A DNA stretch of 64,000 bases, taken from a virus (taxonomy: Duplodnaviria; Caudoviricetes). Positions 1-64,000 of this stretch are shown here, in pieces. The stretch lies in the IMG/VR virus record IMGVR_UViG_3300049892_000014, positions 32,001 through 96,000 of that record. One strand, given 5' to 3'. The first letter of the stretch is position 1. Every line of letters begins with the position of its first letter. Made by a program: the position numbers and the translations under genes. The notes under the pieces are model-generated. The model worked only from the letters and a program-made list of their open reading frames with translations. It did not search any database and was not told the origin of the DNA.

Positions 1-2
1 TG

Positions 3-2138
3 GGGTTTAATGATATAGACCTAGACCTAAGTACTCTCCAGGGTAATATTATAGCAGTTGTTGGAGAGAACGGCGCTGGTAAGTCTACTCTATTGGAGTC
101 TATGGGATATGCAGGATTATATAGAACCTTCCCGTCCAGGGAGCAGGGTATACATAAGTATGTTGGTGGTAGCGATGCGTACATAGAGAACGACTTTACG
201 TGTGACGGTAAAGAATACCGCACGAAGATACTGATCAATCCAGCTGGTACTAGGGTTGAAGCGTATCTATTTGAAAATGGGGTGGCTATCAACGATGGCA
301 AGACTAGCTCATTCGATAATGAGATAGTTAAAAGGTTCGGGAGTCCTGAGCTTATCCTTTCATCAGTATTCTCTGCACAGAACAACGTTGGTAGCTTCCT
401 TGAGCTTCCAAGGCCCAAGAGGAAGGATCTCTTTATTTCCATGCTCAATCTTGGTATACTACAGGATGTGGCGAATTATTCGGCTAATATGGAAGCGCAG
501 TTTGAAGCGCAAGAGAGAGATTTAGCAATCAAGATCCAAACACTCGCACCGGCTTGCTCTGTAATAATACCCGACAAGGAATCTCTATCCAAGAAACAGG
601 AATCACTTGCCGCCTGTCTTTTGGATAGAGAGACAGAGCGTGATAGTCTGAAGGCTAAACTTGCAGAAGTGAATAATGTATTACTGGACCAGGTAAAGAA
701 ACAGACTGTGGTTAACAAGCTCACTCTAGAGATAGACAGTCTTACCAGTAAGAGGGCGGCAATAAGAAGTAATCTAGATAAAGCTAGAAAAGAGCTGGAT
801 AATAATATTGCCCCAACCGACGAAGAGGTTGCTAAACTTCAAGCTGAAGCCGATATGGTTGGTGTATACGAACAGAGAAAAGAGGATAAGGAGGCTGAAT
901 TAGCTACAGCTGAACGAATTGTGGCGGAGAATAAATTAGCTATATCTAAGGCATCATCTGAGGAGAGTTCGATTAAGCAGAATATATCATTAAGACAGGA
1001 GATGTTATCTAAGTGCATAAAAGACTCGGAAAAGCTAAAGGAAGTACCATGCGGGGGAGAGGGAGAATTCTCTCTATGTCCATTAATAAAAAACTCAGTA
1101 GACAACAAAAACCTATTACCATCAATGGAGTCGCATCTAGTGGAATTGAGCCAGAGGCTGTTGGATGCACAAGTCTACACGAAGACACTGGCACCTGTTG
1201 ATAATTCGTCGTCGCATCTCAAATTAGATATATTAGATCTGAAGCAGAGAATAGAAGTTGCAAGAAAAGCTAGGATGGATATATCTATATATAAGTCCAA
1301 AAAGAATGACAGTACTATATTAAAACAAAGGATAGACGATCTATCTACTCAGCTATTAGAACTTATAGAAAACATACAAGGAAAAGAAGAGGAGCGTGAG
1401 GATCTTTTAAAGCAATTGAGTTGCGCTATGGATGAGGAGTATACAACACTTACTAAAAATGTAGTATCTATAGATAACGACATAGCTTACTATAAGTCGG
1501 CTCAACATCAGGTAATGATGGATCTTGGTAAAGTGGACGCTATTAAAAAGAACGTAGAATCCGCTCAGTCTGAAACCAGGAAAATTGAAAAAGAACTTGA
1601 GCATCTAAGGAAGGAGAAGGGTGAATGGAGTCATATATCCTATGCGTTCGGACCTAAAGCTATACAGGCTCTAGAAATTGACAGCGCCGGACCTTGGGTT
1701 AGTGATTTGGTCAATGATTTATTACGGTCATGCTTTGGTACTCGGTTTACTATCAACCTGATCACACAGGCAATGAAAGCTAATAAGAGTGGCATGAAGG
1801 ACTTCTTTGATATCGAAGTAATAGATGCAGAGAAGAGTAGGACTGGATTAATCAATGACCTAAGCGGCGGTGAGAAGGTGATCTGCTCAGAAGCGATCTC
1901 CCTTGCTATAGCGTTATACAACGGTAACGTGGGTGGGGTAAAATGGGACACTCTGTATCGTGACGAATGTAGCGGGGCGCTGTCGCCCAAAAATGCTTTG
2001 CTGTATATTAAGATGTTGCGTCGGGCGATTGAACTCGGCAAATTCAAACGATGTTTTTTCATTGCGCATCAACCTGAGTTGGTGGATGCCTCTGATAACC
2101 AGATTATCATTAAGAAGGGAAAGATAGAGCTTAAATAG
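3..2138 (+). CDS. sbcC: SbcC/Rad50-like SMC ATPase (5' end outside the window)
   Basis: The frame is open from base 3. Walker A GENGAGKS lies upstream of the listed start, followed by SVFSAQ (Q-loop), a long coiled coil, the LSGGE signature, YRDE Walker B and FIAH. Confidence 0.9.
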   Translation, partial: GFNDIDLDLSTLQGNIIAVVGENGAGKSTLLESMGYAGLYRTFPSREQGIHKYVGGSDAYIENDFTCDGKEYRTKILINPAGTRVEAYLFENGVAINDGKTSSFDNEIVKRFGSPELILSSVFSAQNNVGSFLELPRPKRKDLFISMLNLGILQDVANYSANMEAQFEAQERDLAIKIQTLAPACSVIIPDKESLSKKQESLAACLLDRETERDSLKAKLAEVNNVLLDQVKKQTVVNKLTLEIDSLTSKRAAIRSNLDKARKELDNNIAPTDEEVAKLQAEADMVGVYEQRKEDKEAELATAERIVAENKLAISKASSEESSIKQNISLRQEMLSKCIKDSEKLKEVPCGGEGEFSLCPLIKNSVDNKNLLPSMESHLVELSQRLLDAQVYTKTLAPVDNSSSHLKLDILDLKQRIEVARKARMDISIYKSKKNDSTILKQRIDDLSTQLLELIENIQGKEEEREDLLKQLSCAMDEEYTTLTKNVVSIDNDIAYYKSAQHQVMMDLGKVDAIKKNVESAQSETRKIEKELEHLRKEKGEWSHISYAFGPKAIQALEIDSAGPWVSDLVNDLLRSCFGTRFTINLITQAMKANKSGMKDFFDIEVIDAEKSRTGLINDLSGGEKVICSEAISLAIALYNGNVGGVKWDTLYRDECSGALSPKNALLYIKMLRRAIELGKFKRCFFIAHQPELVDASDNQIIIKKGKIELK

Positions 2139-2167
2139 TTGACAAGCTGTATTGATTATGGTATATT
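2139..2167 (+). promoter_or_regulatory. sigma70-type promoter
   Basis: TTGACA-17 bp-TATATT with TG extension, upstream of ssb. Confidence 0.8.
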
Positions 2168-2206
2168 CAAAATCGGTCAAACAAAACAGACAAAAAGGAG
2201 ATTAAA

Positions 2207-2581
2207 ATGGGTATTCGAGTAAATAACGTGGTGATTGGTGGAACAGTTGGTAAAGATCCAGAAGTGCGCTTTACTGCAAATGGTAAGCCGGTAGCTTCTT
2301 TTTCTATAGCTATTGATGCAGGGAAAGACAAAGAGGCTGAGTGGTTTGAGGTAACCGCTTGGGAACAACAGGCAGAATTAGCTCAGAAATTCATCATCAA
2401 AGGCTCTCAGGTTATCGTTGTTGGTCGCCTGCAACAGAGCAAATGGGAAGAAAAAGATGGTGGAGGAAAGCGTTCTAAGGTGGTAGTCGTAGCTAACAAC
2501 ATTCAGTTGGTTGGCGGGAAAAGAAAAGAGGACGGCGGCGGGGAACCTGCTGCTATAACTGATGCCGATATACCGTTCTAA
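2207..2581 (+). CDS. ssb: single-stranded DNA-binding protein
   Basis: OB-fold motifs (GKDPEVRFTANGKPVASFSIA, VVGRLQ) and acidic tail DADIPF. Confidence 0.97.
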   Translation: MGIRVNNVVIGGTVGKDPEVRFTANGKPVASFSIAIDAGKDKEAEWFEVTAWEQQAELAQKFIIKGSQVIVVGRLQQSKWEEKDGGGKRSKVVVVANNIQLVGGKRKEDGGGEPAAITDADIPF

Positions 2582-3005
2582 AGCTAAAGGTAAGAATGTA
2601 GCTGAATTAGGGGAGGGGTTTTTCACACAACTCCTCCCTGGTTTAAAGAATGATAAAGATGGAATCCCAATTAAGGATTGGGTAAAGTATCTACGGATTT
2701 CTATAGCCGTGATTAGATTAGCCGAATATGATTATCTATCCCCTAGCGATGGACCGGATTGGAAAAGCGCAAAGTCTTTCCTGTTTGGAAAGAACAATCT
2801 ATTTACCACTGTATGTCAACTCCTAAAAGTAAATCCCAACATGGCAAGATTAAAGATTATCTCATATAAGAAATCTGGAATAGTTGGAGACCCAATCTTT
2901 AACTCCATGTTAGACGAATATACCGATAAAGAGACCCTATCATTAAATCCAACATCAGAAGATATTAATAGGATAATAGACAATGTGCGGAAAAAGCAAG
3001 ACTGA
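2562..3005 (+). CDS. hypothetical protein
   Basis: Overlapping operon arrangement. Confidence 0.6.
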   Translation: MPIYRSKAKGKNVAELGEGFFTQLLPGLKNDKDGIPIKDWVKYLRISIAVIRLAEYDYLSPSDGPDWKSAKSFLFGKNNLFTTVCQLLKVNPNMARLKIISYKKSGIVGDPIFNSMLDEYTDKETLSLNPTSEDINRIIDNVRKKQD

Positions 3006-3180
3006 TATATATTGCGACGATTGCGGCAGAAACCGGAAGCAGGATAGTACGATAATGTTGCGCACCTGTGGTCATATGCTATGTGATGTGTGTAATTATA
3101 ATGATGCGTGTTATAACGATGAGCCGTTTGAAGATTGGGCGGACATAGACGAAACAGATGAATTCTTTGAGGAGATATAA
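2983..3180 (+). CDS. small Cys-rich (Zn-finger/RING-like) protein
   Basis: CDDC...CGHMLCDVC. Confidence 0.55.
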   Translation: MCGKSKTDIYCDDCGRNRKQDSTIMLRTCGHMLCDVCNYNDACYNDEPFEDWADIDETDEFFEEI

Positions 3181-3905
3181 TGAGTGAAGCGTTAGAGGTT
3201 GTGTCAGTAGATGGTGATGTTGCACGGGCTGTCTTAGCAGAGATAGACTCTATCATTAAGAACACGGAACAGGTCGCTAATCATTCAGTAGCTAGAATGT
3301 CTAAGCTACTAGTGGAGGCTAAGAATGGAGCATATTGGGCAGAGCGTGGCTACAAGAATGAAGACGAGTATGTTAAAACTTTGCCGTATAGTCGGGCGCA
3401 GTATTATAATCTTATTGGGATTGGACTACACCTCGGATTCCTACCCGAAGAAACAATAGCAGAACTTGGCATTAAGAAGTCTGAGGCTCTTGTTAGAATT
3501 TCTAAGCATAGTCCAACACTCACAGATGAATGGGTAGAGAAAGCCAAGAAGTCCACACATCAGGAGTTTTTAAATGATGTTCGTGACTTCTTTAAGAAGA
3601 AGGATGATTCAGATGGAGAAGAGGTCGAGTGGATTAGAATTAAAGCCTCTAAGAGCCAGTCTAATGTAATTCACGAGGCTCTTGCGATAGCAGAGAAGAT
3701 GCTCGGCTCTGATAAGAGTCAGGCACATCAGATGGAAACTATTTGTGCTGAGTTTCTTTCTGGAAAGCTTGACAATGGCGATGACCGATTAGATAATCGC
3801 AACGGGTTTATTATTAGTATTATTAGTGGCCTAGCTAGACAGCTTGATCACGAAGCTATCAACGCTTTAGTTGGTGCGCTGGCCGGTGTGGTAGAGGGGC
3901 AATAA
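3180..3905 (+). CDS. hypothetical protein
   Basis: GGAG RBS, TAATG coupling. Confidence 0.7.
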   Translation: MSEALEVVSVDGDVARAVLAEIDSIIKNTEQVANHSVARMSKLLVEAKNGAYWAERGYKNEDEYVKTLPYSRAQYYNLIGIGLHLGFLPEETIAELGIKKSEALVRISKHSPTLTDEWVEKAKKSTHQEFLNDVRDFFKKKDDSDGEEVEWIRIKASKSQSNVIHEALAIAEKMLGSDKSQAHQMETICAEFLSGKLDNGDDRLDNRNGFIISIISGLARQLDHEAINALVGALAGVVEGQ

Positions 3906-3906
3906 A

Positions 3907-4098
3907 ATGAAAGCTGATCCTCAAGATCTGTTAACTGGAATATACGCAGATTGGGATTTAGTATCAAACGAAGAGAAGGATTACGTTACGGCTGTGGATG
4001 ATCTCCTAGCTGCCCGTGGACACCTATCTCCATTACAAATCAAAGAACTAAAGAGATTTCTACAGGAGGTCAAGACACGTGCCAGGGACAAACTTTAA
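3907..4098 (+). CDS. hypothetical protein
   Basis: RBS and operon position. Confidence 0.6.
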   Translation: MKADPQDLLTGIYADWDLVSNEEKDYVTAVDDLLAARGHLSPLQIKELKRFLQEVKTRARDKL

Positions 4099-4372
4099 GC
4101 AGAAGAGAGTTAAACTGACACCTGAAGAATACGAGAAATTAAAAAAGGCGGTAATGGTGCGTGATGGCTACCGTTGCCGCCTTTGTCTTTCTATGCTGAA
4201 TCTAAGTGTAGATCATATAGTTAAGCGTAGTCAGGGAGGTGGAGACACTATGGAGAATCTTAGGACTCTGTGTTGGATTTGTCATAATAAAGTGGATAAC
4301 GAAGCGGGGAGTCCGAAGAGTAAGAAGCTCTCTTGCGTTCCAGAAGCCTCGACAGAAGAGGGTTCTGATTAA
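4079..4372 (+). CDS. HNH endonuclease
   Basis: RDGYRCRLC...VDHIVKRSQGG..NLRTLCWICH. Confidence 0.92.
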   Translation: MPGTNFKQKRVKLTPEEYEKLKKAVMVRDGYRCRLCLSMLNLSVDHIVKRSQGGGDTMENLRTLCWICHNKVDNEAGSPKSKKLSCVPEASTEEGSD

Positions 4373-4603
4373 ATATTTCATCCACTAAATGTTTAGACAT
4401 GTACTTAGACATGTATTCATTAAACATCTCCTCTAGTGTCTTTGGGTTCATCTTATCTAAAGATGACATTACATGCTTAAGATCTTCCTCTTGATCATTC
4501 ATATGCGGCAAAAAACTCCTCGGCTAATTGTTTTCCTATTTTCTCAGATGCTCTTTTCATCATCTCGTCTAATATATCTAATGGACTTGGTGTGTTCATT
4601 TTA

Positions 4604-4903
4604 TTAAGAGAACGCATCACATGTGCCAGAGATTCCTCCTGGTCCTCTTCCATTACTCACCTCCATTGCGTTTAATAGTTTAACCAAAGCTCGACTCTTT
4701 GCTGATTCCCTATTTGAATAGTTACTCCATTTAATCATCATATAGTAGCCATTCTCGCCTTCTTTAGTGGCAGTCCATTGTCCAACGTAGCTTTGATATC
4801 CACCTATATGATCTTCATCTGGTCCGTAATAATCCCATTTAATAGTCCAATCATTATGAGTAGCTTCTCCACATAAAGCCACTTGAAGCCTGATACTATC
4901 CAT
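4604..4903 (-). CDS. hypothetical protein (true start downstream of the tRNA)
   Basis: The listed ORF 4604..5002 runs through tRNA-Thr; the ATG at 4903 follows the tRNA. Confidence 0.45.
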   Translation of the reverse strand: MDSIRLQVALCGEATHNDWTIKWDYYGPDEDHIGGYQSYVGQWTATKEGENGYYMMIKWSNYSNRESAKSRALVKLLNAMEVSNGRGPGGISGTCDAFS

Positions 4904-4914
4904 AATAGAACTAA

Positions 4915-4990
4915 TGGAGCCACTGGAGGGACTTGAACCCCCAACCTTCGCATTACAGGTGCGTTGCTCTGCCAATTGAGCTACAGTGGC
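4915..4990 (-). tRNA. tRNA-Thr(UGU)
   Basis: GCCACTG/CAGTGGC acceptor, TAGCTCAATTGGCAGAGC D arm, loop CCTGTAA, GGTTCAAGTCC T arm, encoded CCA. Confidence 0.93.
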
Positions 4991-5005
4991 CATTTTTCTC
5001 ATAGT

Positions 5006-5584
5006 CTATGAACACCCACTAGTTTCGCCGCAGTTAGTGCAAACATGACACGATCCAGATCGCTTGGTTAGCCCGCCACAGTTATGGCATGGAGGAGAGT
5101 CGGCTACCAAGCTTTCTGTATCATCAGCAAAATTAGACTCTACCACATCTTTGATCGGTTTGTCAATAGCGGGAGTTTCCTTTATCTTCTGTGCCAGATC
5201 TGTGTCAATCATCTTCTGCTCTTTAATCTCTTTCGTACCAAAGGTCTTACCTAACCAGCGGAAGATATAATCCACAATAGAAGATGCATAACCAAAGTCT
5301 TCTCCGGTAAACCCTTGAGGCGGGAAGCTCATATAGGATAACTTAGCAGCTAGCTTATCTATAGACACGCCATGCTGTAGGGCCATAGATGTGATAATAC
5401 TAATAGCATTAAACAATCCACCAAGAGTACTACCTTCCTTGGCTATTGCGATAAAGACCTCTCCAGGCTTCCCGTCCGCATACATACCAACAGTAACAAA
5501 ACCCTTTATGCCACTAATGACAAACTCATGGGTAATAGACGTTCTTGTTTTAGGTAACTTCTTCTGTCTTAATTCTTTAGTCAT
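5006..5584 (-). CDS. stand-alone TSCPD/C-terminal domain of class II (B12) ribonucleotide reductase (NrdJb-like)
   Basis: SITHEF..G..G.VTVGMY.DG.PGEVF...KEGSTL, SIVDYIFRWL, terminal Zn ribbon CHNCGG..RSGSCHVCTNCGETSGCS. Confidence 0.88.
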   Translation of the reverse strand: MTKELRQKKLPKTRTSITHEFVISGIKGFVTVGMYADGKPGEVFIAIAKEGSTLGGLFNAISIITSMALQHGVSIDKLAAKLSYMSFPPQGFTGEDFGYASSIVDYIFRWLGKTFGTKEIKEQKMIDTDLAQKIKETPAIDKPIKDVVESNFADDTESLVADSPPCHNCGGLTKRSGSCHVCTNCGETSGCS

Positions 5585-5595
5585 TTATTCATCCT

Positions 5596-5967
5596 TTATA
5601 TAAATGGGTTTGGTTCTACTTGTTGATAGCTACCAAGTTGATTTAGTTGGTTCTGCTGATGCCTAAAAGCCTGTCCGGCGGCGTAGCCTCCTGCAAATGA
5701 TCCAAACGCATTGCCGCACTGTATGCCACTAAATCCCGTAACTCCAGTACTACATATAGCGCCAGCTATACCTGTAGTCCCTATGAGTCCAACATTACCA
5801 GACGTTCCAGTTATTCCGGTATTACCAGTAGCTCCATAGGTATTTCTGATTTTAGGCGGGGTTGGATTTTCTTTTTCCAGGGCAGCTACCAGCCTTTCTA
5901 GTTCTAATATACTGTCAGACTTAAACTTTAATTCTATTTGACCTATCCACGGTATTCTTATTTTCAT
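5596..5967 (-). CDS. Gly-rich protein with G-x-x repeats
   Basis: GATGNTGITGTSGNVGLIGTTGIAG. Confidence 0.55.
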   Translation of the reverse strand: MKIRIPWIGQIELKFKSDSILELERLVAALEKENPTPPKIRNTYGATGNTGITGTSGNVGLIGTTGIAGAICSTGVTGFSGIQCGNAFGSFAGGYAAGQAFRHQQNQLNQLGSYQQVEPNPFI

Positions 5968-5988
5968 ATTAGCCTCTTGCTTGCAGGA

Positions 5989-6489
5989 TTATATTATACA
6001 CTCACGGGTAAAGAGTGTGGAATCTGCTAATTCTTTATCTGTATTGTAGCTTTTTGATTGGCTAATATCACGTTCAATATTGGCCATATTAACATCACGA
6101 TTTTTATTCCCTCTACTCTCCTCTTCTCTTCTCTTCTCTACTCTGTTGCTCCTTTTCTCTAGAGGCGTTCTATAAGTTTTATAGAGCTTTTCTTTTTCTC
6201 CTTCATTCACAACGATATAGCCGGACTCCAAAAGTGCCTCCCAATCAATTGGATCGGTCGCATTGATCGCTTGAGTGATCCAAACGGTGTCAAATGGTAC
6301 TAAATTGTTGTGCTGAGAACATAAAACAAAGATGCCAATTAAGTGTGCTTTTGAGACATCTTTTAATCTCCAAAATTCTATCTCATGCCACAGAGTTTCG
6401 TATAGTTTAATCCACCTAGGCTTATTAATCTTGTAATGTTGATACTTTTCCATATTACGAACACTCATCCACTGCTTGGTTTCTTCCAT
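5989..6489 (-). CDS. phage replication-initiator N-terminal-like protein
   Basis: WMSVRNMEKYQHYK..PRWIKLY motif followed by an EKRREEESR low-complexity tract, as in phage initiators. Confidence 0.65.
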   Translation of the reverse strand: MEETKQWMSVRNMEKYQHYKINKPRWIKLYETLWHEIEFWRLKDVSKAHLIGIFVLCSQHNNLVPFDTVWITQAINATDPIDWEALLESGYIVVNEGEKEKLYKTYRTPLEKRSNRVEKRREEESRGNKNRDVNMANIERDISQSKSYNTDKELADSTLFTRECII

Positions 6490-6518
6490 TCGTCTCTCCT
6501 TTTCTGTTTTATAGAGGC

Positions 6519-6581
6519 ACTCTACAATATTTCTATAAGAATGTCAAGGGGGTTGACATTCCAAAATGTTTGTGCTACTGT
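6519..6581. promoter_or_regulatory. back-to-back divergent sigma70 promoters
   Basis: TGTCAA at 6542-6547 (minus -35; -10 TAGAGT) and TTGACA at 6553-6558 (-10 TACTGT), forming a GAATGTCAA/TTGACATTC inverted repeat. Confidence 0.75.
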
Positions 6582-6587
6582 TGACGA

Positions 6588-7115
6588 ATGGAGGAACACA
6601 ATATGAGCGATTGTTCGGGTTTGATGTTTCCAAAGCCAAGCAAGAAAAGTAAGAAATCTAGCTTCGGCAAATCTAAGAAGGAGAAGAAGGAAAAGAAAGA
6701 AGATGTTATTGTCTTTGAAGCTGAGGTTGATAAACTTATTGATTTCTACGAAACGCATCGTGGAGACATGGTTAGTGTAGAGAATTACAGGTTCACTAAG
6801 AAGTTGAAAGAGCAAGCATCTAGATGGATTCTAGATGTAATGAGAACTCAAAAGTGTGATCGTGTTGAAGACGTTATCTTGGCATGGCAGAACACTGTAT
6901 TACATGCGGCAGAGAAAGCTCATCCGAGTCATAAGGTTGGATCGTTTATGAATATGTTCTGGTTACTTAAAAACGATTCTAATTACATAGATGTTATGGA
7001 AGGTAAATATGATAGAGCGTTCGGAAAGCCTGCCGAAAGGCGGGGAACTCAAGCGTGGGGAGATCCAAGAGATTTTGCAGGAGTTTCACGTGACGATGGG
7101 GACACCGTCATCTAA
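6588..7115 (+). CDS. replication-initiator C-terminal-like protein
   Basis: FMNMFWLLKNDSNYIDVMEGKYD resembles the (F)DWLL..N...VLEG.Y end of phage initiators; directly upstream of a DnaC-like gene. Confidence 0.55.
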   Translation: MEEHNMSDCSGLMFPKPSKKSKKSSFGKSKKEKKEKKEDVIVFEAEVDKLIDFYETHRGDMVSVENYRFTKKLKEQASRWILDVMRTQKCDRVEDVILAWQNTVLHAAEKAHPSHKVGSFMNMFWLLKNDSNYIDVMEGKYDRAFGKPAERRGTQAWGDPRDFAGVSRDDGDTVI

Positions 7116-7776
7116 TCAATGCAAGATATGCGGTGATAAGGAATATATTCTCCGCAAGGGTAGCCTAACTCCTTGCCAGTGCCTTATCATGAAGAAGCGT
7201 TTGGCGTATGCCGAATCCATAATACCAACAAGATATAGGGACTCGCATATTAATCGGCTGAAACCAATATCCACTATTAAGATAGCTATGGACAGACAAC
7301 AGAAGGTTATTGAGATCATTCAGTCTGATCCGCTTGGTGGGTATCTATTCTTCGGTCCCACTGGTGTTGGTAAAACTCATTTGATGTACGCTTTAGTGGA
7401 TCATGCTATTAGGGCGGGTCGACGCACAGTGGCGATGACGTGTTCGCAGTTCATTAAGATGTCCAGGGATTCTGAATTTAATAAGGAAGAAACGCCGCTT
7501 CTTGATCAGGATTTAATATCCATATATACTGCGTCTGAGGAACCGATGGGAAAGACGCTCCATGTATTTCTAGATGAGATGGATAAGATCAAGTTGAGCG
7601 AATACAGCCAACTTCTATTGTTTGATTTGGTCAACGCTGCCTATGATTATCCAAATAGAATCAAGATTACTATTACATCAAATCTTCCACCCGTAGACTT
7701 TGAGCAGGCGTTTGGAGCGGCATTTTTACGCAAGTTAAAAAGCATCAGTAAACCTATTATATATGGAGTCAACTAA
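6991..7776 (+). CDS. DnaC/IstB-like helicase loader ATPase (true start probably ~7096)
   Basis: CKIC...PCQC Zn site, GPTGVGKT Walker A, FLDEMD Walker B, ITSNL. Confidence 0.88.
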   Translation: MLWKVNMIERSESLPKGGELKRGEIQEILQEFHVTMGTPSSNQCKICGDKEYILRKGSLTPCQCLIMKKRLAYAESIIPTRYRDSHINRLKPISTIKIAMDRQQKVIEIIQSDPLGGYLFFGPTGVGKTHLMYALVDHAIRAGRRTVAMTCSQFIKMSRDSEFNKEETPLLDQDLISIYTASEEPMGKTLHVFLDEMDKIKLSEYSQLLLFDLVNAAYDYPNRIKITITSNLPPVDFEQAFGAAFLRKLKSISKPIIYGVN

Positions 7777-8717
7777 TGAGCGGTGGATTGGTTCAAATAT
7801 CTGAATGCGTTGCCGAGAGGTTTGCTGAGCTTGAGTCCATTAGAAGCGGGAATTTCTCAGGATCTATACCAACTGGATTTGATGAGTTGGATAAAATTAT
7901 GCAGGGAGGCATTCGTCCTTCCGATCTAATAGTAGTAGCTGGCCGTCCTAGTATGGGGAAGACGGCGTTTATGATGGCGTGTGCGTTAAATATTGCACAA
8001 CAAGGTCGGTCGGTTGGTATGTTCTCCCTAGAAATGTCTGCCAGGGGATTGGTTGGTCGTCTCCTATCTATGAAGAGTTTGGTTGATAACTCACACATTA
8101 GAACTGGTGAAGTGAACGAAGAGGAGATGTCTAAGTTAAGATATGCAGGAGAAATATTATCCTCGTTGCCTATCTATATAGACGATACTGGCGGTATACC
8201 GATACCGGAAATGTATAATCGCATCTTAGCTCAACCTGTAGACGTTGTGATGGTTGACTACTTGCAATTATTAGGTGGTCATGGTAATCTGTCTGAGACA
8301 GAGCGTGTAACCAGGGTGAGTCGGGAGTTGAAGGAGTTGTCTAAGACAGTTAAGTTGCCGTTTATGGTAGCGTGTCAGTTAAGCAGGTCGGTTGAGACTA
8401 GAAAAAATAAGAAGCCTATGCTGTCTGATCTAAGGCAGTCTGGACAGATCGAACAAGATGCCGACGCTGTAGTTGCTATGTATAGACCGGAAGTGTATGA
8501 TGACTCACCTGAGTATGCCGGATACGCAGAAGCTCTAGTCATTAAACAGAGGGATGGTGGATTAGGAACTGCCAAGATGGGATTCGCTGGCAAGTACAGC
8601 TTATTCTCAAATTGGGAGCCAGACGTGCCAGTGCCTTCCAGTGAGTATAACGAAGGTATGACCGCCGAGGAGTATTACGGGAAGAGCTATACTGATTTGA
8701 TCAATGAGGATTACTAA
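7776..8717 (+). CDS. dnaB: DnaB-like replicative helicase (C-terminal ATPase domain only)
   Basis: IPTGFDELD, AGRPSMGKT, FSLEMS, VDYLQL, CQLSR, SDLRQSGQIEQDAD. Confidence 0.95.
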   Translation: MSGGLVQISECVAERFAELESIRSGNFSGSIPTGFDELDKIMQGGIRPSDLIVVAGRPSMGKTAFMMACALNIAQQGRSVGMFSLEMSARGLVGRLLSMKSLVDNSHIRTGEVNEEEMSKLRYAGEILSSLPIYIDDTGGIPIPEMYNRILAQPVDVVMVDYLQLLGGHGNLSETERVTRVSRELKELSKTVKLPFMVACQLSRSVETRKNKKPMLSDLRQSGQIEQDADAVVAMYRPEVYDDSPEYAGYAEALVIKQRDGGLGTAKMGFAGKYSLFSNWEPDVPVPSSEYNEGMTAEEYYGKSYTDLINEDY

Positions 8718-9007
8718 TGAGTCCAAATAGTAAGTATAACAGAGGGAGGGCTAATGAGTACAAAGCGATGCGGATTCTTGAAGCTGCTGGATACTATTGC
8801 ATTCGTAGCGCTGGCAGTCATGGTTTTTTTGATATCGTGGCCTTTAATAGTACTGGTATGCGTCTCGTACAGTGTAAAACCAACGGACACGTGACAGCCC
8901 TAGATAGAGAGGGTCTTCAAGAATTTAAAGACCTACCACCTGGTTGCTCTAAAGAGTTGTGGATCTTTTATACTGGCAAGTCTAAACCTACAATAGAAGT
9001 CTTCTAG
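8717..9007 (+). CDS. Hjc-like Holliday junction resolvase (PD-(D/E)XK)
   Basis: GRANEY..MRILEAAGY..IRSAGSHGFFDIVA...LVQCK. Confidence 0.8.
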   Translation: MSPNSKYNRGRANEYKAMRILEAAGYYCIRSAGSHGFFDIVAFNSTGMRLVQCKTNGHVTALDREGLQEFKDLPPGCSKELWIFYTGKSKPTIEVF

Positions 9008-9018
9008 AAGGAGTCTAT

Positions 9019-9330
9019 ATGAAAGCTAAGAAGGTAGTACAACAGCGAGCGCCTAAACTATTAACAGCACCAGAGCGTGAGACTATAGTACGGATTAGCG
9101 ATGAAGATGACACATGGACTATAGCCACAGCGTCTCCTAAATACAAGAATAAGTTTATCAAGTTGGGTTGGGCTGGTACTGACATTGACGTGTATAATGG
9201 CTATGTTGAGTTCACGGTTCCAGAGAGATGCGTGACCTTCAGGAAGCTGGAAAAGAAAAAGGTCTCTCAAAGCACCAAAGATGCTCTCTTAAAAGCCCGT
9301 TTAAGTCGTAAATCTCTCAATAGCAACTAG
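9019..9330 (+). CDS. hypothetical protein
   Basis: AAGGAG RBS. Confidence 0.65.
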   Translation: MKAKKVVQQRAPKLLTAPERETIVRISDEDDTWTIATASPKYKNKFIKLGWAGTDIDVYNGYVEFTVPERCVTFRKLEKKKVSQSTKDALLKARLSRKSLNSN

Positions 9331-9494
9331 AATTTCGAGGTTAATTATGGTAAAGAGTACCAAAGGTCGGATGCACTGCGGTTATCATCCAAAATACACA
9401 GGTAAACGATATCCTACAAGCGAGTGCCTCGTTTGTCTGGAGATATATTATTTTGAGCAGAAGAAAGATGCGAAAAAGAAAGGGACGGCTAAAA

Positions 9495-9866
9495 ATGTCG
9501 GACATTAGAGTGCAAGCCTTCGCAGAGAAGGTGGTGAATAAGGGTGGTGGATGGAAGGGCAAGAAAGAATGGAGGGTTACTAAGGAGGTAATCCAGGGTA
9601 AAGAGGAAGACGTTCACGAACAGGTTTACGTAGAGGTAAAGACTAGTGGATCAGACTATATAGTCTATAACTGTCCGGTGTGTCAAAAACGCAACAAAAG
9701 ATGCGCTTATGATGCGAAGGTTGAAGATGAGGGAAATGTCCTGGTTTTTAGGTGTAATGGATGCCTAAGAATGGTCGAAGTTAAAAGGCCTATTAACCTA
9801 ACTATTCCGAGTGAAAACATGGTTCTTACACCTGGGCAATTAAAAGATAGACAAAAGAGAGGTTAA
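9495..9866 (+). CDS. Zn-ribbon protein
   Basis: CPVC...CNGC; start uncertain. Confidence 0.55.
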   Translation: MSDIRVQAFAEKVVNKGGGWKGKKEWRVTKEVIQGKEEDVHEQVYVEVKTSGSDYIVYNCPVCQKRNKRCAYDAKVEDEGNVLVFRCNGCLRMVEVKRPINLTIPSENMVLTPGQLKDRQKRG

Positions 9867-10316
9867 ATGATAGAGATCATTGAAGATGGAGACATATTCT
9901 TAGAGCCTTCAGAGATGCTAGTGAATCCAACTAACATGCAAGGTACAATGGGTAAGGGTTTAGCGCTGGAATTTCGTAACAGATTTCCAGGTATTTTTGC
10001 ACCTTATTATGAGAAGTGTAAAAATGGCTGGAAATACGGAGAAGTGTTGACATTAAGTAACCCCTCTGAAGAACTTCCTAATTGGATAGTTTGTTACCCT
10101 ACTAAGCATTCATGGAGGAAGCCGTCAAGTATGGACCTGATTGAGAAGAGTATGCACGGCTTATTCGATGAGATTGCTTATACTGGTATTAAGAGTATCT
10201 CTATACCTGCTTTAGGAGCAGGACTAGGTCAGCTACCTTGGGATAAGGTTAAAGCCTACCTACTATCCTGCCCCTTTCCTGAGTTTGTCCACGTGAAGAT
10301 TTTCGCTCCACGATAG
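9867..10316 (+). CDS. macrodomain ADP-ribosylhydrolase (DarG/TARG1-like)
   Basis: GDIF, VNPTN..GTMGKGLALEF, YPTKHSWR, SIPALGAGLGQLPW. Confidence 0.92.
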   Translation: MIEIIEDGDIFLEPSEMLVNPTNMQGTMGKGLALEFRNRFPGIFAPYYEKCKNGWKYGEVLTLSNPSEELPNWIVCYPTKHSWRKPSSMDLIEKSMHGLFDEIAYTGIKSISIPALGAGLGQLPWDKVKAYLLSCPFPEFVHVKIFAPR

Positions 10317-10340
10317 TATCCTAACTACTGTCCGTTGTAT

Positions 10341-10390
10341 TCCTTAATCCCTCTCTTTAGTACTGACACTACTAAGGAGAGGAATAAGGC
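10341..10390. terminator. hairpin between convergent operons
   Basis: CCTTA..CCTCTCTTTAGTA/TACTAAGGAGAGG..TAAGG inverted repeat. Confidence 0.6.
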
Positions 10391-10789
10391 TACGCCCACC
10401 ACAAGCAGGATTCTTTCGATCATACAATCCTTTCTAAGATCCAGCCTCTTTTATTACAGTATCGTTGTACATTATCCAACCACCAACCCTGGAACTTGTA
10501 AGTAGTCCCAGGGTTGTCACAGACTACCTCGCACATAGATTCCCCAAGATTTCTTGATCCTACAGTATTCCGCTCAAGCTTGGTCTCTAACTGCCAAGTG
10601 CTAGTAGTGTCGTCTACCTTGTAGAAGCTCATAGGTCCATCACCCAACGAATATAACGACCAAGTAGACCGAACGACCATCCGATTAACCGAAACATCCA
10701 TGGTGTCACTAGGATTATTCCAGCTAAGATCAAAAACATTTGCAACCATTTCAGTATTTCATCCATACCACTCACCTCCATACGGCTAA

Positions 10790-10972
10790 TTACTTTTTGC
10801 CAGAACTAGCTAATTCACCTATATTTCTAGCGGCGGCACGACAAAATTCAATCCTCTCCCAGCTGGATTTATTCAAGGCTACATTGTCATCAGCTAGCAT
10901 GGATATCGCATTATGATAGATGCACTCCGCTTGATCTACTATTTGCCGTAGAATCTCTTTTGTTACCCTCAT
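10790..10972 (-). CDS. hypothetical protein
   Basis: GAGGAG RBS. Confidence 0.55.
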   Translation of the reverse strand: MRVTKEILRQIVDQAECIYHNAISMLADDNVALNKSSWERIEFCRAAARNIGELASSGKK

Positions 10973-10983
10973 AGTTTATCTCC

Positions 10984-11199
10984 TCACAATAATCTAGCTA
11001 CATCTTCTGACCTTGCCTTACTATATAGAAGCTCATTATCACTACGTCCTTGATAATGATATATATCCACCTGTTCATGTCTTCTTAGTTTATATAGAAT
11101 GGATGGTATGTAGTCTTGATGGAAGACGATAGTGCCATAATTTTCCTCCTTATCATTTACGCTCCAATCTACTAATCTTATGCTATATTCGATCATCAA
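10984..11199 (-). CDS. hypothetical protein
   Basis: GGAGG RBS, coupled. Confidence 0.55.
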   Translation of the reverse strand: MMIEYSIRLVDWSVNDKEENYGTIVFHQDYIPSILYKLRRHEQVDIYHYQGRSDNELLYSKARSEDVARLL

Positions 11200-11465
11200 T
11201 CCTCCTTTTCTAAGTATTTCCTCTTGTATTTACAAAAGGCGCACACTTTGTCGTATGGCGTCCACTCACTGTCACACATACAGTATCCAGAGATAATCTT
11301 TTCAGCCTTCTTGAGCCTCCTTCTTATCTCTGCCAGCTCACGCATTGGAGTCTTTTGATACCTATCAACCCCATACTTGCGACCATCCGGATAGACACAC
11401 GCTTTCTGTTTATGGACACATCTATTCTCCATCTTACATTCATCGCAATTTAACTTCATGGTCAA
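11196..11465 (-). CDS. Cys-rich hypothetical protein
   Basis: Coupled ORF with CxxC motifs. Confidence 0.55.
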   Translation of the reverse strand: MTMKLNCDECKMENRCVHKQKACVYPDGRKYGVDRYQKTPMRELAEIRRRLKKAEKIISGYCMCDSEWTPYDKVCAFCKYKRKYLEKED

Positions 11466-11680
11466 TCCTCTAACATCTTATCTGCTAGCTTATAGGATAT
11501 TTGCTTAATATCTTCTACGTCATATACGTTTAATCCAGCAGACAGTATTCCCTGCATCGCCATAGCTGCAAAGTATTGACGCATACTAATCCCACCACAT
11601 CCACTTGTGTAGCAGCTTCCTTGTGTGGCATATTCCCCAGTCCACGGAGTAGGGAATGCAGGCAGTTTTCTAGTAGGCAT
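11462..11680 (-). CDS. conserved small phage protein (MRxYFAAxAMQG family)
   Basis: GISMRQYFAAMAMQGIL...YKLADKML. Confidence 0.75.
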   Translation of the reverse strand: MPTRKLPAFPTPWTGEYATQGSCYTSGCGGISMRQYFAAMAMQGILSAGLNVYDVEDIKQISYKLADKMLED

Positions 11681-11689
11681 ACAACCCTC

Positions 11690-12256
11690 CTATCTATGTA
11701 TATAAAATAGAACATCTACGCCCTCCCAACACAACATGCACCCAGGGCATGATCCTGGACATTCATGTACATTGGCAGCGTGTCTATTCTCCGTGCCGTC
11801 CTGAGTCCAAGCAAAAGCTACATTACTAGGTACTTTAGGCATCTTCATTCCAGGCCACAAACTAAAGAAGATCTTTAGGTTCTTAGGTAGTTTCTTGTAG
11901 TTCAACTGGAACATCTTAGTGAAACACAAGAATTGAGTATCGGGATATCTATCTGCTATAGACTTCATATTAGACAGATATCTCTGATTCGGAATATCCC
12001 CACCAACATGCCACCTAAAGTATTTTGGTTTTACCTTATCAAGATGGCTTTCCACCATTCCGAAATAAGTAACCGGATCGCACTTAGCTAGGTAAGAATT
12101 TTGATCCCAAGACAATTTAACCGATGGATACATAGCGTAGAACTTCTTAGCATAGCACTTAGATATGCAGGAATTACAATTTTTACAATCCACGCCAGGT
12201 ATAAGTGATATATTAGACACCTTTCCTAGCTTCTTGTTTCCTTTCGATACAGACAT
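11690..12256 (-). CDS. GP88-like Fe-S protein
   Basis: GNKKLGK, C..C..C...CYA, YFRWHVGGDI, terminal CPGSCPGCMLCW. Confidence 0.8.
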   Translation of the reverse strand: MSVSKGNKKLGKVSNISLIPGVDCKNCNSCISKCYAKKFYAMYPSVKLSWDQNSYLAKCDPVTYFGMVESHLDKVKPKYFRWHVGGDIPNQRYLSNMKSIADRYPDTQFLCFTKMFQLNYKKLPKNLKIFFSLWPGMKMPKVPSNVAFAWTQDGTENRHAANVHECPGSCPGCMLCWEGVDVLFYIHR

Positions 12257-13155
12257 TACTCCCTCCCTTCCCAGGATTCTTGGTTGACTGGATACACTTT
12301 AAGACCATTACTTCTCCACATAGCTACTACCGAAGGCCTATCGTCTACGATAAAGTCAATAGAATCCTTTCCGTATCTAGCTATAATTTTATCAAGGATC
12401 TCTTGCTTTACAATGGTATCGGCACGATGATCGCCTCCATTGCGCATAAACATGCGAACCGGAGAGACTCCATTACAAATTAGCATATCCTCGGTAAGAA
12501 TAGCCTCGTCAGTTCCTCTCCCGCTAACAATAAATGTTGTTGTAGACCGATTCATCACGTAGAACCAGTCTGCAATAGGTCTGTTAATCTTATCAAGCAT
12601 AGCTTCGTTCTTTAATGCCGATGGATGAATCCTCTTTCCATTCGCATCAACACGTCCCAATCTATGACTAATATTCATCAGGGTGCCATCTACATCCCAT
12701 ATAGTAATCTTAGACCTATTGGGATCAAGGTCTGGTAAAAGATTATATCGCAGCGCCATGTTTTCAATCACAGCCCTACCAACCCTTCCGTTCCCCTGCC
12801 GCATCCTATCTTGATATATACAATCGTTCACAGCTGTCGGCATTTCGATTAACTCAAAGACAGAATCGCACATTTCCGCAATACCACGCCACATATCTTC
12901 ATTCTTCGGGCTAAGATTTGTGTCGTCAATCACTACGTTAAATCCAAGGCCCAAAGACAGTTCTGCTATGGATTTTTCCGCACGAATAACAACATCCTCT
13001 TTCTTTCCAGACCATCGAAAATCTTTCCCGAAGATCATCAACCGAAGATCATCTCTATTGAGTCTAACTGCCGTTTTACCATTTCCCACAATCTCCCTAG
13101 ACTTCGTACTTTTACCGCTAGCTGGGAGACCCTTCATCATTATAAGTTTTGGCAT
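12256..13155 (-). CDS. pseT: polynucleotide 5'-kinase/3'-phosphatase (T4 PseT-like)
   Basis: GLPASGKST, LNRDDLR, DDTNL, HAD motif DVDGTL, SGR, VDDRPSVV. Confidence 0.95.
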   Translation of the reverse strand: MPKLIMMKGLPASGKSTKSREIVGNGKTAVRLNRDDLRLMIFGKDFRWSGKKEDVVIRAEKSIAELSLGLGFNVVIDDTNLSPKNEDMWRGIAEMCDSVFELIEMPTAVNDCIYQDRMRQGNGRVGRAVIENMALRYNLLPDLDPNRSKITIWDVDGTLMNISHRLGRVDANGKRIHPSALKNEAMLDKINRPIADWFYVMNRSTTTFIVSGRGTDEAILTEDMLICNGVSPVRMFMRNGGDHRADTIVKQEILDKIIARYGKDSIDFIVDDRPSVVAMWRSNGLKVYPVNQESWEGRE

Positions 13156-13438
13156 AGTTCACCTCCATTCTTAACATTAGGCGTAATGCTTCCTTGTCAG
13201 CTTGACTAGATTGTATCCACCACCTACAGGCGTATGACGTGGCATCCATAGATGGGTAATCAGTTCCACATCTTATTCTTTGAACATTATACATGAAAAG
13301 ATTCATATCATCCATACCTTGTATACGAATAAGATATATTCTTTTTTCCTTGATACTTACTTTGTGATAGATGCGGATGCTCTGTAGCTTGTATACTCCG
13401 TCCATATTAATGTATTCCATGTTATATGTATACATCAC
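13118..13438 (-). CDS. hypothetical protein carrying the shared C-terminal helical motif
   Basis: SSQADKEALRLMLRME. Confidence 0.55.
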   Translation of the reverse strand: MMYTYNMEYINMDGVYKLQSIRIYHKVSIKEKRIYLIRIQGMDDMNLFMYNVQRIRCGTDYPSMDATSYACRWWIQSSQADKEALRLMLRMEVNYAKTYNDEGSPS

Positions 13439-15411
13439 AACTCCTTAAATGACGAGATAGCTTCTTCTGGAAGTTGCTTCTTATATTTCAGAACAATCTT
13501 CCTTCCTAAAGCAGCGGCCTTTGGAGTAAGCCTGCCCTGTTGGGCTAAGTTTACACCTAACCTGGTATCGAATTTATTAAACCCTATACCGTCCACAGCT
13601 CTAGCTCCATCACAAAGGCCAGCTATCATCTTTAATGCTAGGTGAATATCATCTATCTGCCTAGAGGTTAGCTTTTGAGAATCAAGGGTTAATTGATCTG
13701 GAGAGACTGATTCCGTAGCAACTGGCTCGGCGTAGTTTGCGCTTAATTCCTCTAACTTTAACGCCTGTCCTACGGCCAATCCCTTATCCAATGCCTTATC
13801 GGCTACGTTCTGCTTTGTCACTGTACGTTTTGCCATCATAGAGTCTATGCTACCCTCTAATACATAATGCTGACACAGAACGCTAGACAACTGGCCGTAT
13901 CTGTGTAGTCTATCTTCGCATTGAGTGATCCATGCCGGAACCCAATCTTCTTCAGCGAAGACTGCATGACTACAAACTAGCTGAAGCTTATTTAATCCTA
14001 TACCAGCGGCTTTAATAGATCCAAGAAAAACACGACAGTTTGGATCTTCTACAAACTTCACCACCGCATCATTCTTCTCGTCTACATCTTGCTCTCCCGT
14101 TAGCCTAACGCACATACCAGGAAACTGTTCATAGAGTCCGTTAATCATATCGTGGTGGTGAGCGAAGACTACTATCTTTTTATCTGTCCCCTCAAGCATC
14201 TCACGGAGATGATTGGCTAAGATTGGGAGTTTAAGAATAGCGGTATCATGCCTAACCTTTGCCATTTCCTTAAATGCAATAGCCTGTGAATCTTTAAGCC
14301 TGCTAATAGCATTATGATAATCCTGCTGATTATCGGAAAGCTTAGCTAGTTCAGCCGCCGCTCTTAATTGACTAATATTCTCCATGCAGTTTTCATAGAA
14401 CTGTCTCTCTTTTAAGATACCTGCTAGAGTTTCGTCTTGAGCGGGGATCTCAATAACCTGTCTTATCTTAGGTGGTAGATCTGTTAAAACCTCAGCTTTT
14501 GTTCTCCTAATCATCACAGTAGATCGAAGTTTCTGCTGTAGTTCTTTAAGATTACTATGACCGGTAAAATCCCAGCCAAACCTACCCTTCTTGCCAGCGG
14601 CATATCTTAAGCCAAACTTAAAGAAGTTATCGTAATTAGCAGGATCTAACCAATTTAAGATAGGAAACAATTCTATAGTTCTGTTAAGAATCGGAGTACC
14701 AGTGAGAGCTATCATACGATCAGCCCTTAGTGGATCTAAGATCCAAACATTCCTAGCCTTCTTACCTACTACCTGGGTAGTTCTCTGCGCTTTAGGATTT
14801 TTACAGAAATGACTTTCATCTACGATAACTAGATCCCAATGCCTTTTGCGTACATCTGTAGCAAACTTTTTAAGTATGTCATAGTTGATGATGACAATGT
14901 CATCAGCCGGAAAGCTCTTAGCGCCAATTCCTACGGATAGTTTTCTGGTTAGCCAGTCGTTTAATTCATTTCTCCAGTTAATCTTAAGAGAGTTTGGGCA
15001 TATGATAAGAACTGATTTAATCTCAGGACAGTAGTTAATCACACCAATAGTCTGAGGAGTCTTACCTAATCCCATATCATCGGCTAATAAAGCATGTTTG
15101 TGCTTTAATAGAAAATCTATACCAGCCAACTGAAATGGCCTAAACTCTTTGCCTTCTGGAGTGGGTACGGATATATTACATCCCCTAGACTTACTAGCCT
15201 CTATTGTGGTATCGTATTGCGTAGACAATGCCTCCAACTCAGCCCTGCAACTACTATCAGCATATCCATATAACTTAGCGGCAATGTGTACGTCCTTGGT
15301 ATACCAATGCCTCTTAAGTACATCCCACTTAAATCCAGCCTTCTTAGGCAGATCTTTTTCCTCATATCTAGTGAGAGCTACAAAGGCATCGCCTTCTTTT
15401 TGTAACAGCAT
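13435..15411 (-). CDS. SNF2-family (HARP/SMARCAL1-like) helicase
   Basis: LLADDMGLGKT, DESH, LTGTPILNR, QCEDRLHRYGQ. Confidence 0.95.
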   Translation of the reverse strand: MLLQKEGDAFVALTRYEEKDLPKKAGFKWDVLKRHWYTKDVHIAAKLYGYADSSCRAELEALSTQYDTTIEASKSRGCNISVPTPEGKEFRPFQLAGIDFLLKHKHALLADDMGLGKTPQTIGVINYCPEIKSVLIICPNSLKINWRNELNDWLTRKLSVGIGAKSFPADDIVIINYDILKKFATDVRKRHWDLVIVDESHFCKNPKAQRTTQVVGKKARNVWILDPLRADRMIALTGTPILNRTIELFPILNWLDPANYDNFFKFGLRYAAGKKGRFGWDFTGHSNLKELQQKLRSTVMIRRTKAEVLTDLPPKIRQVIEIPAQDETLAGILKERQFYENCMENISQLRAAAELAKLSDNQQDYHNAISRLKDSQAIAFKEMAKVRHDTAILKLPILANHLREMLEGTDKKIVVFAHHHDMINGLYEQFPGMCVRLTGEQDVDEKNDAVVKFVEDPNCRVFLGSIKAAGIGLNKLQLVCSHAVFAEEDWVPAWITQCEDRLHRYGQLSSVLCQHYVLEGSIDSMMAKRTVTKQNVADKALDKGLAVGQALKLEELSANYAEPVATESVSPDQLTLDSQKLTSRQIDDIHLALKMIAGLCDGARAVDGIGFNKFDTRLGVNLAQQGRLTPKAAALGRKIVLKYKKQLPEEAISSFKEL

Positions 15412-15421
15412 GAATACTCCT

Positions 15422-15997
15422 TTAGAAGTCTAAATTCTTGTCTAGAAATTCCCTAGCTTCTTTGCCAAGTATCTCCTGCGACAGATAAGAGGTTGTTGAT
15501 GCTATAGACTTATGCCCAAGAAACGAAGAAGCTACCTGGATAGAAGTCGCTGAAGCTAATAGCATCGCCACAGACCTACGAAGTGTATGCGTTGAAGCGG
15601 CAGAACTATCCGTACCTTGTGGCATTAGTTTACTTAGTATGTACTTAAATAATTCATGACAATAGGTTCGTCCAATGGGCTTAGATGGATCTAGACCTGG
15701 AAAGAGATACTTACTTGTACCAACAACCGTAGGTAGGTATTTAATAATCCTCTCCCTAGTTGTATCGTTAATAGACCTCTCTACATACGATCCAGTCTTT
15801 TTCATCTTCCTTCTAATCGACGTGTAGACATTCCCATTCCGATCTACAACGTCCTCTATGAGCAGAGATTTCGCATCGCTAACCCTAAGACCGGTATTGC
15901 CCATAATCCTTAGCAGGACTTCGTCTCTTATAGACCTAGATCCAGCTATATCATACATCTTCTTAATCTGTGCTGCATCTAAAAATATCTTAGACAT
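15422..15997 (-). CDS. tyrosine recombinase (catalytic domain only)
   Basis: TGLRVSD, HTLRRS, LGHKSIASTTSY. Confidence 0.92.
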   Translation of the reverse strand: MSKIFLDAAQIKKMYDIAGSRSIRDEVLLRIMGNTGLRVSDAKSLLIEDVVDRNGNVYTSIRRKMKKTGSYVERSINDTTRERIIKYLPTVVGTSKYLFPGLDPSKPIGRTYCHELFKYILSKLMPQGTDSSAASTHTLRRSVAMLLASATSIQVASSFLGHKSIASTTSYLSQEILGKEAREFLDKNLDF

Positions 15998-16400
15998 ATC
16001 TTGGCCCTCTCAATCTTGCTAATAAAGATAATCTGTCTAATTCATCACTAGAACAATTGTATACATATTTAGTTATTTCTATCCTCTGCTCTACAGTTGG
16101 GTGATACCCTTCGTTAAACAAGACATGTCCAGCTTCCTGCATAATTATACATGGCAGAAATGGAGTTCTAGCCTGATACGGATGGTTAATGCTTTTACCC
16201 CTAGTGACAAACTGGAAAACCATATCACGATCCTTGTCTACTACGGCTCTGTAATATATATAACTCTTCTTTCCATTGTCTGTCAGAGTCATCCTGCGAA
16301 TACAAGAGTTTCCCTTAAATTCTGGATGATTATTTTCTGGGTTGACAATAATATCATTTATGGAATATAGCTCAGCCCTTGCTTTACGTTTTTTAACCAT
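15990..16400 (-). CDS. hypothetical protein with shared C-terminal motif
   Basis: CSSDELDRLSLLARLRG. Confidence 0.6.
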   Translation of the reverse strand: MVKKRKARAELYSINDIIVNPENNHPEFKGNSCIRRMTLTDNGKKSYIYYRAVVDKDRDMVFQFVTRGKSINHPYQARTPFLPCIIMQEAGHVLFNEGYHPTVEQRIEITKYVYNCSSDELDRLSLLARLRGPRYV

Positions 16401-16401
16401 G

Positions 16402-16677
16402 TTATTTCACTCCAAAAGTTGACAGTAATCCACGACTAATCTTTTTTCTCCTAACTTTTTTCCCATCCATGGATACAGCTACACTTCTTGCTATTGCCAT
16501 TCTGTAGACAGATTCTATAGAGATAACAATCTCATCTTTGCCACGTTGCTTAAATGCAATATATCCATCAGGTAGGATAGTCATAATGCCATAGTCCGAT
16601 TTCCTGGGTTCTATGCGATTATCCATACTTAGATTAACTCTACGCTTAATCTCTTTTCCATCTTTAAGATTGATCAC
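16402..16677 (-). CDS. hypothetical protein
   Basis: Coupled ORF with RBS. Confidence 0.6.
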   Translation of the reverse strand: MINLKDGKEIKRRVNLSMDNRIEPRKSDYGIMTILPDGYIAFKQRGKDEIVISIESVYRMAIARSVAVSMDGKKVRRKKISRGLLSTFGVK

Positions 16678-17032
16678 GTTTACCCTCCAAGGTATACATC
16701 ATCCATGCTAGTTCCGCTTCTCTACTACACATATTAGCCTCTAAGGCACCTGTATAGCATAGAAAATCAACACACTTATACCATTCAGGATGAGTACGAC
16801 CTTCAGGATACTTAAACACAGTCTTCCAAACATAGAAATAAAAATCCATAGGCCATGTTTTACTAATCACCTTCCATCCTCCATTTTCACCTGGCCTATA
16901 GAAAACAATATCATCAACTTTAGTCTTCCAGTCTTGCGTTCTAATGTACCATCGCTTTTCGCCATTAAGCTCGCAAAGCGTAGGGGGAGTTTCGATAAAT
17001 TTACCACGCAATAGTTTTTTAGCAGCAGCCAT
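16664..17032 (-). CDS. hypothetical protein with shared C-terminal motif
   Basis: CSREAELAWMMYTLEG. Confidence 0.6.
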   Translation of the reverse strand: MAAAKKLLRGKFIETPPTLCELNGEKRWYIRTQDWKTKVDDIVFYRPGENGGWKVISKTWPMDFYFYVWKTVFKYPEGRTHPEWYKCVDFLCYTGALEANMCSREAELAWMMYTLEGKRDQS

Positions 17033-17857
17033 TTATACCTCCACTAGGTTAAAGGAACTACGATATAATTTCATATCCTTCACGTCCAAAAACTTACTAA
17101 ATATCTCAGGTTCATACAGCGATATTTTGAAATCAGAGCTACATAAATACTTGTAGAAATTAGCTCCAAAGGCTATGTTTTCAGTGGTTCCAATATCATT
17201 CAAGGCCTCTGTTAAAGCCTGATAATCTACCGGCTTGTACTTCGCTCTCCCTGCGGCTTCATACGGAAGCAGGACAAAATATTTTATTCTTTCTTTGTAT
17301 GTTGTGTAGATAGACTTGAATCGTTCCACACTCTCCGAATCGCTTATGATGATATGCAGATTAGTCTGTACTTTATCATGTAGTAGATCTACCGCATTCA
17401 TCCAGTAATCAGCCAAATGAGGATGGCAACTAATAGCCACTCCACCGCATAGCTTGGCTGTATGATTTACAATCTCTTGCGTCAACCCCATCCCATTAGT
17501 TGTGTAGTTTGGGAGAATGCCATAAAAACTAAACAGTCTCAGTATTTCGTTAAAATCTGGATGCTCGTTAGGATTTCCTCCACCAATAGCTACCTGGAAC
17601 GGTCGTTGGTTGTAGGTTAATCCAAAAAAGTAACTGTCGAGTTTCTCCAGAGCATTCCTATATCCATCGCATTCGTTTCCGCTATCCTGGTAGCAATACA
17701 AGCAATTACCACGACAAGCATTAGTAATCTTCACGTCCATAAACTCAGGATATTTTAGATCAGTAATAGGTAGAGATGGATCTAGCTTTATCCGTAATGT
17801 TTTTCCACCGATAAAGAAAGATTTATAGTTATGCTCTGGAAATACTCGACTTTTCAT
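17033..17857 (-). CDS. radical SAM protein
   Basis: CRGNCLYC (CxxxCxxC), QVAIGGGNP, NYTTNG. Confidence 0.92.
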   Translation of the reverse strand: MKSRVFPEHNYKSFFIGGKTLRIKLDPSLPITDLKYPEFMDVKITNACRGNCLYCYQDSGNECDGYRNALEKLDSYFFGLTYNQRPFQVAIGGGNPNEHPDFNEILRLFSFYGILPNYTTNGMGLTQEIVNHTAKLCGGVAISCHPHLADYWMNAVDLLHDKVQTNLHIIISDSESVERFKSIYTTYKERIKYFVLLPYEAAGRAKYKPVDYQALTEALNDIGTTENIAFGANFYKYLCSSDFKISLYEPEIFSKFLDVKDMKLYRSSFNLVEV

Positions 17858-18318
17858 TAGTTGTTTACCTCCACGGATTCAAACACATTTCTAATTAAGC
17901 TAGCTAAGCCAGAAGGAGTTCCATCTAGGGCAACTATCTCTATATCCCTAGCTAAGCCAGGATTACCTTCATACTTGTGATAATCATCAACAAAGTTCTC
18001 GAATAACTTTAAGGCTTTTTCCTTGTTTTCAGTAAGCCATACCGAAGCCTTCATTGGGTTCAGGTCGCTATTCGACTCCATAAATTCAGGATGCTCACTT
18101 TCAAGCCACCAGGAAAAATCATTCCACGCCTCATCGCTAGGTACTTCGGCTATGGTGTATAAATCATTAAAGGTCTTATCTGATCCAGCTGCCTTCAAGA
18201 CCTCATTCACGATTTTAACCACCATATTCTTAGCATCTGATGATGGAAACGTATAAATCTCAGTCGAACTATTGGTAATAATATCAATAATTGACTGAGG
18301 ATGTATCCTTATCTTCAT
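17857..18318 (-). CDS. conserved phage protein (DIITNSSTE motif)
   Basis: N-terminal IIDIITNSSTEIY; coupled to the radical SAM gene. Confidence 0.7.
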   Translation of the reverse strand: MKIRIHPQSIIDIITNSSTEIYTFPSSDAKNMVVKIVNEVLKAAGSDKTFNDLYTIAEVPSDEAWNDFSWWLESEHPEFMESNSDLNPMKASVWLTENKEKALKLFENFVDDYHKYEGNPGLARDIEIVALDGTPSGLASLIRNVFESVEVNN

Positions 18319-18469
18319 AGACTTCCTCCTTCTTTATGGTTATACTAACTTACTAAGACATATCTGTATCCAGATAGGCCACTGCGGCCAGGTTGTCTTA
18401 GTCACTCTTTCTACTATCCTTATGGTACCGAGAACTATTTTACTAATCATATGTCACCTAACTAATTGC

Positions 18470-18597
18470 TCGCATAGCCAATGTCGGGATTTAAACCCGA
18501 TCCCTTGACCTACACCACATAGCAGGAGTCAAACCGTCTTAGGGTAGAGCTATGTTTCGGATGCTATCACGGCTAGCACGGCGCATTGGCTATGCGA
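18470..18597 (-). ncRNA. structured tRNA-like non-coding RNA
   Basis: 14-bp perfect terminal stem, T-arm-like hairpin, potential pseudoknot, dedicated promoter. Confidence 0.7.
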
Positions 18598-18599
18598 AC

Positions 18600-18628
18600 A
18601 ATATAACCTATTGTTCACAGATTGTCAA
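18600..18628 (-). promoter_or_regulatory. sigma70-type promoter
   Basis: TTGACA-17 bp-TATATT on the minus strand. Confidence 0.8.
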
Positions 18629-18646
18629 GATCTTTCCGATGCTAGA

Positions 18647-18949
18647 TTATTTCATACCTTCAAGGAGACATTCTAACTTTAGCATATCAAAATCATCCGG
18701 TGGAAGTTCCTCAAAATAAGTAGATAGCTTAGTCTGCCCGATGATATTAGGATGTTGGGACAGCCCTAATTTTTTACATATCCTACTCCATACACAGGGA
18801 GATAAAGTAAGAGTAGTTCCACGTAAAACATTACGCTCCATCATCTCTACGTTTTTAACAGGTCTACTTCTTTGCATATAGTCTACGTTGATCCAGAACA
18901 TATACTTGCATCTCCTGGCACGTATCACTCTCTCGTATCTTGTACTCAT
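18647..18949 (-). CDS. hypothetical protein with shared C-terminal motif
   Basis: LPPDDFDMLKLECLLEG. Confidence 0.6.
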   Translation of the reverse strand: MSTRYERVIRARRCKYMFWINVDYMQRSRPVKNVEMMERNVLRGTTLTLSPCVWSRICKKLGLSQHPNIIGQTKLSTYFEELPPDDFDMLKLECLLEGMK

Positions 18950-18950
18950 G

Positions 18951-19241
18951 TTAATCTCCTTGTAGAATTTCTTGTAGGTGAAACGCTTCCCATTCAGCCT
19001 TAGTGAAATTGACCAATATCTTTAACCATTTCTTTCTTCTTCGGCTATCATATTGAGTGTTGATCTCAAATGTTTGATAAGATATTGGGTATCCTAGTTG
19101 TTTTTTAGCACCCTTAGACCTAACTATCCATTCGGTTTTCCAGTCGGGCCAATCACCATCTTTCGGATAAGACCAGCTAGATTCATCTACCTGCTTTACA
19201 AACTCATAGAAGTTATGGTTTCTACGATTCTTCCTTTTCAA
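18951..19241 (-). CDS. hypothetical protein with shared C-terminal motif
   Basis: FTKAEWEAFHLQEILQG. Confidence 0.6.
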   Translation of the reverse strand: MKRKNRRNHNFYEFVKQVDESSWSYPKDGDWPDWKTEWIVRSKGAKKQLGYPISYQTFEINTQYDSRRRKKWLKILVNFTKAEWEAFHLQEILQGD

Positions 19242-19686
19242 GGGAATCCTTTCTCATGACGTATGTTGTAAACTGTTTATTAGTAATCAGAATAGGTAGC
19301 GGTAGAGCAATCAAACCCTGCCAAGTTCCAGAGGAAGTATAGCCATTAAGATTAGCTTTGTCATTCCTAACTGTAATATAGGCAGTTCCCTGCTCGTCAA
19401 GACGTTGATTGATAAACTGAAGAATCTCCTCACGCTTCGCCGGTTCAGATAATGTATTTAATACATAGGTACATAAAATCGTCTGATAATTCCACGCTAG
19501 CCATGTTCTATTCTTATGGTATTGGTCATAACCTTCTATATCTAATAGCTTCGCATCTGTACCATAACCACATCCATAGTCAAGAGCTGGTTTAAGAATA
19601 AGTCCCCTATCATTCAACATCCTTGCTGGTACGCTTAGCTTCCTTCTTTTAATCGCTGTCTTGTGTGTATTATCTGGTGACTCCAT
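19222..19686 (-). CDS. class I SAM-dependent methyltransferase-like protein
   Basis: LDYGCGYGTD, YQTILCTYVLN, AYITVR. Confidence 0.8.
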   Translation of the reverse strand: MESPDNTHKTAIKRRKLSVPARMLNDRGLILKPALDYGCGYGTDAKLLDIEGYDQYHKNRTWLAWNYQTILCTYVLNTLSEPAKREEILQFINQRLDEQGTAYITVRNDKANLNGYTSSGTWQGLIALPLPILITNKQFTTYVMRKDSLEKEES

Positions 19687-19906
19687 GATTCCTCCAATCT
19701 AAAATACCAAACATATGGATAGCTTCCCATTGTTCGGGTGTTAATGTAGATAGAAACTCGTGGGTTCCGTCAATATCATTCTCATCACGGATGGCCCAAT
19801 AATGAGCAGATAGTATTGGTTGTCCTATCTTTTTTCCAGAGACAGATAATTGGATGAAGTATTTATCATCCATACTTACATATTCTGCACTAATCTTAGC
19901 TCCCAT
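19670..19906 (-). CDS. hypothetical protein with shared C-terminal motif
   Basis: LTPEQWEAIHMFGILD. Confidence 0.6.
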   Translation of the reverse strand: MGAKISAEYVSMDDKYFIQLSVSGKKIGQPILSAHYWAIRDENDIDGTHEFLSTLTPEQWEAIHMFGILDWRNHGVTR

Positions 19907-20162
19907 TACCAGATCCCCTTCCCTCTATAACTTCTGTTAGATAGAATAACTCCCATTCTTCTTTAGTGAATTTCATCAGTCTTTCAGCAAACTTAGTCTC
20001 GCCTTCTGACTTTGTATAATGTCTATACGTAGACCCAGAAATAGACCTACCTATTGGTACTTGTACGTTTATCCAAGCTGAACTAGCATCTCTATATAGG
20101 TCAATGGTATCTAGTTCATTCTGCCTATATCTGAAGATAAGTCTAGTGTGATTTGTTTCCAT
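19896..20162 (-). CDS. hypothetical protein with shared C-terminal motif
   Basis: FTKEEWELFYLTEVIEG. Confidence 0.6.
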   Translation of the reverse strand: METNHTRLIFRYRQNELDTIDLYRDASSAWINVQVPIGRSISGSTYRHYTKSEGETKFAERLMKFTKEEWELFYLTEVIEGRGSGNGS

Positions 20163-20197
20163 GACGCTCTCCTAACTAATTGTGTTATAATAGCTAT

Positions 20198-20749
20198 ATG
20201 GGAAAAGATAATTGGTTAGTTAAAAAAGAGGGGCCAGAACCTTTACTGGCAAAGAAAACTAAAGCATATCCAGAATGGGAAAGGGCTAATGTATCCTATT
20301 CGCATTGGCTCAGCGGTAGAACTGCTGAAGAAATTGAGAAGTTTACAGGAGTAGCTCTAGTCGAAGTGGAAAAGGATATAGCGCATATAGAAAGTGTCCT
20401 ACCTTCTAAGACTCTCATTGCAAACAACAACACTAGACAGCGCATCTTACTACAGCGTACACAAGCTAAAGCATACGCTGATAAGTTACAAGATGCACTC
20501 ACTACTGATGTAGCAGCATATCTAAAAGCGGGATTAAACCCGACAACCCCTCTAAAAGAATATAGAGAGGCTGTCGGGATGACCGAAAAGCCTGGCGCAT
20601 TAAACATTCAAGTCAATCAGCAAACTAACGTAACTACAGGCGTTAGCAGGACTGAAGATATTATTCGCTCCGTAATGAATAAGATGCACCAGAAGGAAGA
20701 TGAGCCACCTATTATAGACGTTGAGGCAGAAGAAGCTGAAGCTGTTTAA
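20198..20749 (+). CDS. putative terminase small subunit-like HTH protein
   Basis: N-terminal HTH-like segment, C-terminal LNIQVNQQTN and IIDVEAEE; lone + strand gene with TGTTATAAT upstream. Confidence 0.45.
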   Translation: MGKDNWLVKKEGPEPLLAKKTKAYPEWERANVSYSHWLSGRTAEEIEKFTGVALVEVEKDIAHIESVLPSKTLIANNNTRQRILLQRTQAKAYADKLQDALTTDVAAYLKAGLNPTTPLKEYREAVGMTEKPGALNIQVNQQTNVTTGVSRTEDIIRSVMNKMHQKEDEPPIIDVEAEEAEAV

Positions 20750-21960
20750 TCTTCTTCTACTTGAATACAACGCTTAACCCAATCAGGCGGCTGACAGTTA
20801 TAGCTGCCTACTTTAACTACAATGACTGGAAACTTGGGAATAAATTTACCCCAATCAGCATCGCAATCTGATACAATGACAAGAAAATCAGGTCTAGGCT
20901 TTAGTTGAGCCGCAGCCTCTATCCCTGGCCCCATATTTGTACCACCGCCACCAACTAAGGAAATCTGCTTCCTAGACTTAACCTTCTGAACATGACCAAC
21001 GCTAGAATCATTACTGATTACAGTAACGTCTACCGCCAGTCCCTTCAGGATGCCGTCAACCTCACCAATAGCATGGGCCAAGTCTTTATTAGACATACTT
21101 CCACTGGTATCAATCTGTACGGCAACATTAGGCTTAGGCGCACGGAGACTTGGCATGATAATCTTGCCATATATAGACTGTCTTCTGGCTGGTCTGCTAT
21201 AAGTATAGTTGACCATACCTTGAGTTTCCCCGATCATGCCACGAATACATCCATTGAGAATTGTTCTCCATGGAACTGTACTCCTTAGCATGTCGTCAGC
21301 CCATCTCTCAAAGCCTCCAGGTATAGAACCCCTGCCCTTAGACCTTGCGTAATCCTGTATATCCTTTGCCACAGTATTCTTAATTACCTCTACTTCTTTA
21401 CCTGTGACTCCCTGTACGCTACCAGTACCATCACCTTCTGGTACACTTTCATCATCGCCCTCTCCAGTAGCACATCCACCACAAGCTCCACCGCCTACTG
21501 TAGGATTAGGGATTTGCTGTTTAATCTCCTCAGCCTTATCCATTAACAGCTTGAAGTATTCCTCAGCCATTAAACCTTCGTCAAAGCCAAAGGTTTCTTT
21601 GGGATAAATAACTCCTTTGGGTAGCTTAATATCTTTAATATCATCGTTAATCTCACAGTCAGCCGCAAGATTCCAGATCATATGTTCCGCCTGGGATGAT
21701 ACGCAGGATCTTATAGGATGATCTCTAAGTAAGTGCATGACCTCATGTACCATAACAGATGCTATCTCGTTAATACTCCATTGGTCAAATATACCAGAGT
21801 TATAAATCATCCTCCATCTCTTATCCACTCCCATCGTAACTTGTCCCGCAGTCCTACTGAGATCATCCGTCTCAATAGGAATAAGCGCAAACAATCCTGA
21901 TGAAAAGTAGGGAAAGAGATACGCTGCCCTAAGTCTTGCGGCGCATATTCTTTCGTCCAT
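20746..21960 (-). CDS. DUF2201-like metallopeptidase + VWA domain protein
   Basis: HEVMH, WNLAADCEIND, VQIDTSGSM (MIDAS), GGGGT. Confidence 0.9.
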   Translation of the reverse strand: MDERICAARLRAAYLFPYFSSGLFALIPIETDDLSRTAGQVTMGVDKRWRMIYNSGIFDQWSINEIASVMVHEVMHLLRDHPIRSCVSSQAEHMIWNLAADCEINDDIKDIKLPKGVIYPKETFGFDEGLMAEEYFKLLMDKAEEIKQQIPNPTVGGGACGGCATGEGDDESVPEGDGTGSVQGVTGKEVEVIKNTVAKDIQDYARSKGRGSIPGGFERWADDMLRSTVPWRTILNGCIRGMIGETQGMVNYTYSRPARRQSIYGKIIMPSLRAPKPNVAVQIDTSGSMSNKDLAHAIGEVDGILKGLAVDVTVISNDSSVGHVQKVKSRKQISLVGGGGTNMGPGIEAAAQLKPRPDFLVIVSDCDADWGKFIPKFPVIVVKVGSYNCQPPDWVKRCIQVEED

Positions 21961-22231
21961 TGGGTTTCCCTCCTTCGTGATGTTTAATCAGCTCATAAGC
22001 CATAGTTTTATATGTTTCAGTAATACTTCGGAGAGTAGTTTTCATTCCCTCTAGTTGACTGATGACTGTTAGAGCATCCTGTTCTGGAAGAATAAATTTA
22101 GGCCTAAACCTATAGCATCCATACCCCTTGACTCTAGCAAATCCGTCATCATCTAGCTTAACCAACTCATCCCATAAAAGATATGGGAATAAGTCATATG
22201 ACCAAAAAACATATTGTTTCTCTTTCATCAT
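21929..22231 (-). CDS. hypothetical protein
   Basis: Coupled ORF. Confidence 0.6.
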   Translation of the reverse strand: MMKEKQYVFWSYDLFPYLLWDELVKLDDDGFARVKGYGCYRFRPKFILPEQDALTVISQLEGMKTTLRSITETYKTMAYELIKHHEGGKPNGRKNMRRKT

Positions 22232-22404
22232 AAATCCTCAATGTTAATTCCGTAATGCTGGAGTACAACAGCTTCCAGCTTCTCGACTTCGGTAACCCAT
22301 TCAGCAGGTGGCTCAACTCCACTTTCATCTATAGCATCCAGTAGATCATTAGCGGCCTCCAATATATCCTTGGTTGAGTCAAGTATTTCATCAGTCTTAG
22401 ACAT
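22228..22404 (-). CDS. small acidic hypothetical protein (58 aa, below the ORF-track cutoff)
   Basis: MSKTDEILDSTKDILEAANDLL...; fills the gap with start/stop overlaps. Confidence 0.55.
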   Translation of the reverse strand: MSKTDEILDSTKDILEAANDLLDAIDESGVEPPAEWVTEVEKLEAVVLQHYGINIEDL

Positions 22405-22705
22405 ATTTACCCCCCAACTTAATCATTAGTAAAATTTTCTCTAACTCATCTTCTGACTTGTTCATCAAAAACTTAATAGTATTCGACTGAGCGTGGTGTT
22501 CTCCTCCGTGTAATAGCACAACAAGCTTACTTAATACAACATCATTCCACTCTCTGGGCATCCACTTCTTAATAGGATTACCATAATCGCCAGGGAATGT
22601 TTTGTATAGGATAAATATGCCATTCACGTCGTAAAACCAACCCCACCCGTTAGTCGTATCAATCCATGTTCGACCTATTACACCCACTTCCATATATACC
22701 TCCAA
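22397..22705 (-). CDS. hypothetical protein with shared C-terminal motif (start probably 22693)
   Basis: KSEDELEKILLMIKLGG. Confidence 0.6.
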   Translation of the reverse strand: MEVYMEVGVIGRTWIDTTNGWGWFYDVNGIFILYKTFPGDYGNPIKKWMPREWNDVVLSKLVVLLHGGEHHAQSNTIKFLMNKSEDELEKILLMIKLGGKYV

Positions 22706-22769
22706 TTAGTATTCAATTCCAGGCTCACCCTGAGCCAAGACTGAGCTAAGGGTGAGCCAAGATTCAATA

Positions 22770-23864
22770 CTACCAGAGTCCAGCTTGCGTCAATACATCC
22801 TTAAACCGCATAGCTTCTGGCGGCGGGAGCGATGTAGACTTAGGCCGATTCTTAACAAGCAATCTAGCACAAGAAGCCGCTATGTCTGCCACGTTCAATT
22901 CGGCAGCTTTAGCCAACACTCTCCAACCATTCAGCCATCGCTCATTGGTGTTGTTACTGATAACGACAGCTGTTACTGAGGTCAGTAAGGCGTAAGCCCT
23001 ATCTCCACGTTTAGGAAGAACAAGCTTTTCGGGATGAGCCAATACAACTTCAGGATCAGGCAACTCATCACCCTCTTGAAACTTCTTAAACTCTAGAGCT
23101 GGGCCGTCCCCAACACATCCAGCTATAAGTTCAAAGACTACATCGTCAGAGTCTTTGAAACCAAACGCTCTAGCAGCAGCCAATAGCCTTGCAGCCATAT
23201 CCCATGTTCTATTACTTGGCCACGCTTTACCACGACTATCCTCATCCTTAGGAATAGCATTACGCAGATTAGGACGAGTGCGAACAAATGAAACTATCGC
23301 AGTTCGAGCTAATTGGATATTAGCAGGTTTATCCCAATCTTTAGGAAGTTCCTGCTTTTTAGACTGCGGCCATCCAGAGATCATACCCTCAGACCATGAA
23401 TCCAGAGTATCCGCAAAATCAAAGTGAACAAACCTATTAGCCAACGGAGGAGATAGCTCCCATCCATTAGCCGCTTGCTCAGGTGGATTAGCAGCAGCTA
23501 CGATAGTGACATGCTTAGGTAGCTGAAGATCACCAACAGCCTTATCTAAAACCACTCTAAGCAATGCACTCTGTACAGCCGGTGGAGCCGTAGAGATTTC
23601 ATCTAAGAATAAGACTCCAGGAATATCGGTATTCAATCGGTGCGCCCAAGACGGCGGAGCATAATGTACAACTCCATCCGCACCCTGAATAGGTAGGCCG
23701 CTAAAGTCCGAAGGTTCACGGATAGCGGCAATAACTACCTCACAGTTCCAATCCATACTCTTTGCTACGTCAACAAACCAAGAAGACTTACCAACTCCAG
23801 GAGGGCCAGTTAGTAGCACTGGAACGCCCGCCAACATTGCAATAGTCATAGCTTTACCACTCAT
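22770..23864 (-). CDS. MoxR-like AAA+ ATPase
   Basis: GPPGVGKS, LFLDEI, AAANPP, PLANRFVH; partner of the downstream VWA protein. Confidence 0.92.
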   Translation of the reverse strand: MSGKAMTIAMLAGVPVLLTGPPGVGKSSWFVDVAKSMDWNCEVVIAAIREPSDFSGLPIQGADGVVHYAPPSWAHRLNTDIPGVLFLDEISTAPPAVQSALLRVVLDKAVGDLQLPKHVTIVAAANPPEQAANGWELSPPLANRFVHFDFADTLDSWSEGMISGWPQSKKQELPKDWDKPANIQLARTAIVSFVRTRPNLRNAIPKDEDSRGKAWPSNRTWDMAARLLAAARAFGFKDSDDVVFELIAGCVGDGPALEFKKFQEGDELPDPEVVLAHPEKLVLPKRGDRAYALLTSVTAVVISNNTNERWLNGWRVLAKAAELNVADIAASCARLLVKNRPKSTSLPPPEAMRFKDVLTQAGLW

Positions 23865-23880
23865 ATGTTTTCTCCTTAAG

Positions 23881-24141
23881 TTATTGTTTTTTCTTCGGGT
23901 TGCAAATAGGACAATCATCTTCCTGGTCTGAGATCCGATCAGGAACTAATGGCCATTGATTTAACTCGCTGACCTGGTTTAAGTCTCCAGTCCATTTTGA
24001 TGATGTGCTATGGATAGTTACAGATGGTATCTTATACTGCTCTACCATAGACTTCACATCATTAAGTTTATGGATATGACGGCTAATAATCTGTCCGTCT
24101 GGCAGTGTGAAATCAACTTCAAAACCTTTCGTCTTACTCAT
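23881..24141 (-). CDS. hypothetical protein with C-terminal CPIC
   Basis: AAGGAG RBS. Confidence 0.55.
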   Translation of the reverse strand: MSKTKGFEVDFTLPDGQIISRHIHKLNDVKSMVEQYKIPSVTIHSTSSKWTGDLNQVSELNQWPLVPDRISDQEDDCPICNPKKKQ

Positions 24142-24144
24142 CGT

Positions 24145-25107
24145 TTACTCCTTTGGATATTTATTGATATAATCATAAGAATAATTGACTATATCATGTA
24201 TTGATACTGCATAGATAGCTTTTTCTGCTAACGCTACCCGTTCTTGAAGCTCTGCCACATAAGCGTCTACATGTGAACTATTCTCATGCTTACTGGTAAC
24301 TGCCGCTATTTTTGTAGACAAAACTATCTCTCGTAAAGTATTCAGATTACCACCAGCGGCTAGCCAATCAGAGAAGTCTCCCTTTTCTGGAAGGCCTGGC
24401 AATTCTACTACCTTAACTAAATTAGCTAATGCAGCAATGCCATAGAGAATAGTTTTAGCATGTTGTTGTCCAGCCTGGTCATTATCAGGAATAATTACAA
24501 CATTCTTTCCCTTAAACCATTGATTGTAATCTTCCTTCCAACTATTAGCTCCCATCGGATTAGTAGTAGCCGGTAGTCCTAACTTCCACATAGCATCAGC
24601 ATCCTTCTCGCCTTCAACTATGTAGACTACTGGCCTATCTATCCATTCATTGATACGATATGGATATAGTTTAATATCTCCAATCCCAGGTTGCCAATCA
24701 GGATTATGCTCCCAGTCTGCAATGTTTCGATACAAAGCGTAAGACTTCTTATTGTTATCGTCAATAAACTTCTTGACCAATAAGAATGGATTACCCTTCG
24801 GATCTCTATAGACGTGAGAATTAACAAAGTTTCCCTTTGTCCTAGCTCTTTCTTCCATAAGCCCCCTTTCTACAAGCCAAGTAATCACATCACTTACCTT
24901 GTTTTTATTACTGATAAAGAAAGCAAAGTCCCAAGCTCCTCCATGCTTACCGCAAGGCCCACACATCCACACATTCTTATCGGGATGTATGGTTAAGCTG
25001 CCATGTAGATCGTCATGATTGGGACAATGAAAAATAATCTGCTGTCCAACCTTTCGGTCAAACTGCAATCCAACAGTCTTAGCAATGGCTGAACAAGTGA
25101 TATTCAT
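24145..25107 (-). CDS. DNA primase (CHC2 Zn finger + TOPRIM)
   Basis: CPNHDD...WMCGPC, YIVEGEKDAD, IIPDND.AG, KGDFSDWL. Confidence 0.9.
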   Translation of the reverse strand: MNITCSAIAKTVGLQFDRKVGQQIIFHCPNHDDLHGSLTIHPDKNVWMCGPCGKHGGAWDFAFFISNKNKVSDVITWLVERGLMEERARTKGNFVNSHVYRDPKGNPFLLVKKFIDDNNKKSYALYRNIADWEHNPDWQPGIGDIKLYPYRINEWIDRPVVYIVEGEKDADAMWKLGLPATTNPMGANSWKEDYNQWFKGKNVVIIPDNDQAGQQHAKTILYGIAALANLVKVVELPGLPEKGDFSDWLAAGGNLNTLREIVLSTKIAAVTSKHENSSHVDAYVAELQERVALAEKAIYAVSIHDIVNYSYDYINKYPKE

Positions 25108-25343
25108 GATAGCCTATCCATTAAATATTCTAGGTTCATTTGTTTGTATACAATTCTTTTAATTGTATTTGGAGCTAGTTTATACATGATGCCTAGGGTT
25201 TCCAAGACTTCATTCTCTATATATTGCACATTCTTGCCGTCACAGTCATGCCTCCAATGCGGGCAATCTCTCCAAGATGCTAAGATATTTCTATCTCTAT
25301 TCATTATGGCTATTTTTCTATCTAATCTTTTCATGTTTATCAC
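25104..25343 (-). CDS. hypothetical protein
   Basis: Coupled ORF. Confidence 0.5.
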   Translation of the reverse strand: MINMKRLDRKIAIMNRDRNILASWRDCPHWRHDCDGKNVQYIENEVLETLGIMYKLAPNTIKRIVYKQMNLEYLMDRLS

Positions 25344-25584
25344 CTATTAAATCTGATAATTTAATCAAGATGGATAAATCATTTAACTCGTAAATAGATT
25401 TTGCTATTGCAAGCAAATACTCTTTATCGCAATTCAAGCAACAATCGTAACCTAAGTTAATGGTAACGCTATCCGGCCCATGCTTTTCACAATGCGGATA
25501 ATTATAACCTCTTTCAGAAATATTGATAGGCGCACCAGTCATCGCCACACCCCTATTCCTACTATAAGTTATCGTAGCTCTCAT
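25318..25584 (-). CDS. hypothetical Cys-containing protein
   Basis: GGAGG RBS after a hairpin, ATG at 25584. Confidence 0.55.
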   Translation of the reverse strand: MRATITYSRNRGVAMTGAPINISERGYNYPHCEKHGPDSVTINLGYDCCLNCDKEYLLAIAKSIYELNDLSILIKLSDLIGDKHEKIR

Positions 25585-25640
25585 ACATCCTCCTATAGTA
25601 AACATTCCCAGGCTATACAGAGTATAGCCAAGGATAAAAA

Positions 25641-26651
25641 CTAAGTAGTGATGATATGTTTTGGATTGTTTTTAGTTACTTCCAATAAAACATCCAAAGC
25701 GGAAGCTTTTACATCATTGCCAGTTCCGAAGATAGCCGACTCCGCCCTAAGCATGTCCTCGGTTAGATTCTTTCTTTTAGCTGTACTACGAACACTCTTT
25801 TCATGGTCTACATAAGCATTAATAGCTCCAAGCAGAGAATAGGCAGAACCCTTAACTTCTGGCACTACGTTGTATTGATTATTGTCAAACAGCTCAATAA
25901 TCCGAAGCATGACATTATCACGCCTTGTACTCTGATCTCCAGGAAATACCTGATCCAAGGCTTCTGCCATACTCTCCTTAGTCATATCACGTTCCGCTAA
26001 GATATTCAACTTCGCTTGAATATCCTGAGAACTTAATACAACTTGATCCATAAGACTCTTAGCAGCCGCTAACTTACGCTCTGCATTAGTCGTATGTTTA
26101 ATCCTTAAAACTTCTCCATTACCATATCGCAATGCAGTCTGTAGAGAAGTTCCACGCTTCACATTGATATGTGTAAGCCTAGCTGTAGTAGCCATAGATC
26201 CATCATGGCTAGAAGCAAATAGGATATGGGCTTTATTCAAATCGTCAGTCCCATTGATAAAGAAGTCACAAGCAGGACAACGTACTAATACCCAAAAGAC
26301 ATTGCCATCTCCCAAAGCTCCAGCGGACTCATAATGAGATCCTCCCGCTTCTCCTATGAGAGTATCGACAAAGTTAAAGGCGTATTCAAACTGTAATGGA
26401 CGATATACGCTGCCAACTGTAGCAAAGAATCTATCGTTATCATCTCTGAATATACCAAAAGCGTTAATCTTTTCACCCGAACCATTCGGATGAACTAACT
26501 GACGCTTAGAGACTGTGAAAGTTAAATGAGCTAGTTGCCTAGCTTGTTCCCAGGTTACTGGCTTATCTGATACTTGAGACAAACCATCGGCCTGGCCTAC
26601 TACAAACGACATATACTCGTTGCTGAGTACATCAAAGGCCATGCTTTTCAT
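25641..26651 (-). CDS. DUF932-family protein
   Basis: YESAGALGDG, SSHDGS, IKHT, AYSLLGAINAYVDH, FGTG..VK. Confidence 0.88.
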   Translation of the reverse strand: MKSMAFDVLSNEYMSFVVGQADGLSQVSDKPVTWEQARQLAHLTFTVSKRQLVHPNGSGEKINAFGIFRDDNDRFFATVGSVYRPLQFEYAFNFVDTLIGEAGGSHYESAGALGDGNVFWVLVRCPACDFFINGTDDLNKAHILFASSHDGSMATTARLTHINVKRGTSLQTALRYGNGEVLRIKHTTNAERKLAAAKSLMDQVVLSSQDIQAKLNILAERDMTKESMAEALDQVFPGDQSTRRDNVMLRIIELFDNNQYNVVPEVKGSAYSLLGAINAYVDHEKSVRSTAKRKNLTEDMLRAESAIFGTGNDVKASALDVLLEVTKNNPKHIITT

Positions 26652-26965
26652 AAATCCTCCCCATGAAATGCGGCATCAGCTATCGCTTCTACTTCTTCAT
26701 CACTAGCGTAGCCAATGAGAGCTTTATTGATAGGAAAGCCATCATCATCAAAAGCTTTAATAGCTTCCATATCAGTATCTTCGCCATCGTGATCTTTGAG
26801 ACATTCACGTTTATAAGACTCTGTTTCTTCTCTTAGCTGGATCAAAGTCTCATCAATCATGTTTGCCAATATATCCCTGCCTTCCGAAGATGACAAGTCA
26901 ATCTTGTCTATCTCTTCACAGACAGTCCAAGCGGCACCATCATTGTCTTCGATGACTAATATCAT
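26648..26965 (-). CDS. acidic hypothetical protein
   Basis: AGGAGG RBS. Confidence 0.6.
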   Translation of the reverse strand: MILVIEDNDGAAWTVCEEIDKIDLSSSEGRDILANMIDETLIQLREETESYKRECLKDHDGEDTDMEAIKAFDDDGFPINKALIGYASDEEVEAIADAAFHGEDL

Positions 26966-26977
26966 ATTCCTCCTTGG

Positions 26978-27637
26978 TTAGTTATTGTAATACTCACTTT
27001 CATACCTATCCATGTACTGCATATTCCCAGGATCTTCAATAATCAATGCTAACCTTGCGCATCCAAGAGAATCTTTCGGTACACTTGTTGGAGTTGAATC
27101 GAAGTCTAGTCCAAAATGCTCAGAAAATCTTCGAGACTCAGCCATCTTAGTTTCGGCAGCATTTAATTTCCATCGCTTAGACCAATTCTCTCTAGCACGA
27201 ACAACTTTAAGTGCTAGAATATCTATATCATCCCTATAATCTTTTAATATAGACTGTAGATGATGATGATATGGCTTCCTATACTTAGATAAGTGAACAC
27301 GAAATACTTTGTATCCACTCAGTAATTCCATATGATCATCAGACCATATGTTATGGTTTCTGATGGCATGAAACGCAGCATAGCTATGCTGTCTAGTAGT
27401 TTGAGACTTACTATCAATACAGTTTAGAAAGACACACTCATCCTTCCCCTCCATTCTAACGAAAGATGCGACAGGATAATGCGCACCAAAACTATAAAGG
27501 GTATCATTTCTATAATATAGTGAGTAATCTGTATTTCTAGCATGGTCTTGCTCTTTTTCAGCCCACAACTCTGCAACTCTACGATTGTTATATACTATCT
27601 TTGGTCGTTTCTTTTTCAGAGTAATAGAAATTTCCAT
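26978..27637 (-). CDS. conserved phage hypothetical protein
   Basis: LYSFGAHYPVA...SQTTRQH. Confidence 0.65.
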   Translation of the reverse strand: MEISITLKKKRPKIVYNNRRVAELWAEKEQDHARNTDYSLYYRNDTLYSFGAHYPVASFVRMEGKDECVFLNCIDSKSQTTRQHSYAAFHAIRNHNIWSDDHMELLSGYKVFRVHLSKYRKPYHHHLQSILKDYRDDIDILALKVVRARENWSKRWKLNAAETKMAESRRFSEHFGLDFDSTPTSVPKDSLGCARLALIIEDPGNMQYMDRYESEYYNN

Positions 27638-27885
27638 TAGTCTAGCTCCTTAAGAGTCCATAGTATATCACTATCAACCCTACGCAGTCCAATCCAATAG
27701 CCATGCTTCTCATAAGTTACCTTGCGCTCCCAACCAATCTTGGGCAGAACAGGAATATGATAGCCATTAGGATCAGACTGCTGACATAAGATTTTAGCTT
27801 CACTCTCAGTAATATAATACAATCCATTACTGAGAAGTCTTTTTTCTAAATCAAGCTTCATAGCCACTCCTGCATAGGCTTGCAA
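27637..27885 (-). CDS. hypothetical protein
   Basis: Coupled ORF. Confidence 0.5.
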   Translation of the reverse strand: MQAYAGVAMKLDLEKRLLSNGLYYITESEAKILCQQSDPNGYHIPVLPKIGWERKVTYEKHGYWIGLRRVDSDILWTLKELD

Positions 27886-28079
27886 TTCTCTAGCTTCTTA
27901 ACAATTGAAGCCTCATGAGTGTGGCCATCCTGGGTTAGTATTTCAGATATAGTAGGTGATTTCATATCGCAAATTTGCCTAACTATATCCAACATTGTAC
28001 GATAGTGTGCATTGATCTCATTGAGACCTGAGACTTCTCCACACAACGGACAATAATCATCTTGCCACGACATATACAT
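27858..28079 (-). CDS. small Zn-ribbon protein
   Basis: CPLCG; RBS follows a hairpin. Confidence 0.55.
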   Translation of the reverse strand: MYMSWQDDYCPLCGEVSGLNEINAHYRTMLDIVRQICDMKSPTISEILTQDGHTHEASIVKKLENCKPMQEWL

Positions 28080-28371
28080 ACTCCTTTCACTAATAAATCA
28101 ACCCCAGTCTACGCAGGTCGCTTAAGCTAGAATCTTTCCAGAATGATAGGCAGACACTCAGCCTATCAAACTCGTCCTAGCCCTCTCTACACGTAGACAA
28201 GAGCAAAGCTATTAGCGGGATTATTCAGTTGCATACACTAACTGTATGCCACTAACTAAGCACACTATGGATAGCCAAGCTTTAGGGCCAAGAGTATGAG
28301 CTAAGAGACCATACCCTATAGCTATTAAAATATATCCAGCAAATCTTATAGACTTCATGGAAGCCTCCTTT

Positions 28372-28983
28372 CTAAAACTCAAACTTATCTTTCCCACCTA
28401 TAACATTCATCATCTTATCCATTTCAAAGCGATACATTTCTTCGTCTGATAATCCATAATTGATAGACCATTTAGTAGCTTCGTTGAGATCTGAGACAGT
28501 TTTGAATAAAGTCTCTAGCTCTTGATAAGTCCAATGTTTCCAATATGACGTAGTAGGCTTATCATCTGAAAATAATTTATTAAACCTATCTCTAATTGAC
28601 GCCTGGTATTTTATGGATAGTAACTCCTTATAACAATTCACATCTAAGGCAGCTATACTACCATAATAATTTACCTGAGATATATTATATTTATTACTCA
28701 ACAGTATGCGATAGATGCTGTCAACTCTATTCATAAGGCAATGGCCATCCCGATAAATTCCTAAATCTTTTCCCTTAACCATATAGCCATCATGGTCAAA
28801 CATTACAACTAAATTAGCCGGTCTATCCATATAAGCCATAACAACATTTCCCATAAACAAGAAATCCCGTATAATTGTGACTTCCCGTTTACCTTTGTAC
28901 TTAAAAGATGCGTATTTCTGTCCACGCATCCAGGCCATGGTTACTCCTGCAATATCTGAATAAATAGCTTTTTGCTTAGGCAT
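28372..28983 (-). CDS. hypothetical protein
   Basis: AAGGAG RBS follows a hairpin. Confidence 0.65.
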   Translation of the reverse strand: MPKQKAIYSDIAGVTMAWMRGQKYASFKYKGKREVTIIRDFLFMGNVVMAYMDRPANLVVMFDHDGYMVKGKDLGIYRDGHCLMNRVDSIYRILLSNKYNISQVNYYGSIAALDVNCYKELLSIKYQASIRDRFNKLFSDDKPTTSYWKHWTYQELETLFKTVSDLNEATKWSINYGLSDEEMYRFEMDKMMNVIGGKDKFEF

Positions 28984-29302
28984 CCTATCTCCTTTCTCAA
29001 ATACACATTCCCAGGCTTAACAAGCGTCGTTCCAATTACACCAGTTAAGCCAAGGATACATATTCGATATCCTATTTAGATGTGGAGCCTATCCCTAAAC
29101 AGCACATAATAGATAGACTTGTGGCTTTTCTACATATGGGTATCCTCCTTTCTTTTTATAGGAGAAACATAAGTCTTACCATTTCGTAGTTTACACATAC
29201 CCAAAGCTTGATGGCATAGCCTACTATAGTGGCAGCACCAGTTTTTCTTTAGCAAACCCTTATTCCACAAAGATTGACAGTCTCTACATCGCTTTGGGCA
29301 TT

Positions 29303-29761
29303 TCATTTGTACTCCTGTGTAATCTCATCTCTATGCTCCATAAGCAGGATTCCTAGCATATTCTGCCCAGTATGCCCACAGTCTGGGCAATGACATATAC
29401 CCCAGAAGGTCTCATGGATGTAGTTACCATACTGTAGATCAACTGGATAAGTTTCCTTGAGCATATATTTTAATAACTTATCCAAGAATTTAACCCTTAT
29501 AAGCGTTCTCATGATCTCTAGTTTATATGTTGACCAATCAGGCCTCATATTGGACAGTATGCCAGCTCTGATAGCGTATGTGGGATACTTTTGCTTTCTT
29601 ATATACTCACGATACTGCCTACCTTCTTCGGTTTCGCTAGACATCTTAGAAGCCTGATAAGCATGTTCCACAGTTTTGTAATAGACTCCATCAAACAATA
29701 TAGGCTTACCTATATAATTATTTGAGAGAAAGCTATTACCTTGTTTGAAGAATCTTATCAT
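29303..29761 (-). CDS. NADAR-family ADP-ribosylhydrolase (YbiA-like)
   Basis: FLSNNY, YKTVEHAYQASK, RPDW...K..IM..LIRVKF, FWG, GQNMLGILLM. Confidence 0.92.
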   Translation of the reverse strand: MIRFFKQGNSFLSNNYIGKPILFDGVYYKTVEHAYQASKMSSETEEGRQYREYIRKQKYPTYAIRAGILSNMRPDWSTYKLEIMRTLIRVKFLDKLLKYMLKETYPVDLQYGNYIHETFWGICHCPDCGHTGQNMLGILLMEHRDEITQEYK

Positions 29762-29776
29762 TTTGTCTCCTAACTC

Positions 29777-29977
29777 CTACAAATAAAAAACCCGATCACC
29801 CTTAACATAGGCTGTTCGGTTATATTTCCAATGTCTATTAGACTCAGTCCATCCAGAATTAACTAGCCCATTCTTTACTCTAATCCATATTCTCCTACAC
29901 TCCTCAATCGGAGCATAGTAAGGATAATACACATGAGCAAAGACTACTCTTTGTTTCTTATTCTTCTTCTTTTTCAT
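29777..29977 (-). CDS. hypothetical protein
   Basis: GGAGG RBS follows a hairpin. Confidence 0.55.
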   Translation of the reverse strand: MKKKKNKKQRVVFAHVYYPYYAPIEECRRIWIRVKNGLVNSGWTESNRHWKYNRTAYVKGDRVFYL

Positions 29978-30161
29978 AGTCTATCCTCCATAAAACAATC
30001 CCAGGCTTAATCCGAAGATTAAGCCAAGGTTATTCTATGAGTCTTTACTGAACATTCTTGACTGTATCTTATATCTAGCAGTCCTATCCTGTCTAAATCC
30101 AGGATTAAGACTTCCACAGTTTGCCCTACGAGTCATCTTAGGATTAGACTGATGGATTAGC

Positions 30162-30392
30162 CTAGTCTTCTTGTTGACCTCTGACTTCCACAGTTGAGCT
30201 AGACTCATTGATACTCCTGCTAGATTTTATAGTTAGAATCATCAGCACAGCTCCTAATAGATAAGCTATTGCCTTATCATATTGGGTAGAGTGCAGTAGA
30301 GAATCCATACCAATAAAGGTACAGTAGATACCTAATATGCTCACAACGATTAGACATACAAGATTAAACAAATGCCATAGCAATGACAACAT
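30162..30392 (-). CDS. small membrane protein (2 TM)
   Basis: Two hydrophobic stretches, RBS. Confidence 0.55.
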   Translation of the reverse strand: MLSLLWHLFNLVCLIVVSILGIYCTFIGMDSLLHSTQYDKAIAYLLGAVLMILTIKSSRSINESSSTVEVRGQQED

Positions 30393-30416
30393 ATAGTCTG
30401 CCCTCCATAAGCAGGA

Positions 30417-30692
30417 TTAAATACAACCTCCACAACATCCCTGTCTAACTTCGGCATTAACTACATCTATTGCCTCAGCCTTTGCTTCTTCTGGAAAGCC
30501 TTCAGGCCATTCACTAATAAGCCATGGGCCATATTCTACATTCTCTTCCCATTCCTTGGTAAACCATACGCTTCCACCCGAAGACATACAGTATTGTGGA
30601 AACGTAAACTCTTGGCCATCTACCTTGAGAACCAGAATACCAGAGCATAGATTGGGATACTGACCGCTATAAGACACAAACTCAACAGTCAT
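30417..30692 (-). CDS. conserved phage protein ending GCCGGCI
   Basis: VEFVSYSGQYPNLCSG...GCCGGCI. Confidence 0.7.
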   Translation of the reverse strand: MTVEFVSYSGQYPNLCSGILVLKVDGQEFTFPQYCMSSGGSVWFTKEWEENVEYGPWLISEWPEGFPEEAKAEAIDVVNAEVRQGCCGGCI

Positions 30693-30701
30693 AACTCCTC
30701 C

Positions 30702-31106
30702 TTAGAGATAGTTAAGTCTAGCCTGGTGCATAACACCATGCCATTTATGAACAGGGACACAACTTGTAATCTTATCCACTATTGCATCAAGACGCTTAGT
30801 CCATAGCCTTCGATCCGCATAAGACAATGGAATGTAATAATCTGCCCCTATAGGCATACAATGATGAGCGTCTATAGGTGACAGATAAAAAGCTACATTA
30901 CGCCAAACATAATAGATAGAGGCATCTCGAAAGTCATATTCTCTATACTGTCCGTAATGCGTATCATCTGCTGGCTTAATGATCGAAGATATTGGAGGCT
31001 TACTAGCCCTAAGAACGCCACCAGAGTTAAGGATAGCTCTTGCTATACCTAACTCATGTTCATCAAACTGTTTTTCATCAAGTTCAATTTTAGGCATATC
31101 ATACAT
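30702..31106 (-). CDS. hypothetical protein
   Basis: AAGGAG RBS follows a hairpin. Confidence 0.65.
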   Translation of the reverse strand: MYDMPKIELDEKQFDEHELGIARAILNSGGVLRASKPPISSIIKPADDTHYGQYREYDFRDASIYYVWRNVAFYLSPIDAHHCMPIGADYYIPLSYADRRLWTKRLDAIVDKITSCVPVHKWHGVMHQARLNYL

Positions 31107-31261
31107 AGTGTTTCTCCTTGGTTAATAAATCAATCTCAGGCTCAATCTAACTGTTCTAGTCTTACCATTATCGCTATTGCGGCATCTGTACAGCTATTCC
31201 ATTCGGTTGCCTACAGTTTTGCCAGACCATACTATCGCATAGTATTGAGCCAGAAACAAAG

Positions 31262-31495
31262 CTATCCCTCTGAGTTTAATACTTCGGGTTCACTCACTTC
31301 AAAATCTACAGTCTTAACTGGAGACGTATAGATTGTTTCACTACCAAAAGGCTTAAATATCATCTTAAAGCCTATGGTAATGTATTCACAAGCTGTGAAC
31401 ACGGGACAAAACTCAGGGTGTCCCTGGATATATAGACGATTGCTTACTTCCTCAATCGTATACAGTGTGTTAATGGTTTGTACCTTAATCTTCAT
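31262..31495 (-). CDS. hypothetical protein
   Basis: RBS, operon position. Confidence 0.55.
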   Translation of the reverse strand: MKIKVQTINTLYTIEEVSNRLYIQGHPEFCPVFTACEYITIGFKMIFKPFGSETIYTSPVKTVDFEVSEPEVLNSEG

Positions 31496-31499
31496 CGCA

Positions 31500-31871
31500 T
31501 TACTTATCCTTTCCTACTGTGGTAGCCAAATCAAAGCCGCCATAGTATCCATTGTGCTTGTTGTGGGTTTGACAGACTATTACTCCATTATCTGTGTAGA
31601 TACGGAGAAACATAATCTCATGACGATCATCTTCATAATCATCTGGGACATCGTTGACAGACTCAGTCTTAATACTGACAAGCTTAGCATTGTCATAAGA
31701 CGAAAGATCATCATCGCAAGTCATATATCTATGCTCACAACAAGACTGTCCTCCATCCCATATGCTCAGGTTAGTCTTGTCTGTGAAATGCAGGATAAGA
31801 GTATCATTCTCCATCTCTACAGACGCAATAGTCTTACCAAAGCAATCTTTTGCATCCTGATCCAAGTACAT
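31500..31871 (-). CDS. conserved phage protein (QSCCE / HNGYYGG motifs)
   Basis: GQSCCEHRYMTCDD...HNGYYGGF. Confidence 0.7.
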   Translation of the reverse strand: MYLDQDAKDCFGKTIASVEMENDTLILHFTDKTNLSIWDGGQSCCEHRYMTCDDDLSSYDNAKLVSIKTESVNDVPDDYEDDRHEIMFLRIYTDNGVIVCQTHNKHNGYYGGFDLATTVGKDK

Positions 31872-31943
31872 ATCTTCCTCCTATATAAACCATTCCCAGG
31901 CTTGTCCACGTGTAGACAAGCCAAGGATAATCTATAAGCAGGA

Positions 31944-32333
31944 CTATTCTTGATAATCATCCAGAGGATACTGCATAGCATACTCTATGCAATCCTTCGA
32001 CTCTTTCAATCCCTGAGCCGTGAGCTTGCGATACAGTTGTATCATGTTAATCTTATTGGCCAGAGTATTAGTCCGTGTAGCGTATTCGACAATAGCTCGG
32101 CCAATCTTAAGCAATCCCCCATCAGGACGGACAGGCTCCCAAGCATTGACAAACTCAATCTCATCGTTCTCACCATGTATGCGTTCAGGCTCAAATATAT
32201 CCCTGCAAGCCTGTCGCAAACATTCCAATTCGAACCATGTCTTATAGGGAACGTCTACAATCTGTCCATTGTTATCCTTAATACTATAGATATAATACTG
32301 ATCCATATGCTTTTGAATAGTAATCTTAGTCAT
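31944..32333 (-). CDS. protein with C-terminal ribosomal L7/L12 CTD-like domain
   Basis: NKINMIQLYRKLTAQGLKESKDCIE matches the L7/L12 KI.VIK.VR.LTGLGLKEAKDLVE pattern. Confidence 0.7.
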   Translation of the reverse strand: MTKITIQKHMDQYYIYSIKDNNGQIVDVPYKTWFELECLRQACRDIFEPERIHGENDEIEFVNAWEPVRPDGGLLKIGRAIVEYATRTNTLANKINMIQLYRKLTAQGLKESKDCIEYAMQYPLDDYQE

Positions 32334-32579
32334 AAAACCTCCATGGTTAGTGTAAACAAACAATCCCAGGCTAGTCCACGTGTAGACTAGCCAAGGTTAA
32401 ATGTTTACCTTTCGGAGTAACGCTTGTCCTCATCACACTCATTAGCAGGACTATTGAAAGCCTTGCTATTCTGTAGATGCCGTAGGTAGAATGAATGGTC
32501 TGCTATACGCTCGTCTATGAGAAACATAGGACGATTAGTAGACTCATCTATCCCGATTATAGAACCATCGCTGTTTTCC

Positions 32580-32753
32580 TTAATTCTCACGATTCTGTCT
32601 CCTGGCCACAACTAAGGCCTGTGATTCTGGTTTAAGTTTAAGACATGAACTGCACATATGTTCACTGGCCGATATAGCCTGTAAACTATCTACAGTGTGA
32701 AGGTTGCCACAGATAAGACAATTGTAAGTGTATCCAACTTTATCGGGTTGCAT
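32580..32753 (-). CDS. small Zn-finger protein (57 aa)
   Basis: CLICG...CSSC; AAGGAG RBS after a hairpin. Confidence 0.5.
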   Translation of the reverse strand: MQPDKVGYTYNCLICGNLHTVDSLQAISASEHMCSSCLKLKPESQALVVARRQNREN

Positions 32754-32998
32754 AGTGTATTCTCCTTGGTTAATAAAACAATCTCAGGCTTAGGGATGCT
32801 TTCGAGGCAAATTATAGAGACAAGCCGACTCTACCTAAGCCAAAGACAATGCTATTACCAGGACTTACTGGCTATCTTTACTGGATGCTATACTACTTAA
32901 TAGTTTACCTCCACAGAATACGAGCATAGTTAGGACAAAGCTACCAGCTAGACAGGCTATAACAACTTCCATAGAGTAAATCCTTTCGATAAGCAGGA

Positions 32999-33041
32999 TA
33001 AAAAAGAAAGGCTAGAGCGTACAGAGGATACACTCTAGCCA
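32999..33041 (-). terminator. Rho-independent terminator
   Basis: GGCTAGAG...CTCTAGCC followed by TTTCTTTTTT on the minus strand. Confidence 0.7.
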
Positions 33042-34217
33042 GTAAACCTAGACAGCCTTTAGAACTGTCACTGTAGGTTTCACCTAGAGACTCGCTATTA
33101 CACTATCTCTAGGTCTATCACCTATTAGGTAGATAAGTTTTGTGACTTAGCAGGCTACTATTTATCCAGATAAAGAATATATAGATTACCGCCTGTTTTG
33201 GGTAACGCTAAGTCCTTCGCCCCGCATATCTTATACTGATTATGACCGCTTATTTACCGCCACCATTGAGTGATACGCTTCACAGTCCACATGTAGACAG
33301 GATAGAATACTATCCTGGGAAGTGTTCCGCTTTAGTCTTGGCTTCGCCAAGTCCCGATAAGATATACTATTAGCCGCCCCTGATCTGTAGTCTGTCCACA
33401 TGAGATAACAACAATGCCCCCGTTACTCTGTATCCTGCACTCTCTTTTGCTAGAGCCGTACAATCTGCACTCCGCATAAGCAGGACTCTTGGGCTTCCAC
33501 CGCCAGTATAGAACGATAGACTACAACGATTGGTTTAGGTACAACCACTCCTAGTTTGGATAGGATCTTTCGTCATTGGCCGTTGTCTATACAAGCTATC
33601 AGGTTGAGTCCTTCTCAACCATCAACCTAGAGATACTACCTGCATTGCACAGTTTGTCTCTAGGCCACTCGTACCATCAAGTATTACGTCCCCTAAAACC
33701 ATTGACTGTAACACTAAACGACTTATGATCCCGTTCTAATTGTCTTTGGCGCATTGCCTATCCGCCGACTGCAACCTCATTGGATAGGAGCTAGGTTATC
33801 CTTCACCTTAGCTGTTCTCTATGGCTTGCTCACCAACTTACTGTAATCTGTCTATACTAGCTCAGCCTAAGTGTTAGCTCATTGCCTTGATTAGCAGGAC
33901 TTTGTGTATTCCTTCTGTAGTGCTAATCTGCTAGGAGAGCGTATACAAATTGTCTCCTAACTAACTGACTCTAACTATACCCTATACCCTATCCCAATCT
34001 ATCCTAGTCTATAGGCTATCCAGTTTAGGATAGTTTCAAGACTAGGCTAGACTAGGCTAGAGTATATGGCATTTTGCGTTAAAATCGGTTTTAAGCCGTT
34101 TTCCCAATGCAAGGCATAGTAGCATATGCCATGACCGGAGAAAATGCCTTAAAAGCGACTACAGCGCATTTAATGGCCTATTTGCTATCGTATCGGATAG
34201 GCTGAAAATCGTTTTGA

Positions 34218-34260
34218 GCAAAAAAAAAGGCGAGCAAGCTATGGTAGCTTGCCCGCCTTT
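34218..34260 (-). terminator. Rho-independent terminator
   Basis: AAGGCGGGCAAGCTA...TAGCTTGCTCGCC then a T9 run. Confidence 0.85.
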
Positions 34261-34277
34261 ATCGTTTCCGGTTTTGC

Positions 34278-34550
34278 TTAGGAAGTAGCTATCTCCGTTT
34301 CCGTTTTCCCCTTAGACAGTTTGTCAGAGTTTACGGAGATAAACTTGCGAATATCGTCGGCAGCGTCCAGAACCCGATTCCAGCCTGTCTCGTATAGCGT
34401 GACAGGGAAACGTCCAAGTCCATATACGCTGACCGCTCCTTTGGTCGATACCTTGAAGGAAAGTTTGCCAGAATTTTTGGCTTTCAAGGCATTGTTTTCG
34501 GCTTCAAGTTTTGCAAGTTTTGCTTCCATTTCGGCTAATGTCATTCCCAT
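34278..34550 (-). CDS. conserved small protein (KVSxKGAVSVYGLGRFPVTLY family)
   Basis: Coiled-coil N-terminus plus a recognisable conserved motif; GGAG RBS before the ATG at 34550. Confidence 0.75.
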   Translation of the reverse strand: MGMTLAEMEAKLAKLEAENNALKAKNSGKLSFKVSTKGAVSVYGLGRFPVTLYETGWNRVLDAADDIRKFISVNSDKLSKGKTETEIATS

Positions 34551-34984
34551 GGTATTGTTTCTCCAGAGTATGAATCCGCCTAATAGCTTGGAACCATTCC
34601 GCCCTGTTAGGCGGAAACGATTGCAGGTTTTTTGCGCCCTGCACCATTGCGGCAACAAATCGGGCATTTTTTTCACGGCTTGTCAAGGCAAGGTATATAT
34701 ATGATAGATTACTGACTATAGGATAATCTGCAAATGATTATAGGCTTGATCTTGAATGATAAGGGAATAGCTATATCCTGCGAACAATTCCACAAAATGT
34801 TCGGATAGTCATAGGCTAACCCTAATAGAGACAATGATTTACGGCTAGGGTAGGGGTAGGGGTCGAGACCTGCCTACCCTACCCCCTTATATGCTACGAC
34901 CCCTCCTTTAATACGCACAAAAAATTCCCTTCATATCCGAAAACTAGGTAGATAAAAGAGTTACAGTCTTTTTCACTATATCTC

Positions 34985-35013
34985 TTGACAGACTAATTTG
35001 ATTATGCTAGTAT
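34985..35013 (+). promoter_or_regulatory. sigma70-type promoter
   Basis: TTGACA-17-TAGTAT with TG. Confidence 0.8.
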
Positions 35014-35031
35014 GTTTTTTGTGGAGGCGCT

Positions 35032-35316
35032 ATGAAGAAGCTGATATGCTGTTTATTGTTACTTATGACGGTCGGATGTACCACTATTACGAATGGTAGA
35101 GTGATTGATAAGAGATTCTTCGCAGCTCATTATCAGGTAACGTATATGCCGAACGGTAAGACGCTGATGCCAATATTAATGCACCACGACGATGAGTGGG
35201 ATCTTAAGCTTGTGAAAGGTGACGATAGCGGGTGGGTAGAGGTTTCTGAAAAGGAGTACAATTCGATAAGGGTTGGAGATAATTTTAGTCTACACGTAGA
35301 CAAGGAGAATAAATGA
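35032..35316 (+). CDS. putative lipoprotein
   Basis: MKK-hydrophobic-TVGC lipobox. Confidence 0.7.
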   Translation: MKKLICCLLLLMTVGCTTITNGRVIDKRFFAAHYQVTYMPNGKTLMPILMHHDDEWDLKLVKGDDSGWVEVSEKEYNSIRVGDNFSLHVDKENK

Positions 35317-35852
35317 GAACGAATTCAGAGTACGCTGATATGCAGATTAGACTGAAACAGGCCGTGGCTGATTTTTATACGGCCATGATCAAATGGGAAC
35401 TTGATGGATTTTTACCAGGCAGAAAGTTTGATGAGGCGGATAAGGCCTCTGACGAGGTGTATAATCTATTAGATGAACAACGAAAAGAACAGGCTATGAG
35501 GGAGGCTGAAATGGCGTGTAACGGTGAAGAAAAGAATAAGATTAACACGAATTACGTGAAGGTTCAGGACGAGAGTGCGATTAACATTCCAACTATAACA
35601 ACTTCCTCTGAGGCTTATTACCCACCTACTTGTTGTGATGGATGCGGGTGTGAGTTGGATGAGCCGAGCGTGGCGATTGAAATTTATTTCAATAATGGAT
35701 CGTGCCTGGCCTTTAATGATTGTGAGATTGATATTAATAACGATGGTCTTCTGGTTTTTGATTATGTCTCCGTGTTGGACGGTAAGACGAAGACGGCCAC
35801 GTTTCAGAAATACCAACTCGCCGGTTACACGATGACGGTCGACAACGAATAA
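35313..35852 (+). CDS. hypothetical protein
   Basis: AAGGAG RBS, coupled. Confidence 0.55.
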   Translation: MRTNSEYADMQIRLKQAVADFYTAMIKWELDGFLPGRKFDEADKASDEVYNLLDEQRKEQAMREAEMACNGEEKNKINTNYVKVQDESAINIPTITTSSEAYYPPTCCDGCGCELDEPSVAIEIYFNNGSCLAFNDCEIDINNDGLLVFDYVSVLDGKTKTATFQKYQLAGYTMTVDNE

Positions 35853-36092
35853 AAAACGTATATATAATGATATCCGGACAGAAATCCGGACAAAATGTCC
35901 GGATTGGAATTCCGTGGGCAGCGTGGAGAACACGAACTGCAAGTGACTATGCGGCAAGGAAAGCTGTGGGTGATACTAGGTAATTCTCGCAGTAAGCCGA
36001 GAGCTATTTCGGCGCAGGATGTCTGGCAGGAGGTTGATCGGCCTAGAGTGGAAAGACACTCCCCACGGAATAAAAAAATTTTGAGTTTCTTC

Positions 36093-36121
36093 TTGACATT
36101 CTAAAAAGAACATAGTACAGT
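36093..36121 (+). promoter_or_regulatory. sigma70-type promoter
   Basis: TTGACA-17-TACAGT. Confidence 0.7.
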
Positions 36122-36139
36122 GGTTGAATTGGAGGGGGC

Positions 36140-36919
36140 GTGAAACTGATGGATAAGACAGGTAAAGAAGTTGTATTCCCCACGCTGGAAGAAGGGTGCG
36201 CAGGGAAACATTTTGAGTTTATGGGATTTGATTGCTGGTGGACGGGGTGGAAACAAACCGCTAGCCAGATAGTTTATGGTGGGCAGTGGGTTGCCTATGA
36301 CCAGAAAACCGGACTTGGATACGCTTATTCTTTACCTGGGCGGAAATTTATGCCTATTATATCCCTCACTCACGCACTGGATATGACGGTGAATAGCCTC
36401 GTAGAAGACCAATTTAGAGTTGTAACTGACAAGAAATATAGAACTCAGATGGTACGGCAGGGTAAGAGGTCGTTTAAAAGGCAGATATCGGAGCATGAGC
36501 GCAGGAGAATGATGGATGCTTTGGATGAAAGGAAGCAGAAAGAGGTTATAACTGACTGGTCTAAGATGTACCAGCAGTGGGTTAATCAGGCTGGAAAGAA
36601 TGTCGTACCTCAATCATGGACGACCTCTGGAACATTTATAGGACAACAGTCCATAGGAGCCGCATCCACTAATGTACCACCAGGTGGAATTATTAGTACG
36701 ACAATAGCTCCTAGCAATGTTATGTACAAAGGAAGTAGCTACGACTATAATGCATGGCAGGATGCAATAGTGCAGGGTTGTAAGGAACAAGCAAAACAGA
36801 AGGTTCAAAAGGAAATGGATGATAAGCTAGCCTCTATGAAAGAAGAGGCTATGAAAGACTATTATAATAGCTCTATCTTGGATAATATTAAATCAGTCTT
36901 AAAAGGAAAGAAGGAGTAA
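36140..36919 (+). CDS. hypothetical protein
   Basis: GGAGG RBS. Confidence 0.65.
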   Translation: MKLMDKTGKEVVFPTLEEGCAGKHFEFMGFDCWWTGWKQTASQIVYGGQWVAYDQKTGLGYAYSLPGRKFMPIISLTHALDMTVNSLVEDQFRVVTDKKYRTQMVRQGKRSFKRQISEHERRRMMDALDERKQKEVITDWSKMYQQWVNQAGKNVVPQSWTTSGTFIGQQSIGAASTNVPPGGIISTTIAPSNVMYKGSSYDYNAWQDAIVQGCKEQAKQKVQKEMDDKLASMKEEAMKDYYNSSILDNIKSVLKGKKE

Positions 36920-38223
36920 TGGACGATCTGAAGTTATACACGCCCACGTTTAAAGAGATAGGTTACAAGTTCATGTTGCAGCATGAGTCGTGGATAACAG
37001 CGCAGATGGGTTGCAGTACTGATAGTTTAGTTCGAGTCAGACCGCCCGATTGGCTTTCTGATTTCATCACAGTAGCTCTGAAGACGTTGTATTTTAAGGA
37101 CAAGGTAGGAATCGTAACAAACAATATGAATCCTATAGCGTTAGCCGTAGGTGCCGATATAGAAGGAATCGAAACAACGAATGGCTTGGAAGGAAACCTG
37201 GTGGAATTCTACAACGCCCAAAAGGCTGGAGATTGGTATGTTAACTCTTCTGAATATCTCCTGTCAGTCAAAATTCGTAGCCTTAGTTTCCCTTTTGTCG
37301 TGTATTGCCAGCCTGTCGCAATGCACGGACACACTGCCGAGAGGACTGAATTGATACTTCCTCAGAGTGGTTTGGATGAGTTCGTCACCTATTTCCAGAA
37401 TGAAGAGAGGCGTAGTGGTAGAATAACAGTTAATGTCTTTGGGCAAAAGACATATACCATTAAGCCTATGGAATGGGAAAACATGATCATTGATGAGTCG
37501 GTAAACTTTCTGATTAAGAAAGATTTGCAGACCTTCATGCAGAAGCGTGATTGGTTCTCAGGCAAGGGCATACCATATAGGAGAGGATACCTGTTGCATG
37601 GACCTCCTGGCAACGGTAAAACCTCTGCGATCAGGGCAATGCTTACACAGGCTAAGCTCCCTGCTTTCACTATTAAGAAGATGTACGACCCTGATGCTAT
37701 GTATTATTTCGAGGATATGTTTGAAGCTGCCAGTAAGTCTGGCGGCGCTTTTATCATATTAGAAGATATTGATCGTGCGTTCTCAGACAAATCGGATGGG
37801 AAGGAAGCCAACTCTAACCTTGTTCCTTTCTCCGTCTTTCTTAATTGTCTAGATGGTATTTCTGATGCTGACGGGATTATTGTCGTTGCCACAGCAAATA
37901 ATCCCCAAGTATTAGACAAGGCCATCCTTGAAAGACCAGGGAGATTTGATAGAGTGGTTCACTTCCCTAATCCGACACTAGACCTCCGAAAGAGATACAT
38001 GGCTAGTCATTTACCAGAGATGGATGATGAGAGCTTGACCAGGATAGCCGGTGAGTGTAATAATATGAGCTTCGCCCAGCTTCGTGAGATCTACATTATA
38101 GCGTCTCAGCTGGCGGATGATAGAAGCATGGAGGTCACGGAAACGGATGTGATAGATGCACATCAACGTCTTGTTTCAGCGCTTCAGAAAGCTAAGGCTA
38201 AAGATGCGGGGTACAAAGCCTAG
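36919..38223 (+). CDS. AAA+ ATPase (BCS1/FtsH-type AAA domain)
   Basis: RRGYLLHGPPGNGKT, IILEDID, LNCLDG, TANNP..LD.AI.ERPGRFD. Confidence 0.93.
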   Translation: MDDLKLYTPTFKEIGYKFMLQHESWITAQMGCSTDSLVRVRPPDWLSDFITVALKTLYFKDKVGIVTNNMNPIALAVGADIEGIETTNGLEGNLVEFYNAQKAGDWYVNSSEYLLSVKIRSLSFPFVVYCQPVAMHGHTAERTELILPQSGLDEFVTYFQNEERRSGRITVNVFGQKTYTIKPMEWENMIIDESVNFLIKKDLQTFMQKRDWFSGKGIPYRRGYLLHGPPGNGKTSAIRAMLTQAKLPAFTIKKMYDPDAMYYFEDMFEAASKSGGAFIILEDIDRAFSDKSDGKEANSNLVPFSVFLNCLDGISDADGIIVVATANNPQVLDKAILERPGRFDRVVHFPNPTLDLRKRYMASHLPEMDDESLTRIAGECNNMSFAQLREIYIIASQLADDRSMEVTETDVIDAHQRLVSALQKAKAKDAGYKA

Positions 38224-38500
38224 GATACCGTCTTGCGGAACGGTATCTTACGCCAAGATACCGTGCGAACATATGATCCTAAATGGTGTCAATTGTAGTG
38301 AGGGGTATATCTCTGTAACTATAACTGAAAACAATCAGACCAGGTACTTCGATATGCCTAAGAACTTTACTACTGAAGATCTTAGTTATGTAATGAATGA
38401 GTTCGGATCTCCTTCTGAGGCTGTTGATATGCTAGAGAATGCGACTCCGGAAGAATTGGAGAGGATTCAACTACTAGCGAGGATGCATGATATCAGGTAG
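38204..38500 (+). CDS. hypothetical protein with shared C-terminal motif
   Basis: ATPEELERIQLLARMH. Confidence 0.6.
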   Translation: MRGTKPRIPSCGTVSYAKIPCEHMILNGVNCSEGYISVTITENNQTRYFDMPKNFTTEDLSYVMNEFGSPSEAVDMLENATPEELERIQLLARMHDIR

Positions 38501-38804
38501 GCCTTCTGTATTAAATTGGAATGAAGGAGGCGGTGAGAAGCGCATAGTCGTAGGAGCAAATGAGAACCTGACTGCCGTTATCACAAACGTAGAAGCAGGC
38601 GCACTGCTGACCATAGTAGAGGGAAAGAGGATTATAGAACTTAAAAGAAAGATCGGAAATGAGGCAATCACTTCTGAGTTTATCTATTATCTATATGGAC
38701 AGTTTGATTATACTCATACCGATTTTGTTAAATGGCTACACACGGTCACGATTGATGAACTAGAGCGCCATAGAATGTTATACGCTTTATCAGAAAGGAA
38801 ATAA
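38487..38804 (+). CDS. hypothetical protein with shared C-terminal motif
   Basis: VTIDELERHRMLYALS. Confidence 0.6.
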   Translation: MISGRPSVLNWNEGGGEKRIVVGANENLTAVITNVEAGALLTIVEGKRIIELKRKIGNEAITSEFIYYLYGQFDYTHTDFVKWLHTVTIDELERHRMLYALSERK

Positions 38805-38879
38805 TGCGGGGTAGAGTACTGGTAACTCAGTAGCCTCATAAGCTACCTTATGTCGGTTCAAATCCGGCCCCCGCAACCA
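38805..38879 (+). tRNA. tRNA-Met(CAU)
   Basis: TGCGGGG/CCCCGCA acceptor, GTAGC-CTCATAA-GCTAC, GGTTCAAATCC, CCA. Confidence 0.9.
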
Positions 38880-38884
38880 AACTT

Positions 38885-39112
38885 ATGGGTGTATATGATA
38901 TTGAGATGGGAGTTGGCCCTCTAATGGAGTATATAATATTAGGAGCGCTTGACGGGTCAAAGAGACTAGAGGCTCAGGAGATAATGTCATACGTTCTATA
39001 TAGCATGTTTCATGGCGACCACATTCAGGCTGAAGACTGGTTTAAAACACATAACAGGGCTGACTATGAGAATGTCAGGCTCATGAGATCGTTGAGTAGA
39101 CATGCCAATTAA
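38885..39112 (+). CDS. hypothetical protein with shared C-terminal motif
   Basis: HNRADYENVRLMRSLS. Confidence 0.5.
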   Translation: MGVYDIEMGVGPLMEYIILGALDGSKRLEAQEIMSYVLYSMFHGDHIQAEDWFKTHNRADYENVRLMRSLSRHAN

Positions 39113-39467
39113 ATTACCGACAGTTGGATGGCACGACGTAAACACCAAGGAAATAATCCTTCGTGATAAGGGTGCGGTTACCTACCTGCCGTATGCTGTC
39201 TTTAAAAATGTGAAAGAGGTATGGCCTGATAGCGCAACTTACGCAATAGTAAATCGGTACGGGGAAACGCAGGGCCAACTATGGTTTACCCCTATAGATC
39301 TTGGCGATAATGTAAAGCTTAGCATGGAAACTTTTTGCCAGATGGTCCAGGATCAACAAGGTGGAACCGAATACAGCAGAGACGATTTAATCGGTTATCT
39401 GAAAGCCCTCCTGGAAGCAGATGTGGAGCTTTATAAATTAATGGTGAAAATGGGAAAATGGGATTGA
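39102..39467 (+). CDS. hypothetical protein with shared C-terminal motif
   Basis: LLEADVELYKLMVKMG. Confidence 0.6.
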   Translation: MPIKLPTVGWHDVNTKEIILRDKGAVTYLPYAVFKNVKEVWPDSATYAIVNRYGETQGQLWFTPIDLGDNVKLSMETFCQMVQDQQGGTEYSRDDLIGYLKALLEADVELYKLMVKMGKWD

Positions 39468-39492
39468 CAAGCTAATTTGACTGTGCTACTAT
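39464..39492 (+). promoter_or_regulatory. sigma70-type promoter
   Basis: TTGACA-17-TACTAT with TG. Confidence 0.8.
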
Positions 39493-39513
39493 TCTTTTTG
39501 TGGAGGGAAAGAT

Positions 39514-39888
39514 ATGTGGCTGATGACGAAATACGGATTTTATTCTATAGTACAAAAACGACCTGGCATATATCATGTAAGGGCTAGGGAGGTGCATGAC
39601 TTGTATCACCTAATAGACTTCGTCCCTCTTCCAGGAAGAGAGGTTAGATTTACCGGTACTAATGATTATCTAGCCAGGCTGATTCTAAACAAGGAAGAGC
39701 TTGATAGAGTAATGACTTTCCTTAGCAATAACATTGATTACGACAACTTTAAAGATAAGATAGATAAGACTCCAGAGCAGAGACGCAAACCATACCACAA
39801 GATCTGGCAAGTATTAGCAGATGCTTTGGGAGCGTATGGTATGCCGCCTAAAAAAAATGGGGGTGAGAAAGTTTCGACAGCCGGATAA
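39514..39888 (+). CDS. conserved hypothetical protein
   Basis: MWLMTKYGFYSIVQK...VRARE...DY..R...IDYDNFK. Confidence 0.75.
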   Translation: MWLMTKYGFYSIVQKRPGIYHVRAREVHDLYHLIDFVPLPGREVRFTGTNDYLARLILNKEELDRVMTFLSNNIDYDNFKDKIDKTPEQRRKPYHKIWQVLADALGAYGMPPKKNGGEKVSTAG

Positions 39889-39941
39889 GTCCCTGCGGGG
39901 AACCTGGCTGGACCTGGGAGCGTTACCCAGCACCTCCACCA
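39859..39941 (+). ncRNA. minimal tmRNA-like RNA (tRNA-like domain only, no tag ORF)
   Basis: GGGGGTG/CACCTCC-ACCA acceptor with G3:U70, stemless D-loop ending TTCGAC, short helix 2, GGAC linker, 5-bp T stem. Confidence 0.8.
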
Positions 39942-39957
39942 AACTTAAGGAGATATT

Positions 39958-40575
39958 ATGAAGTATAGTTCATTTCTAAGATTTTTATTAGGTTTAGGAC
40001 TAGTGATACTTGCGGTCGGATTATTCGCTACGACTACGGACTATGTAGCTAAATATCTTTATGAAAAGTCTAGACCTATACCTATCTCTAAAACGTCTTC
40101 CATGATAGATGAGGATGTATTAAAGGGTTTCACTCAGGATGGTAATGATATAGTTTATGATCGGCTTGCGGATGAGATAATCGTTGCCTCTAAGAAGTCG
40201 GGCGAGAAGTACAATATCCCACCAATACTGATACTCTCAGTAATGCAAGCCGAGTCTTCCTTCAACCTGAACGCATTCAGCAAGGAAAAAGCTAAGGGAT
40301 TGATGCAGATTAACACGGCTGTTTGGGGAGATCAGTTGCGTAAGGCTGGTATAATAAGTAAGGACTCAGATATCTATGATCCTCAGAATAATATTGAGGC
40401 AGGATGCTTTATACTGCGTCAGTACATTGACGAGACTAAAGACTTTGAGAAGGCGATGAATAAGTATTTAGGCGCTTACTATAAACCATATATTGACAAG
40501 ATCGGTCGAAATGTGGGAGATATATGTATGAAAAATATTTCCAAGAGGATTGACGCAACGTATAAAATAAAATAG
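39958..40575 (+). CDS. lytic transglycosylase (SLT) with N-terminal membrane anchor
   Basis: VMQAESSFN..A.S...AKGLMQI, NNIEAG. Confidence 0.9.
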   Translation: MKYSSFLRFLLGLGLVILAVGLFATTTDYVAKYLYEKSRPIPISKTSSMIDEDVLKGFTQDGNDIVYDRLADEIIVASKKSGEKYNIPPILILSVMQAESSFNLNAFSKEKAKGLMQINTAVWGDQLRKAGIISKDSDIYDPQNNIEAGCFILRQYIDETKDFEKAMNKYLGAYYKPYIDKIGRNVGDICMKNISKRIDATYKIK

Positions 40576-40583
40576 GAGGGGTT

Positions 40584-40964
40584 ATGAAAGTAGCTATCGT
40601 AGGATCTCGACGCAGGATGGATAAAGAGTCAGTCGTAGCTTATGTTAATACCCTACCGGAAGGAACGGTTGTTGTCAGCGGTGGATGTGAAGGAGTGGAT
40701 ACCTGGGCCATAGATCGGGCTAAAGAACTAGGATTGAAGTGGAAGATCTTCTTTCCTGACTTTAAGGGTGCGAAGACTTATGGCGATTTGTGCAAGCGTT
40801 ACTATGCACGTAACGAAGAAGTAGTGAAATTTTCTGACGTTATAGTTGCCTTCGTTTCCGACGACCGAAAGGGAGGAACCGAGAACACGATCAAATGGGC
40901 AAAAAAATACGGGAAACCAGTTATTATAATGAAGGAAGAAAAAGATGCCGTGGCAAGCAACTAA
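40584..40964 (+). CDS. SLOG-superfamily protein (DUF2493/YspA-like)
   Basis: VAIVGSR, VVSGGCEGVD, RNEEVV, KGGTENTI. Confidence 0.85.
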   Translation: MKVAIVGSRRRMDKESVVAYVNTLPEGTVVVSGGCEGVDTWAIDRAKELGLKWKIFFPDFKGAKTYGDLCKRYYARNEEVVKFSDVIVAFVSDDRKGGTENTIKWAKKYGKPVIIMKEEKDAVASN

Positions 40965-41107
40965 TAGTTATGTTAACCCGTTTCCAAATTGACATATATG
41001 CGGACTCCCAGTTTGGGTTGGAGATAGGGTTGTCAAGCAAAATGGGCCGCACACGCTATGTAGCGAGAATGAATTAAGCGTTACATTGAAACGATTGGAG
41101 AGAGAAC

Positions 41108-41458
41108 TTGAAGAACCTACTATTCAGCCTAACAGCTAAAGACTTTGAGTTCCAAACCTTCTGCACCGGAGGAAATGGTGGGCAGCATCGCAATGCTAAG
41201 CAGAACGGTGTTAGATGTATTCATCCAGATTCAGGAGCTAGAGCCGAGCATAGAGATGGACGTGACCAGAGAAAGAATAAGCAAGAGGCGTTTAGAAAGT
41301 GTTGTGAAACGCCTACTTTTAAGATATGGCACAAGCTTGAAGTTGCTAAAAGGCTCAGGCAACCAATACAAAAAACAGAAGAAGAAATTCAGAGATACGT
41401 AAACGAGCAGATGCAAGAAGGGAATTTAAAAATTGAAGAACTTGAAATTTCAGTTTGA
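41108..41458 (+). CDS. stand-alone GGQ peptidyl-tRNA hydrolase (RF-1 domain; ArfB/PrfH-like)
   Basis: FCTGGNGGQHRN...GVRCIHPDSG...RDQRKNKQEAF. Confidence 0.9.
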   Translation: MKNLLFSLTAKDFEFQTFCTGGNGGQHRNAKQNGVRCIHPDSGARAEHRDGRDQRKNKQEAFRKCCETPTFKIWHKLEVAKRLRQPIQKTEEEIQRYVNEQMQEGNLKIEELEISV

Positions 41459-42032
41459 GGCACCGAAGAAATTCGATCCTTTTATAATTGATGTAGAAAC
41501 TCAGAAGCTTTCAAACGAAGTAGAGGGTGGATGGAAGTCTATTGACCAGTTCTTGGTTTCCGTATCTGTATCCTGGGATAAAGCTAACGGCACTAGAGTA
41601 TGGTATGAAGAAGATACTATCAGGCTGATTGAGGAAGCGAAGAAGCATTATCCCATTGTTTCTTTTAATGGAGAGGGCTTTGACTTCATAGTCCTGAGCC
41701 ATTACGGGGATGTAAATCCCCTTTATCAGTCGAGCGTGGACCTGTTGAAAATTTCTAAAAAAATTTTAGGGTTCCGCATCAAACTGGATTCCTTAGCTCA
41801 GGCCACCCTTGGGTCTGAGAAGACTGCTGATGGATTGCAGGCTGTAGCGTGGTGGAGGTCTGGAGATCCAGAATTAAGGCAGAAGGTAGTTGATTACTGT
41901 AAGTCTGACGCAGAGATTACCAGGGATATATATCAATACGCTATTGATAATGGGCATCTTCATTGCACCGACTTACAGGGTGGGAAGTTTAAGTATAACA
42001 TTAGCAAATCGGTCCTTGGTGTAACGGAATAG
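41433..42032 (+). CDS. RNase H-like DEDD 3'-5' exonuclease
   Basis: IDVETQ, SFNGEGFDF, KLDSLA, YCKSD. Confidence 0.85.
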   Translation: MKNLKFQFEAPKKFDPFIIDVETQKLSNEVEGGWKSIDQFLVSVSVSWDKANGTRVWYEEDTIRLIEEAKKHYPIVSFNGEGFDFIVLSHYGDVNPLYQSSVDLLKISKKILGFRIKLDSLAQATLGSEKTADGLQAVAWWRSGDPELRQKVVDYCKSDAEITRDIYQYAIDNGHLHCTDLQGGKFKYNISKSVLGVTE

Positions 42033-42086
42033 CACAGCAGTCTCCAAAACTGCAAGGTCTAGGTTCAAATCCTAGAGGGCTGGCCA
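42010..42086 (+). tRNA. tRNA-Trp(CCA)
   Basis: GCAGT-CTCCAAA-ACTGC, GGTTCAAATCC, G73-CCA. Confidence 0.9.
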
Positions 42087-42091
42087 AATTC

Positions 42092-42176
42092 GATGACGTA
42101 GTTATAATCCTTCGGGTAGTTAGAACGCCACCATTAGGGGGTGGTAGTGCTGATAAAAACGCAGCCGTCATCATCA
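42092..42176 (+). ncRNA. aberrant tRNA-like element (loop ATTAGGG)
   Basis: GATGACG/CGTCATC acceptor, CCACC/GGTGG anticodon stem, non-canonical D and T arms. Confidence 0.55.
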
Positions 42177-42246
42177 ATTTTATGCCATAGCGTGATCTAC
42201 AGGAGGTACATGCGCACTCCAGCGATACGGGGCGCTATGGTTTTAT

Positions 42247-42324
42247 CGGGGTGTGGCCAAATTGGTTTAAGGCTCTTGATTTGGAATCAAGGAACTGGAG
42301 GTTCGAGTCCTCCCGCCCCGACCA
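42247..42324 (+). tRNA. tRNA-Pro(UGG)
   Basis: CGGGGTG/CGCCCCG, CTTGA-TTTGGAA-TCAAG, ACCA. Confidence 0.93.
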
Positions 42325-42340
42325 AACTTATGGGGGAGAT

Positions 42341-42850
42341 ATGCTACAAGGGAAGGTTAAATTCGGCGTGGTGGAGTCTGGTATTTATTCTATTTATTCC
42401 ATCATTAAAGACGTAGTATCGCTTCTTGATAACAGGAAGGATAACTATGGTCTTACATCAAACCAAATAACACAGGGAATTATGGGGGCGGGAGCAGAGG
42501 GCGCTGTGCATAAAAGAATGGGTCTATATTTTCCATTTCCCATTAATGTCTTTAAAAGCCAACCTGATTGCATACCGTTAAGTGCAGATATTAGATGGAC
42601 AGGAAGCCAGGCGATTATTATTAGACCAGGAGATGCAGATCGGTGGATGATCGGAGTTAGTGGTGGACCGAGAGAGTGGACTATACATGGAGCAATTAAT
42701 GTTGTTGATGTTAAGAAGCTCCCTAAAGATAGTCAGCATTTTTGGTATGCGCCTGACAAAAGTAGGCCTGGATGCTGGAATATACCATTTAAGTATTTTA
42801 GGGAAATAGGGGATGTGAGCTATTTAAATGAAAGAGAATTCCGTCAATGA
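42341..42850 (+). CDS. hypothetical protein (possible nuclease fold)
   Basis: GGAG RBS after tRNA-Pro; GAGAEGAV...PD...DIR. Confidence 0.55.
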   Translation: MLQGKVKFGVVESGIYSIYSIIKDVVSLLDNRKDNYGLTSNQITQGIMGAGAEGAVHKRMGLYFPFPINVFKSQPDCIPLSADIRWTGSQAIIIRPGDADRWMIGVSGGPREWTIHGAINVVDVKKLPKDSQHFWYAPDKSRPGCWNIPFKYFREIGDVSYLNEREFRQ

Positions 42851-43250
42851 GGCGAGTATGAAAAAGAAAAATAAAGAATCCGGCCCAGTCTACTGTATAG
42901 AGTATAGCTATCAAACCGGTGATTCATTCCATACTGAAGATAGGCGTGATACTCTGGAATATGAATGGCACGACTACGACATAGCCAAGGAAGCGCTCAC
43001 TCGTATCAATGAGCATTATAAATGGTACGAAGGCAAAGAGAGGTCATACGCTCCAAAGGTGAAGAAGCCAAAGTGGCATAAGATTAATACGGAGTCTATG
43101 AAGTGGTTTCATGAGGATTCTATGCACAATCTCATTAATCTTAGAATGGATGACGGTCAAGAGGTTCAATTTTGGCCACCATGGTGCGGATACTTTGAAT
43201 CTTTATATGGTGCGGAAATCGTACTAAAGCACGATAAGTTTAGATATTGA
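42828..43250 (+). CDS. conserved phage hypothetical protein
   Basis: YQTGDSF...WCGYFESL. Confidence 0.65.
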   Translation: MKENSVNEASMKKKNKESGPVYCIEYSYQTGDSFHTEDRRDTLEYEWHDYDIAKEALTRINEHYKWYEGKERSYAPKVKKPKWHKINTESMKWFHEDSMHNLINLRMDDGQEVQFWPPWCGYFESLYGAEIVLKHDKFRY

Positions 43251-43327
43251 GGGATAGCTTAGGCCTTGGTAAAAGCGCCGGTCTGTTAAACCGGAAATCG
43301 CAGGTTCGACTCCTGCTCCCTCAGCCA
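43248..43327 (+). tRNA. tRNA-Asn(GUU)
   Basis: CCGGT-CTGTTAA-ACCGG, GGTTCGACTCC, GCCA. Confidence 0.92.
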
Positions 43328-43333
43328 ATTTAC

Positions 43334-43408
43334 GGGTAGGTAGCTTAATGGCTAAAGCCCTGGACTGTGAATTCAGCTATCTGGGTTCGACTCCCAGCCT
43401 TCCCTCCA
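43334..43408 (+). tRNA. tRNA-His(GUG)
   Basis: CTGGA-CTGTGAA-TTCAG, GGTTCGACTCC, CCA. Confidence 0.85.
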
Positions 43409-43416
43409 TTTAATAC

Positions 43417-43504
43417 GCCGACGCTGAGGAGATGGCGAGCCTCGCTTGACTGTAAATCAAGTCGCCTTCGGGCGTTGTAGGTTCGACTCCTACCGGCGGC
43501 ACCA
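43417..43504 (+). tRNA. tRNA-Tyr(GUA)
   Basis: CTTGA-CTGTAAA-TCAAG, long variable arm, ACCA. Confidence 0.9.
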
Positions 43505-43512
43505 AATTTTAT

Positions 43513-43586
43513 TGGTGGTTAGCCTAATGGCAAGGCAGCGGGCCTTGAACCCGCTTAAATAGGTTCGATTCCTATACCATCTACCA
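43513..43586 (+). tRNA. tRNA-Gln(UUG)
   Basis: GCGGG-CCTTGAA-CCCGC, GGTTCGATTCC, CCA. Confidence 0.87.
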
Positions 43587-43587
43587 A

Positions 43588-43671
43588 GCCGAAGTGGTGG
43601 AATGGCAGACACGCCGGTCTTAGAAACCGGTCCCTTAAGGGGTGGGGGTTCAAGTCCCTCCTTCGGTACCA
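43588..43671 (+). tRNA. tRNA-Leu(UAG)
   Basis: CCGGT-CTTAGAA-ACCGG, variable arm, ACCA. Confidence 0.93.
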
Positions 43672-43691
43672 ATATATAACAAGGAGATCGC

Positions 43692-44213
43692 ATGGCAGAA
43701 ATTAATAAGTGGTACGAAAGTTTAGGTGCAGACTATTACTCTAACTCAGTAGGCGAGATTGAGTGGCAGTATATAGGGGGAGTTGCTATTCCGTATGGGG
43801 TGACTCGTTTTATAGAGTTTACCGGTAAAGGAGATCCTACTCCGGAAGATCTTGCTGAGATCCAAGATAAAGCTTTGGGTATTGAGGCTCCATATAATTA
43901 CACTGAAGTAGTGGCTAATGCCCTTAAGTGCTATGTGAATATTGTGGTATGGCGCAAGCGTCTAGATACTTTCTGGGTCTTTAGTAATAGACATGAGGAA
44001 TGGGTTAAGTTCGCAGAGGCGGAGTATCGTAATTACGTAATTAAGAAAACTAAACTACCAGTTGCTCTTGATTATGAGGATATGCTGAAGAAGCGATCAG
44101 AAAAATATGCCAATAAGCCTACTCCTAAAAACCGTCCAAGCTTATCTTTGCACGTAGATCGAATACGCAAGCGTGATAAAACAGAGGGTAATGGTCCAGA
44201 TCCAGTTAAATAG
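43692..44213 (+). CDS. hypothetical protein
   Basis: AAGGAG RBS, inside the tRNA cluster. Confidence 0.65.
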   Translation: MAEINKWYESLGADYYSNSVGEIEWQYIGGVAIPYGVTRFIEFTGKGDPTPEDLAEIQDKALGIEAPYNYTEVVANALKCYVNIVVWRKRLDTFWVFSNRHEEWVKFAEAEYRNYVIKKTKLPVALDYEDMLKKRSEKYANKPTPKNRPSLSLHVDRIRKRDKTEGNGPDPVK

Positions 44214-44218
44214 AATAT

Positions 44219-44305
44219 GCGATTGTGGTGAAATTGGCAGACACAGCGGACTTAAAATCCGCTGCCTTAACGGGCGTGAGAGTTCAAGTCTCTCCTTTCG
44301 CACCA
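44219..44305 (+). tRNA. tRNA-Leu(UAA)
   Basis: GCGGA-CTTAAAA-TCCGC, variable arm, ACCA. Confidence 0.9.
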
Positions 44306-44314
44306 TCCGCTTTC

Positions 44315-44342
44315 GCAGGTGAGCGATATCACCTGCTTCTTC
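44315..44342 (+). terminator. putative terminator
   Basis: GCAGGTGA-gcgata-TCACCTGC then TTCTT. Confidence 0.55.
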
Positions 44343-44407
44343 CTTCCTAATAAAAACCCTTGACAATCTAATTTGATTCTGCCATATTGTTTACGGAGGT
44401 AATAACC

Positions 44408-44668
44408 ATGAACAAAGAAATGCCAGATGAAGTATATGTACAGCGTTACCATTGGGAATACGGTCCGGAGCAGAATATAGAAGATGATGATTATTTGATT
44501 GTCTCAGAAACTAAGGACGATCTTTTCGACCAGGATCTTGGACACAATCAAGCCGGTGTCGTTGTTGGAATCTATAAGCTGCAACGTGTCGTTGAAATGA
44601 CCAAGACAATTCGCCAGCCTTTATATAAAGAGAGGCCGGTTAGTGTCGCTAAAAAAATAAAAAAATAA
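44408..44668 (+). CDS. hypothetical protein
   Basis: Promoter at 44360-44388, GGAGG RBS. Confidence 0.6.
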   Translation: MNKEMPDEVYVQRYHWEYGPEQNIEDDDYLIVSETKDDLFDQDLGHNQAGVVVGIYKLQRVVEMTKTIRQPLYKERPVSVAKKIKK

Positions 44669-44706
44669 GTATTGACATTCTTAAATGAATGATGTAGGAT
44701 TCATTT

Positions 44707-45816
44707 ATGGCAAACGTAAAAGATGTTTTTTCGATAGAAGCTCTTGACGAACAAATAGAGCGTGGATTTGTGTCCAAACGTAAACATCCAGATCTCCCAC
44801 TGTATATATATAACTATACCCAGGAGGCTACGTTTGCCAATGAATGGAATGAAGTCACTATGACTTGTAGGGGGTTGATATTAGATGGAGACTATAATAT
44901 TATCGCTCGTCCTTTTAGGAAGTTTTTTAATCTGGAAACTGCTGGCCTTCCTGAGACGCAAATTAACAACCTTCCTAGGGACGTTAAACAAACTATAACC
45001 GAGAAGATGGATGGTTCTCTTGGAATTCTTTGGAGATATAAAGGCCACGAAGGCATAGCGACTAGAGGTTCCTTTACCTCTGAGCAGGCGATATGGGCAA
45101 CGAATCATTGGCGTACATTAATGTTTTTAAGATGGCACTTTGCATTCGACCGTGATACCACTCCTTTGTTCGAGATTATATATCCAGAGAATCGCATCGT
45201 TGTTGACTATAAGGGTGACAAGAAGCTTGTTCTGCTAGGAATTGTGAATAATGCAGATGGAACCGAATATTCCTATGACGAACTTAAATCCACTGGATAT
45301 CCCAATGTAGTCACGGTCTATGAAGGTAAATCTCTTTCCGATTGCGTATCTCAAGCTGAGACGGATTTACCTCTTAATAGGGAGGGGTATGTTGTAAGCT
45401 ATGATACTAAGCCAATGCCCCTTCGTATTAAAATTAAGTTTGACGAGTACCTCAGATTACATAGGCTTATCTTCAGCTTAAATGATCGGGTCATCTGGGA
45501 ATCTGTTAGCCAAGGCATTAATCCTAATGCTAATCTCGACTATGCTCCAGATGAAATCAGAGCATGGATAAAGAAATACACTCAGAAGTTTCTAAGTGAG
45601 TGCGAGAGAATTGCGTACACTGCCGAGGACGTGTTTAACCGGAGACCACGCAATGTCAGTAGGAAGGAAATTGCACAATGGTTTAGTATGTATCCAGAAG
45701 TAAAGAGTTCTTGCTTTGCGATGCTGGATAATAAAGATTACTTTCCTATCATATGGAAGATGCTTCGACCAAAACATGCAACACCTTTTAGGAGGGATGT
45801 GCCTGATGGAGAATAA
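44707..45816 (+). CDS. RNA ligase, T4 Rnl1-like
   Basis: CRGLIL, RPFRKFFN, TEKMDGSLGI, ATRGSF, FEII, REGYVV, KIKF. Confidence 0.93.
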   Translation: MANVKDVFSIEALDEQIERGFVSKRKHPDLPLYIYNYTQEATFANEWNEVTMTCRGLILDGDYNIIARPFRKFFNLETAGLPETQINNLPRDVKQTITEKMDGSLGILWRYKGHEGIATRGSFTSEQAIWATNHWRTLMFLRWHFAFDRDTTPLFEIIYPENRIVVDYKGDKKLVLLGIVNNADGTEYSYDELKSTGYPNVVTVYEGKSLSDCVSQAETDLPLNREGYVVSYDTKPMPLRIKIKFDEYLRLHRLIFSLNDRVIWESVSQGINPNANLDYAPDEIRAWIKKYTQKFLSECERIAYTAEDVFNRRPRNVSRKEIAQWFSMYPEVKSSCFAMLDNKDYFPIIWKMLRPKHATPFRRDVPDGE

Positions 45817-46001
45817 GTGGGTACCAGAACAAGCAGAAGACGGAGATAAGATCCTGTGTATGATGTGCGGAAAGACGCATATCTTATTTCAGGGAAGTAT
45901 GAATGGTGCCAGGGTTGGGGATGGAGTCTTGTTTTATAAGTGTGGCTCAAGAACCTACATTGGATCAATTAACAAAAAGACAGCATTTGGGGTGACGTAT
46001 C

Positions 46002-46595
46002 ATGACTAATTACGATCCAAGAGAGTGCCAGGGAGATTGGATACAGACAAAGAGCAGGACTAAGGTACATCTACTTAATCCGTCTATTGACGAGATTAAA
46101 ATAGAAGACATAGCTCACGCCTTATCTAATCTATGCAGATGGAATGGTCACACGCTACAATTCTACTCAGTGGCACAGCATAGCATATTAGTAAGCAGAC
46201 ACTGTGAACCAGTTAATGCTTTGTGGGGATTACTCCATGATGCGACAGAGGCATACCTTGGAGATATGGTAAGGCCTTTAAAGCTATCAGGCGAGATGAA
46301 TGGATACGTTGTTGCTGAGAAGAGAATGATGGACTGTATCTGTGATAAGTTTGGGTTGCCGTATGATATGCCTGCCGATGTTAAGGTGGCAGATAATCGA
46401 ATACTGCAAACCGAGGCGGAGCAGTTAATCAGTCCACTCGTAGACATGAAATGGGAGATATCAACCCCATATGAACTAATCATAGAACCGCTCCACCCAC
46501 GTGTGGCTAGGGTTCTTTTTCTTGAACGCTTTTACGAACTTGGAGGTAAGACTGATGAAGTACTCTGTACAGGGATTGAACAAGTTGCAAGCTGA
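46002..46595 (+). CDS. HD-domain 5'-deoxynucleotidase (YfbR/YfdR-like)
   Basis: DIAHALSNLCRWNGH, YSVAQHS, LLHDATEAYLGD. Confidence 0.9.
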   Translation: MTNYDPRECQGDWIQTKSRTKVHLLNPSIDEIKIEDIAHALSNLCRWNGHTLQFYSVAQHSILVSRHCEPVNALWGLLHDATEAYLGDMVRPLKLSGEMNGYVVAEKRMMDCICDKFGLPYDMPADVKVADNRILQTEAEQLISPLVDMKWEISTPYELIIEPLHPRVARVLFLERFYELGGKTDEVLCTGIEQVAS

Positions 46596-46878
46596 GATTT
46601 CTCACTGGCGCTGGACTAAGGGGTTTTCTACTCCAGAGAATATGTCTAGTGCAAACGAGGTACTAGCAAAGCTCATGTTAGTAGTAACAGAATTAGCGGA
46701 AGCCGCTGAAGCGGTGCGCCATGGAGATGAGGCTAATTTTAAAGAAGAGATGGCCGATGCCTATATTAGAATGCTGGATATGACCGGAACATTCGTTGGC
46801 TTCGACCTGGAACAAGAGATAGAGAACAAGATGGCAGTTAACGAAGGGCGACCACAGTTGCATGGTAAGAGGTGTTAG
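46555..46878 (+). CDS. MazG-like NTP pyrophosphohydrolase
   Basis: LMLVVTELAEAAEA...EEMADAYIR..D...KM..N..R. Confidence 0.88.
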   Translation: MKYSVQGLNKLQAEISHWRWTKGFSTPENMSSANEVLAKLMLVVTELAEAAEAVRHGDEANFKEEMADAYIRMLDMTGTFVGFDLEQEIENKMAVNEGRPQLHGKRC

Positions 46879-46882
46879 TATT

Positions 46883-47551
46883 ATGGTTAGAAGCGATAGA
46901 GATCGTGAATATGATAAACGGTACAGAGAAGAACATAGAGAAGAGATTAGAGAGCGTGATCGTCGCTGGAGAGCGGAACACCTAGAGAGCATAAGGGAGA
47001 GTCAAAGGATATCTAATAGAAAATATGCAGAGAAAAACAGAGAATCCCTCAATGCTAAATCTAACAATCGCTACTGGAAAGACATTGAAGCTTCCAGGGC
47101 TAAAGGTAGGAAGTATGCCGCAAAGTATAGAGAAGAACACTTAGAAGCGGTCAGGGGGAGGGATCGTGAGCATTATGCTAAAAAAGGTGGTAAGGAGAAA
47201 ATGAGACAGTGGAGAGCGAAAGATCCAGAAGCAAGGAGGGAGAGGGATAGGGAATATGAGAAAAAAAATTACTCCTCTAGAAGAGATGGGAAGCTAAGGA
47301 GTAAATACAATATCTCACTATCAGACTACAGCGAGATGCTAGAAAAACAAAATGGAGCGTGTGCTATCTGCGGGATAGATCGAAATTTCCCAGGAAAGGG
47401 TAATAAGCTATTTGTGGATCACGATCATAAAACAGGCAAAGTTAGAGGGCTTCTGTGTAACAATTGCAACGCTCACCTTGGAATCCTAGAAAACGAAGCG
47501 TTTGTCAATAAGGCTAATGAGTACTTGGGTGGAGGAGAATATAATGTCTGA
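46883..47551 (+). CDS. endonuclease VII-like HNH (free-standing homing endonuclease)
   Basis: Repetitive R/E/Y helical N-terminus; QNGACAIC, VDHDHKTGKVRGLLCNNCN. Confidence 0.9.
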   Translation: MVRSDRDREYDKRYREEHREEIRERDRRWRAEHLESIRESQRISNRKYAEKNRESLNAKSNNRYWKDIEASRAKGRKYAAKYREEHLEAVRGRDREHYAKKGGKEKMRQWRAKDPEARRERDREYEKKNYSSRRDGKLRSKYNISLSDYSEMLEKQNGACAICGIDRNFPGKGNKLFVDHDHKTGKVRGLLCNNCNAHLGILENEAFVNKANEYLGGGEYNV

Positions 47552-48635
47552 ACATATATGTGAAGTAGTTCCAGTAGTACTAGAGAAACACGACAACGCT
47601 GACCTACTGTCTATTGTCCGTGTTCGTGGATGGCAGTGTGTCGTGAAGACTGCTGATTTTCAGAACCAGCCACTGGGTATATATATCCCAATCGACATGA
47701 TGATTCCAGATACACCTGAATGGGCGTGGATGGAAAGTAAGCGTGTCAAAACTCACAAGTTCCGTGGAGCAATCTCTCAGGGATTACTTATACCAGCGGC
47801 AAAGGGTATGCGTATCGGAGACGATGTAACGGCACAACTTGGTATCACTAGATACATACCAAAGATTCCTGGTAATAAAAGCAAGCTCCGTGGCGGTCAG
47901 TCTATCGCACCGCCTCCAGGTATGATTAAGTACACAGATATAGAGAACTGGAAGAACTACTCTCATATCTTTACTAATAAAGATCTAGTAGTGGTTACAG
48001 AGAAGATACATGGGGCCAATTCTAGGTTCGCCATACTGGACGGTAAGTTCTATACTGGATCTCACAACACTGTTCGGAAGCCTATTCCGCCAGAGCCGAC
48101 TAGTTGGTTTGGTAAGAAGATTCTTTCTTTAAAGCGAAAGATGGGCCTGGCTCCAATTAAGCGGACTCCAGATACATGGCAACAGGTAGCGGTGAATTAC
48201 GACATAGAGAATAAGATGCGCATGGCCTTTCACAATAAGCAGGACGTTATCTTATTCGGTGAAATCTACGGGCCTCATGTTCAGTCTAGTATGCCATACG
48301 GAGTTCCAGAAGGAGAGACTCATGTAGCGTTCTTTGATTGCTATACAGATGGACGCTATATGGGATGGAATGAATTCCAATCCAAAATGATCTCCATGGG
48401 TCTACCAACTGTCCCCCAGCTTAAAATCATGGCCTTCGGTCAAGATGTTATAGATATGGTAGATGGCAAGGCTTTTGCTGGTACTCATATCAGAGAGGGT
48501 ATTGTTGTAAAGCCTTGGCCGGATGAGCAGTTCGACAGCAGGCTTGGTCGTAAGGTTATTAAAATGATTAGCGACAAATATCTCTTGAAAGACTACGAGC
48601 AAGAGCCTGATGACGCTATTGACGTGGCTGAATAA
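47544..48635 (+). CDS. RNA ligase (DRB0094/Rnl2-like)
   Basis: HDNADLL, RGAISQGLL, TEKIHGAN, FGEIYG, FFD, REGIVVK. Confidence 0.92.
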   Translation: MSEHICEVVPVVLEKHDNADLLSIVRVRGWQCVVKTADFQNQPLGIYIPIDMMIPDTPEWAWMESKRVKTHKFRGAISQGLLIPAAKGMRIGDDVTAQLGITRYIPKIPGNKSKLRGGQSIAPPPGMIKYTDIENWKNYSHIFTNKDLVVVTEKIHGANSRFAILDGKFYTGSHNTVRKPIPPEPTSWFGKKILSLKRKMGLAPIKRTPDTWQQVAVNYDIENKMRMAFHNKQDVILFGEIYGPHVQSSMPYGVPEGETHVAFFDCYTDGRYMGWNEFQSKMISMGLPTVPQLKIMAFGQDVIDMVDGKAFAGTHIREGIVVKPWPDEQFDSRLGRKVIKMISDKYLLKDYEQEPDDAIDVAE

Positions 48636-48913
48636 TGGCGACTAAAGAGAAGAGATATAAATGTTTAACTTGCAAGCATCCTCTGGATGAACACACAGAG
48701 GATCGCTGCATCCATTGGAATTGGGACACACAAGCGATCTGCAAATGCAACGAAGGCTCAGATGGTGTTCCTCTTAATAAAGTCTTTGAAAAGATACGTG
48801 TTTCAGAGGTTGTTACTATAGGTAAAAACTTCGTCTGGTTCAAGGGAAATGATGGCAGGCAATGGCGTTGGATGTTTAAACAAAAGAAGTTATTCCCAAT
48901 AACTGTGGTATAA
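48635..48913 (+). CDS. hypothetical Cys/His-rich protein
   Basis: CLTCKH..EH...C...CKC. Confidence 0.55.
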   Translation: MATKEKRYKCLTCKHPLDEHTEDRCIHWNWDTQAICKCNEGSDGVPLNKVFEKIRVSEVVTIGKNFVWFKGNDGRQWRWMFKQKKLFPITVV

Positions 48914-48918
48914 TAGAG

Positions 48919-49248
48919 GTGTATATGAAAGAAAAACAAGAGCTTGATAAATATACGTTAAACGATGAATTGAATTTCATTGCATGGATAGCATCTAACG
49001 GTACAACTGATTGCAATGGAAAGATTAAGAACGACTCAGAAGTAGAAGAAGACGGTCTTCCACGTAAGGCTAGAACGTGTTCACAGAGGATAGACTTTCT
49101 CAGGAAGTATGCTGGTAGTTGGTCTGACCGTATACTACCAGACGGATGGGAGCCAAAGATGCGAGGCATGGTTACTGATTACATATTCACCATAGCCATC
49201 CCTACAGTGTCAGCCTTACGAGAGGTTCAATTAGGAGATTTGGTTTAA
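48919..49248 (+). CDS. hypothetical protein
   Basis: GAGG RBS. Confidence 0.55.
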   Translation: MYMKEKQELDKYTLNDELNFIAWIASNGTTDCNGKIKNDSEVEEDGLPRKARTCSQRIDFLRKYAGSWSDRILPDGWEPKMRGMVTDYIFTIAIPTVSALREVQLGDLV

Positions 49249-49616
49249 TGAATATCATGACAATAGTTTACGATGTTGGGGTTCTCCTGATGTTATTGAC
49301 TTTAGCTGGAGGAGTGTATGGCAATATCTATATGCTCTGGAAACTATTGGGAGCATTCCGATATATAGAGTTTTCAGAAGCCAGGAGAATGCAAGCTCCG
49401 AATATGGGTATGCCCAATATGAATCAGTATACTCCAGCCAGTAAGCAGGAGACTGATGGAAGCTTCATCCCACGTACTGAAGCGGACGCATATCTACACG
49501 AAGAGGCTAATAAGATTAGCGTAGCTGCTGGGATCTCCGACGATGAGGCTATTAATGTTCTATTAGAACAGATACGTAGGCAGAATGAAAACAAGGGGAC
49601 TGTCGCTAATGTATAA
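49248..49616 (+). CDS. membrane-anchored hypothetical protein
   Basis: N-terminal hydrophobic helix. Confidence 0.6.
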   Translation: MNIMTIVYDVGVLLMLLTLAGGVYGNIYMLWKLLGAFRYIEFSEARRMQAPNMGMPNMNQYTPASKQETDGSFIPRTEADAYLHEEANKISVAAGISDDEAINVLLEQIRRQNENKGTVANV

Positions 49617-49761
49617 TACGGTTTGACCATAAACTCACTCCATTCAAGGATTGGATAGCCTCTAAGACTACTCTACGTCTCCTTGAGCGTAAGTTTAGGA
49701 TAAGAGGTGAGAGTGGTTATCAGGGCGGGGATAAAACCCCGCCTAGTGAAATTGAGTTATA

Positions 49762-51648
49762 TTGAATCATATACAGGAACATAAGATTTTAACAGAGGTA
49801 TGGGACCATCTGGATCAAAGACTAGATGATGCTGGGGGAATTGTATGGAAAGCCTGGGAGTCACTATCAAGCTTAGAGATTGAATTTATCACCAAAGAAG
49901 TGGGTAGGATAGTAACAGATCCCAGGTACTATCTCACTCACTATCACAAAATCCGCACCAAAGATAATATGATTCGCTCCATGCTTCCTTTGTTTGATTC
50001 GCAGGAAGCGTTTCTTGAAATATTCCTTCGACAATTAAATAACAAAGAACCGATTAGAATTATCGTCTTAAAAGCTAGACAGCTTGGAATGACATCTTTA
50101 AGTACAGCCCTAGTATTCTGGCGTACTATAACCATGGAAAACGTCAACACTGCCTCTATTAGCGATGAAGATGAGCGTTCATTAGTAGCTTATAATATGT
50201 GTCGTATCGCCTGGGAAAGTTTACCGTGGTGGTTTAAGCCGGAGGTGAGACATCTCGTACAAGCTAAACAGATTACTTTCGACAGAACTAATGAGAAAGA
50301 TAGGGCGAAATCTCCTGGGCTTCGTTCAAGTATTAGTTTTGAGCCTGCTAATTCCCCTTCTGGCGCTCTTTATTCTAAGTCTCTCTTTGCTATACATTGC
50401 GCTGAAGTAAGTCGATATCGGAAGGCCGACGCTCTAGTAGAAGGAGTATTCGGGTCTCTTGTTAATATACCTGGCTCTATAGGTATCATGGAAAGCACGG
50501 CAAGAGGACGTAAGGGTGTATGGTATGATATATGCGATGCGGCTATGCACAAGCGTATGGACTGGGAATTCTTGTTCCTTCCGTGGTTTTCAGAGCCTGG
50601 ATACAGGGAAACTGTTATAGGTGGATTTAGCAGAACAAAGGAAGAAGAGTCTATTGCCATAGGCGCTGAACGGGATTATGGAGTAAAGATTGATGATGAG
50701 CAATTAAATTGGCGACGGCGTAAGGCTGCTCAGTTTACGGCGGCTGATGGAAATGACGATAGAGTTGCGCAGGAATTTGCAGGAAATCCAACCGAAGCGT
50801 TTCTACAAACAGGATCGTGCGCATTTAATAAGAAGATGCTCCAGATGCAGGTAAACAACTTCGTACAGCCGCCCATGTGGGAGGGCGAGGTTGCATTAAA
50901 GCCTAATAATAAACAACCAAAATTGACCAGGCTTCCAGACGGAAGATTTCAAGTATGGGAATGGCCAAGGGCTAATGAAGTATATTACGTACCTGGAGAT
51001 CCATCTCTAGGAGTTGAAAACGCCGACTTTTCCTGCATACAGGTATTAAAGATACCAAAAGATCCAATGAAGCCCATTGAGCAAGTAGCTAGATGGCATG
51101 GATTAGTAGGAACTCCAGAGTTCGCTAGGATCATGTGCGCTATTGGCTATCTGTATAATACTGCTGAAGTGTGTCCAGAGAGTAATACATTCCAGAATAT
51201 TATCAGCGATATAGTCAGGGTATATGATTATCCTAACTGGTATAGATGGACAGCTGACGACAAAGTTAAGGGACAGTACTCTAACTTTATGGGATGGGTC
51301 ACTAATAGTCGAACTCGTCCTGCTATTATCTCTAAATTTAGGGAAGCTATTAATGAGATTACGGTCATCATAAGATCGGCTGACGATATTAATGAATGCT
51401 ATGATTTTGGTGACGTTGATGGCTTTGGTGATTCCAAGCGATTTGAAGCACTCTCAGGACACGATGATGGACTAATGGCATTCATGATTGGATATTATGT
51501 TTGCACTAAGATACAGCCAAGACTATACGAGTCTGACGACGTCATCTATACAGACCCTAATGCTACTAGGCAGAATACGGATTACTCCCCAATTTACGAC
51601 AATGATCCAATGGATAACCCACAACGCTTTGACTATGACATGCTATAA
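49762..51648 (+). CDS. terL: terminase large subunit
   Basis: IIVLKARQLGMTS, HCAEVS, IMESTARG, FLPWF, GDPSLG..ADFS, HDDGLMA. Confidence 0.93.
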   Translation: MNHIQEHKILTEVWDHLDQRLDDAGGIVWKAWESLSSLEIEFITKEVGRIVTDPRYYLTHYHKIRTKDNMIRSMLPLFDSQEAFLEIFLRQLNNKEPIRIIVLKARQLGMTSLSTALVFWRTITMENVNTASISDEDERSLVAYNMCRIAWESLPWWFKPEVRHLVQAKQITFDRTNEKDRAKSPGLRSSISFEPANSPSGALYSKSLFAIHCAEVSRYRKADALVEGVFGSLVNIPGSIGIMESTARGRKGVWYDICDAAMHKRMDWEFLFLPWFSEPGYRETVIGGFSRTKEEESIAIGAERDYGVKIDDEQLNWRRRKAAQFTAADGNDDRVAQEFAGNPTEAFLQTGSCAFNKKMLQMQVNNFVQPPMWEGEVALKPNNKQPKLTRLPDGRFQVWEWPRANEVYYVPGDPSLGVENADFSCIQVLKIPKDPMKPIEQVARWHGLVGTPEFARIMCAIGYLYNTAEVCPESNTFQNIISDIVRVYDYPNWYRWTADDKVKGQYSNFMGWVTNSRTRPAIISKFREAINEITVIIRSADDINECYDFGDVDGFGDSKRFEALSGHDDGLMAFMIGYYVCTKIQPRLYESDDVIYTDPNATRQNTDYSPIYDNDPMDNPQRFDYDML

Positions 51649-51659
51649 GGAGAAACAAA

Positions 51660-52130
51660 ATGAAAGGTGATGCTTTAATTATTGAAATGTTGAACGACGC
51701 CCTGATTGATGAGCTAATGGCTATTAACCAGTACATCCTACATTCGGAGATATTCAGCAACTGGGGATACGAAAAGCTAGGCGCTATGGAGAAGGGTCTC
51801 GCTAGAGCTGAGATGGGTCACGCTGAACGACTTATTGAGCGTATTGTATTCCTAGAGGGAATGCCTAATATGACCAACTATCGCAAGTTGAATATTGGAG
51901 AAAAGACTCCAGATATGTTAGCTAGTGATCTGAAGTTGGAAATGGGAGCCGTTGACAGGTATCGCAAGATTGCTGAGACTGCGTTTAGCAAGGGGGATAA
52001 GGTTACATTTGAACTGGCATCCTCACTTCTTAAAGATGAAGAGGATCACGTTAATACTCAAGAGGGAGAACGTGATATGATAGTAGATATGGGATTACAG
52101 ATTTACCTTAGTACAAAAGTGGAGGCATAA
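51660..52130 (+). CDS. bfr: bacterioferritin
   Basis: MKGD..., ELMAINQY.LH, EMGHAERLIERIVFLEG.P (heme Met), LEMGA, DEEDH. Confidence 0.93.
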   Translation: MKGDALIIEMLNDALIDELMAINQYILHSEIFSNWGYEKLGAMEKGLARAEMGHAERLIERIVFLEGMPNMTNYRKLNIGEKTPDMLASDLKLEMGAVDRYRKIAETAFSKGDKVTFELASSLLKDEEDHVNTQEGERDMIVDMGLQIYLSTKVEA

Positions 52131-52720
52131 TGCCAGAGATTACACCGCCTATTGGAATGTGTCCAGAATGCGCAGTTGAAGATATTAAAACTTATGGGGT
52201 TCTTGCTAGGAATGGTATGGAGATAAACTGTACCCGTGGACATTCCTTCGCTAACATGGATGATTTCAATGAGGGAATCACTAAGCAAGAGAGAAAGAAG
52301 ATGAAGAAAGACATGGATAAAAAAGCTGCTGATACCTTTGGATCTAGAAAGCTTAACGAGAATGATGTTCCGGCAATCGTCCAAAAAAATCCAGACGATA
52401 TCTCTATAGACGAGGTTAATAAAGCTAGGCTAGAGACTTTAGTGGGAGAATTTCACGACATCTCAGGACTGGTTGGATTGGTCTACTCTGCGCTGGAAGA
52501 TAAGAAGAATCTAGAAGAAGTAATAAGGAATGCCAAGAAAGCTAAAGTCGGGGAAGAGGATGGAAAGATTCTAGTCTCTGGAGACTTGCAGATCTCAGGC
52601 GTTATTCCTGAACGTCATGTTCAACCGCTGATTGATCTAGCTCACAGCTGGAACAGAAGCGCAACAGAATACGTGAATGAAAGAATGGCCGAACTGTTTG
52701 ATAATATGATGTTCTACTAG
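52130..52720 (+). CDS. hypothetical protein with N-terminal Zn ribbon
   Basis: CPEC...CTRGH. Confidence 0.6.
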   Translation: MPEITPPIGMCPECAVEDIKTYGVLARNGMEINCTRGHSFANMDDFNEGITKQERKKMKKDMDKKAADTFGSRKLNENDVPAIVQKNPDDISIDEVNKARLETLVGEFHDISGLVGLVYSALEDKKNLEEVIRNAKKAKVGEEDGKILVSGDLQISGVIPERHVQPLIDLAHSWNRSATEYVNERMAELFDNMMFY

Positions 52721-52730
52721 GGGGTAGAAA

Positions 52731-53000
52731 ATGCCATTGTATGAAGAGCAATGTCCAGTTTGCGGACTGGTAAAAGAACACTTCTGTCGAATGTCTGAAA
52801 GTGACGTTGTTATGAAGTGTGAATGTGGAGGCTCAATGGAACGTGTGTTCTCCGTTCCTTCTGTTAGGATCTTCCAGGAATACACAACAACTCATATCCT
52901 TCCGCACGGGAAACCTATTACTATTACCAGTGAGAGGCATGAGACTTCTGTTCTACGGGAAAACGGATTATGCAAAGCCGACAGCAATCCAACAAAATAA
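52731..53000 (+). CDS. FmdB-family Zn-ribbon protein
   Basis: MPLYEEQCPVCG...CECGGSMERVFS. Confidence 0.85.
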   Translation: MPLYEEQCPVCGLVKEHFCRMSESDVVMKCECGGSMERVFSVPSVRIFQEYTTTHILPHGKPITITSERHETSVLRENGLCKADSNPTK

Positions 53001-53002
53001 TG

Positions 53003-53031
53003 TTGACATTCCAAATTGATTGTGCTACTTT
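53003..53031 (+). promoter_or_regulatory. sigma70-type promoter
   Basis: TTGACA-17-TACTTT with TG. Confidence 0.7.
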
Positions 53032-53047
53032 CTGCGTGAGGTGAACA

Positions 53048-53653
53048 ATGAAAATAATTAGACCGAGCGTAGAATTTTTATGGATGACACAATCTCCACT
53101 TGAGGCGATAGAATTAGCTGGGAGAACTTGCTATAAATCTGAGGATCGAATTACCTCAAAAAGCGCCGAGAAGTTTATCCACATGTTACTCAATAAGGGA
53201 CATGAAGCCATGTTAGAACATGCATCCATGTCTTATAGGATCGTATGTGACAGGGGCGTAACTCATGAGATAGTACGTCACCGGCTATTTTCATATGCCC
53301 AGGAAAGCACTCGCTATGTTAACTACAAAGATGGCATAGAGGTGATTAGCCCATTTAACGACGTTATCACTCCTGAAGACGCAGCTACAGCTGGCATTTG
53401 GCAGCAGACCATGCAGTATTGCGAGTCTACGTATAGATATTTAATAGAGAATGGAGAGAAGCCTCAAATAGCCAGGGCGGTACTTCCGACATGTGTAAAG
53501 ACTGAGATTGTAGTTACTGGAAATATGCGAGAATGGAGACATTTCTTTAAGTTGAGGACTGCTAAAGACGCCCATCCTCAGATGCAGGAAGTTGCTAATA
53601 TGTTGTTGTTTGACGCTACATATAGGGTTCCAATTCTTTTTGACGAATACTAA
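53048..53653 (+). CDS. thyX: FAD-dependent thymidylate synthase
   Basis: GRTCYKS, GHEAMLEH, RGVTHEIVRHRLFSYAQESTRY, AHPQM. Confidence 0.96.
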   Translation: MKIIRPSVEFLWMTQSPLEAIELAGRTCYKSEDRITSKSAEKFIHMLLNKGHEAMLEHASMSYRIVCDRGVTHEIVRHRLFSYAQESTRYVNYKDGIEVISPFNDVITPEDAATAGIWQQTMQYCESTYRYLIENGEKPQIARAVLPTCVKTEIVVTGNMREWRHFFKLRTAKDAHPQMQEVANMLLFDATYRVPILFDEY

Positions 53654-53662
53654 GGGGGCAGA

Positions 53663-54040
53663 ATGAAGCGTAAACCTAGTGAAGAGATTATTATGAGAGA
53701 TCATGCTAACGAAGAGGTTCAATCTTTTGAGACTGGAGCAACATGTACCAAGGTACATGAGAGATATGATTTAATATGTCCCACCGGTCTTAAGAGAATA
53801 GCGCAGCGTTATGCGTTGGGGGCTGTTAAATATTCCGATTATAACTGGTGTAAAGGGATTCCTATAAAGGAACGTCTTAACCATTTAATTAAACATGTCA
53901 ATGAATACATTGCTAATGGAAACGTATTCGATGATAACCTGGCCGCTATAGCATGGAACGCAATAGCCTTGATGCATTATGAAGAGGACTGCAAGCACCA
54001 TGAAGCTCCTTGGATAGACAAGGAAGAGGATGCCAAGTAG
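53663..54040 (+). CDS. dATP/dGTP diphosphohydrolase-domain protein (DUF5664-like)
   Basis: FETGA, RYDLI, GAVKY..YNW.KG, DNLAAIAWNA. Confidence 0.85.
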   Translation: MKRKPSEEIIMRDHANEEVQSFETGATCTKVHERYDLICPTGLKRIAQRYALGAVKYSDYNWCKGIPIKERLNHLIKHVNEYIANGNVFDDNLAAIAWNAIALMHYEEDCKHHEAPWIDKEEDAK

Positions 54041-54473
54041 TTGTTATACCTTCGATAAAGCTATACGCAGGAAAATGATTAAAGAAGCGGAGCCTGTGCA
54101 ATTCAAGCTTCGCTTCTCTAATCGTAGATACTATATCAAGACGTTTATATGGCCAGATAGGGAATCTATGGTAGCTGGCGCTGCCGTAGAAGGTCCGAAA
54201 TACCACGCATGTTATGTTCCATTCTCACCAGCAAACGATCCCCCATGTATAGGTGAATTACACTTCTATGTAGAATTCCTTAAATCAGGAGTAGTAGCAC
54301 ATGAGCTATTACATGCTATCTTTGATCTAGCCTGGAAGCAGCGTCAGATCATAAATCCTCCATCTATAACTACGCCTGATACCGCCAAGAATCATCAGTA
54401 TTGCGAGTTTCTCTGTGGAGAACTAGAGAACCTCACTAACCAATTCTGGAAACATTATCCTCTAAGTCAATAA
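54030..54473 (+). CDS. HExxH-containing hypothetical protein
   Basis: VVAHELLHA...E. Confidence 0.6.
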   Translation: MPSSCYTFDKAIRRKMIKEAEPVQFKLRFSNRRYYIKTFIWPDRESMVAGAAVEGPKYHACYVPFSPANDPPCIGELHFYVEFLKSGVVAHELLHAIFDLAWKQRQIINPPSITTPDTAKNHQYCEFLCGELENLTNQFWKHYPLSQ

Positions 54474-54540
54474 GTATTGATTCCATGTGCTATAATAGGT
54501 CTTGTGTACACCTATTGATAATTATCTCATGGAGTAGAAT

Positions 54541-56430
54541 GTGGAAATATCCCCCTTATTTACCGGCGACCCTGACGGGATTACGATATCCCAGCAACCT
54601 GGATATCAGAAAACTGTAAGTGAATGGTGTGAAAGAGTTTACGCTGAGGCGAAGCATGAGCTAGATCAGAATGAAGAGATCATGGGTCTAGACAAATCTA
54701 TTTCCTTCCTCCTGGGAAAGCAGTGGTCAGAGAAGCGGCCTACATACAAGTCTTCTCCTGTGAGTAATAGGGTGTGGAGTAACTTAATCCAGCTTGTATC
54801 ATATCTTACAGACTTACGTCCCTCCTTTGAAATTAAAGCATCCAATAAAACATACGATGAGCAATGCGTATTACTAAACAAGCTATCTAGAAGCTGGTTC
54901 TATAATCGGGATATTGATTTAGTTCTGTCTCAAATTGTTATACATGCTGCTACCACTATTGGATATGGTAGATTGTCGTGGAATCCAGAGTTATGCGGCG
55001 GGATGGGTGATATGGAGCTGACGGCTGTTGGCCCTACAGACCTAATACCTATTAAACCTGCAAATCACCTCCAGAACTCCAGAGGAGTTATTTACCAGAC
55101 AGTTAAAGAATTAAGTTGGTTTAGGGATAAGTTTCCTATTACTGGCCAGCATGTAAAGCCGGACCCATCTCTATCCAGATTCTCAAAAACGTCCAAGCCA
55201 TCAGGTGCGGTTGGCCGAGCGTGGGAAGTTATTGGTCCCGCCATGCGCAGAGTACTATCTGCTTCTTCATCTGTGACCAATGATTCCGTAATGCCTTTAG
55301 CTAGGCTTAGGGAGTATTGGCTTCATGATGATCAGCTTAATACATCTGGAGCCGATGTATACGTAGGAGATCTTGTTAAGGGTTATGGATATAAAGTATC
55401 TCCTGGTCAAAAGCTATACCCACGAGGTAGGCTCATTACTATGGGTGGGGATACTGTTGTTTATGATGGACCTAATCCTTTCTATCACGGACAATTTCCT
55501 TTCTGCGCACTTAGATTAAATCAGGTACCTTGGTCTTGGTTGGGTGTATCTGAATTTAGAAACCAGATTCCCCTACAAGAGTCTATGAATCACATCCTGG
55601 CCGGTATTATGGATTCCGTGAAACGGGCTGTGAACCCACCTCTTCTTTCTCCATCTAATGCTTTTGGTGATGCAGTAAAGAAGAATATAGATCCTAACAT
55701 GCCGAATGCCATGATCTACTACAACCCAAATACCATTGCTCCTCCACAGTATGCTAGTTCTCCTAGTTTGCCTGGATTTGTGTTCGAGACCATGCTTTAC
55801 TTCCAAAGGGAGTTGGATAGTCAGAGTGGGTTCCTTGATCTCCAGGGCTTAACCAGGCGGGGTATTATTCCTGCTGGTGATACGATTGAATCATTAAAAC
55901 AGAACCAGCAGACTATGGTGAGATTAAAGGTTAGGTATATTGAGGGATTCTTTAAAGAGCTTGGTACTCAATTTGTATCTAACGCATTTCAGTTCTACAC
56001 GATGAAGCGCAGGATTCACATGCTTGGGAGTGAGGGTCTCACGTTTGAGGACTTCGATTTAGATCCAGAGACAATGATTCCGGCTGAAGTAAACCCAGAG
56101 GTATACTTCCGTAACTTCGGATTCTACGTTGCTCCTGGTAGCTTGCTGGATTCCAATAGAACTCAGAAAGCCCTGCTTATGCTACAACTCCGACGTATGG
56201 GAGATATGGATCTTAAGAATCTGTTAGAGGCTTTGGATCTCGGTAGTATGTATGACAGTATTAAAAAGAACCTACAAGGAGAAGGGGCTGACTTCCTTAT
56301 CAATGCTATTAAGCAGAAGATGGGCGGAGGCGCTCCATCAGCTGAAGGTATGTCTCCACAGCAGGCTCAGCAGTTATCTAGTGGTAATATGGGTACAGCG
56401 GGATCTGCCGACCAGCAGAATAATGGATAA
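54541..56430 (+). CDS. portal protein
   Basis: 629 aa, position before scaffold and capsid; GKQW, NPFYHGQFPF, IPLQESMN, Gln/Gly-rich tail. Confidence 0.85.
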   Translation: MEISPLFTGDPDGITISQQPGYQKTVSEWCERVYAEAKHELDQNEEIMGLDKSISFLLGKQWSEKRPTYKSSPVSNRVWSNLIQLVSYLTDLRPSFEIKASNKTYDEQCVLLNKLSRSWFYNRDIDLVLSQIVIHAATTIGYGRLSWNPELCGGMGDMELTAVGPTDLIPIKPANHLQNSRGVIYQTVKELSWFRDKFPITGQHVKPDPSLSRFSKTSKPSGAVGRAWEVIGPAMRRVLSASSSVTNDSVMPLARLREYWLHDDQLNTSGADVYVGDLVKGYGYKVSPGQKLYPRGRLITMGGDTVVYDGPNPFYHGQFPFCALRLNQVPWSWLGVSEFRNQIPLQESMNHILAGIMDSVKRAVNPPLLSPSNAFGDAVKKNIDPNMPNAMIYYNPNTIAPPQYASSPSLPGFVFETMLYFQRELDSQSGFLDLQGLTRRGIIPAGDTIESLKQNQQTMVRLKVRYIEGFFKELGTQFVSNAFQFYTMKRRIHMLGSEGLTFEDFDLDPETMIPAEVNPEVYFRNFGFYVAPGSLLDSNRTQKALLMLQLRRMGDMDLKNLLEALDLGSMYDSIKKNLQGEGADFLINAIKQKMGGGAPSAEGMSPQQAQQLSSGNMGTAGSADQQNNG

Positions 56431-56435
56431 TCATA

Positions 56436-56729
56436 ATGCCTAAAGATAAGTTTAAGCCAAAGGAATTTGCCGACTTTGAGAAGAAGAAGTCCTATGTAGC
56501 TCTAGAGGATCGTGTTGAGCGCCTTGAGAAGGGTAGGACTGCACCTGAAGAAGGTGAGTTTAACAGGTCGTCTAAAGATGTGCGTGAGGATTACTTCGCA
56601 GACGAGAAAAGGGCTGAAGAAGACCGTGGAGAGAAAAAAGAGCAAAAGCGTAGACCATTAAAGCAGCCACGGAAAATGATCCGTAAATGGGATACAAGAA
56701 GCGCCAAGCGAAGGAATAGTAGTAGGTAA
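56436..56729 (+). CDS. charged hypothetical protein
   Basis: Follows portal. Confidence 0.5.
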   Translation: MPKDKFKPKEFADFEKKKSYVALEDRVERLEKGRTAPEEGEFNRSSKDVREDYFADEKRAEEDRGEKKEQKRRPLKQPRKMIRKWDTRSAKRRNSSR

Positions 56730-56881
56730 GACCGTAACTTCAATTATCTCTTGACAACGTGTGTAATACTATATTTGTATGAAGTTAACTTTTTATCCCG
56801 AAGTCTGCCCTGCTCGTTAGCTCTACCCCATAGGGCAGGGTGGGCTGTCTTTTCAAGATAATCATTTTAAGGAGTAATAAC

Positions 56882-57052
56882 ATGGCGGATGCGTCGAAGA
56901 TTAAAGATAAAACTGGCAAAGCTGAAGGTCATGGCGACAACACTGCACCGGCTGGTATCCAGTCCCCTGCAACATATATCCCATTGTCCCCAACGCCTAG
57001 TTCTGTAAATAGCAAGACATCTGATCTTGGTCATCGTGGAGAACAGAAGTAA
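56882..57052 (+). CDS. small virion-associated protein
   Basis: AAGGAG RBS before MADASKIK. Confidence 0.5.
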   Translation: MADASKIKDKTGKAEGHGDNTAPAGIQSPATYIPLSPTPSSVNSKTSDLGHRGEQK

Positions 57053-57070
57053 TTAGAAAGGTGAGTAACT

Positions 57071-57430
57071 ATGCCAGCACCTATGAGTATGGATAGACCA
57101 CCGATGCCTCCACCAGATGTTACTGGTCAGATGGGTATGCCCCCAACACAGCCAGCGAATGAACCTGGTCTAGCGTCGATGATGCCCCAAGGGGGAGATC
57201 AGCAAGCTGTGAACCCTAACGGGGAACTGATGGCTCAGACAGAAGCTATTAAACGAGTGTTAGAGCAGATCGTAAGACTTAACCCTATTATGGCACCCTT
57301 CGCACAGAAGTGTATAACCATATTAGATAGCGGTCTATCTGCTGTTTCTCAATCACCCGCCACTACGGATAACCCTGGTGGTGGTATTCAAGCCATGTTA
57401 GCGGCTAAACAACCGCCTCCAATGGCATAA
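57071..57430 (+). CDS. Pro/Met/Gln-rich head assembly protein
   Basis: Composition and position. Confidence 0.6.
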   Translation: MPAPMSMDRPPMPPPDVTGQMGMPPTQPANEPGLASMMPQGGDQQAVNPNGELMAQTEAIKRVLEQIVRLNPIMAPFAQKCITILDSGLSAVSQSPATTDNPGGGIQAMLAAKQPPPMA

Positions 57431-57496
57431 CCGAGCCGAGCCTGTGTAACGAATAGTAGGTACTTTTCGTGACAGGAAGCTCAATAAGAGGTATAT

Positions 57497-58366
57497 ATGG
57501 CTTTATCAGCGGAACTTGAAGCCTTGTTGTCGAAGATTAACGACGACACGGTTAGAGAAGCTACACGTAAACAGTTGGTTGAAAATCATGAAAACGGTCT
57601 TCGCCAGTCTGATTACTCGAAGAAACAAAATGAGTTGAAGTTAGAGCGAGAGAAAATGCAGACCGAATGGAAGGGTCATTTGGACTGGTACAACACAGCG
57701 AAGACTACTTACGAGCAAGCTATTGAAGAACAGCGATTGCTTGAAGAGAAGGTCCAGTCGCTTGAAGCGAAAAAGGAATCGTCCTCAACACTTGTTGACG
57801 AGTTAGAGATTGGTAAACAACTAAAGATCGCACAAGAGCGAGCGGAAAAGGCTAGCCAAGTATCTGATAAATTGTTTAATCAAGTCTCTGAAATCGACAA
57901 GATGATTAAGGATGGTCAGTTGATTACCGCTGATAAGTTTGAAGCGGCAGTCAATCGCAAGGCCGATGGTTTGGCTAACGCCATTCTCGACGTATGGGAA
58001 AAACAGCAATCTTACAAATCGGAATTTGGTAAAGATTTGCCAAGACAGACGTTGATTGATGAAGCGGCGAAACATAATGGGAATATTGAATTAGCGTATG
58101 AAGCTCTTACTAAAGTTGACCGTGACGACAAGCTGAAGAAGACTATCGAAGCTGAATTCGAGAAGAAGTATCAAGATCGAATTCGACAAGCAGGACTACC
58201 GATAGACGACGGCGGCGGCGGCGGCGCATTTGAGGGTTTAGGCGCATTGCAGCGTAAGGCGCTAGGTGGTAAGGACTCAGAGATACCGGAAGATATTCCG
58301 GCTGATGGCTCCGGAAGACTTAGTTATCTTATCGGCAAAGAGTTAGCAAGCGAGGGTAAGGGTTAA
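57497..58366 (+). CDS. capsid scaffolding protein
   Basis: LRQSDYSKK motif, coiled coil, directly upstream of the MCP. Confidence 0.8.
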   Translation: MALSAELEALLSKINDDTVREATRKQLVENHENGLRQSDYSKKQNELKLEREKMQTEWKGHLDWYNTAKTTYEQAIEEQRLLEEKVQSLEAKKESSSTLVDELEIGKQLKIAQERAEKASQVSDKLFNQVSEIDKMIKDGQLITADKFEAAVNRKADGLANAILDVWEKQQSYKSEFGKDLPRQTLIDEAAKHNGNIELAYEALTKVDRDDKLKKTIEAEFEKKYQDRIRQAGLPIDDGGGGGAFEGLGALQRKALGGKDSEIPEDIPADGSGRLSYLIGKELASEGKG

Positions 58367-58611
58367 TCCTTATCTCTATCAAGGCTTACCGCTGAGCCAG
58401 CCTGGCGAATCAGCGGTTTTCGTCTACACGTAGACGAATGTAGCACTCTATGTAGCGGCGACCAGAGCCGATATGGGAAGTCCTGAGAGACCGAGCCTAT
58501 AATATCGGAAGGTGACAGAGCGAAGCTGAGTGTAGATTGAGCATTTATAGTCAATCCGCATCATGCGGAGATCTTAACCTTTTAATTTTATATATCTATG
58601 GAGATATTTTT

Positions 58612-59595
58612 ATGGCTTTAACATGGACTGATATTGATGGCAAAGTAAATAAGCACATCGTCCCACGGCTGGTTGATAATGTGTACAAATCCTCGCCGGT
58701 TCTTACCCGCTTGCGCACACGGAACGCAGAACGTTTCGATGGTGGTTTGTCTATTCGGCATCCCATAGTGTACGCCAAGCTGACTGGTGGAGCATTCACC
58801 AAGGGCGGAAGTTTTAATATTGACAAAGTGCAGACAGACACTGCGCTGGAGATCGTTCCGAAGTATTACTATGTTAATATTTCCCTGTACGGTCCTGATA
58901 ACGTTCTGGCACGTGGACCAGAGGCTGCGATGTCCTACGTCGAAAGCAAGATGTTTAATGCTTCCGGTAAAATGGCGGACATGCTCGGAACAGATTTGTT
59001 CCTTGATGGTGGGCTTAGCTCTTTATCTACATCTACCACTTCGCAGTTGGACGGCTTCCAGGTAGCTCTGGACAATGGTACCCTGGCTGCTGCTTACGCC
59101 GGTATTACCCGTGCAGACCTTGGCGTTGCCAACGGAACAAACAATGCTGGAATCAATGGCTACGTGAACTCAGCAATGACCACGTTCTCCATGGGAACAT
59201 TCCAGGCTGGGTACGGCGGATCTTGGTTCGGTAACGAACATGTAGACCTGATCGTCACCACACAGGCTATTTGGGACATTATCTGGAGCAAACTCCAACC
59301 GCAGCAACGCTTCATGGAGATGGATAATGATCTGGGCAAAGTCGGCTTCCAGACACTTCGGTGGAACGGTGCGTCGATTGTAGTTGACCAGCTCTGTCCG
59401 GCAGGCTACATCTTTGGTTTAAACACCAAGTACATCCTGTTCTACATTTCCACAGTGCCGAAGTATCAGTTCGGCTTCACCGGATTCAAAGAAGTTCAGA
59501 ACTCCGATGACGTTGCCGGTCAGTACCTGTTCGCAGGGAACATGCTGGTAACAGCTCCTCGTCTCTTCTTCACGTTCTACAACGTGGCTGCTTAA
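58612..59595 (+). CDS. major capsid protein
   Basis: GGAG RBS; MALTWTDI...LVDNVYKSSPVL, QPQQRF, GFQTL; biased codon usage; followed by a terminator. Confidence 0.88.
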   Translation: MALTWTDIDGKVNKHIVPRLVDNVYKSSPVLTRLRTRNAERFDGGLSIRHPIVYAKLTGGAFTKGGSFNIDKVQTDTALEIVPKYYYVNISLYGPDNVLARGPEAAMSYVESKMFNASGKMADMLGTDLFLDGGLSSLSTSTTSQLDGFQVALDNGTLAAAYAGITRADLGVANGTNNAGINGYVNSAMTTFSMGTFQAGYGGSWFGNEHVDLIVTTQAIWDIIWSKLQPQQRFMEMDNDLGKVGFQTLRWNGASIVVDQLCPAGYIFGLNTKYILFYISTVPKYQFGFTGFKEVQNSDDVAGQYLFAGNMLVTAPRLFFTFYNVAA

Positions 59596-59607
59596 TATAA
59601 CTGAATT

Positions 59608-59632
59608 AGGGGAGTGAATAACTCCCCTTTTT
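59608..59632 (+). terminator. Rho-independent terminator
   Basis: AGGGGAGT-gaata-ACTCCCCT-TTTT. Confidence 0.8.
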
Positions 59633-59659
59633 CTAATACTTAATTGGAGGCGAAGGAAT

Positions 59660-60181
59660 ATGGGAAGTTTAAATTATACAGGCACTCTTCAGATTGTAGA
59701 CGTGGACCCACGTGGTATCTCGTTTCAGTCTGACTCAGTTGCTAAAAATCCAGTTGGGTGTATCACACGATTAAACGGTAACCTCTACCGCTACGTTCTA
59801 CTTACCACAGGAATTGGCCCAGTTGCAACAGTCGCTGGCGCTCCTTGCTACCTGGAGGAAGTGAACCCTGCCACTAACGTTTTCACAGTTAATTCAGACT
59901 ATTCTGATAGTCTCAAGGTATTTGCGGGAGTATTACTAAAAGCCGCTATTACTACTGGTACGTATACGTGGATTCAGGTCGGCGGAGTGATTGAGTCCGT
60001 AGTCAATGATGACACCACAGTTAAAGGCGATAGAGTACAAGCTAAAGCAGATGCTACCTTCACTAAGGTTAGCCAAGGTGCCGACGCTGGGTATTCTACA
60101 TGGGGCGTTTTGCTCGAAGATCGAAGTGCTACCACTGCTGGAAAAGCAAAGACATTGCTCTTTCCTAAGATGGTTTGGTAA
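59660..60181 (+). CDS. capsid decoration/cement-like protein (paralog A1)
   Basis: NPVGCITR..GNLYRYV...YTWIQVGG. Confidence 0.7.
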   Translation: MGSLNYTGTLQIVDVDPRGISFQSDSVAKNPVGCITRLNGNLYRYVLLTTGIGPVATVAGAPCYLEEVNPATNVFTVNSDYSDSLKVFAGVLLKAAITTGTYTWIQVGGVIESVVNDDTTVKGDRVQAKADATFTKVSQGADAGYSTWGVLLEDRSATTAGKAKTLLFPKMVW

Positions 60182-60192
60182 GGAGGAGATAA

Positions 60193-60747
60193 ATGACTTT
60201 ACCTACAAATCAACCTAATGAATATAGCGGCACAGTCCAGGGAGTTTCTTTAACTGGTCGTGCGGTTGGCGGTGCTATTGATCTTAGCCTGCAAATGGAC
60301 ACAACTCCGCAAAATCCGGTTGGCTGTGTCACACGATATGATGGTAATCTGTATCGTTACGTATATCTGGCATCTGGGACTACGGTCAAAGGTGCGCCCG
60401 CTTATTGGGTTACAGCTTATACTCGTCCAGATCTTGGGCTGTATAGCGTATCCGCTACAAACGGAGCGTCTGCTGCGGACAACTGTTTCGCTGGACGATT
60501 CCTAGCAGCTAGTATAACCGTGGCTAGGTATATCTGGATTCAGGTATCCGGCGCAAGCTCGTATGTTAAAGTTGACGATGGTGCGGCTGTAGGCGAACGC
60601 CTAGTGGCTTCTTCCTCTGATACATTTACACATGTCAACGATACTGTTAGCGGACCAAATCTGGCTGTCGGCGTTGTTACTGAAGCTGAAGGCGGGACTA
60701 CAAGTGGTATTTGTTCGGCCATTATCTTTGGGCCATTCGGGTTCTAA
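60193..60747 (+). CDS. capsid decoration/cement-like protein (paralog A2)
   Basis: NPVGCVTR..GNLYRYV...YIWIQVSG. Confidence 0.7.
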   Translation: MTLPTNQPNEYSGTVQGVSLTGRAVGGAIDLSLQMDTTPQNPVGCVTRYDGNLYRYVYLASGTTVKGAPAYWVTAYTRPDLGLYSVSATNGASAADNCFAGRFLAASITVARYIWIQVSGASSYVKVDDGAAVGERLVASSSDTFTHVNDTVSGPNLAVGVVTEAEGGTTSGICSAIIFGPFGF

Positions 60748-60759
60748 TAGGAGAGAAAT

Positions 60760-61314
60760 ATGACAACAACTGATACTAATATTTTGAATCATAGCGGAGA
60801 ACTTCACGGCGTTTACATTGGTCGTAATACGTCTGGAGACAAAGATATCACCGCACAGCAAGATTCTACTCCAAAGAATCCACTCGGTTGCGTTACAAGG
60901 TTTGCCGGTAATCTTTACCGATATGTATACTTTGTTTCCGGAACAACTGTTGCTGGCGCTCCTGCTTATTGGCAGGCACTTAATCCACTATCTACTAGCT
61001 CAACAGCTAGCTTTGCTGTTACTCAGGCAGCTGCGTCTGCGATTGACGGTAAGGGCAACAACGTGGTTGCCGGTGTATTCCTGGCGGCTGCGATTACAGC
61101 TGCTCGGTATATCTGGGTTCAGGTTGGTGGAGTTTACTCCGCCGCACGAGTTGGCGCTTCCACTGCGATGGGAGATCTTCAATTCGGTGGATCTAATGAT
61201 ATATTTGTTCGCATTGCTCAAGGTCAGCCTGTAACAGATGAACCATTCGGTATTGCGTTAGCGGGAATCTCGTCTAATGTCGCCGCTATGGAAATCATAA
61301 ACTGTAACTGGTAA
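60760..61314 (+). CDS. capsid decoration/cement-like protein (paralog A3)
   Basis: NPLGCVTR..GNLYRYV...YIWVQVGG. Confidence 0.7.
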   Translation: MTTTDTNILNHSGELHGVYIGRNTSGDKDITAQQDSTPKNPLGCVTRFAGNLYRYVYFVSGTTVAGAPAYWQALNPLSTSSTASFAVTQAAASAIDGKGNNVVAGVFLAAAITAARYIWVQVGGVYSAARVGASTAMGDLQFGGSNDIFVRIAQGQPVTDEPFGIALAGISSNVAAMEIINCNW

Positions 61315-61331
61315 TTAACTAGGAGAACGCT

Positions 61332-61868
61332 ATGTCTGTAACGATTAGCAATAAGATTTTTTCTACCTTCGGCAGTAAGAACTTTCTCAAGTTCGATCTC
61401 GTCGTTGGCGCATATGTAACAGATGGCGTCTCTCTAGCTCCTGCGGATTTGGGATGGGGGTCTATCGACCTCCTTCTCGCTGAACGTAAAGGCGGAGTGT
61501 TGTACTGTTATGACTATACCAATAAAAAGATTAAGGTATACAGGCAGTATGTGGCTACCGCTGGGGCATTGAGCAAGCCAGCTATTGATACAACTGATGG
61601 CACCATTCTTATCACTGGAGGAGAATCTGGCGCATCTGTAGTTCAATTATACGTAGAGCCTGACTCTAACTCTGGTAAGTTGGCTCTAGATACAGTGACT
61701 GGTCCATTAACAATTCCAGCCGCCACGTTTGGTATTACTCCGGTGTCTATGGTCTTAGCGGCAGCTATTACTTTTACCGGTGACGCCAATGCAGCCAGGG
61801 CTTTCGCTGAAGTCGTAAACGCAACAGCACTAACTGATACGGTTCGCTGTATCGCAATAGGGGTATAA
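61332..61868 (+). CDS. virion structural protein (paralog B1)
   Basis: FG.K...FD...GAY..G.SL.P.D.G, YDY...K.K, EV...AIG. Confidence 0.65.
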   Translation: MSVTISNKIFSTFGSKNFLKFDLVVGAYVTDGVSLAPADLGWGSIDLLLAERKGGVLYCYDYTNKKIKVYRQYVATAGALSKPAIDTTDGTILITGGESGASVVQLYVEPDSNSGKLALDTVTGPLTIPAATFGITPVSMVLAAAITFTGDANAARAFAEVVNATALTDTVRCIAIGV

Positions 61869-61871
61869 TAC

Positions 61872-62393
61872 ATGTCAATTACAATTACCAATCTTCAGGA
61901 AAATGTATTCGGAGATAAGAGAATAGCAATCTTTGACATAGCCCTTGGAGTTTATGCATCAGGTGGTCTATCTCTAGTCCCAGCGGACGTTGGGTTGAGA
62001 AAGTTTGATCTAGTGCTTATATCTCCTACTGGTGGATATTCATACACATATAACACGTCTACTAGTAAGGTTATGGCCTTAAGGTCTCCTGCGCAAACTT
62101 CTACTGGAGTTATTTCTGGGCCAATCACAGTTGCCATGAGCGGAGTAACACTTACTGGTCCTCATACTACTGGGGCTATTCTTAAGTTAAACTCTGATAC
62201 TGCTACCGGTGCATTGAGTAAAACAGAAGCAACGTCCAGATCCATCGCACCAGCAACCTTTGGAATACCGGTGCCAACAGCAACTATCTCCCCAGTATTT
62301 GTGGGCGGGACTTCTACTACTGCTGTTATGCCAGAAGTAACGGGTACACCGACTCTGTCAGCAACCGCTAGGGTTATGGTTATAGGAGACTAA
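61872..62393 (+). CDS. virion structural protein (paralog B2)
   Basis: Same motifs as B1. Confidence 0.65.
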   Translation: MSITITNLQENVFGDKRIAIFDIALGVYASGGLSLVPADVGLRKFDLVLISPTGGYSYTYNTSTSKVMALRSPAQTSTGVISGPITVAMSGVTLTGPHTTGAILKLNSDTATGALSKTEATSRSIAPATFGIPVPTATISPVFVGGTSTTAVMPEVTGTPTLSATARVMVIGD

Positions 62394-62394
62394 T

Positions 62395-62934
62395 ATGACA
62401 GCAACAGTTTCAAATCGTAAAGAGACAGCATTCGGAACAAAACGAATTGTTGAATTTGACGTCGCTCTTGGTGCGTACACAGGTGGTGGTACTGGGGTAT
62501 CTTTAGACCCAACCGCTTTTGGTATGCGCAATGTAGATATCGTGATTATAGAACCTGGTACGGATGGGTATATTTACGAATATGATTATGTAAATAAATC
62601 CATGAAAGCATATATGGCCGGTGGGGTTGCATTTTCTGCAACTGTATCTGCGCCAGCTATTGCCGTAACTGGAGCTGTCCATACAGTAGTCGGCGGCATT
62701 GGGGCTGGTACTGGACCGCTACTCAGCTTGACAAATGGAACAGTTTCTGGTAAACTATCCAAATCAGAAGCTACAAATAGACTTATTCCATTGGCGGCAT
62801 TTGGTCTAGGTGCTTCGTCTGGAGCGTTGGCAACATCTCCAACGTTTGGGGCGGCAACAGCTCAGGCATCTCTGGCGGAAGTTGCTTCTGCTACATTGTC
62901 CACAGCTGTGCATTGTCTAGCAATCGGTGACTAA
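62395..62934 (+). CDS. virion structural protein (paralog B3)
   Basis: Same motifs as B1. Confidence 0.65.
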   Translation: MTATVSNRKETAFGTKRIVEFDVALGAYTGGGTGVSLDPTAFGMRNVDIVIIEPGTDGYIYEYDYVNKSMKAYMAGGVAFSATVSAPAIAVTGAVHTVVGGIGAGTGPLLSLTNGTVSGKLSKSEATNRLIPLAAFGLGASSGALATSPTFGAATAQASLAEVASATLSTAVHCLAIGD

Positions 62935-62990
62935 ACCTTGAATGGGGGGCTAACAATAAAGAAGTCTCCTTATAATTAATGGAGTCTTAT

Positions 62991-64000
62991 ATGACTTATA
63001 GTGGGCCAGCCCAGCCATACTCTAGCAATGTTCAAGAGAATTACCGACATATGCAGGAACATGTTAGACAATGGAATCCTAATTTTCCGCAACCTCTGAT
63101 CGAAAGATCTATCAATACTAGATTACGCATGATACAGGACCGCCGCATGTGGGGCGGTCTTCTTGTGCGTGGTCAGATCTCCACACCAGCAATCTATTCA
63201 ACCGGCGCAATTCAGGTTGTTAATGGGTCTGCTACTGTTACAGGCACCGGAACAGCCTGGCCAGTATCTGATCATGTAGATACAACTCTGTCTGACGCTA
63301 TTACAGATACTGGAATCTTGCAAGATATTACTCCGGCGAGCATGACTAACATCAACGCTGGAGACTGGGTGCTAGTCGACGGTGGCCTTGGCACCCAAGA
63401 GATTATACTCGTTGTAAGTACTACTGCAACTACTTTCAGGGCTAATCCTTCTACTGCTCATTCTGCTGGGGCTACTGTAACTAAGAGTTCCTTTGTGCGT
63501 AGACAGTTTAGGGAAACCTCTGGCAAGGGGCAATATTATAATATTATGGCAGTAGTTGATGATTCAACTTTGATATTAGATTTAACATTCGGCGGAGCAT
63601 CTCTAACTTCAACTAGCTATAAAATACTACAAGCTTATTGGAGTATGGAGCCAGACCTAAGAATGATATGGTCTATAGTGAATCATCAAAATGGCTGGAG
63701 GATTAAGTTTAATTTACCAGCTGAAGCTTTAAATAACTATGATGTATGGAGAACTGCTACTGGATTTACTACAAAGATGGTAGACTATGTACCTGATGAA
63801 ATCGGGCGATTCAGGTATGAATTCTATCCACCGCCTACTACTGCTCAATCTTTTCCTTATCTCGCATATCGCACAGTTCGTGATATGATTGATGATGAGG
63901 ATACTCCTCCTCCAGGTATACCAAGTCATTGTATCGTTCATGGTGCAATAGCTGATGCCTTAAGGTGGGGAAGGCGTGATAGTGATTATTACGATCCTAA
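62991..64000 (+). CDS. head-tail adaptor-like virion protein with an inserted beta-rich domain (3' truncated)
   Basis: GGAG RBS; frame open to the window end: MTYSGPAQ...YSTGAIQVVNGSATVTGTGTAW...EFYPPP...IVHGAIADAL. Confidence 0.7.
   Translation, partial: MTYSGPAQPYSSNVQENYRHMQEHVRQWNPNFPQPLIERSINTRLRMIQDRRMWGGLLVRGQISTPAIYSTGAIQVVNGSATVTGTGTAWPVSDHVDTTLSDAITDTGILQDITPASMTNINAGDWVLVDGGLGTQEIILVVSTTATTFRANPSTAHSAGATVTKSSFVRRQFRETSGKGQYYNIMAVVDDSTLILDLTFGGASLTSTSYKILQAYWSMEPDLRMIWSIVNHQNGWRIKFNLPAEALNNYDVWRTATGFTTKMVDYVPDEIGRFRYEFYPPPTTAQSFPYLAYRTVRDMIDDEDTPPPGIPSHCIVHGAIADALRWGRRDSDYYDP

Follow-up and report, generated by a model that had tools for sequence, protein, structure and literature searches.

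A family of small proteins with a conserved C-terminal hairpin in an uncultured 105-kb phage and its relatives

Twelve small genes and their neighbours

The window analysed here, a stretch of 64,000 nucleotides, belongs to the 104,912-bp (~105-kb) genome of an uncultured phage, in which 543 open reading frames (ORFs) of at least 40 aa were scanned. Twelve of these, amounting to ~7% of the genes, encode small proteins that end in a common helical motif; each is named below by its lowest coordinate in the window.

Eight members lie on the minus strand. The first, 13118 (13118–13438, 106 aa; motif helix at nt 13160–13210; profile scores of 13.3 and 49.2 bits), has a 13-aa tail that overlaps the start of the PNKP gene, and is followed by 15990 (15990–16400, 136 aa; motif at nt 16005–16055), recognized by translation, profile and model alike, and by 16664 (16664–17032, 122 aa; motif at nt 16682–16732), which carries an insertion between helices 2 and 3. 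Next come 18647 (18647–18949, 100 aa; motif at nt 18656–18706), with two tandem homologues of 49% identity in the related contig L009, and 18951 (18951–19241, 96 aa; motif at nt 18957–19007), a paralog from an adjacent region of 19896, with which it shares 33% identity over 63 aa. The remaining three are 19670 (19670–19906, 78 aa; motif at nt 19694–19744), whose L009 ortholog is 60% identical over its full length, 19896 itself (19896–20162, 88 aa; motif at nt 19920–19970), again with two tandem homologues in L009, and 22397 (22397–22705, 102 aa; motif at nt 22409–22459). The last of these is directly downstream of a MoxR-type AAA+ ATPase gene (22770–23918, minus strand; AAA_5, AAA_3, bpMoxR; phrog_1297), which serves here as context only, as does a gene assigned by domain match to the DUF2201 metallopeptidases with a VWA-like domain (20746–21960, minus strand).

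The four plus-strand members follow the gene of a 434-aa classic-clade AAA ATPase (36919–38223, plus strand), which has an N-domain of ~200 aa and, as its only Pfam match, PF00004 at residues 224–350. The first of them, 38156 (38156–38500; motif at nt 38441–38491), has a longest ORF of 114 aa, while the public gene call P0135 begins at 38273, encodes 75 aa and thus does not overlap the ATPase gene. It is followed by 38487 (38487–38804, 105 aa; motif at nt 38745–38795), which has orthologs in the related contigs L001 and L004, by 38885 (38885–39112, 75 aa; motif at nt 39050–39100) and by 39102 (39102–39467, 121 aa; motif at nt 39408–39458), to which correspond orthologs in L001 and L004 as well as P0152. 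A 259-aa gene immediately ahead of the ATPase gene (36140–36919, plus strand) contains a weak internal motif-like stretch at residues ~115–130, which its L001 ortholog also has and which is not significant with an 80-column profile; that it represents a 13th, degenerate relative is doubtful. Five further ORFs (25104, 25318, 26648, 27637 and 28372) looked alike by eye and were rejected as extra members, none scoring above 3.6 bits.

A first-pass annotation, made by reading the DNA without database searches, had placed the whole set beside two AAA+ ATPases. This description is exact for the four genes behind the classic-clade ATPase but only loosely true of the other eight, spread across 9.6 kb with SNF2, recombinase, radical-SAM, methyltransferase, VWA-peptidase and MoxR genes in between. 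At 36093 and 39464, sequences that match the sigma-70-like promoter consensus, but no more than that, bracket the classic-clade ATPase gene and its four downstream members. These promoter-like sites suggest that the stretch from 36140 to 39467, the ATPase gene included, is a single transcription unit, and by the same consensus matches the family proteins are probably made early.

The motif and its distribution

All 12 ORFs end in the pattern [ST]-x-[ED]-[ED]-h-[ED]-x-h-x-[LM]-h-x-x-[LMI], with 3–15 residues between the end of the motif and the stop codon. The shared C-terminal motif reported for 12 small proteins in the first pass was thus borne out, all 12 peptides being found in the ORFs cited for them; the ORFs were correctly chosen, but the numbers given for them mark ORF boundaries or start codons rather than motif positions. 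The 16-residue motif described there is likewise present but is part of a longer conserved unit, a helix hairpin of ~25 aa. Conservation extends upstream into a helix with W, Y or F at position -4 and L or F at -3, so that the hairpin consists of an aromatic-Leu helix followed by an [ST] N-cap and an EE-h-E-x-h-x-LM-h-x-L helix. Counted column by column in 32 members, position 7 was acidic (E/D) in every one, position 5 in 29 of the 32, position 11 was L, M, I or V in all 32, and position 15 was L, M or I, again in all 32.

Could such a pattern arise by chance, from a generic capped amphipathic helix running into the purine-rich ribosome-binding site that serves the following gene? On the one hand, the first half of the motif, [ST]xxE and one hydrophobic residue, is a common, generic helix N-cap, and an HNH-type protein (4079–4372) that is unrelated to the family matches this half near its N-terminus with the short profile. 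As the first pass had itself cautioned, the final [ED]G also overlaps the Shine-Dalgarno run of the next gene in eight of the 12 cases. On the other hand, a profile trained solely on the four ORFs behind the ATPase gene ranked 22397 and 13118, both from the other cluster, at the top of all remaining real genes, and with the reverse profile the three best matches outside its training set were 38156, 38487 and 39102, each at the correct position. An iterated 17-residue profile and the 80-column profile each recovered exactly the 12 members among the 543 ORFs. Members scored 25–52 bits (lowest 25.5) versus 8.8 for the next real ORF, a gap of ~17 bits, and the motif proved significant against shuffled controls, with every member above all 20x shuffled decoys. 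The motif is moreover kept in ~40 ORFs of related phages, and control loci gave zero matches (L006, L007 and L008, described below). The chance or artefact explanation, to which we would attach practically no weight, is already refuted by these profile, decoy and control-locus tests. A DNA-level repeat or recombination hotspot was also rejected, for want of any excess of identical codons: at identical residues, 91 shared codons were observed versus 81.9 expected, so that conservation is at the level of the protein and not of a DNA repeat.

The ~40 further copies, recovered by profile search, occur in five related contigs (L001, L004, L005, L009 and L010), where the module is nearly always C-terminal. 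Across the window and these contigs the family ORFs are ~50–166 aa long and often stand in tandem arrays. The first-pass view of a constant C-terminal module on very divergent small proteins therefore stands, and the arrangement is conserved across the phage clade. In three more distant phages with the same ATPase gene (L006, L007 and L008; ATPases 36–41% identical), no member was found within 10 kb. Since every long related locus was retrieved via the ATPase gene, the proximity of family and ATPase in this sample is subject to bias.

Searched exhaustively with HMMER, 1.84 billion proteins yielded 31 matches at E<=1e-3, all of them from this phage clade, 73–151 aa long and with the module at the C-terminal end, and 26 of the 31 came from the window and the related loci; none was a fusion of the module to a larger protein. 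Other searches were negative. A megablast of a 10-kb query against GenBank phages found no match, scanning viral contigs with the AAA or the VWA protein as a single query gave zero relatives, and when the 12-member alignment was used in a word-indexed search, the window's own proteins were all that came back. Pfam-A yielded nothing better than E = 0.04 for 10 members, all far below the cut-offs, and there was no match in PHROGs for the five members examined or in PADLOC for two. Fold searches gave no meaningful match, an atlas feature search with 38487 stayed at noise level (<=0.81), and no relevant description of such a family was found in the literature. The best reading is that the 12 genes form an undescribed multigene family restricted to a small clade of uncultured phages.

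Predicted fold, divergence and duplication

An AlphaFold model of 38487 is a compact domain (pLDDT 88.6, pTM 0.78) in which five strands (residues 7–57) precede helices at 63–72, 77–86 and 89–103, the motif helix being its most confident part (pLDDT 96–97). The model of 15990, with strands at 14–68 and helices at 81–94, 103–114 and 118–130, is less confident overall (mean pLDDT 63.9, pTM 0.43); its last two helices reach 87–92 over residues 101–130, and its N-half is weak, with pLDDT of 34–56 in several blocks. The order of elements, a beta-meander and then three helices, is the same in both models, although both were built on the family-wide alignment and may be biased toward one fold. Helix 2 leads straight into the motif helix with no linker ahead of it, and six of the 10 central motif-helix positions are hydrophobic, forming a wide hydrophobic arc, so that the helix fits a buried position.

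At the level of sequence the N-terminal parts behave quite differently. About 45–60 C-terminal residues are alignable with MAFFT, BLAST alignments between members cover 36–63 aa, and detectable sequence or profile similarity between subfamilies is limited to the last 20–50 residues. BLAST of the N-parts linked orthologs only, with no hit across subfamilies, a leave-out profile on the 34 residues before helix 2 was not significant for most members, and hhalign comparison of N-part subfamily profiles gave probabilities of <=2.7%. The N-termini, called unrelated in the first pass, are so in sequence, but only there.

These observations bear on a reading in which the hairpin is a mobile C-terminal module carried by truly unrelated N-domains and serving a hub other than an AAA ATPase, such as a host factor, homo- or hetero-oligomerization among the paralogs, or loading into the virion, after the manner of the capsid-targeting sequence of the T4 internal proteins. 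The confinement of similarity to the C-terminus would agree with it, as would the varying length and composition of the N-part between subfamilies and the spread of isoelectric points from 4.3 to 9.6 across members. We nonetheless consider it unlikely. Both modelled members share one order of strands and helices, all members are similarly small, and not one of the 1.84 billion proteins searched showed a fusion to a larger protein. The codons show no surplus of identical DNA at the module, as recombination would leave, and the genes sit in non-structural arms, amid replication and repair functions. The tandem duplicates, too, speak for duplication of whole genes rather than transfer of a module: L009 contains two tandem duplicate pairs, L010 a 2.9-kb array with at least eight members among 10 consecutive ORFs, and L004 and L005 have tandem arrays as well.

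The reading we favour, at somewhat better than even chances, takes the proteins as diverged paralogs, small and probably early, of a clade-specific family in which the last helices are the core of the fold. Each copy would most likely be one compact domain, its N-terminal beta-meander diverged past recognition by sequence and followed by helices, the last two of which would make up the conserved core. The family would have grown by tandem duplication, with selection then keeping each copy over its full length; between orthologs the N-part is about as conserved as the hairpin (29 versus 24%, 57 versus 62% and 46 versus 48%), which indicates selection on the whole proteins. The spread of isoelectric points also speaks for diverse surfaces; as pure inference, the variable sheet surfaces may bind differing host or phage targets during takeover, with the shared helix acting as scaffold rather than address label. 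The first-pass annotation had set diverged paralogy of one fold against its own proposal, and it is this alternative that now appears more likely, even though full-length homology is undetectable, the N-part of the L005/L010 subfamily, which starts 'MDMEYSKY', looks more helical, and the models cover two members, one of them weak.

The neighbouring ATPase and parallels in other systems

The classic-clade ATPase (36919–38223) is a conserved neighbour of the family, and its role as a partner is only putative. One cluster had been described in the first pass as directly following this gene, and for one subfamily the tie is firm: the 38487-like member always comes directly after the ATPase, and in L001 and L004 its start overlaps the stop of that gene. 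Members lie on both sides of the ATPase gene in L004 and L005 and behind it in L001 and the window. This arrangement, together with promoter-like sites that hint at a single unit from 36140 to 39467, raises the idea that the hairpin docks onto the N-domain or pore of the presumably co-transcribed ATPase, possibly also onto the MoxR/VWA pair, the members being interchangeable adaptors or substrates. Position 7, invariantly acidic amid the polar positions of the helix (3, 10 and 14), fits such a role; in our own helical-wheel estimate positions 3, 7, 10 and 14 form one stripe, and as a purely structural role is not an obvious explanation, the invariant residue could mark a shared binding site. 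There is also precedent, since the docking of C-terminal helical motifs on the N-domains of AAA ATPases is an established principle, exemplified by the C-terminal MIM helices of ESCRT-III proteins, which bind the MIT domains of VPS4, spastin and katanin (PMC9477494).

The likeness to ESCRT-III lies in a short C-terminal amphipathic helix, acidic and then hydrophobic, that is family-wide and here found beside a classic-clade AAA gene. In contrast, MIMs sit on flexible tails, whereas the phage helix is packed in the 38487 model, and the ~200-aa N-domain of the phage ATPase gives leads toward BCS1_N and not toward the three-helix MIT bundle. Those leads, which bear on the BCS1-like label given to the ATPase in the first pass, are themselves at lead level only (features 0.80–0.84, structure TM 0.42–0.46 against BCS1_N clusters). 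For the AAA module, BCS1 chains of the PDB reach E~1e-27, ranked behind AFG2, VAT and p97.

The MIM1 pattern, [DE]xxLxxRLxxL[KR], had 0 matches in the whole proteome, and no member matched VIM, clamp-binding QLxLF-type, SspB XB, HbYX or ssrA-like patterns. Further against docking, L006, L007 and L008 have ATPase homologues with the same N-domain and no member nearby, eight of the 12 copies in the window lie 14–24 kb away on the other transcription arm, the proximity is biased by retrieval through the ATPase gene, and the missing linker, the high model confidence of the helix and its wide hydrophobic arc all argue for a packed element. We therefore hold docking to the ATPase to be improbable; the docking-tag idea, drawn from gene position alone, has a small chance of being correct, and so has its fuller form, in which the hairpin would be a common handle plugging a dozen small 'heads' into one hub, most plausibly the presumably co-transcribed AAA+ ATPase that the first pass called BCS1-like. 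The first-pass proposal of a detachable tag or sorting signal is not supported: the linker-free hairpin is integral to the 38487 model, tandem arrays and recent duplicates speak against it, ATPase homologues exist without such proteins nearby, and the motif falls outside the MIM1, VIM, clamp, SspB and HbYX patterns.

Several viral families offer parallels. Phage G and jumbo phages of the 121Q/RaK2 type have lineage-specific paralog arrays of small early proteins. Like the present family, these comprise many very divergent copies per genome, in tandem, in non-structural regions and with apparently host-type promoters, and combine one near-invariant helix with a variable sheet, a sheet that is predicted in the present case. 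The motifs differ and there is no sequence relation; moreover, the present phage has a genome of just 105 kb and 12 copies, which are split over two divergent arms, interleaved with enzymes and tied to an AAA gene in one subfamily. The poxvirus ankyrin/PRANC (F-box-like) families also join a variable N-part, there target-binding and made of recognizable repeats, to a constant C-terminal helical module, whose hub partner is Skp1, in a virus-specific expanded family. They provide the model for a 'variable head, common handle' reading, yet bear no relation to the phage proteins in sequence or fold. Finally, the T4 internal proteins IPI–III are otherwise dissimilar small phage proteins with a common short terminal peptide. 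Theirs is an N-terminal capsid-targeting sequence of ~10 residues that is removed by the prohead protease, in contrast to a structured C-terminal hairpin of ~25 aa encoded among replication and repair functions.

Occupying ~7% of this phage's genes and similar shares in its relatives, yet with no described homologue and no fold recognized in structure searches, the family lends itself, as a clean and clearly bounded set, to structure determination and to host-takeover or anti-defence screens. Should the hairpin turn out to be a handle by which the members engage the neighbouring AAA+ ATPase, phages would be seen to possess a modular system of interchangeable adaptors that bring an unfoldase to a variety of host targets, comparable in bacterial viruses to the logic of poxvirus Ank/PRANC or ESCRT-III/VPS4. 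If its role is confined to the core of the fold, the family would be one more case of large phages diversifying small early proteins through duplication.

Motif presence and significance

The first-pass annotation cited C-terminal motif peptides in 12 small ORFs, named here by coordinate, and translation confirmed all 12. Within the 33,083-residue proteome, motif-derived patterns matched members alone, always 3–15 residues before the end, but such a search is circular and we therefore used cross-trained profiles. A profile from the four rightward members (38156, 38487, 38885, 39102) ranked 22397 and 13118 highest among all other real genes, while one from the eight leftward members (13118, 15990, 16664, 18647, 18951, 19670, 19896, 22397) placed 38156 above all 21-fold decoys, with 38487 and 39102 as the next real matches, each positioned correctly. 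With an 80-column family profile, the 12 members scored 25–52 bits against 8.8 bits for the next of the 543 genome ORFs of ≥ 40 aa, a gap that turns the original 'at least 12' into exactly 12 at this sensitivity.

The short motif profile gave one false positive, the protein at 4079–4372 (97 aa, with an HNH-type N-terminus, LTPEEYEKLKKAVMVRDGYRC...), which shows the opening half of the motif to be a generic helix N-cap. On the caveat that the terminal EG may partly reflect the next gene's ribosome-binding site, [ED]G is double-coded with the following Shine-Dalgarno run in eight of 12 members. In member 13118 the 13-residue tail (13118–13155) shares 38 nt with the start of the PNKP gene, whose Shine-Dalgarno run GGAGGTG is encoded by the final motif codons. 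Identical residues used the same codon 91 times versus 81.9 expected; the motif is conserved at the protein level.

Distribution among related phages

The observation holds, and it reaches beyond this genome to a clade of phages. Related contigs were found through homologues of the classic-clade AAA ATPase encoded at 36919–38223 (+), with identities of 64% (L001–L003), 46% (L005), 42% (L004), 41% (L007), 38% (L008) and 36% (L006). In L001, L004 and L005 together, 17 ORFs outscored every decoy with the motif profile, and iteration brought the family to 31 members over these contigs and the window. These 52–166-aa ORFs flank the AAA gene on either side, with the motif at the very C-terminal end in nearly all of them. 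No motif-profile match rose above decoys in L006, L007 and L008 (~53 kb in all), a scan that serves as a negative control and also shows that the AAA gene predates the family. In L006 and L008 (88 and 328 kb, jumbo-phage-like, members absent), the homologous AAA gene (10001–11341) is flanked by an unknown gene of ~480 aa and a large gene of ~830 aa, the latter followed by an rIIB-like gene, with PARP, Ku, Tpt1 and sigma-factor genes nearby.

When 1.84 billion representative proteins were searched exhaustively with HMMER, only 31 reached E ≤ 1e-3, all 73–151 aa long and aligned at the C-terminal end: 26 from the loci above and five new. Through two of the new proteins we reached the short contigs L009 and L010. 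L009 is syntenic with window positions 17857–20162 and has five members around the methyltransferase gene, including two tandem duplicate pairs. L010:1–2903, from a metagenome, is a 2.9-kb head-to-tail array in which at least eight of 10 consecutive ORFs are members; a subfamily there, starting MDMEYSKY, has a second, internal 'MTREEVEW' helix-cap motif.

The 259-aa gene immediately 5' of the AAA gene (36140–36919) has an internal stretch, SEHERRRMMDALDE (residues ~115–130), resembling the second half of the motif and retained as DKAERIKVMKALDTE in its L001 orthologue (L001:9397–10011). The profile match to this stretch was not significant; the gene may be a degenerate member with a long C-terminal extension. 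A further orthologue pair, 28372–28983 and L001:1058–1747 (minus strand; 203/229 aa, 29% identity), ends in LS[DP]EE...FE..KMM..I.G, which looks like a motif variant in another register, at only 3.6 bits with the family profile.

Genome setting and the neighbouring ATPases

The window covers positions 32001–96000 of one 104,912-bp virus contig, of which no close relative was found among GenBank phages. Its genes form two divergent arms, leftward from ~34.7 kb and rightward from ~35 kb. The leftward arm encodes PNKP, an SNF2 helicase, a tyrosine-recombinase-like protein, a radical-SAM protein, a small methyltransferase, a DUF2201 metallopeptidase/VWA protein, a MoxR-type ATPase, a DnaG-type primase and a DUF932 protein. 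On the rightward arm a handful of small genes and the 259-aa gene come first, followed by the AAA ATPase, whose sole recognised domain is PF00004 and whose nearest solved relatives are AFG2, VAT, p97 and BCS1. Within the otherwise minus-strand block, between the VWA-peptidase gene and 19896, lies a 189-aa ORF with an acidic tail (20180–20749, +), and the minus-strand ORFs opposite it look non-coding. The 124-aa protein at 2207–2581 ends ...DADIPF, the acidic tail typical of a single-stranded-DNA-binding protein.

The members had been described as clustering beside two AAA+ ATPases. This holds for the four rightward members, which follow the AAA gene, but of the eight leftward ones only 22397 abuts the MoxR gene; 19896 and 19670 follow the VWA gene at a distance of ~0.6 kb. 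That the shared helix is a common handle for an AAA+ hub appears improbable. The full case for a functional link is that the rightward members follow the AAA gene, that promoter matches at 36093 and 39464 (sigma-70-like, by consensus only) bracket them together with it, and that in L001 and L004 a 38487-type member is the gene immediately downstream of the AAA gene, with stop and start overlapping. However, the AAA gene exists without the family, eight window copies sit on the opposite arm among unrelated enzymes, and proximity in the long related loci is biased because all were found through the AAA gene. Moreover, the AAA N-domain resembles BCS1_N (at lead level only) and not an MIT bundle, and the motif matched none of the docking patterns tested (MIM1, VIM, clamp, SspB, HbYX, ssrA-like). 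The site at 39464–39492 (TTGACA-17-TACTAT, TG upstream) begins inside the last member's stop codon and may start the next transcription unit.

Hairpin, N-terminal parts and predicted fold

In an anchored alignment of 32 members, conservation runs past the 16 residues first annotated: the preceding helix has W/Y/F at −4, L/F at −3 and L/I/V at −6, and the [ST] cap follows it directly, without a linker. Hydrophobic residues at positions 6, 9, 11, 12, 13 and 15 of the motif helix span an arc of ~220 degrees (helical-wheel estimate), which suits two-sided packing better than a surface handle. The AlphaFold2 model of 38487 (from the family alignment) is compact (pLDDT 88.6, pTM 0.78), with five strands (7–57) and helices at 63–72, 77–86 and 89–103, the motif helix being the best-defined block (pLDDT 96–97). 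The 15990 model has the same element order, with strands to residue 68 and helices at 81–94, 103–114 and 118–130; its last two helices reach pLDDT 87–92, but the N-terminal half is ill-defined, and the model as a whole has a mean pLDDT of 63.9 and pTM 0.43.

The N-terminal parts had been said to look unrelated. At the sequence level, none could be aligned between subfamilies: BLAST with these parts linked only orthologues, profiles of the 34 residues preceding helix 2, tested by leave-out, were insignificant for most members, and hhalign of N-terminal profiles gave probabilities ≤ 2.7%, full-length profiles aligning only over their last 20–50 columns (best pair 87.5%). This absence of alignable sequence upstream of the hairpin counts against a single fold. 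We regard a C-terminal module on truly unrelated heads, serving a hub other than AAA, as unlikely. Orthologues are about equally conserved in N-terminal part and hairpin, so selection holds each copy as a whole protein, the N-terminal parts being old and distinct, not hypervariable. Member pI ranges from 4.3 to 9.6.

At a little better than even odds, we favour a hitherto undescribed family of small phage proteins, probably early and expanded by duplication, in which the final two helices form the conserved core of a single compact beta-plus-alpha domain. The variable sheets of its members would have diversified toward binding different targets.

What the first reader, a model, noticed from the sequence alone, without database searches (positions are those of the whole stretch)
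18470..18628. Promoter-driven ~128-nt tRNA-mimic ncRNA with a pseudoknot
Seen on the minus strand: TTGACA-17-TATATT immediately upstream; a perfect 14-bp stem joining the 5' and 3' ends (TCGCATAGCCAATG/CATTGGCTATGCGA); a D-arm-like hairpin TGCTA/TAGCA; a T-arm-like TCGGG-TTTAAAT-CCCGA stacked on the closing stem; and interleaved pairings ACATAGC/GCTATGT and TTGAC/GTCAA (H-type pseudoknot) in place of an anticodon arm. There is no CCA and no ORF. Known: bacterial Y RNAs (YrlA) are tRNA mimics with a long closing stem and occur in phages. Inference: a YrlA-like or new decoy RNA, or a structured leader for the radical SAM operon.
Basis: partly seen in the sequence, partly recalled or inferred. 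Interest (0 to 1): 0.75.

Follow-up and report, generated by a model that had tools for sequence, protein, structure and literature searches.

The report
New tRNA-shaped phage RNA with pseudoknot
A strong promoter in this uncultured 105-kb phage is followed by a folded RNA of about 125 bases that has the outline of a tRNA but a closed end and a knotted "anticodon" arm; it matches no catalogued RNA family, its fold is kept by compensating mutations in a related phage, and its job is unknown.

Summary
The fold is under selection as RNA. A syntenic phage contig (L004) carries two tandem, diverged copies behind the same promoter. Across the three copies, 105 of 105 pair cells are standard pairs and 18 of 35 pairs changed on both sides; partners slid by one to three columns pair in only 32-38% of cells. 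G-U pairs fit the minus strand only.

The shape is a tRNA cloverleaf with:
- an acceptor-like helix extended to 9-17 bp and no CCA;
- a D-like hairpin;
- a 7-bp anticodon-like stem whose loop pairs with the D/anticodon linker (pseudoknot);
- a standard T arm.

UCCGAAAC and GUGUAGG are invariant.

It is not a YrlA/Y RNA: the YrlA model does not hit it, no TROVE/Ro60 gene is in the record, and the topology differs. tRNA and tmRNA detectors do not call it, and no Rfam family matches. No other member turned up in the viral, metagenome or genome collections or in 80 related loci. Four other syntenic relatives lack both the RNA and the promoter.

Best reading: a new, rare phage tRNA-mimic gene heading an early operon. 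A trans-acting role is inferred, not shown. No expression data could be obtained. Other readers of this scan flagged the same stretch; no look-alike was found on other DNA.

The parts
18600..18628 (-). Sigma-70-type promoter: TTGACA (18628-18623), 17-nt spacer, TATATT (18605-18600). The predicted start is about 18595-18593.
   Evidence: Scores 11/12, the best site in 9 kb. One of two perfect matches in the window. L004 keeps the same hexamers and spacing (TTGACA-17-TATTTT) although the spacer sequence has diverged. The start site is inferred from the spacing rule, not measured.
18467..18600 (-). Whole tRNA-shaped RNA element, including the outer part of the closing helix. The core scored by the covariance model is 18475-18592.
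   Evidence: Fold z-score -4.0. Model R1 scores it 136 bits, and it is the only copy in the 104.9-kb genome. Covariation across three copies.
18584..18600 (-). 5' strand of the closing, acceptor-like helix. It pairs with 18467-18483. The inner 9 bp (18592-18584 with 18483-18475) were tested for covariation.
   Evidence: 9 of 9 inner pairs are kept in all three copies, and 6 changed on both sides. The outer GUUCGCAU/AUGCGARC is conserved in sequence in the promoter-proximal copy of both phages.
18467..18483 (-). 3' strand of the closing helix. It is not followed by CCA.
   Evidence: All 10 true tRNAs of the window encode CCA.
18558..18583 (-). D-like arm: C18583-G18558, G18582-C18559, G18579-U18561, then the 5-bp stem UGCUA/UAGCA with the 7-nt loop GCCGUGA.
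   Evidence: 8 pairs, 100% paired, 4 with changes on both sides. RNAalifold also predicts this arm.
18554..18561 (-). Invariant motif UCCGAAAC. It bridges the D-like arm and the pseudoknot helix.
   Evidence: Identical in all three copies, which are only 55-76% identical overall.
18549..18555 (-). Pseudoknot 5' strand ACAUAGC, in the long linker between the D-like and anticodon-like arms.
   Evidence: Pairs with 18517-18523. Of the 6 pairs counted, all are paired, one is a compensatory A-U to G-C change and one a G-C to G-U change. The seventh pair (C-G, C-G, U-G) was read by eye.
18504..18533 (-). Anticodon-like arm: a 7-bp stem (18533-18527 with 18510-18504) closing a 16-nt loop. The loop holds the pseudoknot 3' strand GCUAUGU (18523-18517) and part of the invariant GUGUAGG (18515-18509).
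   Evidence: 7 pairs, 100% paired, 4 with changes on both sides.
18484..18500 (-). T arm: 5-bp stem UCGGG/CCCGA and 7-nt loop UUUAAAU, stacked directly on the closing helix.
   Evidence: 5 pairs, 3 with changes on both sides. The loop is the canonical UUCGAAU or UUCGAAC in the two L004 copies.
18319..18466 (-). Rest of the 5' leader, running to the start codon of the 153-aa ORF (18318). It holds no terminator-like site.
   Evidence: No terminator-like site between the RNA and the ORF. The Shine-Dalgarno sequence is unpaired in folds. There is no significant similarity to the second L004 copy.

Best explanation
The element is a gene for a new, rare family of tRNA-shaped phage RNA.

Proposed mechanism:
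1. A strong host-type (sigma-70) promoter starts transcription inside the 5' strand of the closing helix. The RNA is therefore born with its 5' end base-paired.
2. It folds on its own into a four-arm cloverleaf: an acceptor-like helix stacked on a standard T arm, a D-like hairpin, and an anticodon-like arm.
3. Three features make it unusable as a tRNA. The acceptor helix runs on past 7 bp. There is no CCA. The 'anticodon' loop is locked by a 7-bp pseudoknot to the expanded linker between the D and anticodon arms.
4. No terminator follows, so it is made at the head of the transcript for a long early operon: 153-aa protein, radical SAM enzyme, short tyrosine recombinase, SNF2 helicase, polynucleotide kinase-phosphatase. 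It is probably cut free like the tRNAs that precede tufB in E. coli.
5. It then acts in trans as a tRNA mimic. The acceptor/T-arm face would offer a tRNA-like surface, and the invariant UCCGAAAC / GUGUAGG core would be the specific binding site for a still unknown protein.

Shown: the sequence features, conservation of the promoter, RNA-level selection on every helix, absence from catalogued families, and patchy presence as a 'promoter + RNA' module.

Inferred: the start site, processing, stability, action in trans, and the partner.
For: Real RNA structure:
- Three copies (this window, L004:2662-2792 and L004:2814-2934) are 55-76% identical.
- 105 of 105 cells are standard pairs, and 18 of 35 pairs changed on both sides. 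0 of 500 shuffles reach this, and slid controls pair in 32-38% of cells (an alternative D stem).
- G-U pairs (columns 6-127, 10-36, 14-33, 44-85, 80-97) would be A-C mismatches on the other strand.
- The domain folds the same way inside the full leader.

tRNA shape:
- The T arm abuts the closing helix. The loop is UUCGAAU/UUCGAAC in L004.
- The only weak Rfam hits are tRNA (13.6 bits) and mascRNA (13.6 bits), both on the T-arm region.
- Model R1 picks up ordinary tRNAs at about 20 bits.

Promoter:
- It is the best site in 9 kb, and its hexamers and 17-nt spacing are kept in L004 while the spacer sequence diverged.

Gene-like module rather than an obligatory leader:
- L004 has two diverged tandem copies, each keeping the fold.
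- Syntenic relatives L008, L009, L127 and L132 have the same downstream genes but a 12-46 nt gap or overlap, with no promoter and no RNA.
- The RNA is more conserved (76% between the window copy and L004b) than the adjacent protein (47% amino-acid identity).

Not a working tRNA:
- ARAGORN and Rfam do not call it.
- It has no CCA, while all 10 phage tRNAs encode CCA.
- The pair just outside the 7-bp acceptor covaries (column 2-131: G-C, G-C, A-U), so the longer helix is selected.
Against: - A discrete transcript, its ends and any processing are therefore unproven.
- Only three copies from two phage lineages exist. Covariation counts on three sequences cannot be turned into a proper probability, and the alignment was fitted to the model.
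- No terminator separates the RNA from the operon, so a purely cis role is equally compatible with the layout.
- The outer helix GUUCGCAU/AUGCGARC is conserved yet would be only partly transcribed from this promoter. This hints at a role in read-through transcripts or at the DNA level that the model does not explain.
- The window copy has UUUAAAU instead of UUCGAAU in the T loop, and no copy has the D-loop GG. The canonical tRNA elbow may therefore not form.
- No partner protein is identified. The adjacent 153-aa protein has no family or fold match and occurs without the RNA in relatives.
Confidence: 0.45

Rival explanations
1. Cis-acting 5' leader module. The tRNA-shaped fold serves the downstream operon only. 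It could be a processing handle cut by RNase P, RNase Z or RNase E (or RNase III on the 17-bp helix) that defines the mRNA 5' end. It could also be a base-paired 5' end that protects the mRNA from 5'-end-dependent decay. The excised piece would have no function of its own.
For: - No terminator lies between the RNA and the 153-aa ORF, and the promoter is the only strong one for a long run of tightly packed minus-strand genes.
- The predicted start lies inside the closing helix, so the 5' end is paired (inference).
- The closing helix plus the stacked T stem gives about 22 bp of continuous helix.
- From general knowledge, tRNA-like processing handles are known: mascRNA, plant mitochondrial t-elements, and the E. 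coli tufB operon.
Against: - A stabiliser or cutting handle does not need an invariant internal core (UCCGAAAC, GUGUAGG), a pseudoknot and a D-like arm, all of which are under selection.
- Two diverged tandem copies are kept in L004.
- Relatives express the same operon layout without any such leader.
- The Shine-Dalgarno sequence is unpaired in folds, so there is no sign of translational control.
Confidence: 0.3
2. YrlA-type bacterial/phage Y RNA that tethers a Ro60 (Rsr) protein.
For: - General likeness: about 125 nt, a long stem joining the 5' and 3' ends, a tRNA-like domain with a T arm, and no free CCA end.
- YrlA RNAs occur in mycobacteriophages (PMC4201824).
- The internal UCCGA resembles the vertebrate Ro60-contact motif GGUCCGA quoted in that paper. 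In L004a it reads GUCCGA.
- The operon includes an RNA-repair enzyme (a PNKP-like gene at 12256-13155), loosely recalling rsr-yrlBA-rtcBA (general knowledge).
Against: - Rfam YrlA (RF02553, threshold 69 bits) does not hit the element. Its best hits in the genome are plain tRNAs at 19 bits or less.
- No TROVE domain is found in the 104.9-kb record, while the control genomes ring as expected.
- GNCGAAN0-1G is absent near the 5' end.
- The ends join at the acceptor position rather than the anticodon position (PMC4201824).
Confidence: 0.03
3. Decaying or duplicated tRNA gene: a pseudogene with insertions in the D and anticodon regions and no present function.
For: - The phage carries at least 10 tRNA genes.
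- The element has a tRNA outline.
- The window copy has a degenerate T loop (UUUAAAU).
Against: - A relic would not keep 100% pairing with 18 doubly changed pairs across copies that are only 55-76% identical. It would also not keep invariant non-tRNA motifs or a dedicated conserved promoter.
- The pairs that extend the acceptor helix beyond 7 bp covary.
Confidence: 0.04
4. DNA-level element. The 17-bp inverted repeat would be an operator pair, a recombination or attachment site for the nearby tyrosine recombinase, or the ends of a miniature mobile element.
For: - The outer repeat halves TGTTCGCAT / ATGCGARCA are conserved in sequence in both phages, and one half overlaps the promoter's start region.
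- A catalytic-domain-only tyrosine recombinase lies 2.5 kb downstream in all relatives.
- The presence of the module is patchy.
Against: - The inner helix, and all internal helices, change sequence while keeping pairing and use G-U pairs that work on one strand only. That is the signature of RNA, not of protein-binding DNA.
- The second L004 copy lacks the outer repeat altogether.
- No other copy exists in the genome, and none was found in any collection scanned.
Confidence: 0.05

Closest known systems
YrlA / bacterial Y RNAs (Rfam RF02553; Chen et al. 2014, PMC4201824)
   Same: - Size of about 110-130 nt.
- A long helix joins the 5' and 3' ends.
- A tRNA-like domain with a true T arm.
- No free CCA end.
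- Members are encoded by some phages.
- The proposed logic is the same: a tRNA mimic that recruits a protein.
   Different: - The covariance model gives no match.
- No Ro60/TROVE neighbour.
- No GNCGAAN0-1G motif near the 5' end.
- Opposite topology: here the ends join at the acceptor position and the anticodon-like arm is capped and pseudoknotted.
- The D loop lacks the conserved GG.
Phage T4 small stable RNAs, species 1 (rnaC) and species 2 (rnaD), NC_000866 70908-71171
   Same: - Phage-encoded stable RNAs of about 120-140 nt with unknown function.
- rnaC ends in a canonical T arm (ACCGGGUUCGAAUCCCGGU-type) stacked on a 7-bp acceptor-like helix, with an oversized interior.
   Different: - The T4 RNAs lie inside the tRNA cluster and are processed from its transcript. 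They have no promoter of their own at the head of an mRNA operon.
- R1 scores rnaC only 18.8 bits, through the T arm and acceptor.
- The UCCGAAAC and GUGUAGG motifs and the pseudoknot are absent, so homology is not shown.
tmRNA tRNA-like domain with pseudoknot PK1
   Same: - An acceptor/T-arm stack.
- A degenerate D region.
- GGA(C/U) just before the T stem.
- A pseudoknot inside the body.
   Different: - No CCA, no G3:U70 pair, and no tag reading frame.
- ARAGORN and the Rfam tmRNA models do not call it.
- It has a real four-way junction with a capped anticodon-like arm.
tRNA-like processing handles (MALAT1 mascRNA, RF01684; tRNAs upstream of tufB in E. coli)
   Same: A tRNA-shaped unit co-transcribed with a longer RNA and probably released by tRNA-processing enzymes. 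The weak Rfam match to mascRNA covers the T arm (13.6 bits).
   Different: The handles have no conserved extra core and no pseudoknot. Here the acceptor helix is extended and selected beyond 7 bp, which should hinder RNase P. Cleavage was not tested.

Membership tests
YrlA / bacterial Y RNA | Match to the family covariance model (Rfam RF02553, gathering score 69 bits) | tested here: not met
   No hit at the element even at E up to 10. The best hits in the genome are ordinary tRNAs at 19.1 bits or less.
YrlA / bacterial Y RNA | Encoded within about 4 kb of a Ro60/TROVE gene on the same strand (PMC4201824) | tested here: not met
   PF05731 gives no match at E up to 1 in the 104,912-base record, while the controls Deinococcus and Bacteroides ring. 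The record is estimated to be 82% complete, so a distant gene cannot be excluded.
YrlA / bacterial Y RNA | GNCGAAN0-1G motif near the 5' end, in the Ro60-binding stem | tested here: not met
   The 5' strand reads GUUCGCAUAGCC. The nearest likeness is the internal UCCGAAAC at 18561-18554, which is not in the closing stem.
YrlA / bacterial Y RNA | Topology: the RNA ends form the stem at the anticodon position, and the acceptor stem is capped by a loop | tested here: not met
   Here the ends form the acceptor-position helix, which abuts the T arm, and the anticodon-position arm is capped (PMC4201824).
tRNA (RF00005) | Called by tRNA detectors; 7-nt anticodon loop; 7-bp acceptor with a free 3' end and CCA | tested here: not met
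   ARAGORN makes no call. Rfam tRNA scores 13.6 bits against a 29-bit threshold, and in a wrong register. The loop is 16 nt and pseudoknotted. There is no CCA, although all 10 phage tRNAs encode it.
tRNA (RF00005) | T arm: 5-bp stem ending in G53-C61 and a 7-nt loop UUCRANY, stacked on the acceptor helix | tested here: met
   UCGGG-UUUAAAU-CCCGA in the window; CUGGG-UUCGAAU-CCCAG and UCUGG-UUCGAAC-CCAGA in L004. In the window copy C56 is replaced by U.
tmRNA | Alanine-type acceptor (G3:U70, ACCA end), a tag reading frame, and a call by ARAGORN or the Rfam tmRNA models | tested here: not met
   No call. Position 3 of the helix is a C-G pair. There is no CCA and no conserved ORF.
T4 species 1 RNA (rnaC) kind | Sequence and structure homology to rnaC | tested here: inconclusive
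   R1 scores rnaC 18.8 bits (E about 8e-4 in 4 kb), through the T arm and acceptor only. The family-specific motifs are absent. The likeness is of kind; descent is not shown.
New family defined here (model R1) | Closing helix of at least 9 bp, D-like arm, UCCGAAAC, pseudoknot ACAURGY/RYYAUGU, 7-bp anticodon-like stem, GUGUAGG, GGA, and T arm | tested here: met
   The window copy scores 136 bits, and the L004 copies 140 and 123 bits. These sequences built the model, so the scores are circular. Independent support comes from covariation.

The most novel reading that the evidence does not exclude
This would be the founding member of a new class of phage tRNA mimic. It is a closed-ended cloverleaf whose anticodon loop is locked by a pseudoknot. 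It is carried as a mobile 'promoter + RNA' module and made early in infection. It would bind and divert a host factor that recognises the acceptor/T-arm face of tRNA, for example a tRNA-directed defence enzyme or a tRNA-processing or modifying enzyme. It might work together with the RNA-repair genes of the same operon.
Probability: 0.25. Interest if true: 0.75.

Novelty: new variant of a known kind. Interest (0 to 1): 0.55.

Why it matters
Phages are known to carry tRNAs, tmRNA-like RNAs, Y RNAs and orphan stable RNAs such as T4 species 1 and 2. The function of tRNA-shaped RNAs that cannot decode has been open since the 1970s.

This element gives a compact case of about 125 nt with a defined promoter, a fold backed by compensatory change, an invariant core that looks like a binding site, and natural 'with' and 'without' relatives. 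It is therefore a tractable handle for asking what such mimics bind. If the partner is a host defence or tRNA-processing factor, this would add an RNA-based strategy to phage counter-defence.

The weakness is rarity: two lineages and three copies, with no expression data.

Tried and rejected
- Near and distant DNA searches of the phage record collection found nothing.
- Five motif scans found no further member. They used family-specific patterns against viral contigs, metagenome contigs and one genome per species. All hits were chance matches, ordinary tRNAs or unrelated hammerhead-like repeats.
- Model R1 was run over 80 viral loci that encode the radical SAM homologue, plus other relatives. 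It found only plain tRNAs at about 20 bits.
- My first D stem (CCG/CGG, 18581-18579 with 18536-18534) fails in L004a, with 78% of cells paired. I replaced it with the arm RNAalifold predicts, which pairs in all copies.
- I suspected that the window's leader at 18330-18466 is a decayed second copy, as the alignment suggested. Local alignment scores equal those of shuffled sequence and R1 finds nothing there, so I rejected the idea.
- A hammerhead core and SAM riboswitches were considered because of CGAAAC and the radical SAM neighbour. No Rfam match appears at E up to 10, and there is no CUGAUGA with a stem II.
- A type III toxin-antitoxin repeat array was considered because of the tandem copies upstream of a small protein. 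The protein is acidic, has no ToxN-like or any other family match, and occurs without the RNA.
- The 153-aa neighbour was folded (pLDDT 74). A Foldseek search against PDB gave no match better than E = 0.5.
- The records behind L002 and L004 are not held, so their genomes could not be searched.
- The contig of P0007 (ERR11594402) has a 374-nt gap at the right place, but its DNA could not be fetched.

Full report
**What is there.**
The window is part of a 104,912-base uncultured virus record (IMG/VR). The record is a tailed-phage-like genome with at least ten tRNA genes.

On the minus strand I confirmed each feature reported:
- TTGACA (18628-18623), a 17-nt spacer, then TATATT (18605-18600).
- A helix joining 18600-18584 to 18483-18467.
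- The hairpin UGCUA-GCCGUGA-UAGCA.
- The T arm UCGGG-UUUAAAU-CCCGA (18500-18484), directly abutting the closing helix.
- The interleaved pairings ACAUAGC/GCUAUGU and UUGAC/GUCAA.

The stretch folds better than all 200 dinucleotide shuffles (z = -4.0). It holds no ORF that is conserved in the relative.

**Promoter.**
The site scores 11 of 12, the best in a 9-kb scan. It is one of only two perfect TTGACA-N16-18-TATNNT sites in 64 kb. The other precedes what looks like an SSB gene.

In the related contig L004 the hexamers and the 17-nt spacing are kept (TTGACA-17-TATTTT) while the spacer sequence has diverged. That is the pattern expected of a working promoter.

With the -10 hexamer ending at 18600, the start should fall near 18595-18593 (inference). 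The RNA made from this promoter would then have a 10-12 bp closing helix and a fully paired 5' end. No terminator-like site lies between the RNA and the next ORF at 18318.

**Relatives and covariation.**
Protein searches with the two downstream genes led to syntenic phage contigs.

One lineage (L004-L007, JGI samples) has a 354-nt gap at the same place. The gap holds the promoter and two tandem copies of the element, at L004:2662-2792 and 2814-2934.

The three copies are 55-76% identical. I built covariance model R1 from them, which aligns them at 123-140 bits.

On that alignment, the final structure shows:

| Measure | Result |
|---|---|
| Cells forming standard pairs | 105 of 105 |
| Pairs changed on both sides | 18 of 35 |
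| Shuffles reaching this | 0 of 500 |
| Cells paired when partners are slid 1-3 columns | 32-38% |

Doubly changed pairs by helix:

| Helix | Doubly changed pairs |
|---|---|
| Closing helix | 6 of 9 |
| D-like arm | 4 of 8 |
| Anticodon-like stem | 4 of 7 |
| T stem | 3 of 5 |
| Pseudoknot | 1 of 6, plus one wobble change |

Several G-U pairs would be A-C mismatches on the other strand, so the selection acts on minus-strand RNA.

Two caveats apply. There are only three sequences, and the alignment was fitted to a model built from them. My first D stem failed in one copy, and I replaced it with the arm that RNAalifold predicts.

**Anatomy.**
The outline is a tRNA cloverleaf:
- The closing helix and T stem stack as the acceptor and T arm do.
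- A D-like hairpin follows the closing helix with no spacer.
- A 7-bp stem sits at the anticodon position.
- Three to four nucleotides ending in GGA precede the T stem.

The differences are systematic:
- The helix continues beyond 7 bp, and the first extra pair covaries.
- There is no CCA, although all ten tRNAs of this phage encode CCA.
- The linker between the D and anticodon arms is about 35-50 nt instead of 1.
- The 16-nt 'anticodon' loop pairs with that linker.
- UCCGAAAC and GUGUAGG, which flank the pseudoknot helix, are invariant.

The domain keeps its fold inside the full leader of both phages.

**What it is not.**
- No Rfam family reaches threshold in the window apart from true tRNAs.
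- At E up to 10, the local hits are tRNA and mascRNA fragments on the T arm, 13.6 bits each.
- ARAGORN calls neither a tRNA nor a tmRNA.
- The YrlA model (RF02553, threshold 69 bits) hits only ordinary tRNAs, at 19 bits or less.
- No TROVE/Ro60 domain is in the record, while control genomes ring.
- The YrlA motif GNCGAAN0-1G is absent near the 5' end, and the topology is the reverse of YrlA's (PMC4201824).

The YrlA reading therefore fails four defining features.

T4 species 1 RNA (rnaC) is the nearest in kind. It also ends in a T arm stacked on a 7-bp helix with an oversized interior. R1 scores it only 18.8 bits and the family motifs are missing.

**Distribution.**
- R1 finds one copy in the whole record.
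- It finds none in 80 IMG/VR loci that encode the radical SAM homologue.
- Five motif scans of the viral, metagenome and species-genome collections found no member.
- Four other syntenic relatives (L008, L009, L127-type, L132) have the 147-157-aa gene directly behind the upstream gene, with a gap of 46 nt or less or an overlap. They have no promoter and no RNA there.
- The 153-aa proteins of RNA-bearing and RNA-lacking phages are about equally distant from one another, at 34-49% identity.

So presence is patchy, and the unit that comes and goes is 'promoter + RNA'.

**Mechanism.**
I commit to a stable tRNA-shaped RNA made at the head of an early operon and acting as a tRNA mimic. The acceptor/T-arm face would give a tRNA-like surface. 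The closed end and the locked loop would keep it out of aminoacylation and decoding. The invariant core would be the specific contact for an unknown partner.

Arguments for a gene-like unit rather than a mere leader:
- the selected internal core;
- the two diverged tandem paralogues;
- the dispensability of the element for the operon in relatives;
- conservation higher than that of the neighbouring protein.

The main rival is a cis-acting processing or stabilising leader, which I rate at 0.3. It would also explain the paired 5' end, and the roughly 22-bp coaxial helix could be an RNase III site in read-through RNA.

The conserved outer stem GUUCGCAU/AUGCGARC remains unexplained. It is only partly transcribed from this promoter.

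**Context checks that led nowhere.**
- The 153-aa neighbour has no Pfam, PHROG or NCBIfam match.
- Its model (pLDDT 74) has no PDB fold match.
- The 274-aa neighbour is a generic radical SAM enzyme of a large phage family.
- The idea that the window's downstream leader is a decayed second copy was tested and rejected.

**Verdict.**
It is a new, rare family within the known broad kind of phage tRNA mimics. It is not YrlA. Its function is unknown.

Interest is moderate. The fold and the natural presence/absence contrast make it testable, but its narrow distribution and the lack of expression data limit what can be claimed.

Noticed in passing
window 17857-18318 (-) and 17033-17857 (-): The 153-aa protein belongs to a large family: 1056 representatives at E up to 0.001. 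In every contig looked at it sits directly upstream of the radical SAM gene. Its invariant N-terminal stretch IDIITNSSTEIYTFPS is the lowest-confidence part of the model (residues 11-25, pLDDT below 50). It could be a substrate or partner segment for the radical SAM enzyme.
   Followed up: partly
window 12256-18600 (-): The genes behind the promoter are tightly packed on one strand: 153-aa protein, radical SAM enzyme, three small ORFs, a 191-aa tyrosine recombinase consisting of the catalytic domain only, an SNF2-type helicase, and a PNKP-like kinase-phosphatase. The order is kept in relatives. The short recombinase in a seemingly lytic phage is unexplained.
   Followed up: partly
window 39859-39941 (+): This stretch reads like a tmRNA tRNA-like domain alone: GGGGGUG..., UUUCGAC, GGAC plus a T arm, ending ACCA (printed). 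Neither ARAGORN nor Rfam at gathering score calls it. Its GUUUCG is complementary to the invariant CGAAAC of the element studied here. At six bases, that may well be chance.
   Followed up: no
L013, L021, L023, L027, L032, L034 (termite-gut metagenome contigs): The first motif scan picked up a repeated element reading ...CUGAUGA-hairpin-CGAAAC-AUGUAGCC... It looks like a hammerhead ribozyme core in multi-copy DNA and is unrelated to the phage RNA.
   Followed up: no
window 22700-22790 (-): One of the early-gene hairpin leaders noted by other readers, CUUGGCUCACCC...GGGUGAGCCUGG, lies just upstream of a ribosome-binding site. It shares only the hexamer UUGGCU with the element's 3' strand. The L004 copies lack that hexamer, so no relation is inferred.
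   Followed up: partly
window 2139-2167 (+): The only other perfect TTGACA-17-TATATT promoter in the window lies about 40 nt upstream of a 124-aa ORF (2207-2581). By eye the ORF looks like a single-stranded-DNA-binding protein; this was not tested.
   Followed up: no
L122 (phage T4, NC_000866 70908-71046): T4 species 1 RNA (rnaC) ends in a canonical T arm stacked on a 7-bp helix (ACGGAAC/GUUUCGU) and folds with z = -4.6. It is itself a tRNA-shaped RNA with an oversized interior.
   Followed up: partly

What the first reader, a model, noticed from the sequence alone, without database searches (positions are those of the whole stretch)
39859..39941. 83-nt 'tagless' mini-tmRNA: an alanine-acceptor tRNA-like domain with no mRNA/tag domain
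Seen: 5' GGGGGUG-AGAAAGUUUCGAC and 3' GGAC-CUGGG(AGCGUUA)CCCAG-CACCUCC-ACCA. These reproduce the tmRNA tRNA-like domain: G3:U70 alanine identity pair, A73-CCA, stemless D-loop ending UUCGAC, and GAC before the T arm. Where tmRNA has a ~270-nt pseudoknot/tag region, this RNA has only a short hairpin (AGCCGG...CCUGGCU). It also shares the 3' trailer CCA-AACTTA with tRNA-Met and tRNA-Pro here, suggesting the same processing. Known: the TLD binds SmpB and EF-Tu, and tag-less tmRNAs are known from jakobid mitochondria. Inference: it may be an SmpB decoy that blocks host trans-translation, or an RNA that alanylates stalled peptides without a degradation tag.
Basis: partly seen in the sequence, partly recalled or inferred. 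Interest (0 to 1): 0.92.

Follow-up and report, generated by a model that had tools for sequence, protein, structure and literature searches.

The report
Phage tag-less mini-tmRNA gene
A freshwater phage carries a real 83-base gene that keeps only the alanine-accepting, tRNA-like end of the bacterial ribosome-rescue RNA (tmRNA) and has no tag message. One such phage RNA is published, and it probably steers rescue of stalled ribosomes away from protein tagging.

Summary
The stretch has a 7-bp acceptor stem with G3:U70, A73-CCA, a stemless D-loop ending UCGAC, a capped helix 2, GGAC and a 5-bp T arm. It has no tag frame and no pseudoknots.

ARAGORN calls nothing there. Rfam matches only the 3' half, below threshold, and best to the alphaproteobacterial two-piece tmRNA models.

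A covariance model built from 83 other viral mini-tmRNAs, with this one left out, scores it 64.5 bits over its full length. The published TLD-only RNA (TLD = tRNA-like domain) of mycobacteriophage DS6A scores 52.8 bits. The window's tRNAs score 28.5 bits or less.

The family is large. Helix 2 and the T stem covary strongly. G3:U70 and A73 are invariant, so alanine charging appears to be selected.

No second tmRNA piece and no SmpB were found in the 105-kb record, which is 82% complete.

A stand-alone GGQ peptidyl-tRNA hydrolase gene lies 1.17 kb downstream on the same strand.

Verdict: a new member of a known, under-annotated kind. It stands out for its alphaproteobacterial-type T loop in an unpermuted gene. 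This scan has found the same kind before in other phages. Function is inferred, not shown.

The parts
39859..39941 (+). whole TLD-only mini-tmRNA gene (83 nt, CCA encoded)
   Evidence: Sequence; fold; leave-one-out model R1 gives 64.5 bits, E 1.6e-11, model positions 1-77 of 77.
39859..39865 (+). acceptor stem, 5' strand GGGGGUG (G3 of the G3:U70 pair)
   Evidence: Pairs with 39931-39937. G3:U70 is invariant in the family: scans for non-U70 variants found only chance matches.
39866..39878 (+). stemless D-loop AGAAAGUUUCGAC
   Evidence: Same length and same UCGAC ending as alphaproteobacterial tmRNA D-loops seen.
39879..39909 (+). helix 2, capped: outer helix AGCCGG/CUGGCU, 5' loop AUAAG, inner hairpin UCCC-UGCG-GGGA, 3' loop AC
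   Evidence: Fold. All six pairs of the outer helix covary across 85 sequences. The same architecture recurs in unrelated minis of 78 nt or more.
39910..39913 (+). GGAC linker before the T arm
   Evidence: Sequence. Aligned to the GGAC of alpha_tmRNA and tmRNA_permuted.
39914..39930 (+). T arm CUGGG-AGCGUUA-CCCAG with an alphaproteobacterial-like T loop (xGCGxUA)
   Evidence: Rfam alignment to alpha_tmRNA. T-stem cells are 100% paired and 4 of 5 pairs covary. Host T loops are GGCGGUA or GGCAGUA in sampled Alphaproteobacteria.
39931..39941 (+). acceptor 3' strand CACCUCC, discriminator A73 and CCA
   Evidence: Sequence. A73 is invariant in the family: the scan for non-A73 variants found only a chance match.
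39942..39947 (+). 3' trailer AACTTA, shared with tRNA-Met and tRNA-Pro
39464..39492 (+). promoter-like site TTGACA-17-TACTAT with an extended TG, upstream of the ORF and the RNA
   Evidence: Consensus scan only. The count of such sites is not above shuffles, so this is weak.
39514..39888 (+). upstream conserved ORF (124 aa). Its last 10 codons and its stop codon lie inside the RNA gene.
   Evidence: 185 homologs of 113-122 aa. Conservation ends at residue 109, nt 39840.
41108..41458 (+). stand-alone GGQ (RF-1 domain) peptidyl-tRNA hydrolase-like gene, a possible partner
   Evidence: PF00472 38.7 bits; motif GGNGGQHRN; PHROG 3122 E 3e-19; prfH C-domain and RF1/RF2 GGQ domain. A link to the RNA is inferred from proximity only.

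Best explanation
This is a functional phage gene for a TLD-only (tag-less) tmRNA.

Proposed steps, all inferred:
1. It is transcribed with the neighbouring genes.
2. It is cut out like the phage's tRNAs, by RNase P at G1, with the CCA already encoded.
3. The host alanyl-tRNA synthetase charges it with alanine through G3:U70 and A73.
4. Host SmpB and EF-Tu bind it.
5. It competes with host tmRNA for ribosomes stalled on broken messages.

Because it has no resume codon or tag frame, the outcome is rescue or occupation of stalled ribosomes without the ssrA degradation tag. The peptidyl-Ala-RNA would then be resolved by a stop-codon-independent hydrolase. In this phage a GGQ-domain protein is encoded 1.17 kb downstream. 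In other phages the host's ArfB or Pth would have to do this.

Shown here: the gene's anatomy, its family membership, covariation, invariance of the alanine identity elements, absence of a tag piece in the DNA held, and the nearby GGQ gene.

Not shown here: transcription, charging, SmpB binding and the effect on tagging.
For: Anatomy of a complete TLD.

The 3' half aligns to the alpha_tmRNA and tmRNA_permuted models.

The leave-one-out covariance model gives 64.5 bits. The published DS6A TLD-only RNA gives 52.8 bits, and the window's tRNAs give 28.5 bits or less.

The family has more than 119 viral contigs and 86 distinct sequences.
- 95.8% of cells are paired, against 72.7% in shuffles.
- The covariation score is 0.617, against 0.151 in shuffles and 0.13 or less in slid controls.
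- All helix 2 pairs and 4 of 5 T-stem pairs show double changes.

Scans for variants without U70 or without A73 found only 3 loci, all chance matches without a T stem. More than 119 loci carry both elements. This argues that charging is selected, not merely SmpB binding.

The CCA is encoded, as in the nine phage tRNAs checked, and the trailer is shared with two of them.

No tag piece and no SmpB were found in the record.

A GGQ hydrolase gene lies 1.17 kb downstream on the same strand.

Literature: a DS6A-like TLD-only RNA inhibits tmRNA in E. coli (PMC4131195 and PMC11915505, both citing Mao et al. 2009). Tag-less mitochondrial tmRNAs are thought to free stalled ribosomes (PMC3590771).
Against: There is no evidence of expression, because no RNA run holds the stretch.

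The host is unknown, so AlaRS and SmpB compatibility is assumed.

As cited in PMC4131195, the published inhibition worked whether or not the RNA could be charged. That fits a simple SmpB sponge as well.

The GGQ gene is not a general partner. It was absent from 29 other mini-bearing contigs of 20 kb or more. No mini lies within 10 kb of 35 GGQ homologs.

The GGQ protein's C-terminal region looks acidic on inspection of the translation, unlike the basic tail I recall for ArfB; this was not computed.

The T loop AGCGUUA was not seen among the listed tmRNAs of the sampled alphaproteobacterial genomes.

Invariance of GGGG, UCGAC, GGAC and CCA in my family set is built into the search pattern.
Confidence: 0.5

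Rival explanations
1. Pure SmpB sponge. The RNA only sequesters host SmpB and so shuts down trans-translation. It does not need to be charged or to enter the ribosome.
For: PMC4131195, citing Mao et al. [quoted passage not shown] The SmpB-contacting parts (D-loop UCGAC, GGAC, T arm) are intact.
Against: G3:U70 and A73 are invariant across 86 distinct and otherwise diverged sequences. No true variant without them was found. A sponge that need not be charged should tolerate G3:C70.
Confidence: 0.25
2. Acceptor part of a split tmRNA whose tag-encoding piece lies elsewhere in the genome.
For: The T loop is of the alphaproteobacterial two-piece type. The record is only 82% complete. Related tRNA-rich phages carry permuted tmRNAs.
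Against: Both acceptor strands are present in normal order, closed by a capped helix 2, so no strand is left for a second piece to pair with. ARAGORN, three Rfam tmRNA models and motif searches found no other piece in 105 kb. RBS-like GGAG and the start of the next ORF follow the CCA at once.
Confidence: 0.04
3. Integration-site (attP) copy of the host ssrA 3' end, or a decaying tmRNA or tRNA remnant with no RNA function.
For: Phages often integrate into ssrA. A tyrosine-recombinase domain is encoded at window 15479-15985. Other contigs of the same water samples carry a 33-nt stretch that is 30/33 identical to the 3' half.
Against: The recombinase is 24 kb away. An attP copy would not need the 5' strand, the D-loop or a covarying closed helix 2. 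All helices are intact, the family shows compensatory changes, and the model score is high.
Confidence: 0.05
4. An alanine-charged tRNA-like RNA used outside ribosome rescue. Possible roles are as an alanyl donor for a transferase, or as a processing or punctuation signal for the flanking mRNAs.
For: Alanine identity is conserved. The element is embedded between ORFs and shares its trailer with two tRNAs. The stop codon of the upstream ORF lies inside it.
Against: The tmRNA-specific UCGAC and GGAC motifs and the tmRNA-type T loop are kept, and neither role would need them. No aminoacyl-transferase gene was found beside it. No common neighbour exists across the family.
Confidence: 0.06

Closest known systems
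TLD-only (CDS-less) tmRNA of mycobacteriophage DS6A (JN698994, 28478-28560; PMC4131195, PMC11915505, both citing Mao et al. 2009)
   Same: It is phage-encoded and contiguous, about 80 nt long. It has an acceptor stem with G3:U70, a stemless D-loop, a short capped helix 2 and a T arm, and no tag frame. The same covariance model finds both RNAs (52.8 and 64.5 bits). It is unannotated in its record.
   Different: DS6A has a standard UUCGAUU T loop and no encoded CCA; it is recorded on an actinobacterial host, and I recall it as temperate. This RNA has an alphaproteobacterial-like T loop (AGCGUUA) and an encoded CCA. It sits in an unrelated freshwater phage of about 105 kb or more with 10 tRNAs.
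Alphaproteobacterial two-piece (circularly permuted) tmRNA, Rfam RF01849 and RF04321, including the copies carried by pelagiphage-like phages (PMC9004378)
   Same: The T loop is of the type xGCGxUA, with GGAC before the T arm. The D-loop has the same length and ending. The 3' half differs at only two T-loop positions from the acceptor pieces of viral contigs L009, L044 and L058 and of one sampled alphaproteobacterial genome.
   Different: Those genes are permuted, mature in two pieces, and encode a tag (ANDN...ALAA). This gene is in the standard order, in one piece, and has no tag.
Mitochondrial tag-less tmRNA of jakobids, especially the contiguous Jakoba libera form (PMC3590771); Rfam RF02544
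   Same: It descends from the alphaproteobacterial type, has lost the mRNA-like domain, and keeps G3:U70 and A73. J. libera shows that a permuted form can revert to a contiguous one.
   Different: It is organellar, not viral. The Rfam mt-tmRNA model gives no match here, so there is no direct relationship.
ArfB/ICT1 and PrfH stop-codon-independent GGQ rescue factors (compared with the neighbouring gene at 41108-41458)
   Same: A GGQ peptidyl-tRNA hydrolase domain without codon-reading domains.
   Different: It has 116 aa. Its C-terminal region looks acidic on inspection of the translation, unlike the basic tail I recall for ArfB; this was not computed. It is a phage family (PHROG 3122) embedded in tRNA clusters.

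Membership tests
tmRNA (SsrA; RF00023, RF01849, RF04321) | tRNA-like domain: 7-bp acceptor stem with G3:U70, A73-CCA, stemless D-loop ending UCGAC, GGAC, 5-bp T arm | tested here: met
tmRNA (SsrA; RF00023, RF01849, RF04321) | mRNA-like domain with a resume codon and a tag reading frame ending in a stop | tested here: not met
   Only 31 nt lie between the D-loop and GGAC. ARAGORN finds no tmRNA.
tmRNA (SsrA; RF00023, RF01849, RF04321) | pseudoknots, and a curated Rfam score at or above the gathering threshold | tested here: not met
   Best scores are 21.9 and 24.6 bits against thresholds of 50 and 47. No match at gathering threshold.
Two-piece tmRNA | a separate coding piece elsewhere that pairs with the acceptor piece | tested here: not met
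   None found in the 105-kb record. The record is 82% complete, so absence is not proven.
Phage TLD-only (CDS-less) tmRNA, DS6A type | contiguous gene of about 60-90 nt made only of the TLD plus a capped helix 2 | tested here: met
Phage TLD-only (CDS-less) tmRNA, DS6A type | recognised by a sequence-and-structure model built from other members | tested here: met
   R1 was built without this sequence. It gives 64.5 bits, E 1.6e-11, over the full length. DS6A gives 52.8 bits and tRNAs 28.5 bits or less.
Phage TLD-only (CDS-less) tmRNA, DS6A type | encoded by a phage | tested here: met
   Virus record. Terminase, portal and major head protein are present.
Phage TLD-only (CDS-less) tmRNA, DS6A type | alanylation, SmpB binding, and inhibition of host tmRNA | not testable with these tools
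   Known for a DS6A-like molecule only through citation (PMC4131195, PMC11915505).
mt-tmRNA (RF02544) | match to the curated model | tested here: not met
   No match at E of 10 or less.
tRNA (RF00005) | D stem, and an anticodon arm with a 7-nt loop | tested here: not met
   Not called by ARAGORN or by Rfam at gathering threshold. The helix in that position carries an internal loop and a tetraloop.

The most novel reading that the evidence does not exclude
The TLD-only RNA and the phage's own GGQ hydrolase, with host SmpB, EF-Tu and AlaRS, form a two-part, tag-free ribosome-rescue system. Ala-TLD takes the nascent chain from a ribosome stalled on a broken phage message. The GGQ protein then releases it, so phage proteins escape ssrA-directed degradation. 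The system sits in a wider translation-repair module with the tRNAs and two RNA ligases. A twist specific to this locus: excising the RNA would remove the stop codon of the upstream gene, making that message a built-in client.
Probability: 0.15. Interest if true: 0.75.

Novelty: new member of a known kind. Interest (0 to 1): 0.45.

Why it matters
Tag-less tmRNAs in phages are known in the literature from a single example (DS6A). Standard annotation tools (ARAGORN, Rfam) do not call them.

This case, and the family recovered around it, show three things:
- These RNAs are common and diverse in uncultured phages.
- They are almost confined to viruses. About 10 true cases were found among 185,579 bacterial and archaeal species genomes, against more than 119 viral contigs.
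- They keep the alanine identity elements strictly.

That points to a widespread phage strategy aimed at the host's ribosome-rescue and protein-tagging pathway. The strategy is easy to test with a small synthetic RNA. For this particular locus the added value is modest: a new lineage, with an alphaproteobacterial-type T loop in an unpermuted gene, and a suggestive GGQ neighbour.

Tried and rejected
- **Close relatives of the phage.** Megablast of 2 kb against 50,697 phage records found nothing. The major head protein gave one 25% match. The SLT protein found no relatives in viral contigs. An exact look-up of the head protein found nothing. No sister phage was available to show whether the site once held a full-length gene.
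- **Homologs of the upstream ORF.** They lie in unrelated, mostly bacterial contexts with no tmRNA-like neighbour.
- **RNA evidence.** No RNA holder is listed for the stretch. The laid runs were DNA contigs only.
- **Second tmRNA piece.** Weak alpha_tmRNA matches at G000 101587-101780 and 101420-101488 lie in a tail-fibre-like coding region and were rejected. Low-threshold ARAGORN 'tmRNAs' all lie in coding sequence with nonsense tags.
- **Common neighbour genes.** Clustering the genes around 120 mini loci gave only lineage-specific synteny. The top clusters had no informative Pfam family beyond HNH and PD-(D/E)XK.
- **GGQ as a general partner.** It was absent from 29 other mini-bearing contigs. 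The model hits near 35 GGQ homologs were ordinary tRNAs. The alpha_tmRNA hits in those phages are acceptor pieces of permuted genes, not minis.
- **Host assignment from the T loop.** A Lentisphaeria/Victivallales mini has AUCGUUA. The one genome whose acceptor piece is nearest (G107) has 31% GC against the phage's 42%. The host is left open.
- **Bacterial genomes.** Most of the 73 genome contigs pattern hits were chance matches in GC-rich coding DNA or 3' ends of ordinary tmRNAs.
- **Papers not held.** Mao et al. 2009, Hafez et al. 2013 and Keiler et al. 2000 could not be read. They are cited only through papers that I could read.

Full report
**What is there.** The window is bases 32001-96000 of a linear IMG/VR virus record of 104,912 bp. 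The record is about 82% complete with 42% GC. It has terminase, portal and major head genes and ten tRNA genes. Public runs that hold the stretch are freshwater and freshwater-sediment metagenomes.

- Acceptor stem GGGGGUG/CACCUCC with G3:U70.
- A73-CCA.
- A stemless 13-nt D region ending UCGAC.
- An outer helix AGCCGG/CUGGCU that encloses AUAAG, a UCCC-UGCG-GGGA hairpin and AC.
- GGAC.
- A T arm CUGGG-AGCGUUA-CCCAG.

The minimum-free-energy fold gives exactly this shape (-35.9 kcal/mol, z = -1.9). The composite pattern is found once in the window and never in 100 shuffles. The element has 63% GC in a 42% genome. It is identical in a contig from a second sample and study.

**What the standard tools say.** ARAGORN reports no tRNA or tmRNA here, in the window or in the whole record. 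Rfam at gathering thresholds finds only the true tRNAs. With permissive thresholds only the 3' half matches: alpha_tmRNA at 21.9 bits and tmRNA_permuted at 24.6 bits, both far below their cut-offs. The mitochondrial tmRNA model gives nothing. The alpha_tmRNA alignment shows why. The T loop AGCGUUA follows the unusual alphaproteobacterial consensus (GGCGGUA), not the universal UUCGAAU.

**Is a second piece hidden elsewhere?** Alphaproteobacterial tmRNA genes are permuted and mature in two pieces, so this had to be tested. Here both acceptor strands stand in the normal order, joined by a closed helix. An RBS-like GGAG and the start of the next ORF follow the CCA directly. Three Rfam tmRNA models, ARAGORN and motif searches over the whole record found no other 5' or 3' half and no tag frame. 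The weak matches lie in coding sequence. The record also lacks SmpB. The missing 18% of the genome leaves a small doubt.

**The family.** A gapped pattern for a one-piece TLD was scanned over viral contigs. The pattern was GGGG, 10-13 nt, TCGAC, 6-36 nt, GGAC, 19 nt, CCTCCACCA. These give 86 distinct sequences of 60-88 nt with a fully paired acceptor stem.

In an alignment of 85 sequences, structure counts were as follows:
- 95.8% of cells pair, against 72.7% in shuffles.
- All six pairs of helix 2 show changes on both sides.
- Four of five T-stem pairs show changes on both sides.
- The T-stem cells are 100% paired.
- The covariation score is 0.617, against 0.151 in shuffles and at most 0.13 when partners are slid.

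Helix 2 and the T stem were not constrained by the pattern. The acceptor end, UCGAC, GGAC and CCA were, so their invariance in this set is by construction.

A covariance model built from 83 of these sequences, without the window's, finds 39859-39941 at 64.5 bits (E 1.6e-11) over the full model. It finds the unannotated DS6A TLD-only RNA at 52.8 bits. The window's tRNAs score 28.5 bits or less.

Minis of 78 nt or more, from unrelated contigs, share the window's helix 2 layout. This is an outer helix, a purine-rich 5' loop (UAAG, GAAAG), a 3-4 bp inner hairpin and a 2-3 nt 3' loop.

The same pattern over one genome of each of 185,579 bacterial and archaeal species gave 73 hits, but only about ten are true minis. 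Some of those lie on short or phage-like contigs. The kind is therefore overwhelmingly viral. Most viral examples stand alone, with no tRNA gene in the flanks fetched.

**Alphaproteobacterial flavour.** Fourteen viral loci carry a one-piece mini with a T loop of the form NGCNNNA.
- Twelve are a 69-nt form: GGGGGUG, UAAAAGAAUUCGAC, a UUCG-capped stub, GGAC, and a CCGGG-CGCGAUA-CCCGG T arm. This form is followed by an intrinsic terminator.
- One is an 81-nt form (L176).
- The window's own record was left out of these searches.

The window's 3' half differs at only two T-loop positions from the acceptor pieces of permuted tmRNA genes on viral contigs L009, L044 and L058, and of one sampled alphaproteobacterial genome.

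About 72 of the 120 viral loci with an alphaproteobacterial-type 3' half are complete two-piece tmRNAs with ANDN...ALAA tags. This agrees with the report of two-piece tmRNAs in marine phages (PMC9004378).

A one-piece, tag-less gene of alphaproteobacterial type needs a re-permutation as well as a deletion. The only precedent I found is the contiguous mitochondrial tmRNA of Jakoba libera (PMC3590771).

The host is not settled. AGCGUUA itself was not among the listed T loops of 401 sampled alphaproteobacterial genomes. A Lentisphaeria mini has AUCGUUA.

**Does charging matter?** I scanned viral contigs for the same pattern with any base but U at position 70, and with any base but A at position 73. 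These gave 2 and 1 loci, and all three are chance matches without a T stem. More than 119 loci carry G3:U70 and A73. A G-U pair would be expected to drift to G-C if only the shape mattered. I read this as selection for alanylation. It favours a molecule that reaches the ribosome with EF-Tu over a passive SmpB sponge.

The published observation, known to me only through PMC4131195 and PMC11915505, is that a DS6A-like TLD-only RNA inhibits tmRNA in E. coli whether or not it can be charged. Both readings therefore stay open. I give the charged-competitor reading 0.5 and the pure sponge 0.25.

**Surroundings.**
- The upstream ORF (39514-39888) belongs to a real protein family of about 115 aa with 185 homologs, mostly in bacterial chromosomes. 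Conservation ends at residue 109 (nt 39840). The last ten codons and the stop codon lie inside the RNA gene.
- A promoter-like site lies at 39464-39492. Such sites are not enriched over shuffles.
- The trailer CCA-AACTTA is shared with tRNA-Met and tRNA-Pro. The nine tRNAs checked all encode CCA. This fits common processing.
- Downstream lie an SLT transglycosylase, a SLOG-family gene and an exonuclease.
- At 41108-41458 there is a 116-aa protein made of little more than the GGQ peptidyl-tRNA hydrolase domain of release factors. Evidence: PF00472 at 38.7 bits, motif GGNGGQHRN, PHROG 3122 at E 3e-19, and best extended match to the C-domain of PrfH.
- After the tRNA cluster come Rnl1-like and Rnl2-like RNA ligases.

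The GGQ gene could supply the release step that a tag-less tmRNA lacks, but the link rests on proximity alone. It is absent from 29 other mini-bearing contigs. None of 35 loci with GGQ homologs (57-87% identical, in otherwise unrelated phages) has a mini within 10 kb. Those homologs do sit in tRNA clusters. Nine of 34 of their contigs carry tmRNA-like matches. In L329 and L330 a permuted tmRNA lies about 0.9 kb upstream of the GGQ gene.

**Comparison and novelty.** The closest known thing is the TLD-only tmRNA of mycobacteriophage DS6A, listed in 2014 and again in 2025 as the only phage case. Full-text searches found no paper describing such RNAs widely in phages. Earlier reports of this scan describe the same kind in a T7-like phage, a freshwater phage, a rumen phage and a jumbo phage. 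The scan has therefore found this before, on other DNA.

This locus is a new member of a known kind. Its particular features are the alphaproteobacterial-type T loop in an unpermuted gene, the overlap with the upstream gene's stop codon, and the nearby GGQ gene.

**Verdict.** Function is inferred. Interest is moderate.

Noticed in passing
window 41108-41458 (+); loci L324-L358: A stand-alone 116-aa GGQ (RF-1 domain) protein. Homologs at 57-87% identity occur in 35 otherwise unrelated large phage contigs, most of them (about 24 of 35) with tRNA genes within 10 kb, some with 20-38. It looks like a mobile companion gene of tRNA clusters.
   Followed up: partly
window 44707-45816 (+) and 47502-48635 (+): Rnl1-like and Rnl2-like RNA ligase genes lie directly after the tRNA cluster, which suggests a tRNA or RNA repair module. 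Homologs of the ORFs at window 44698 and 46823 also lie near the GGQ gene in several other phages.
   Followed up: no
window 39886-39888 within 39859-39941: The stop codon of the conserved upstream ORF lies inside the RNA gene. Cutting the RNA out at G39859 would leave that message without a stop codon, making it a natural substrate for ribosome rescue.
   Followed up: partly
window 38880-38885, 39942-39947, 42325-42330: tRNA-Met, the mini-tmRNA and tRNA-Pro share the trailer AACTTA. Met and Pro share AACTTATGGG. In each case an ORF start follows closely. This may be a repeated tRNA-plus-ORF junction.
   Followed up: no
loci L067, L070, L101, L103; also L009, L014, L024, L028, L046, L050, L092, L099, L100, L104, L107, L120: Phage permuted tmRNA genes with strong sigma-70-like promoters. 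Their intervening segment holds small ORFs or long hairpins, or their acceptor piece is followed only by an ORF within the 700 nt examined. The phage copies often have a UGCGAUA T loop, which is not seen among the listed host genomes.
   Followed up: no
window 15479-15985 (-): A tyrosine recombinase (Phage_integrase domain, 69.5 bits) in an open frame of about 195 aa. The phage may be temperate, or the enzyme may resolve dimers.
   Followed up: no
window 39514-39840 (+); P0002-P0120: A conserved protein family of about 115 aa with no Pfam or PHROG match. It is widespread in bacterial genomes in varied contexts (beside yidC/rnpA in one, beside SRAP and SNase genes in another) and has been picked up by this phage.
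   Followed up: partly
window 39909-39941, runs X2 and X3: Other contigs of the same freshwater samples match only these 33 nt, with 3 differences and unrelated flanks. They are probably acceptor pieces of alphaproteobacterial-type tmRNAs of another phage or of a candidate host.
   Followed up: no
L326, L327, L347: ARAGORN calls tRNAs with a CUA anticodon (amber suppressors) in tRNA clusters beside the GGQ gene, a hint of stop-codon reassignment or suppression in those phages.
   Followed up: no
L254, L281 (Saccharibacteria); L269, L287 (Victivallales/Lentisphaeria); L251, L295, L309, L311: A few true one-piece minis occur on contigs assigned to bacterial genomes. Whether these are prophages, binned phage contigs or cellular genes was not examined.
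   Followed up: no
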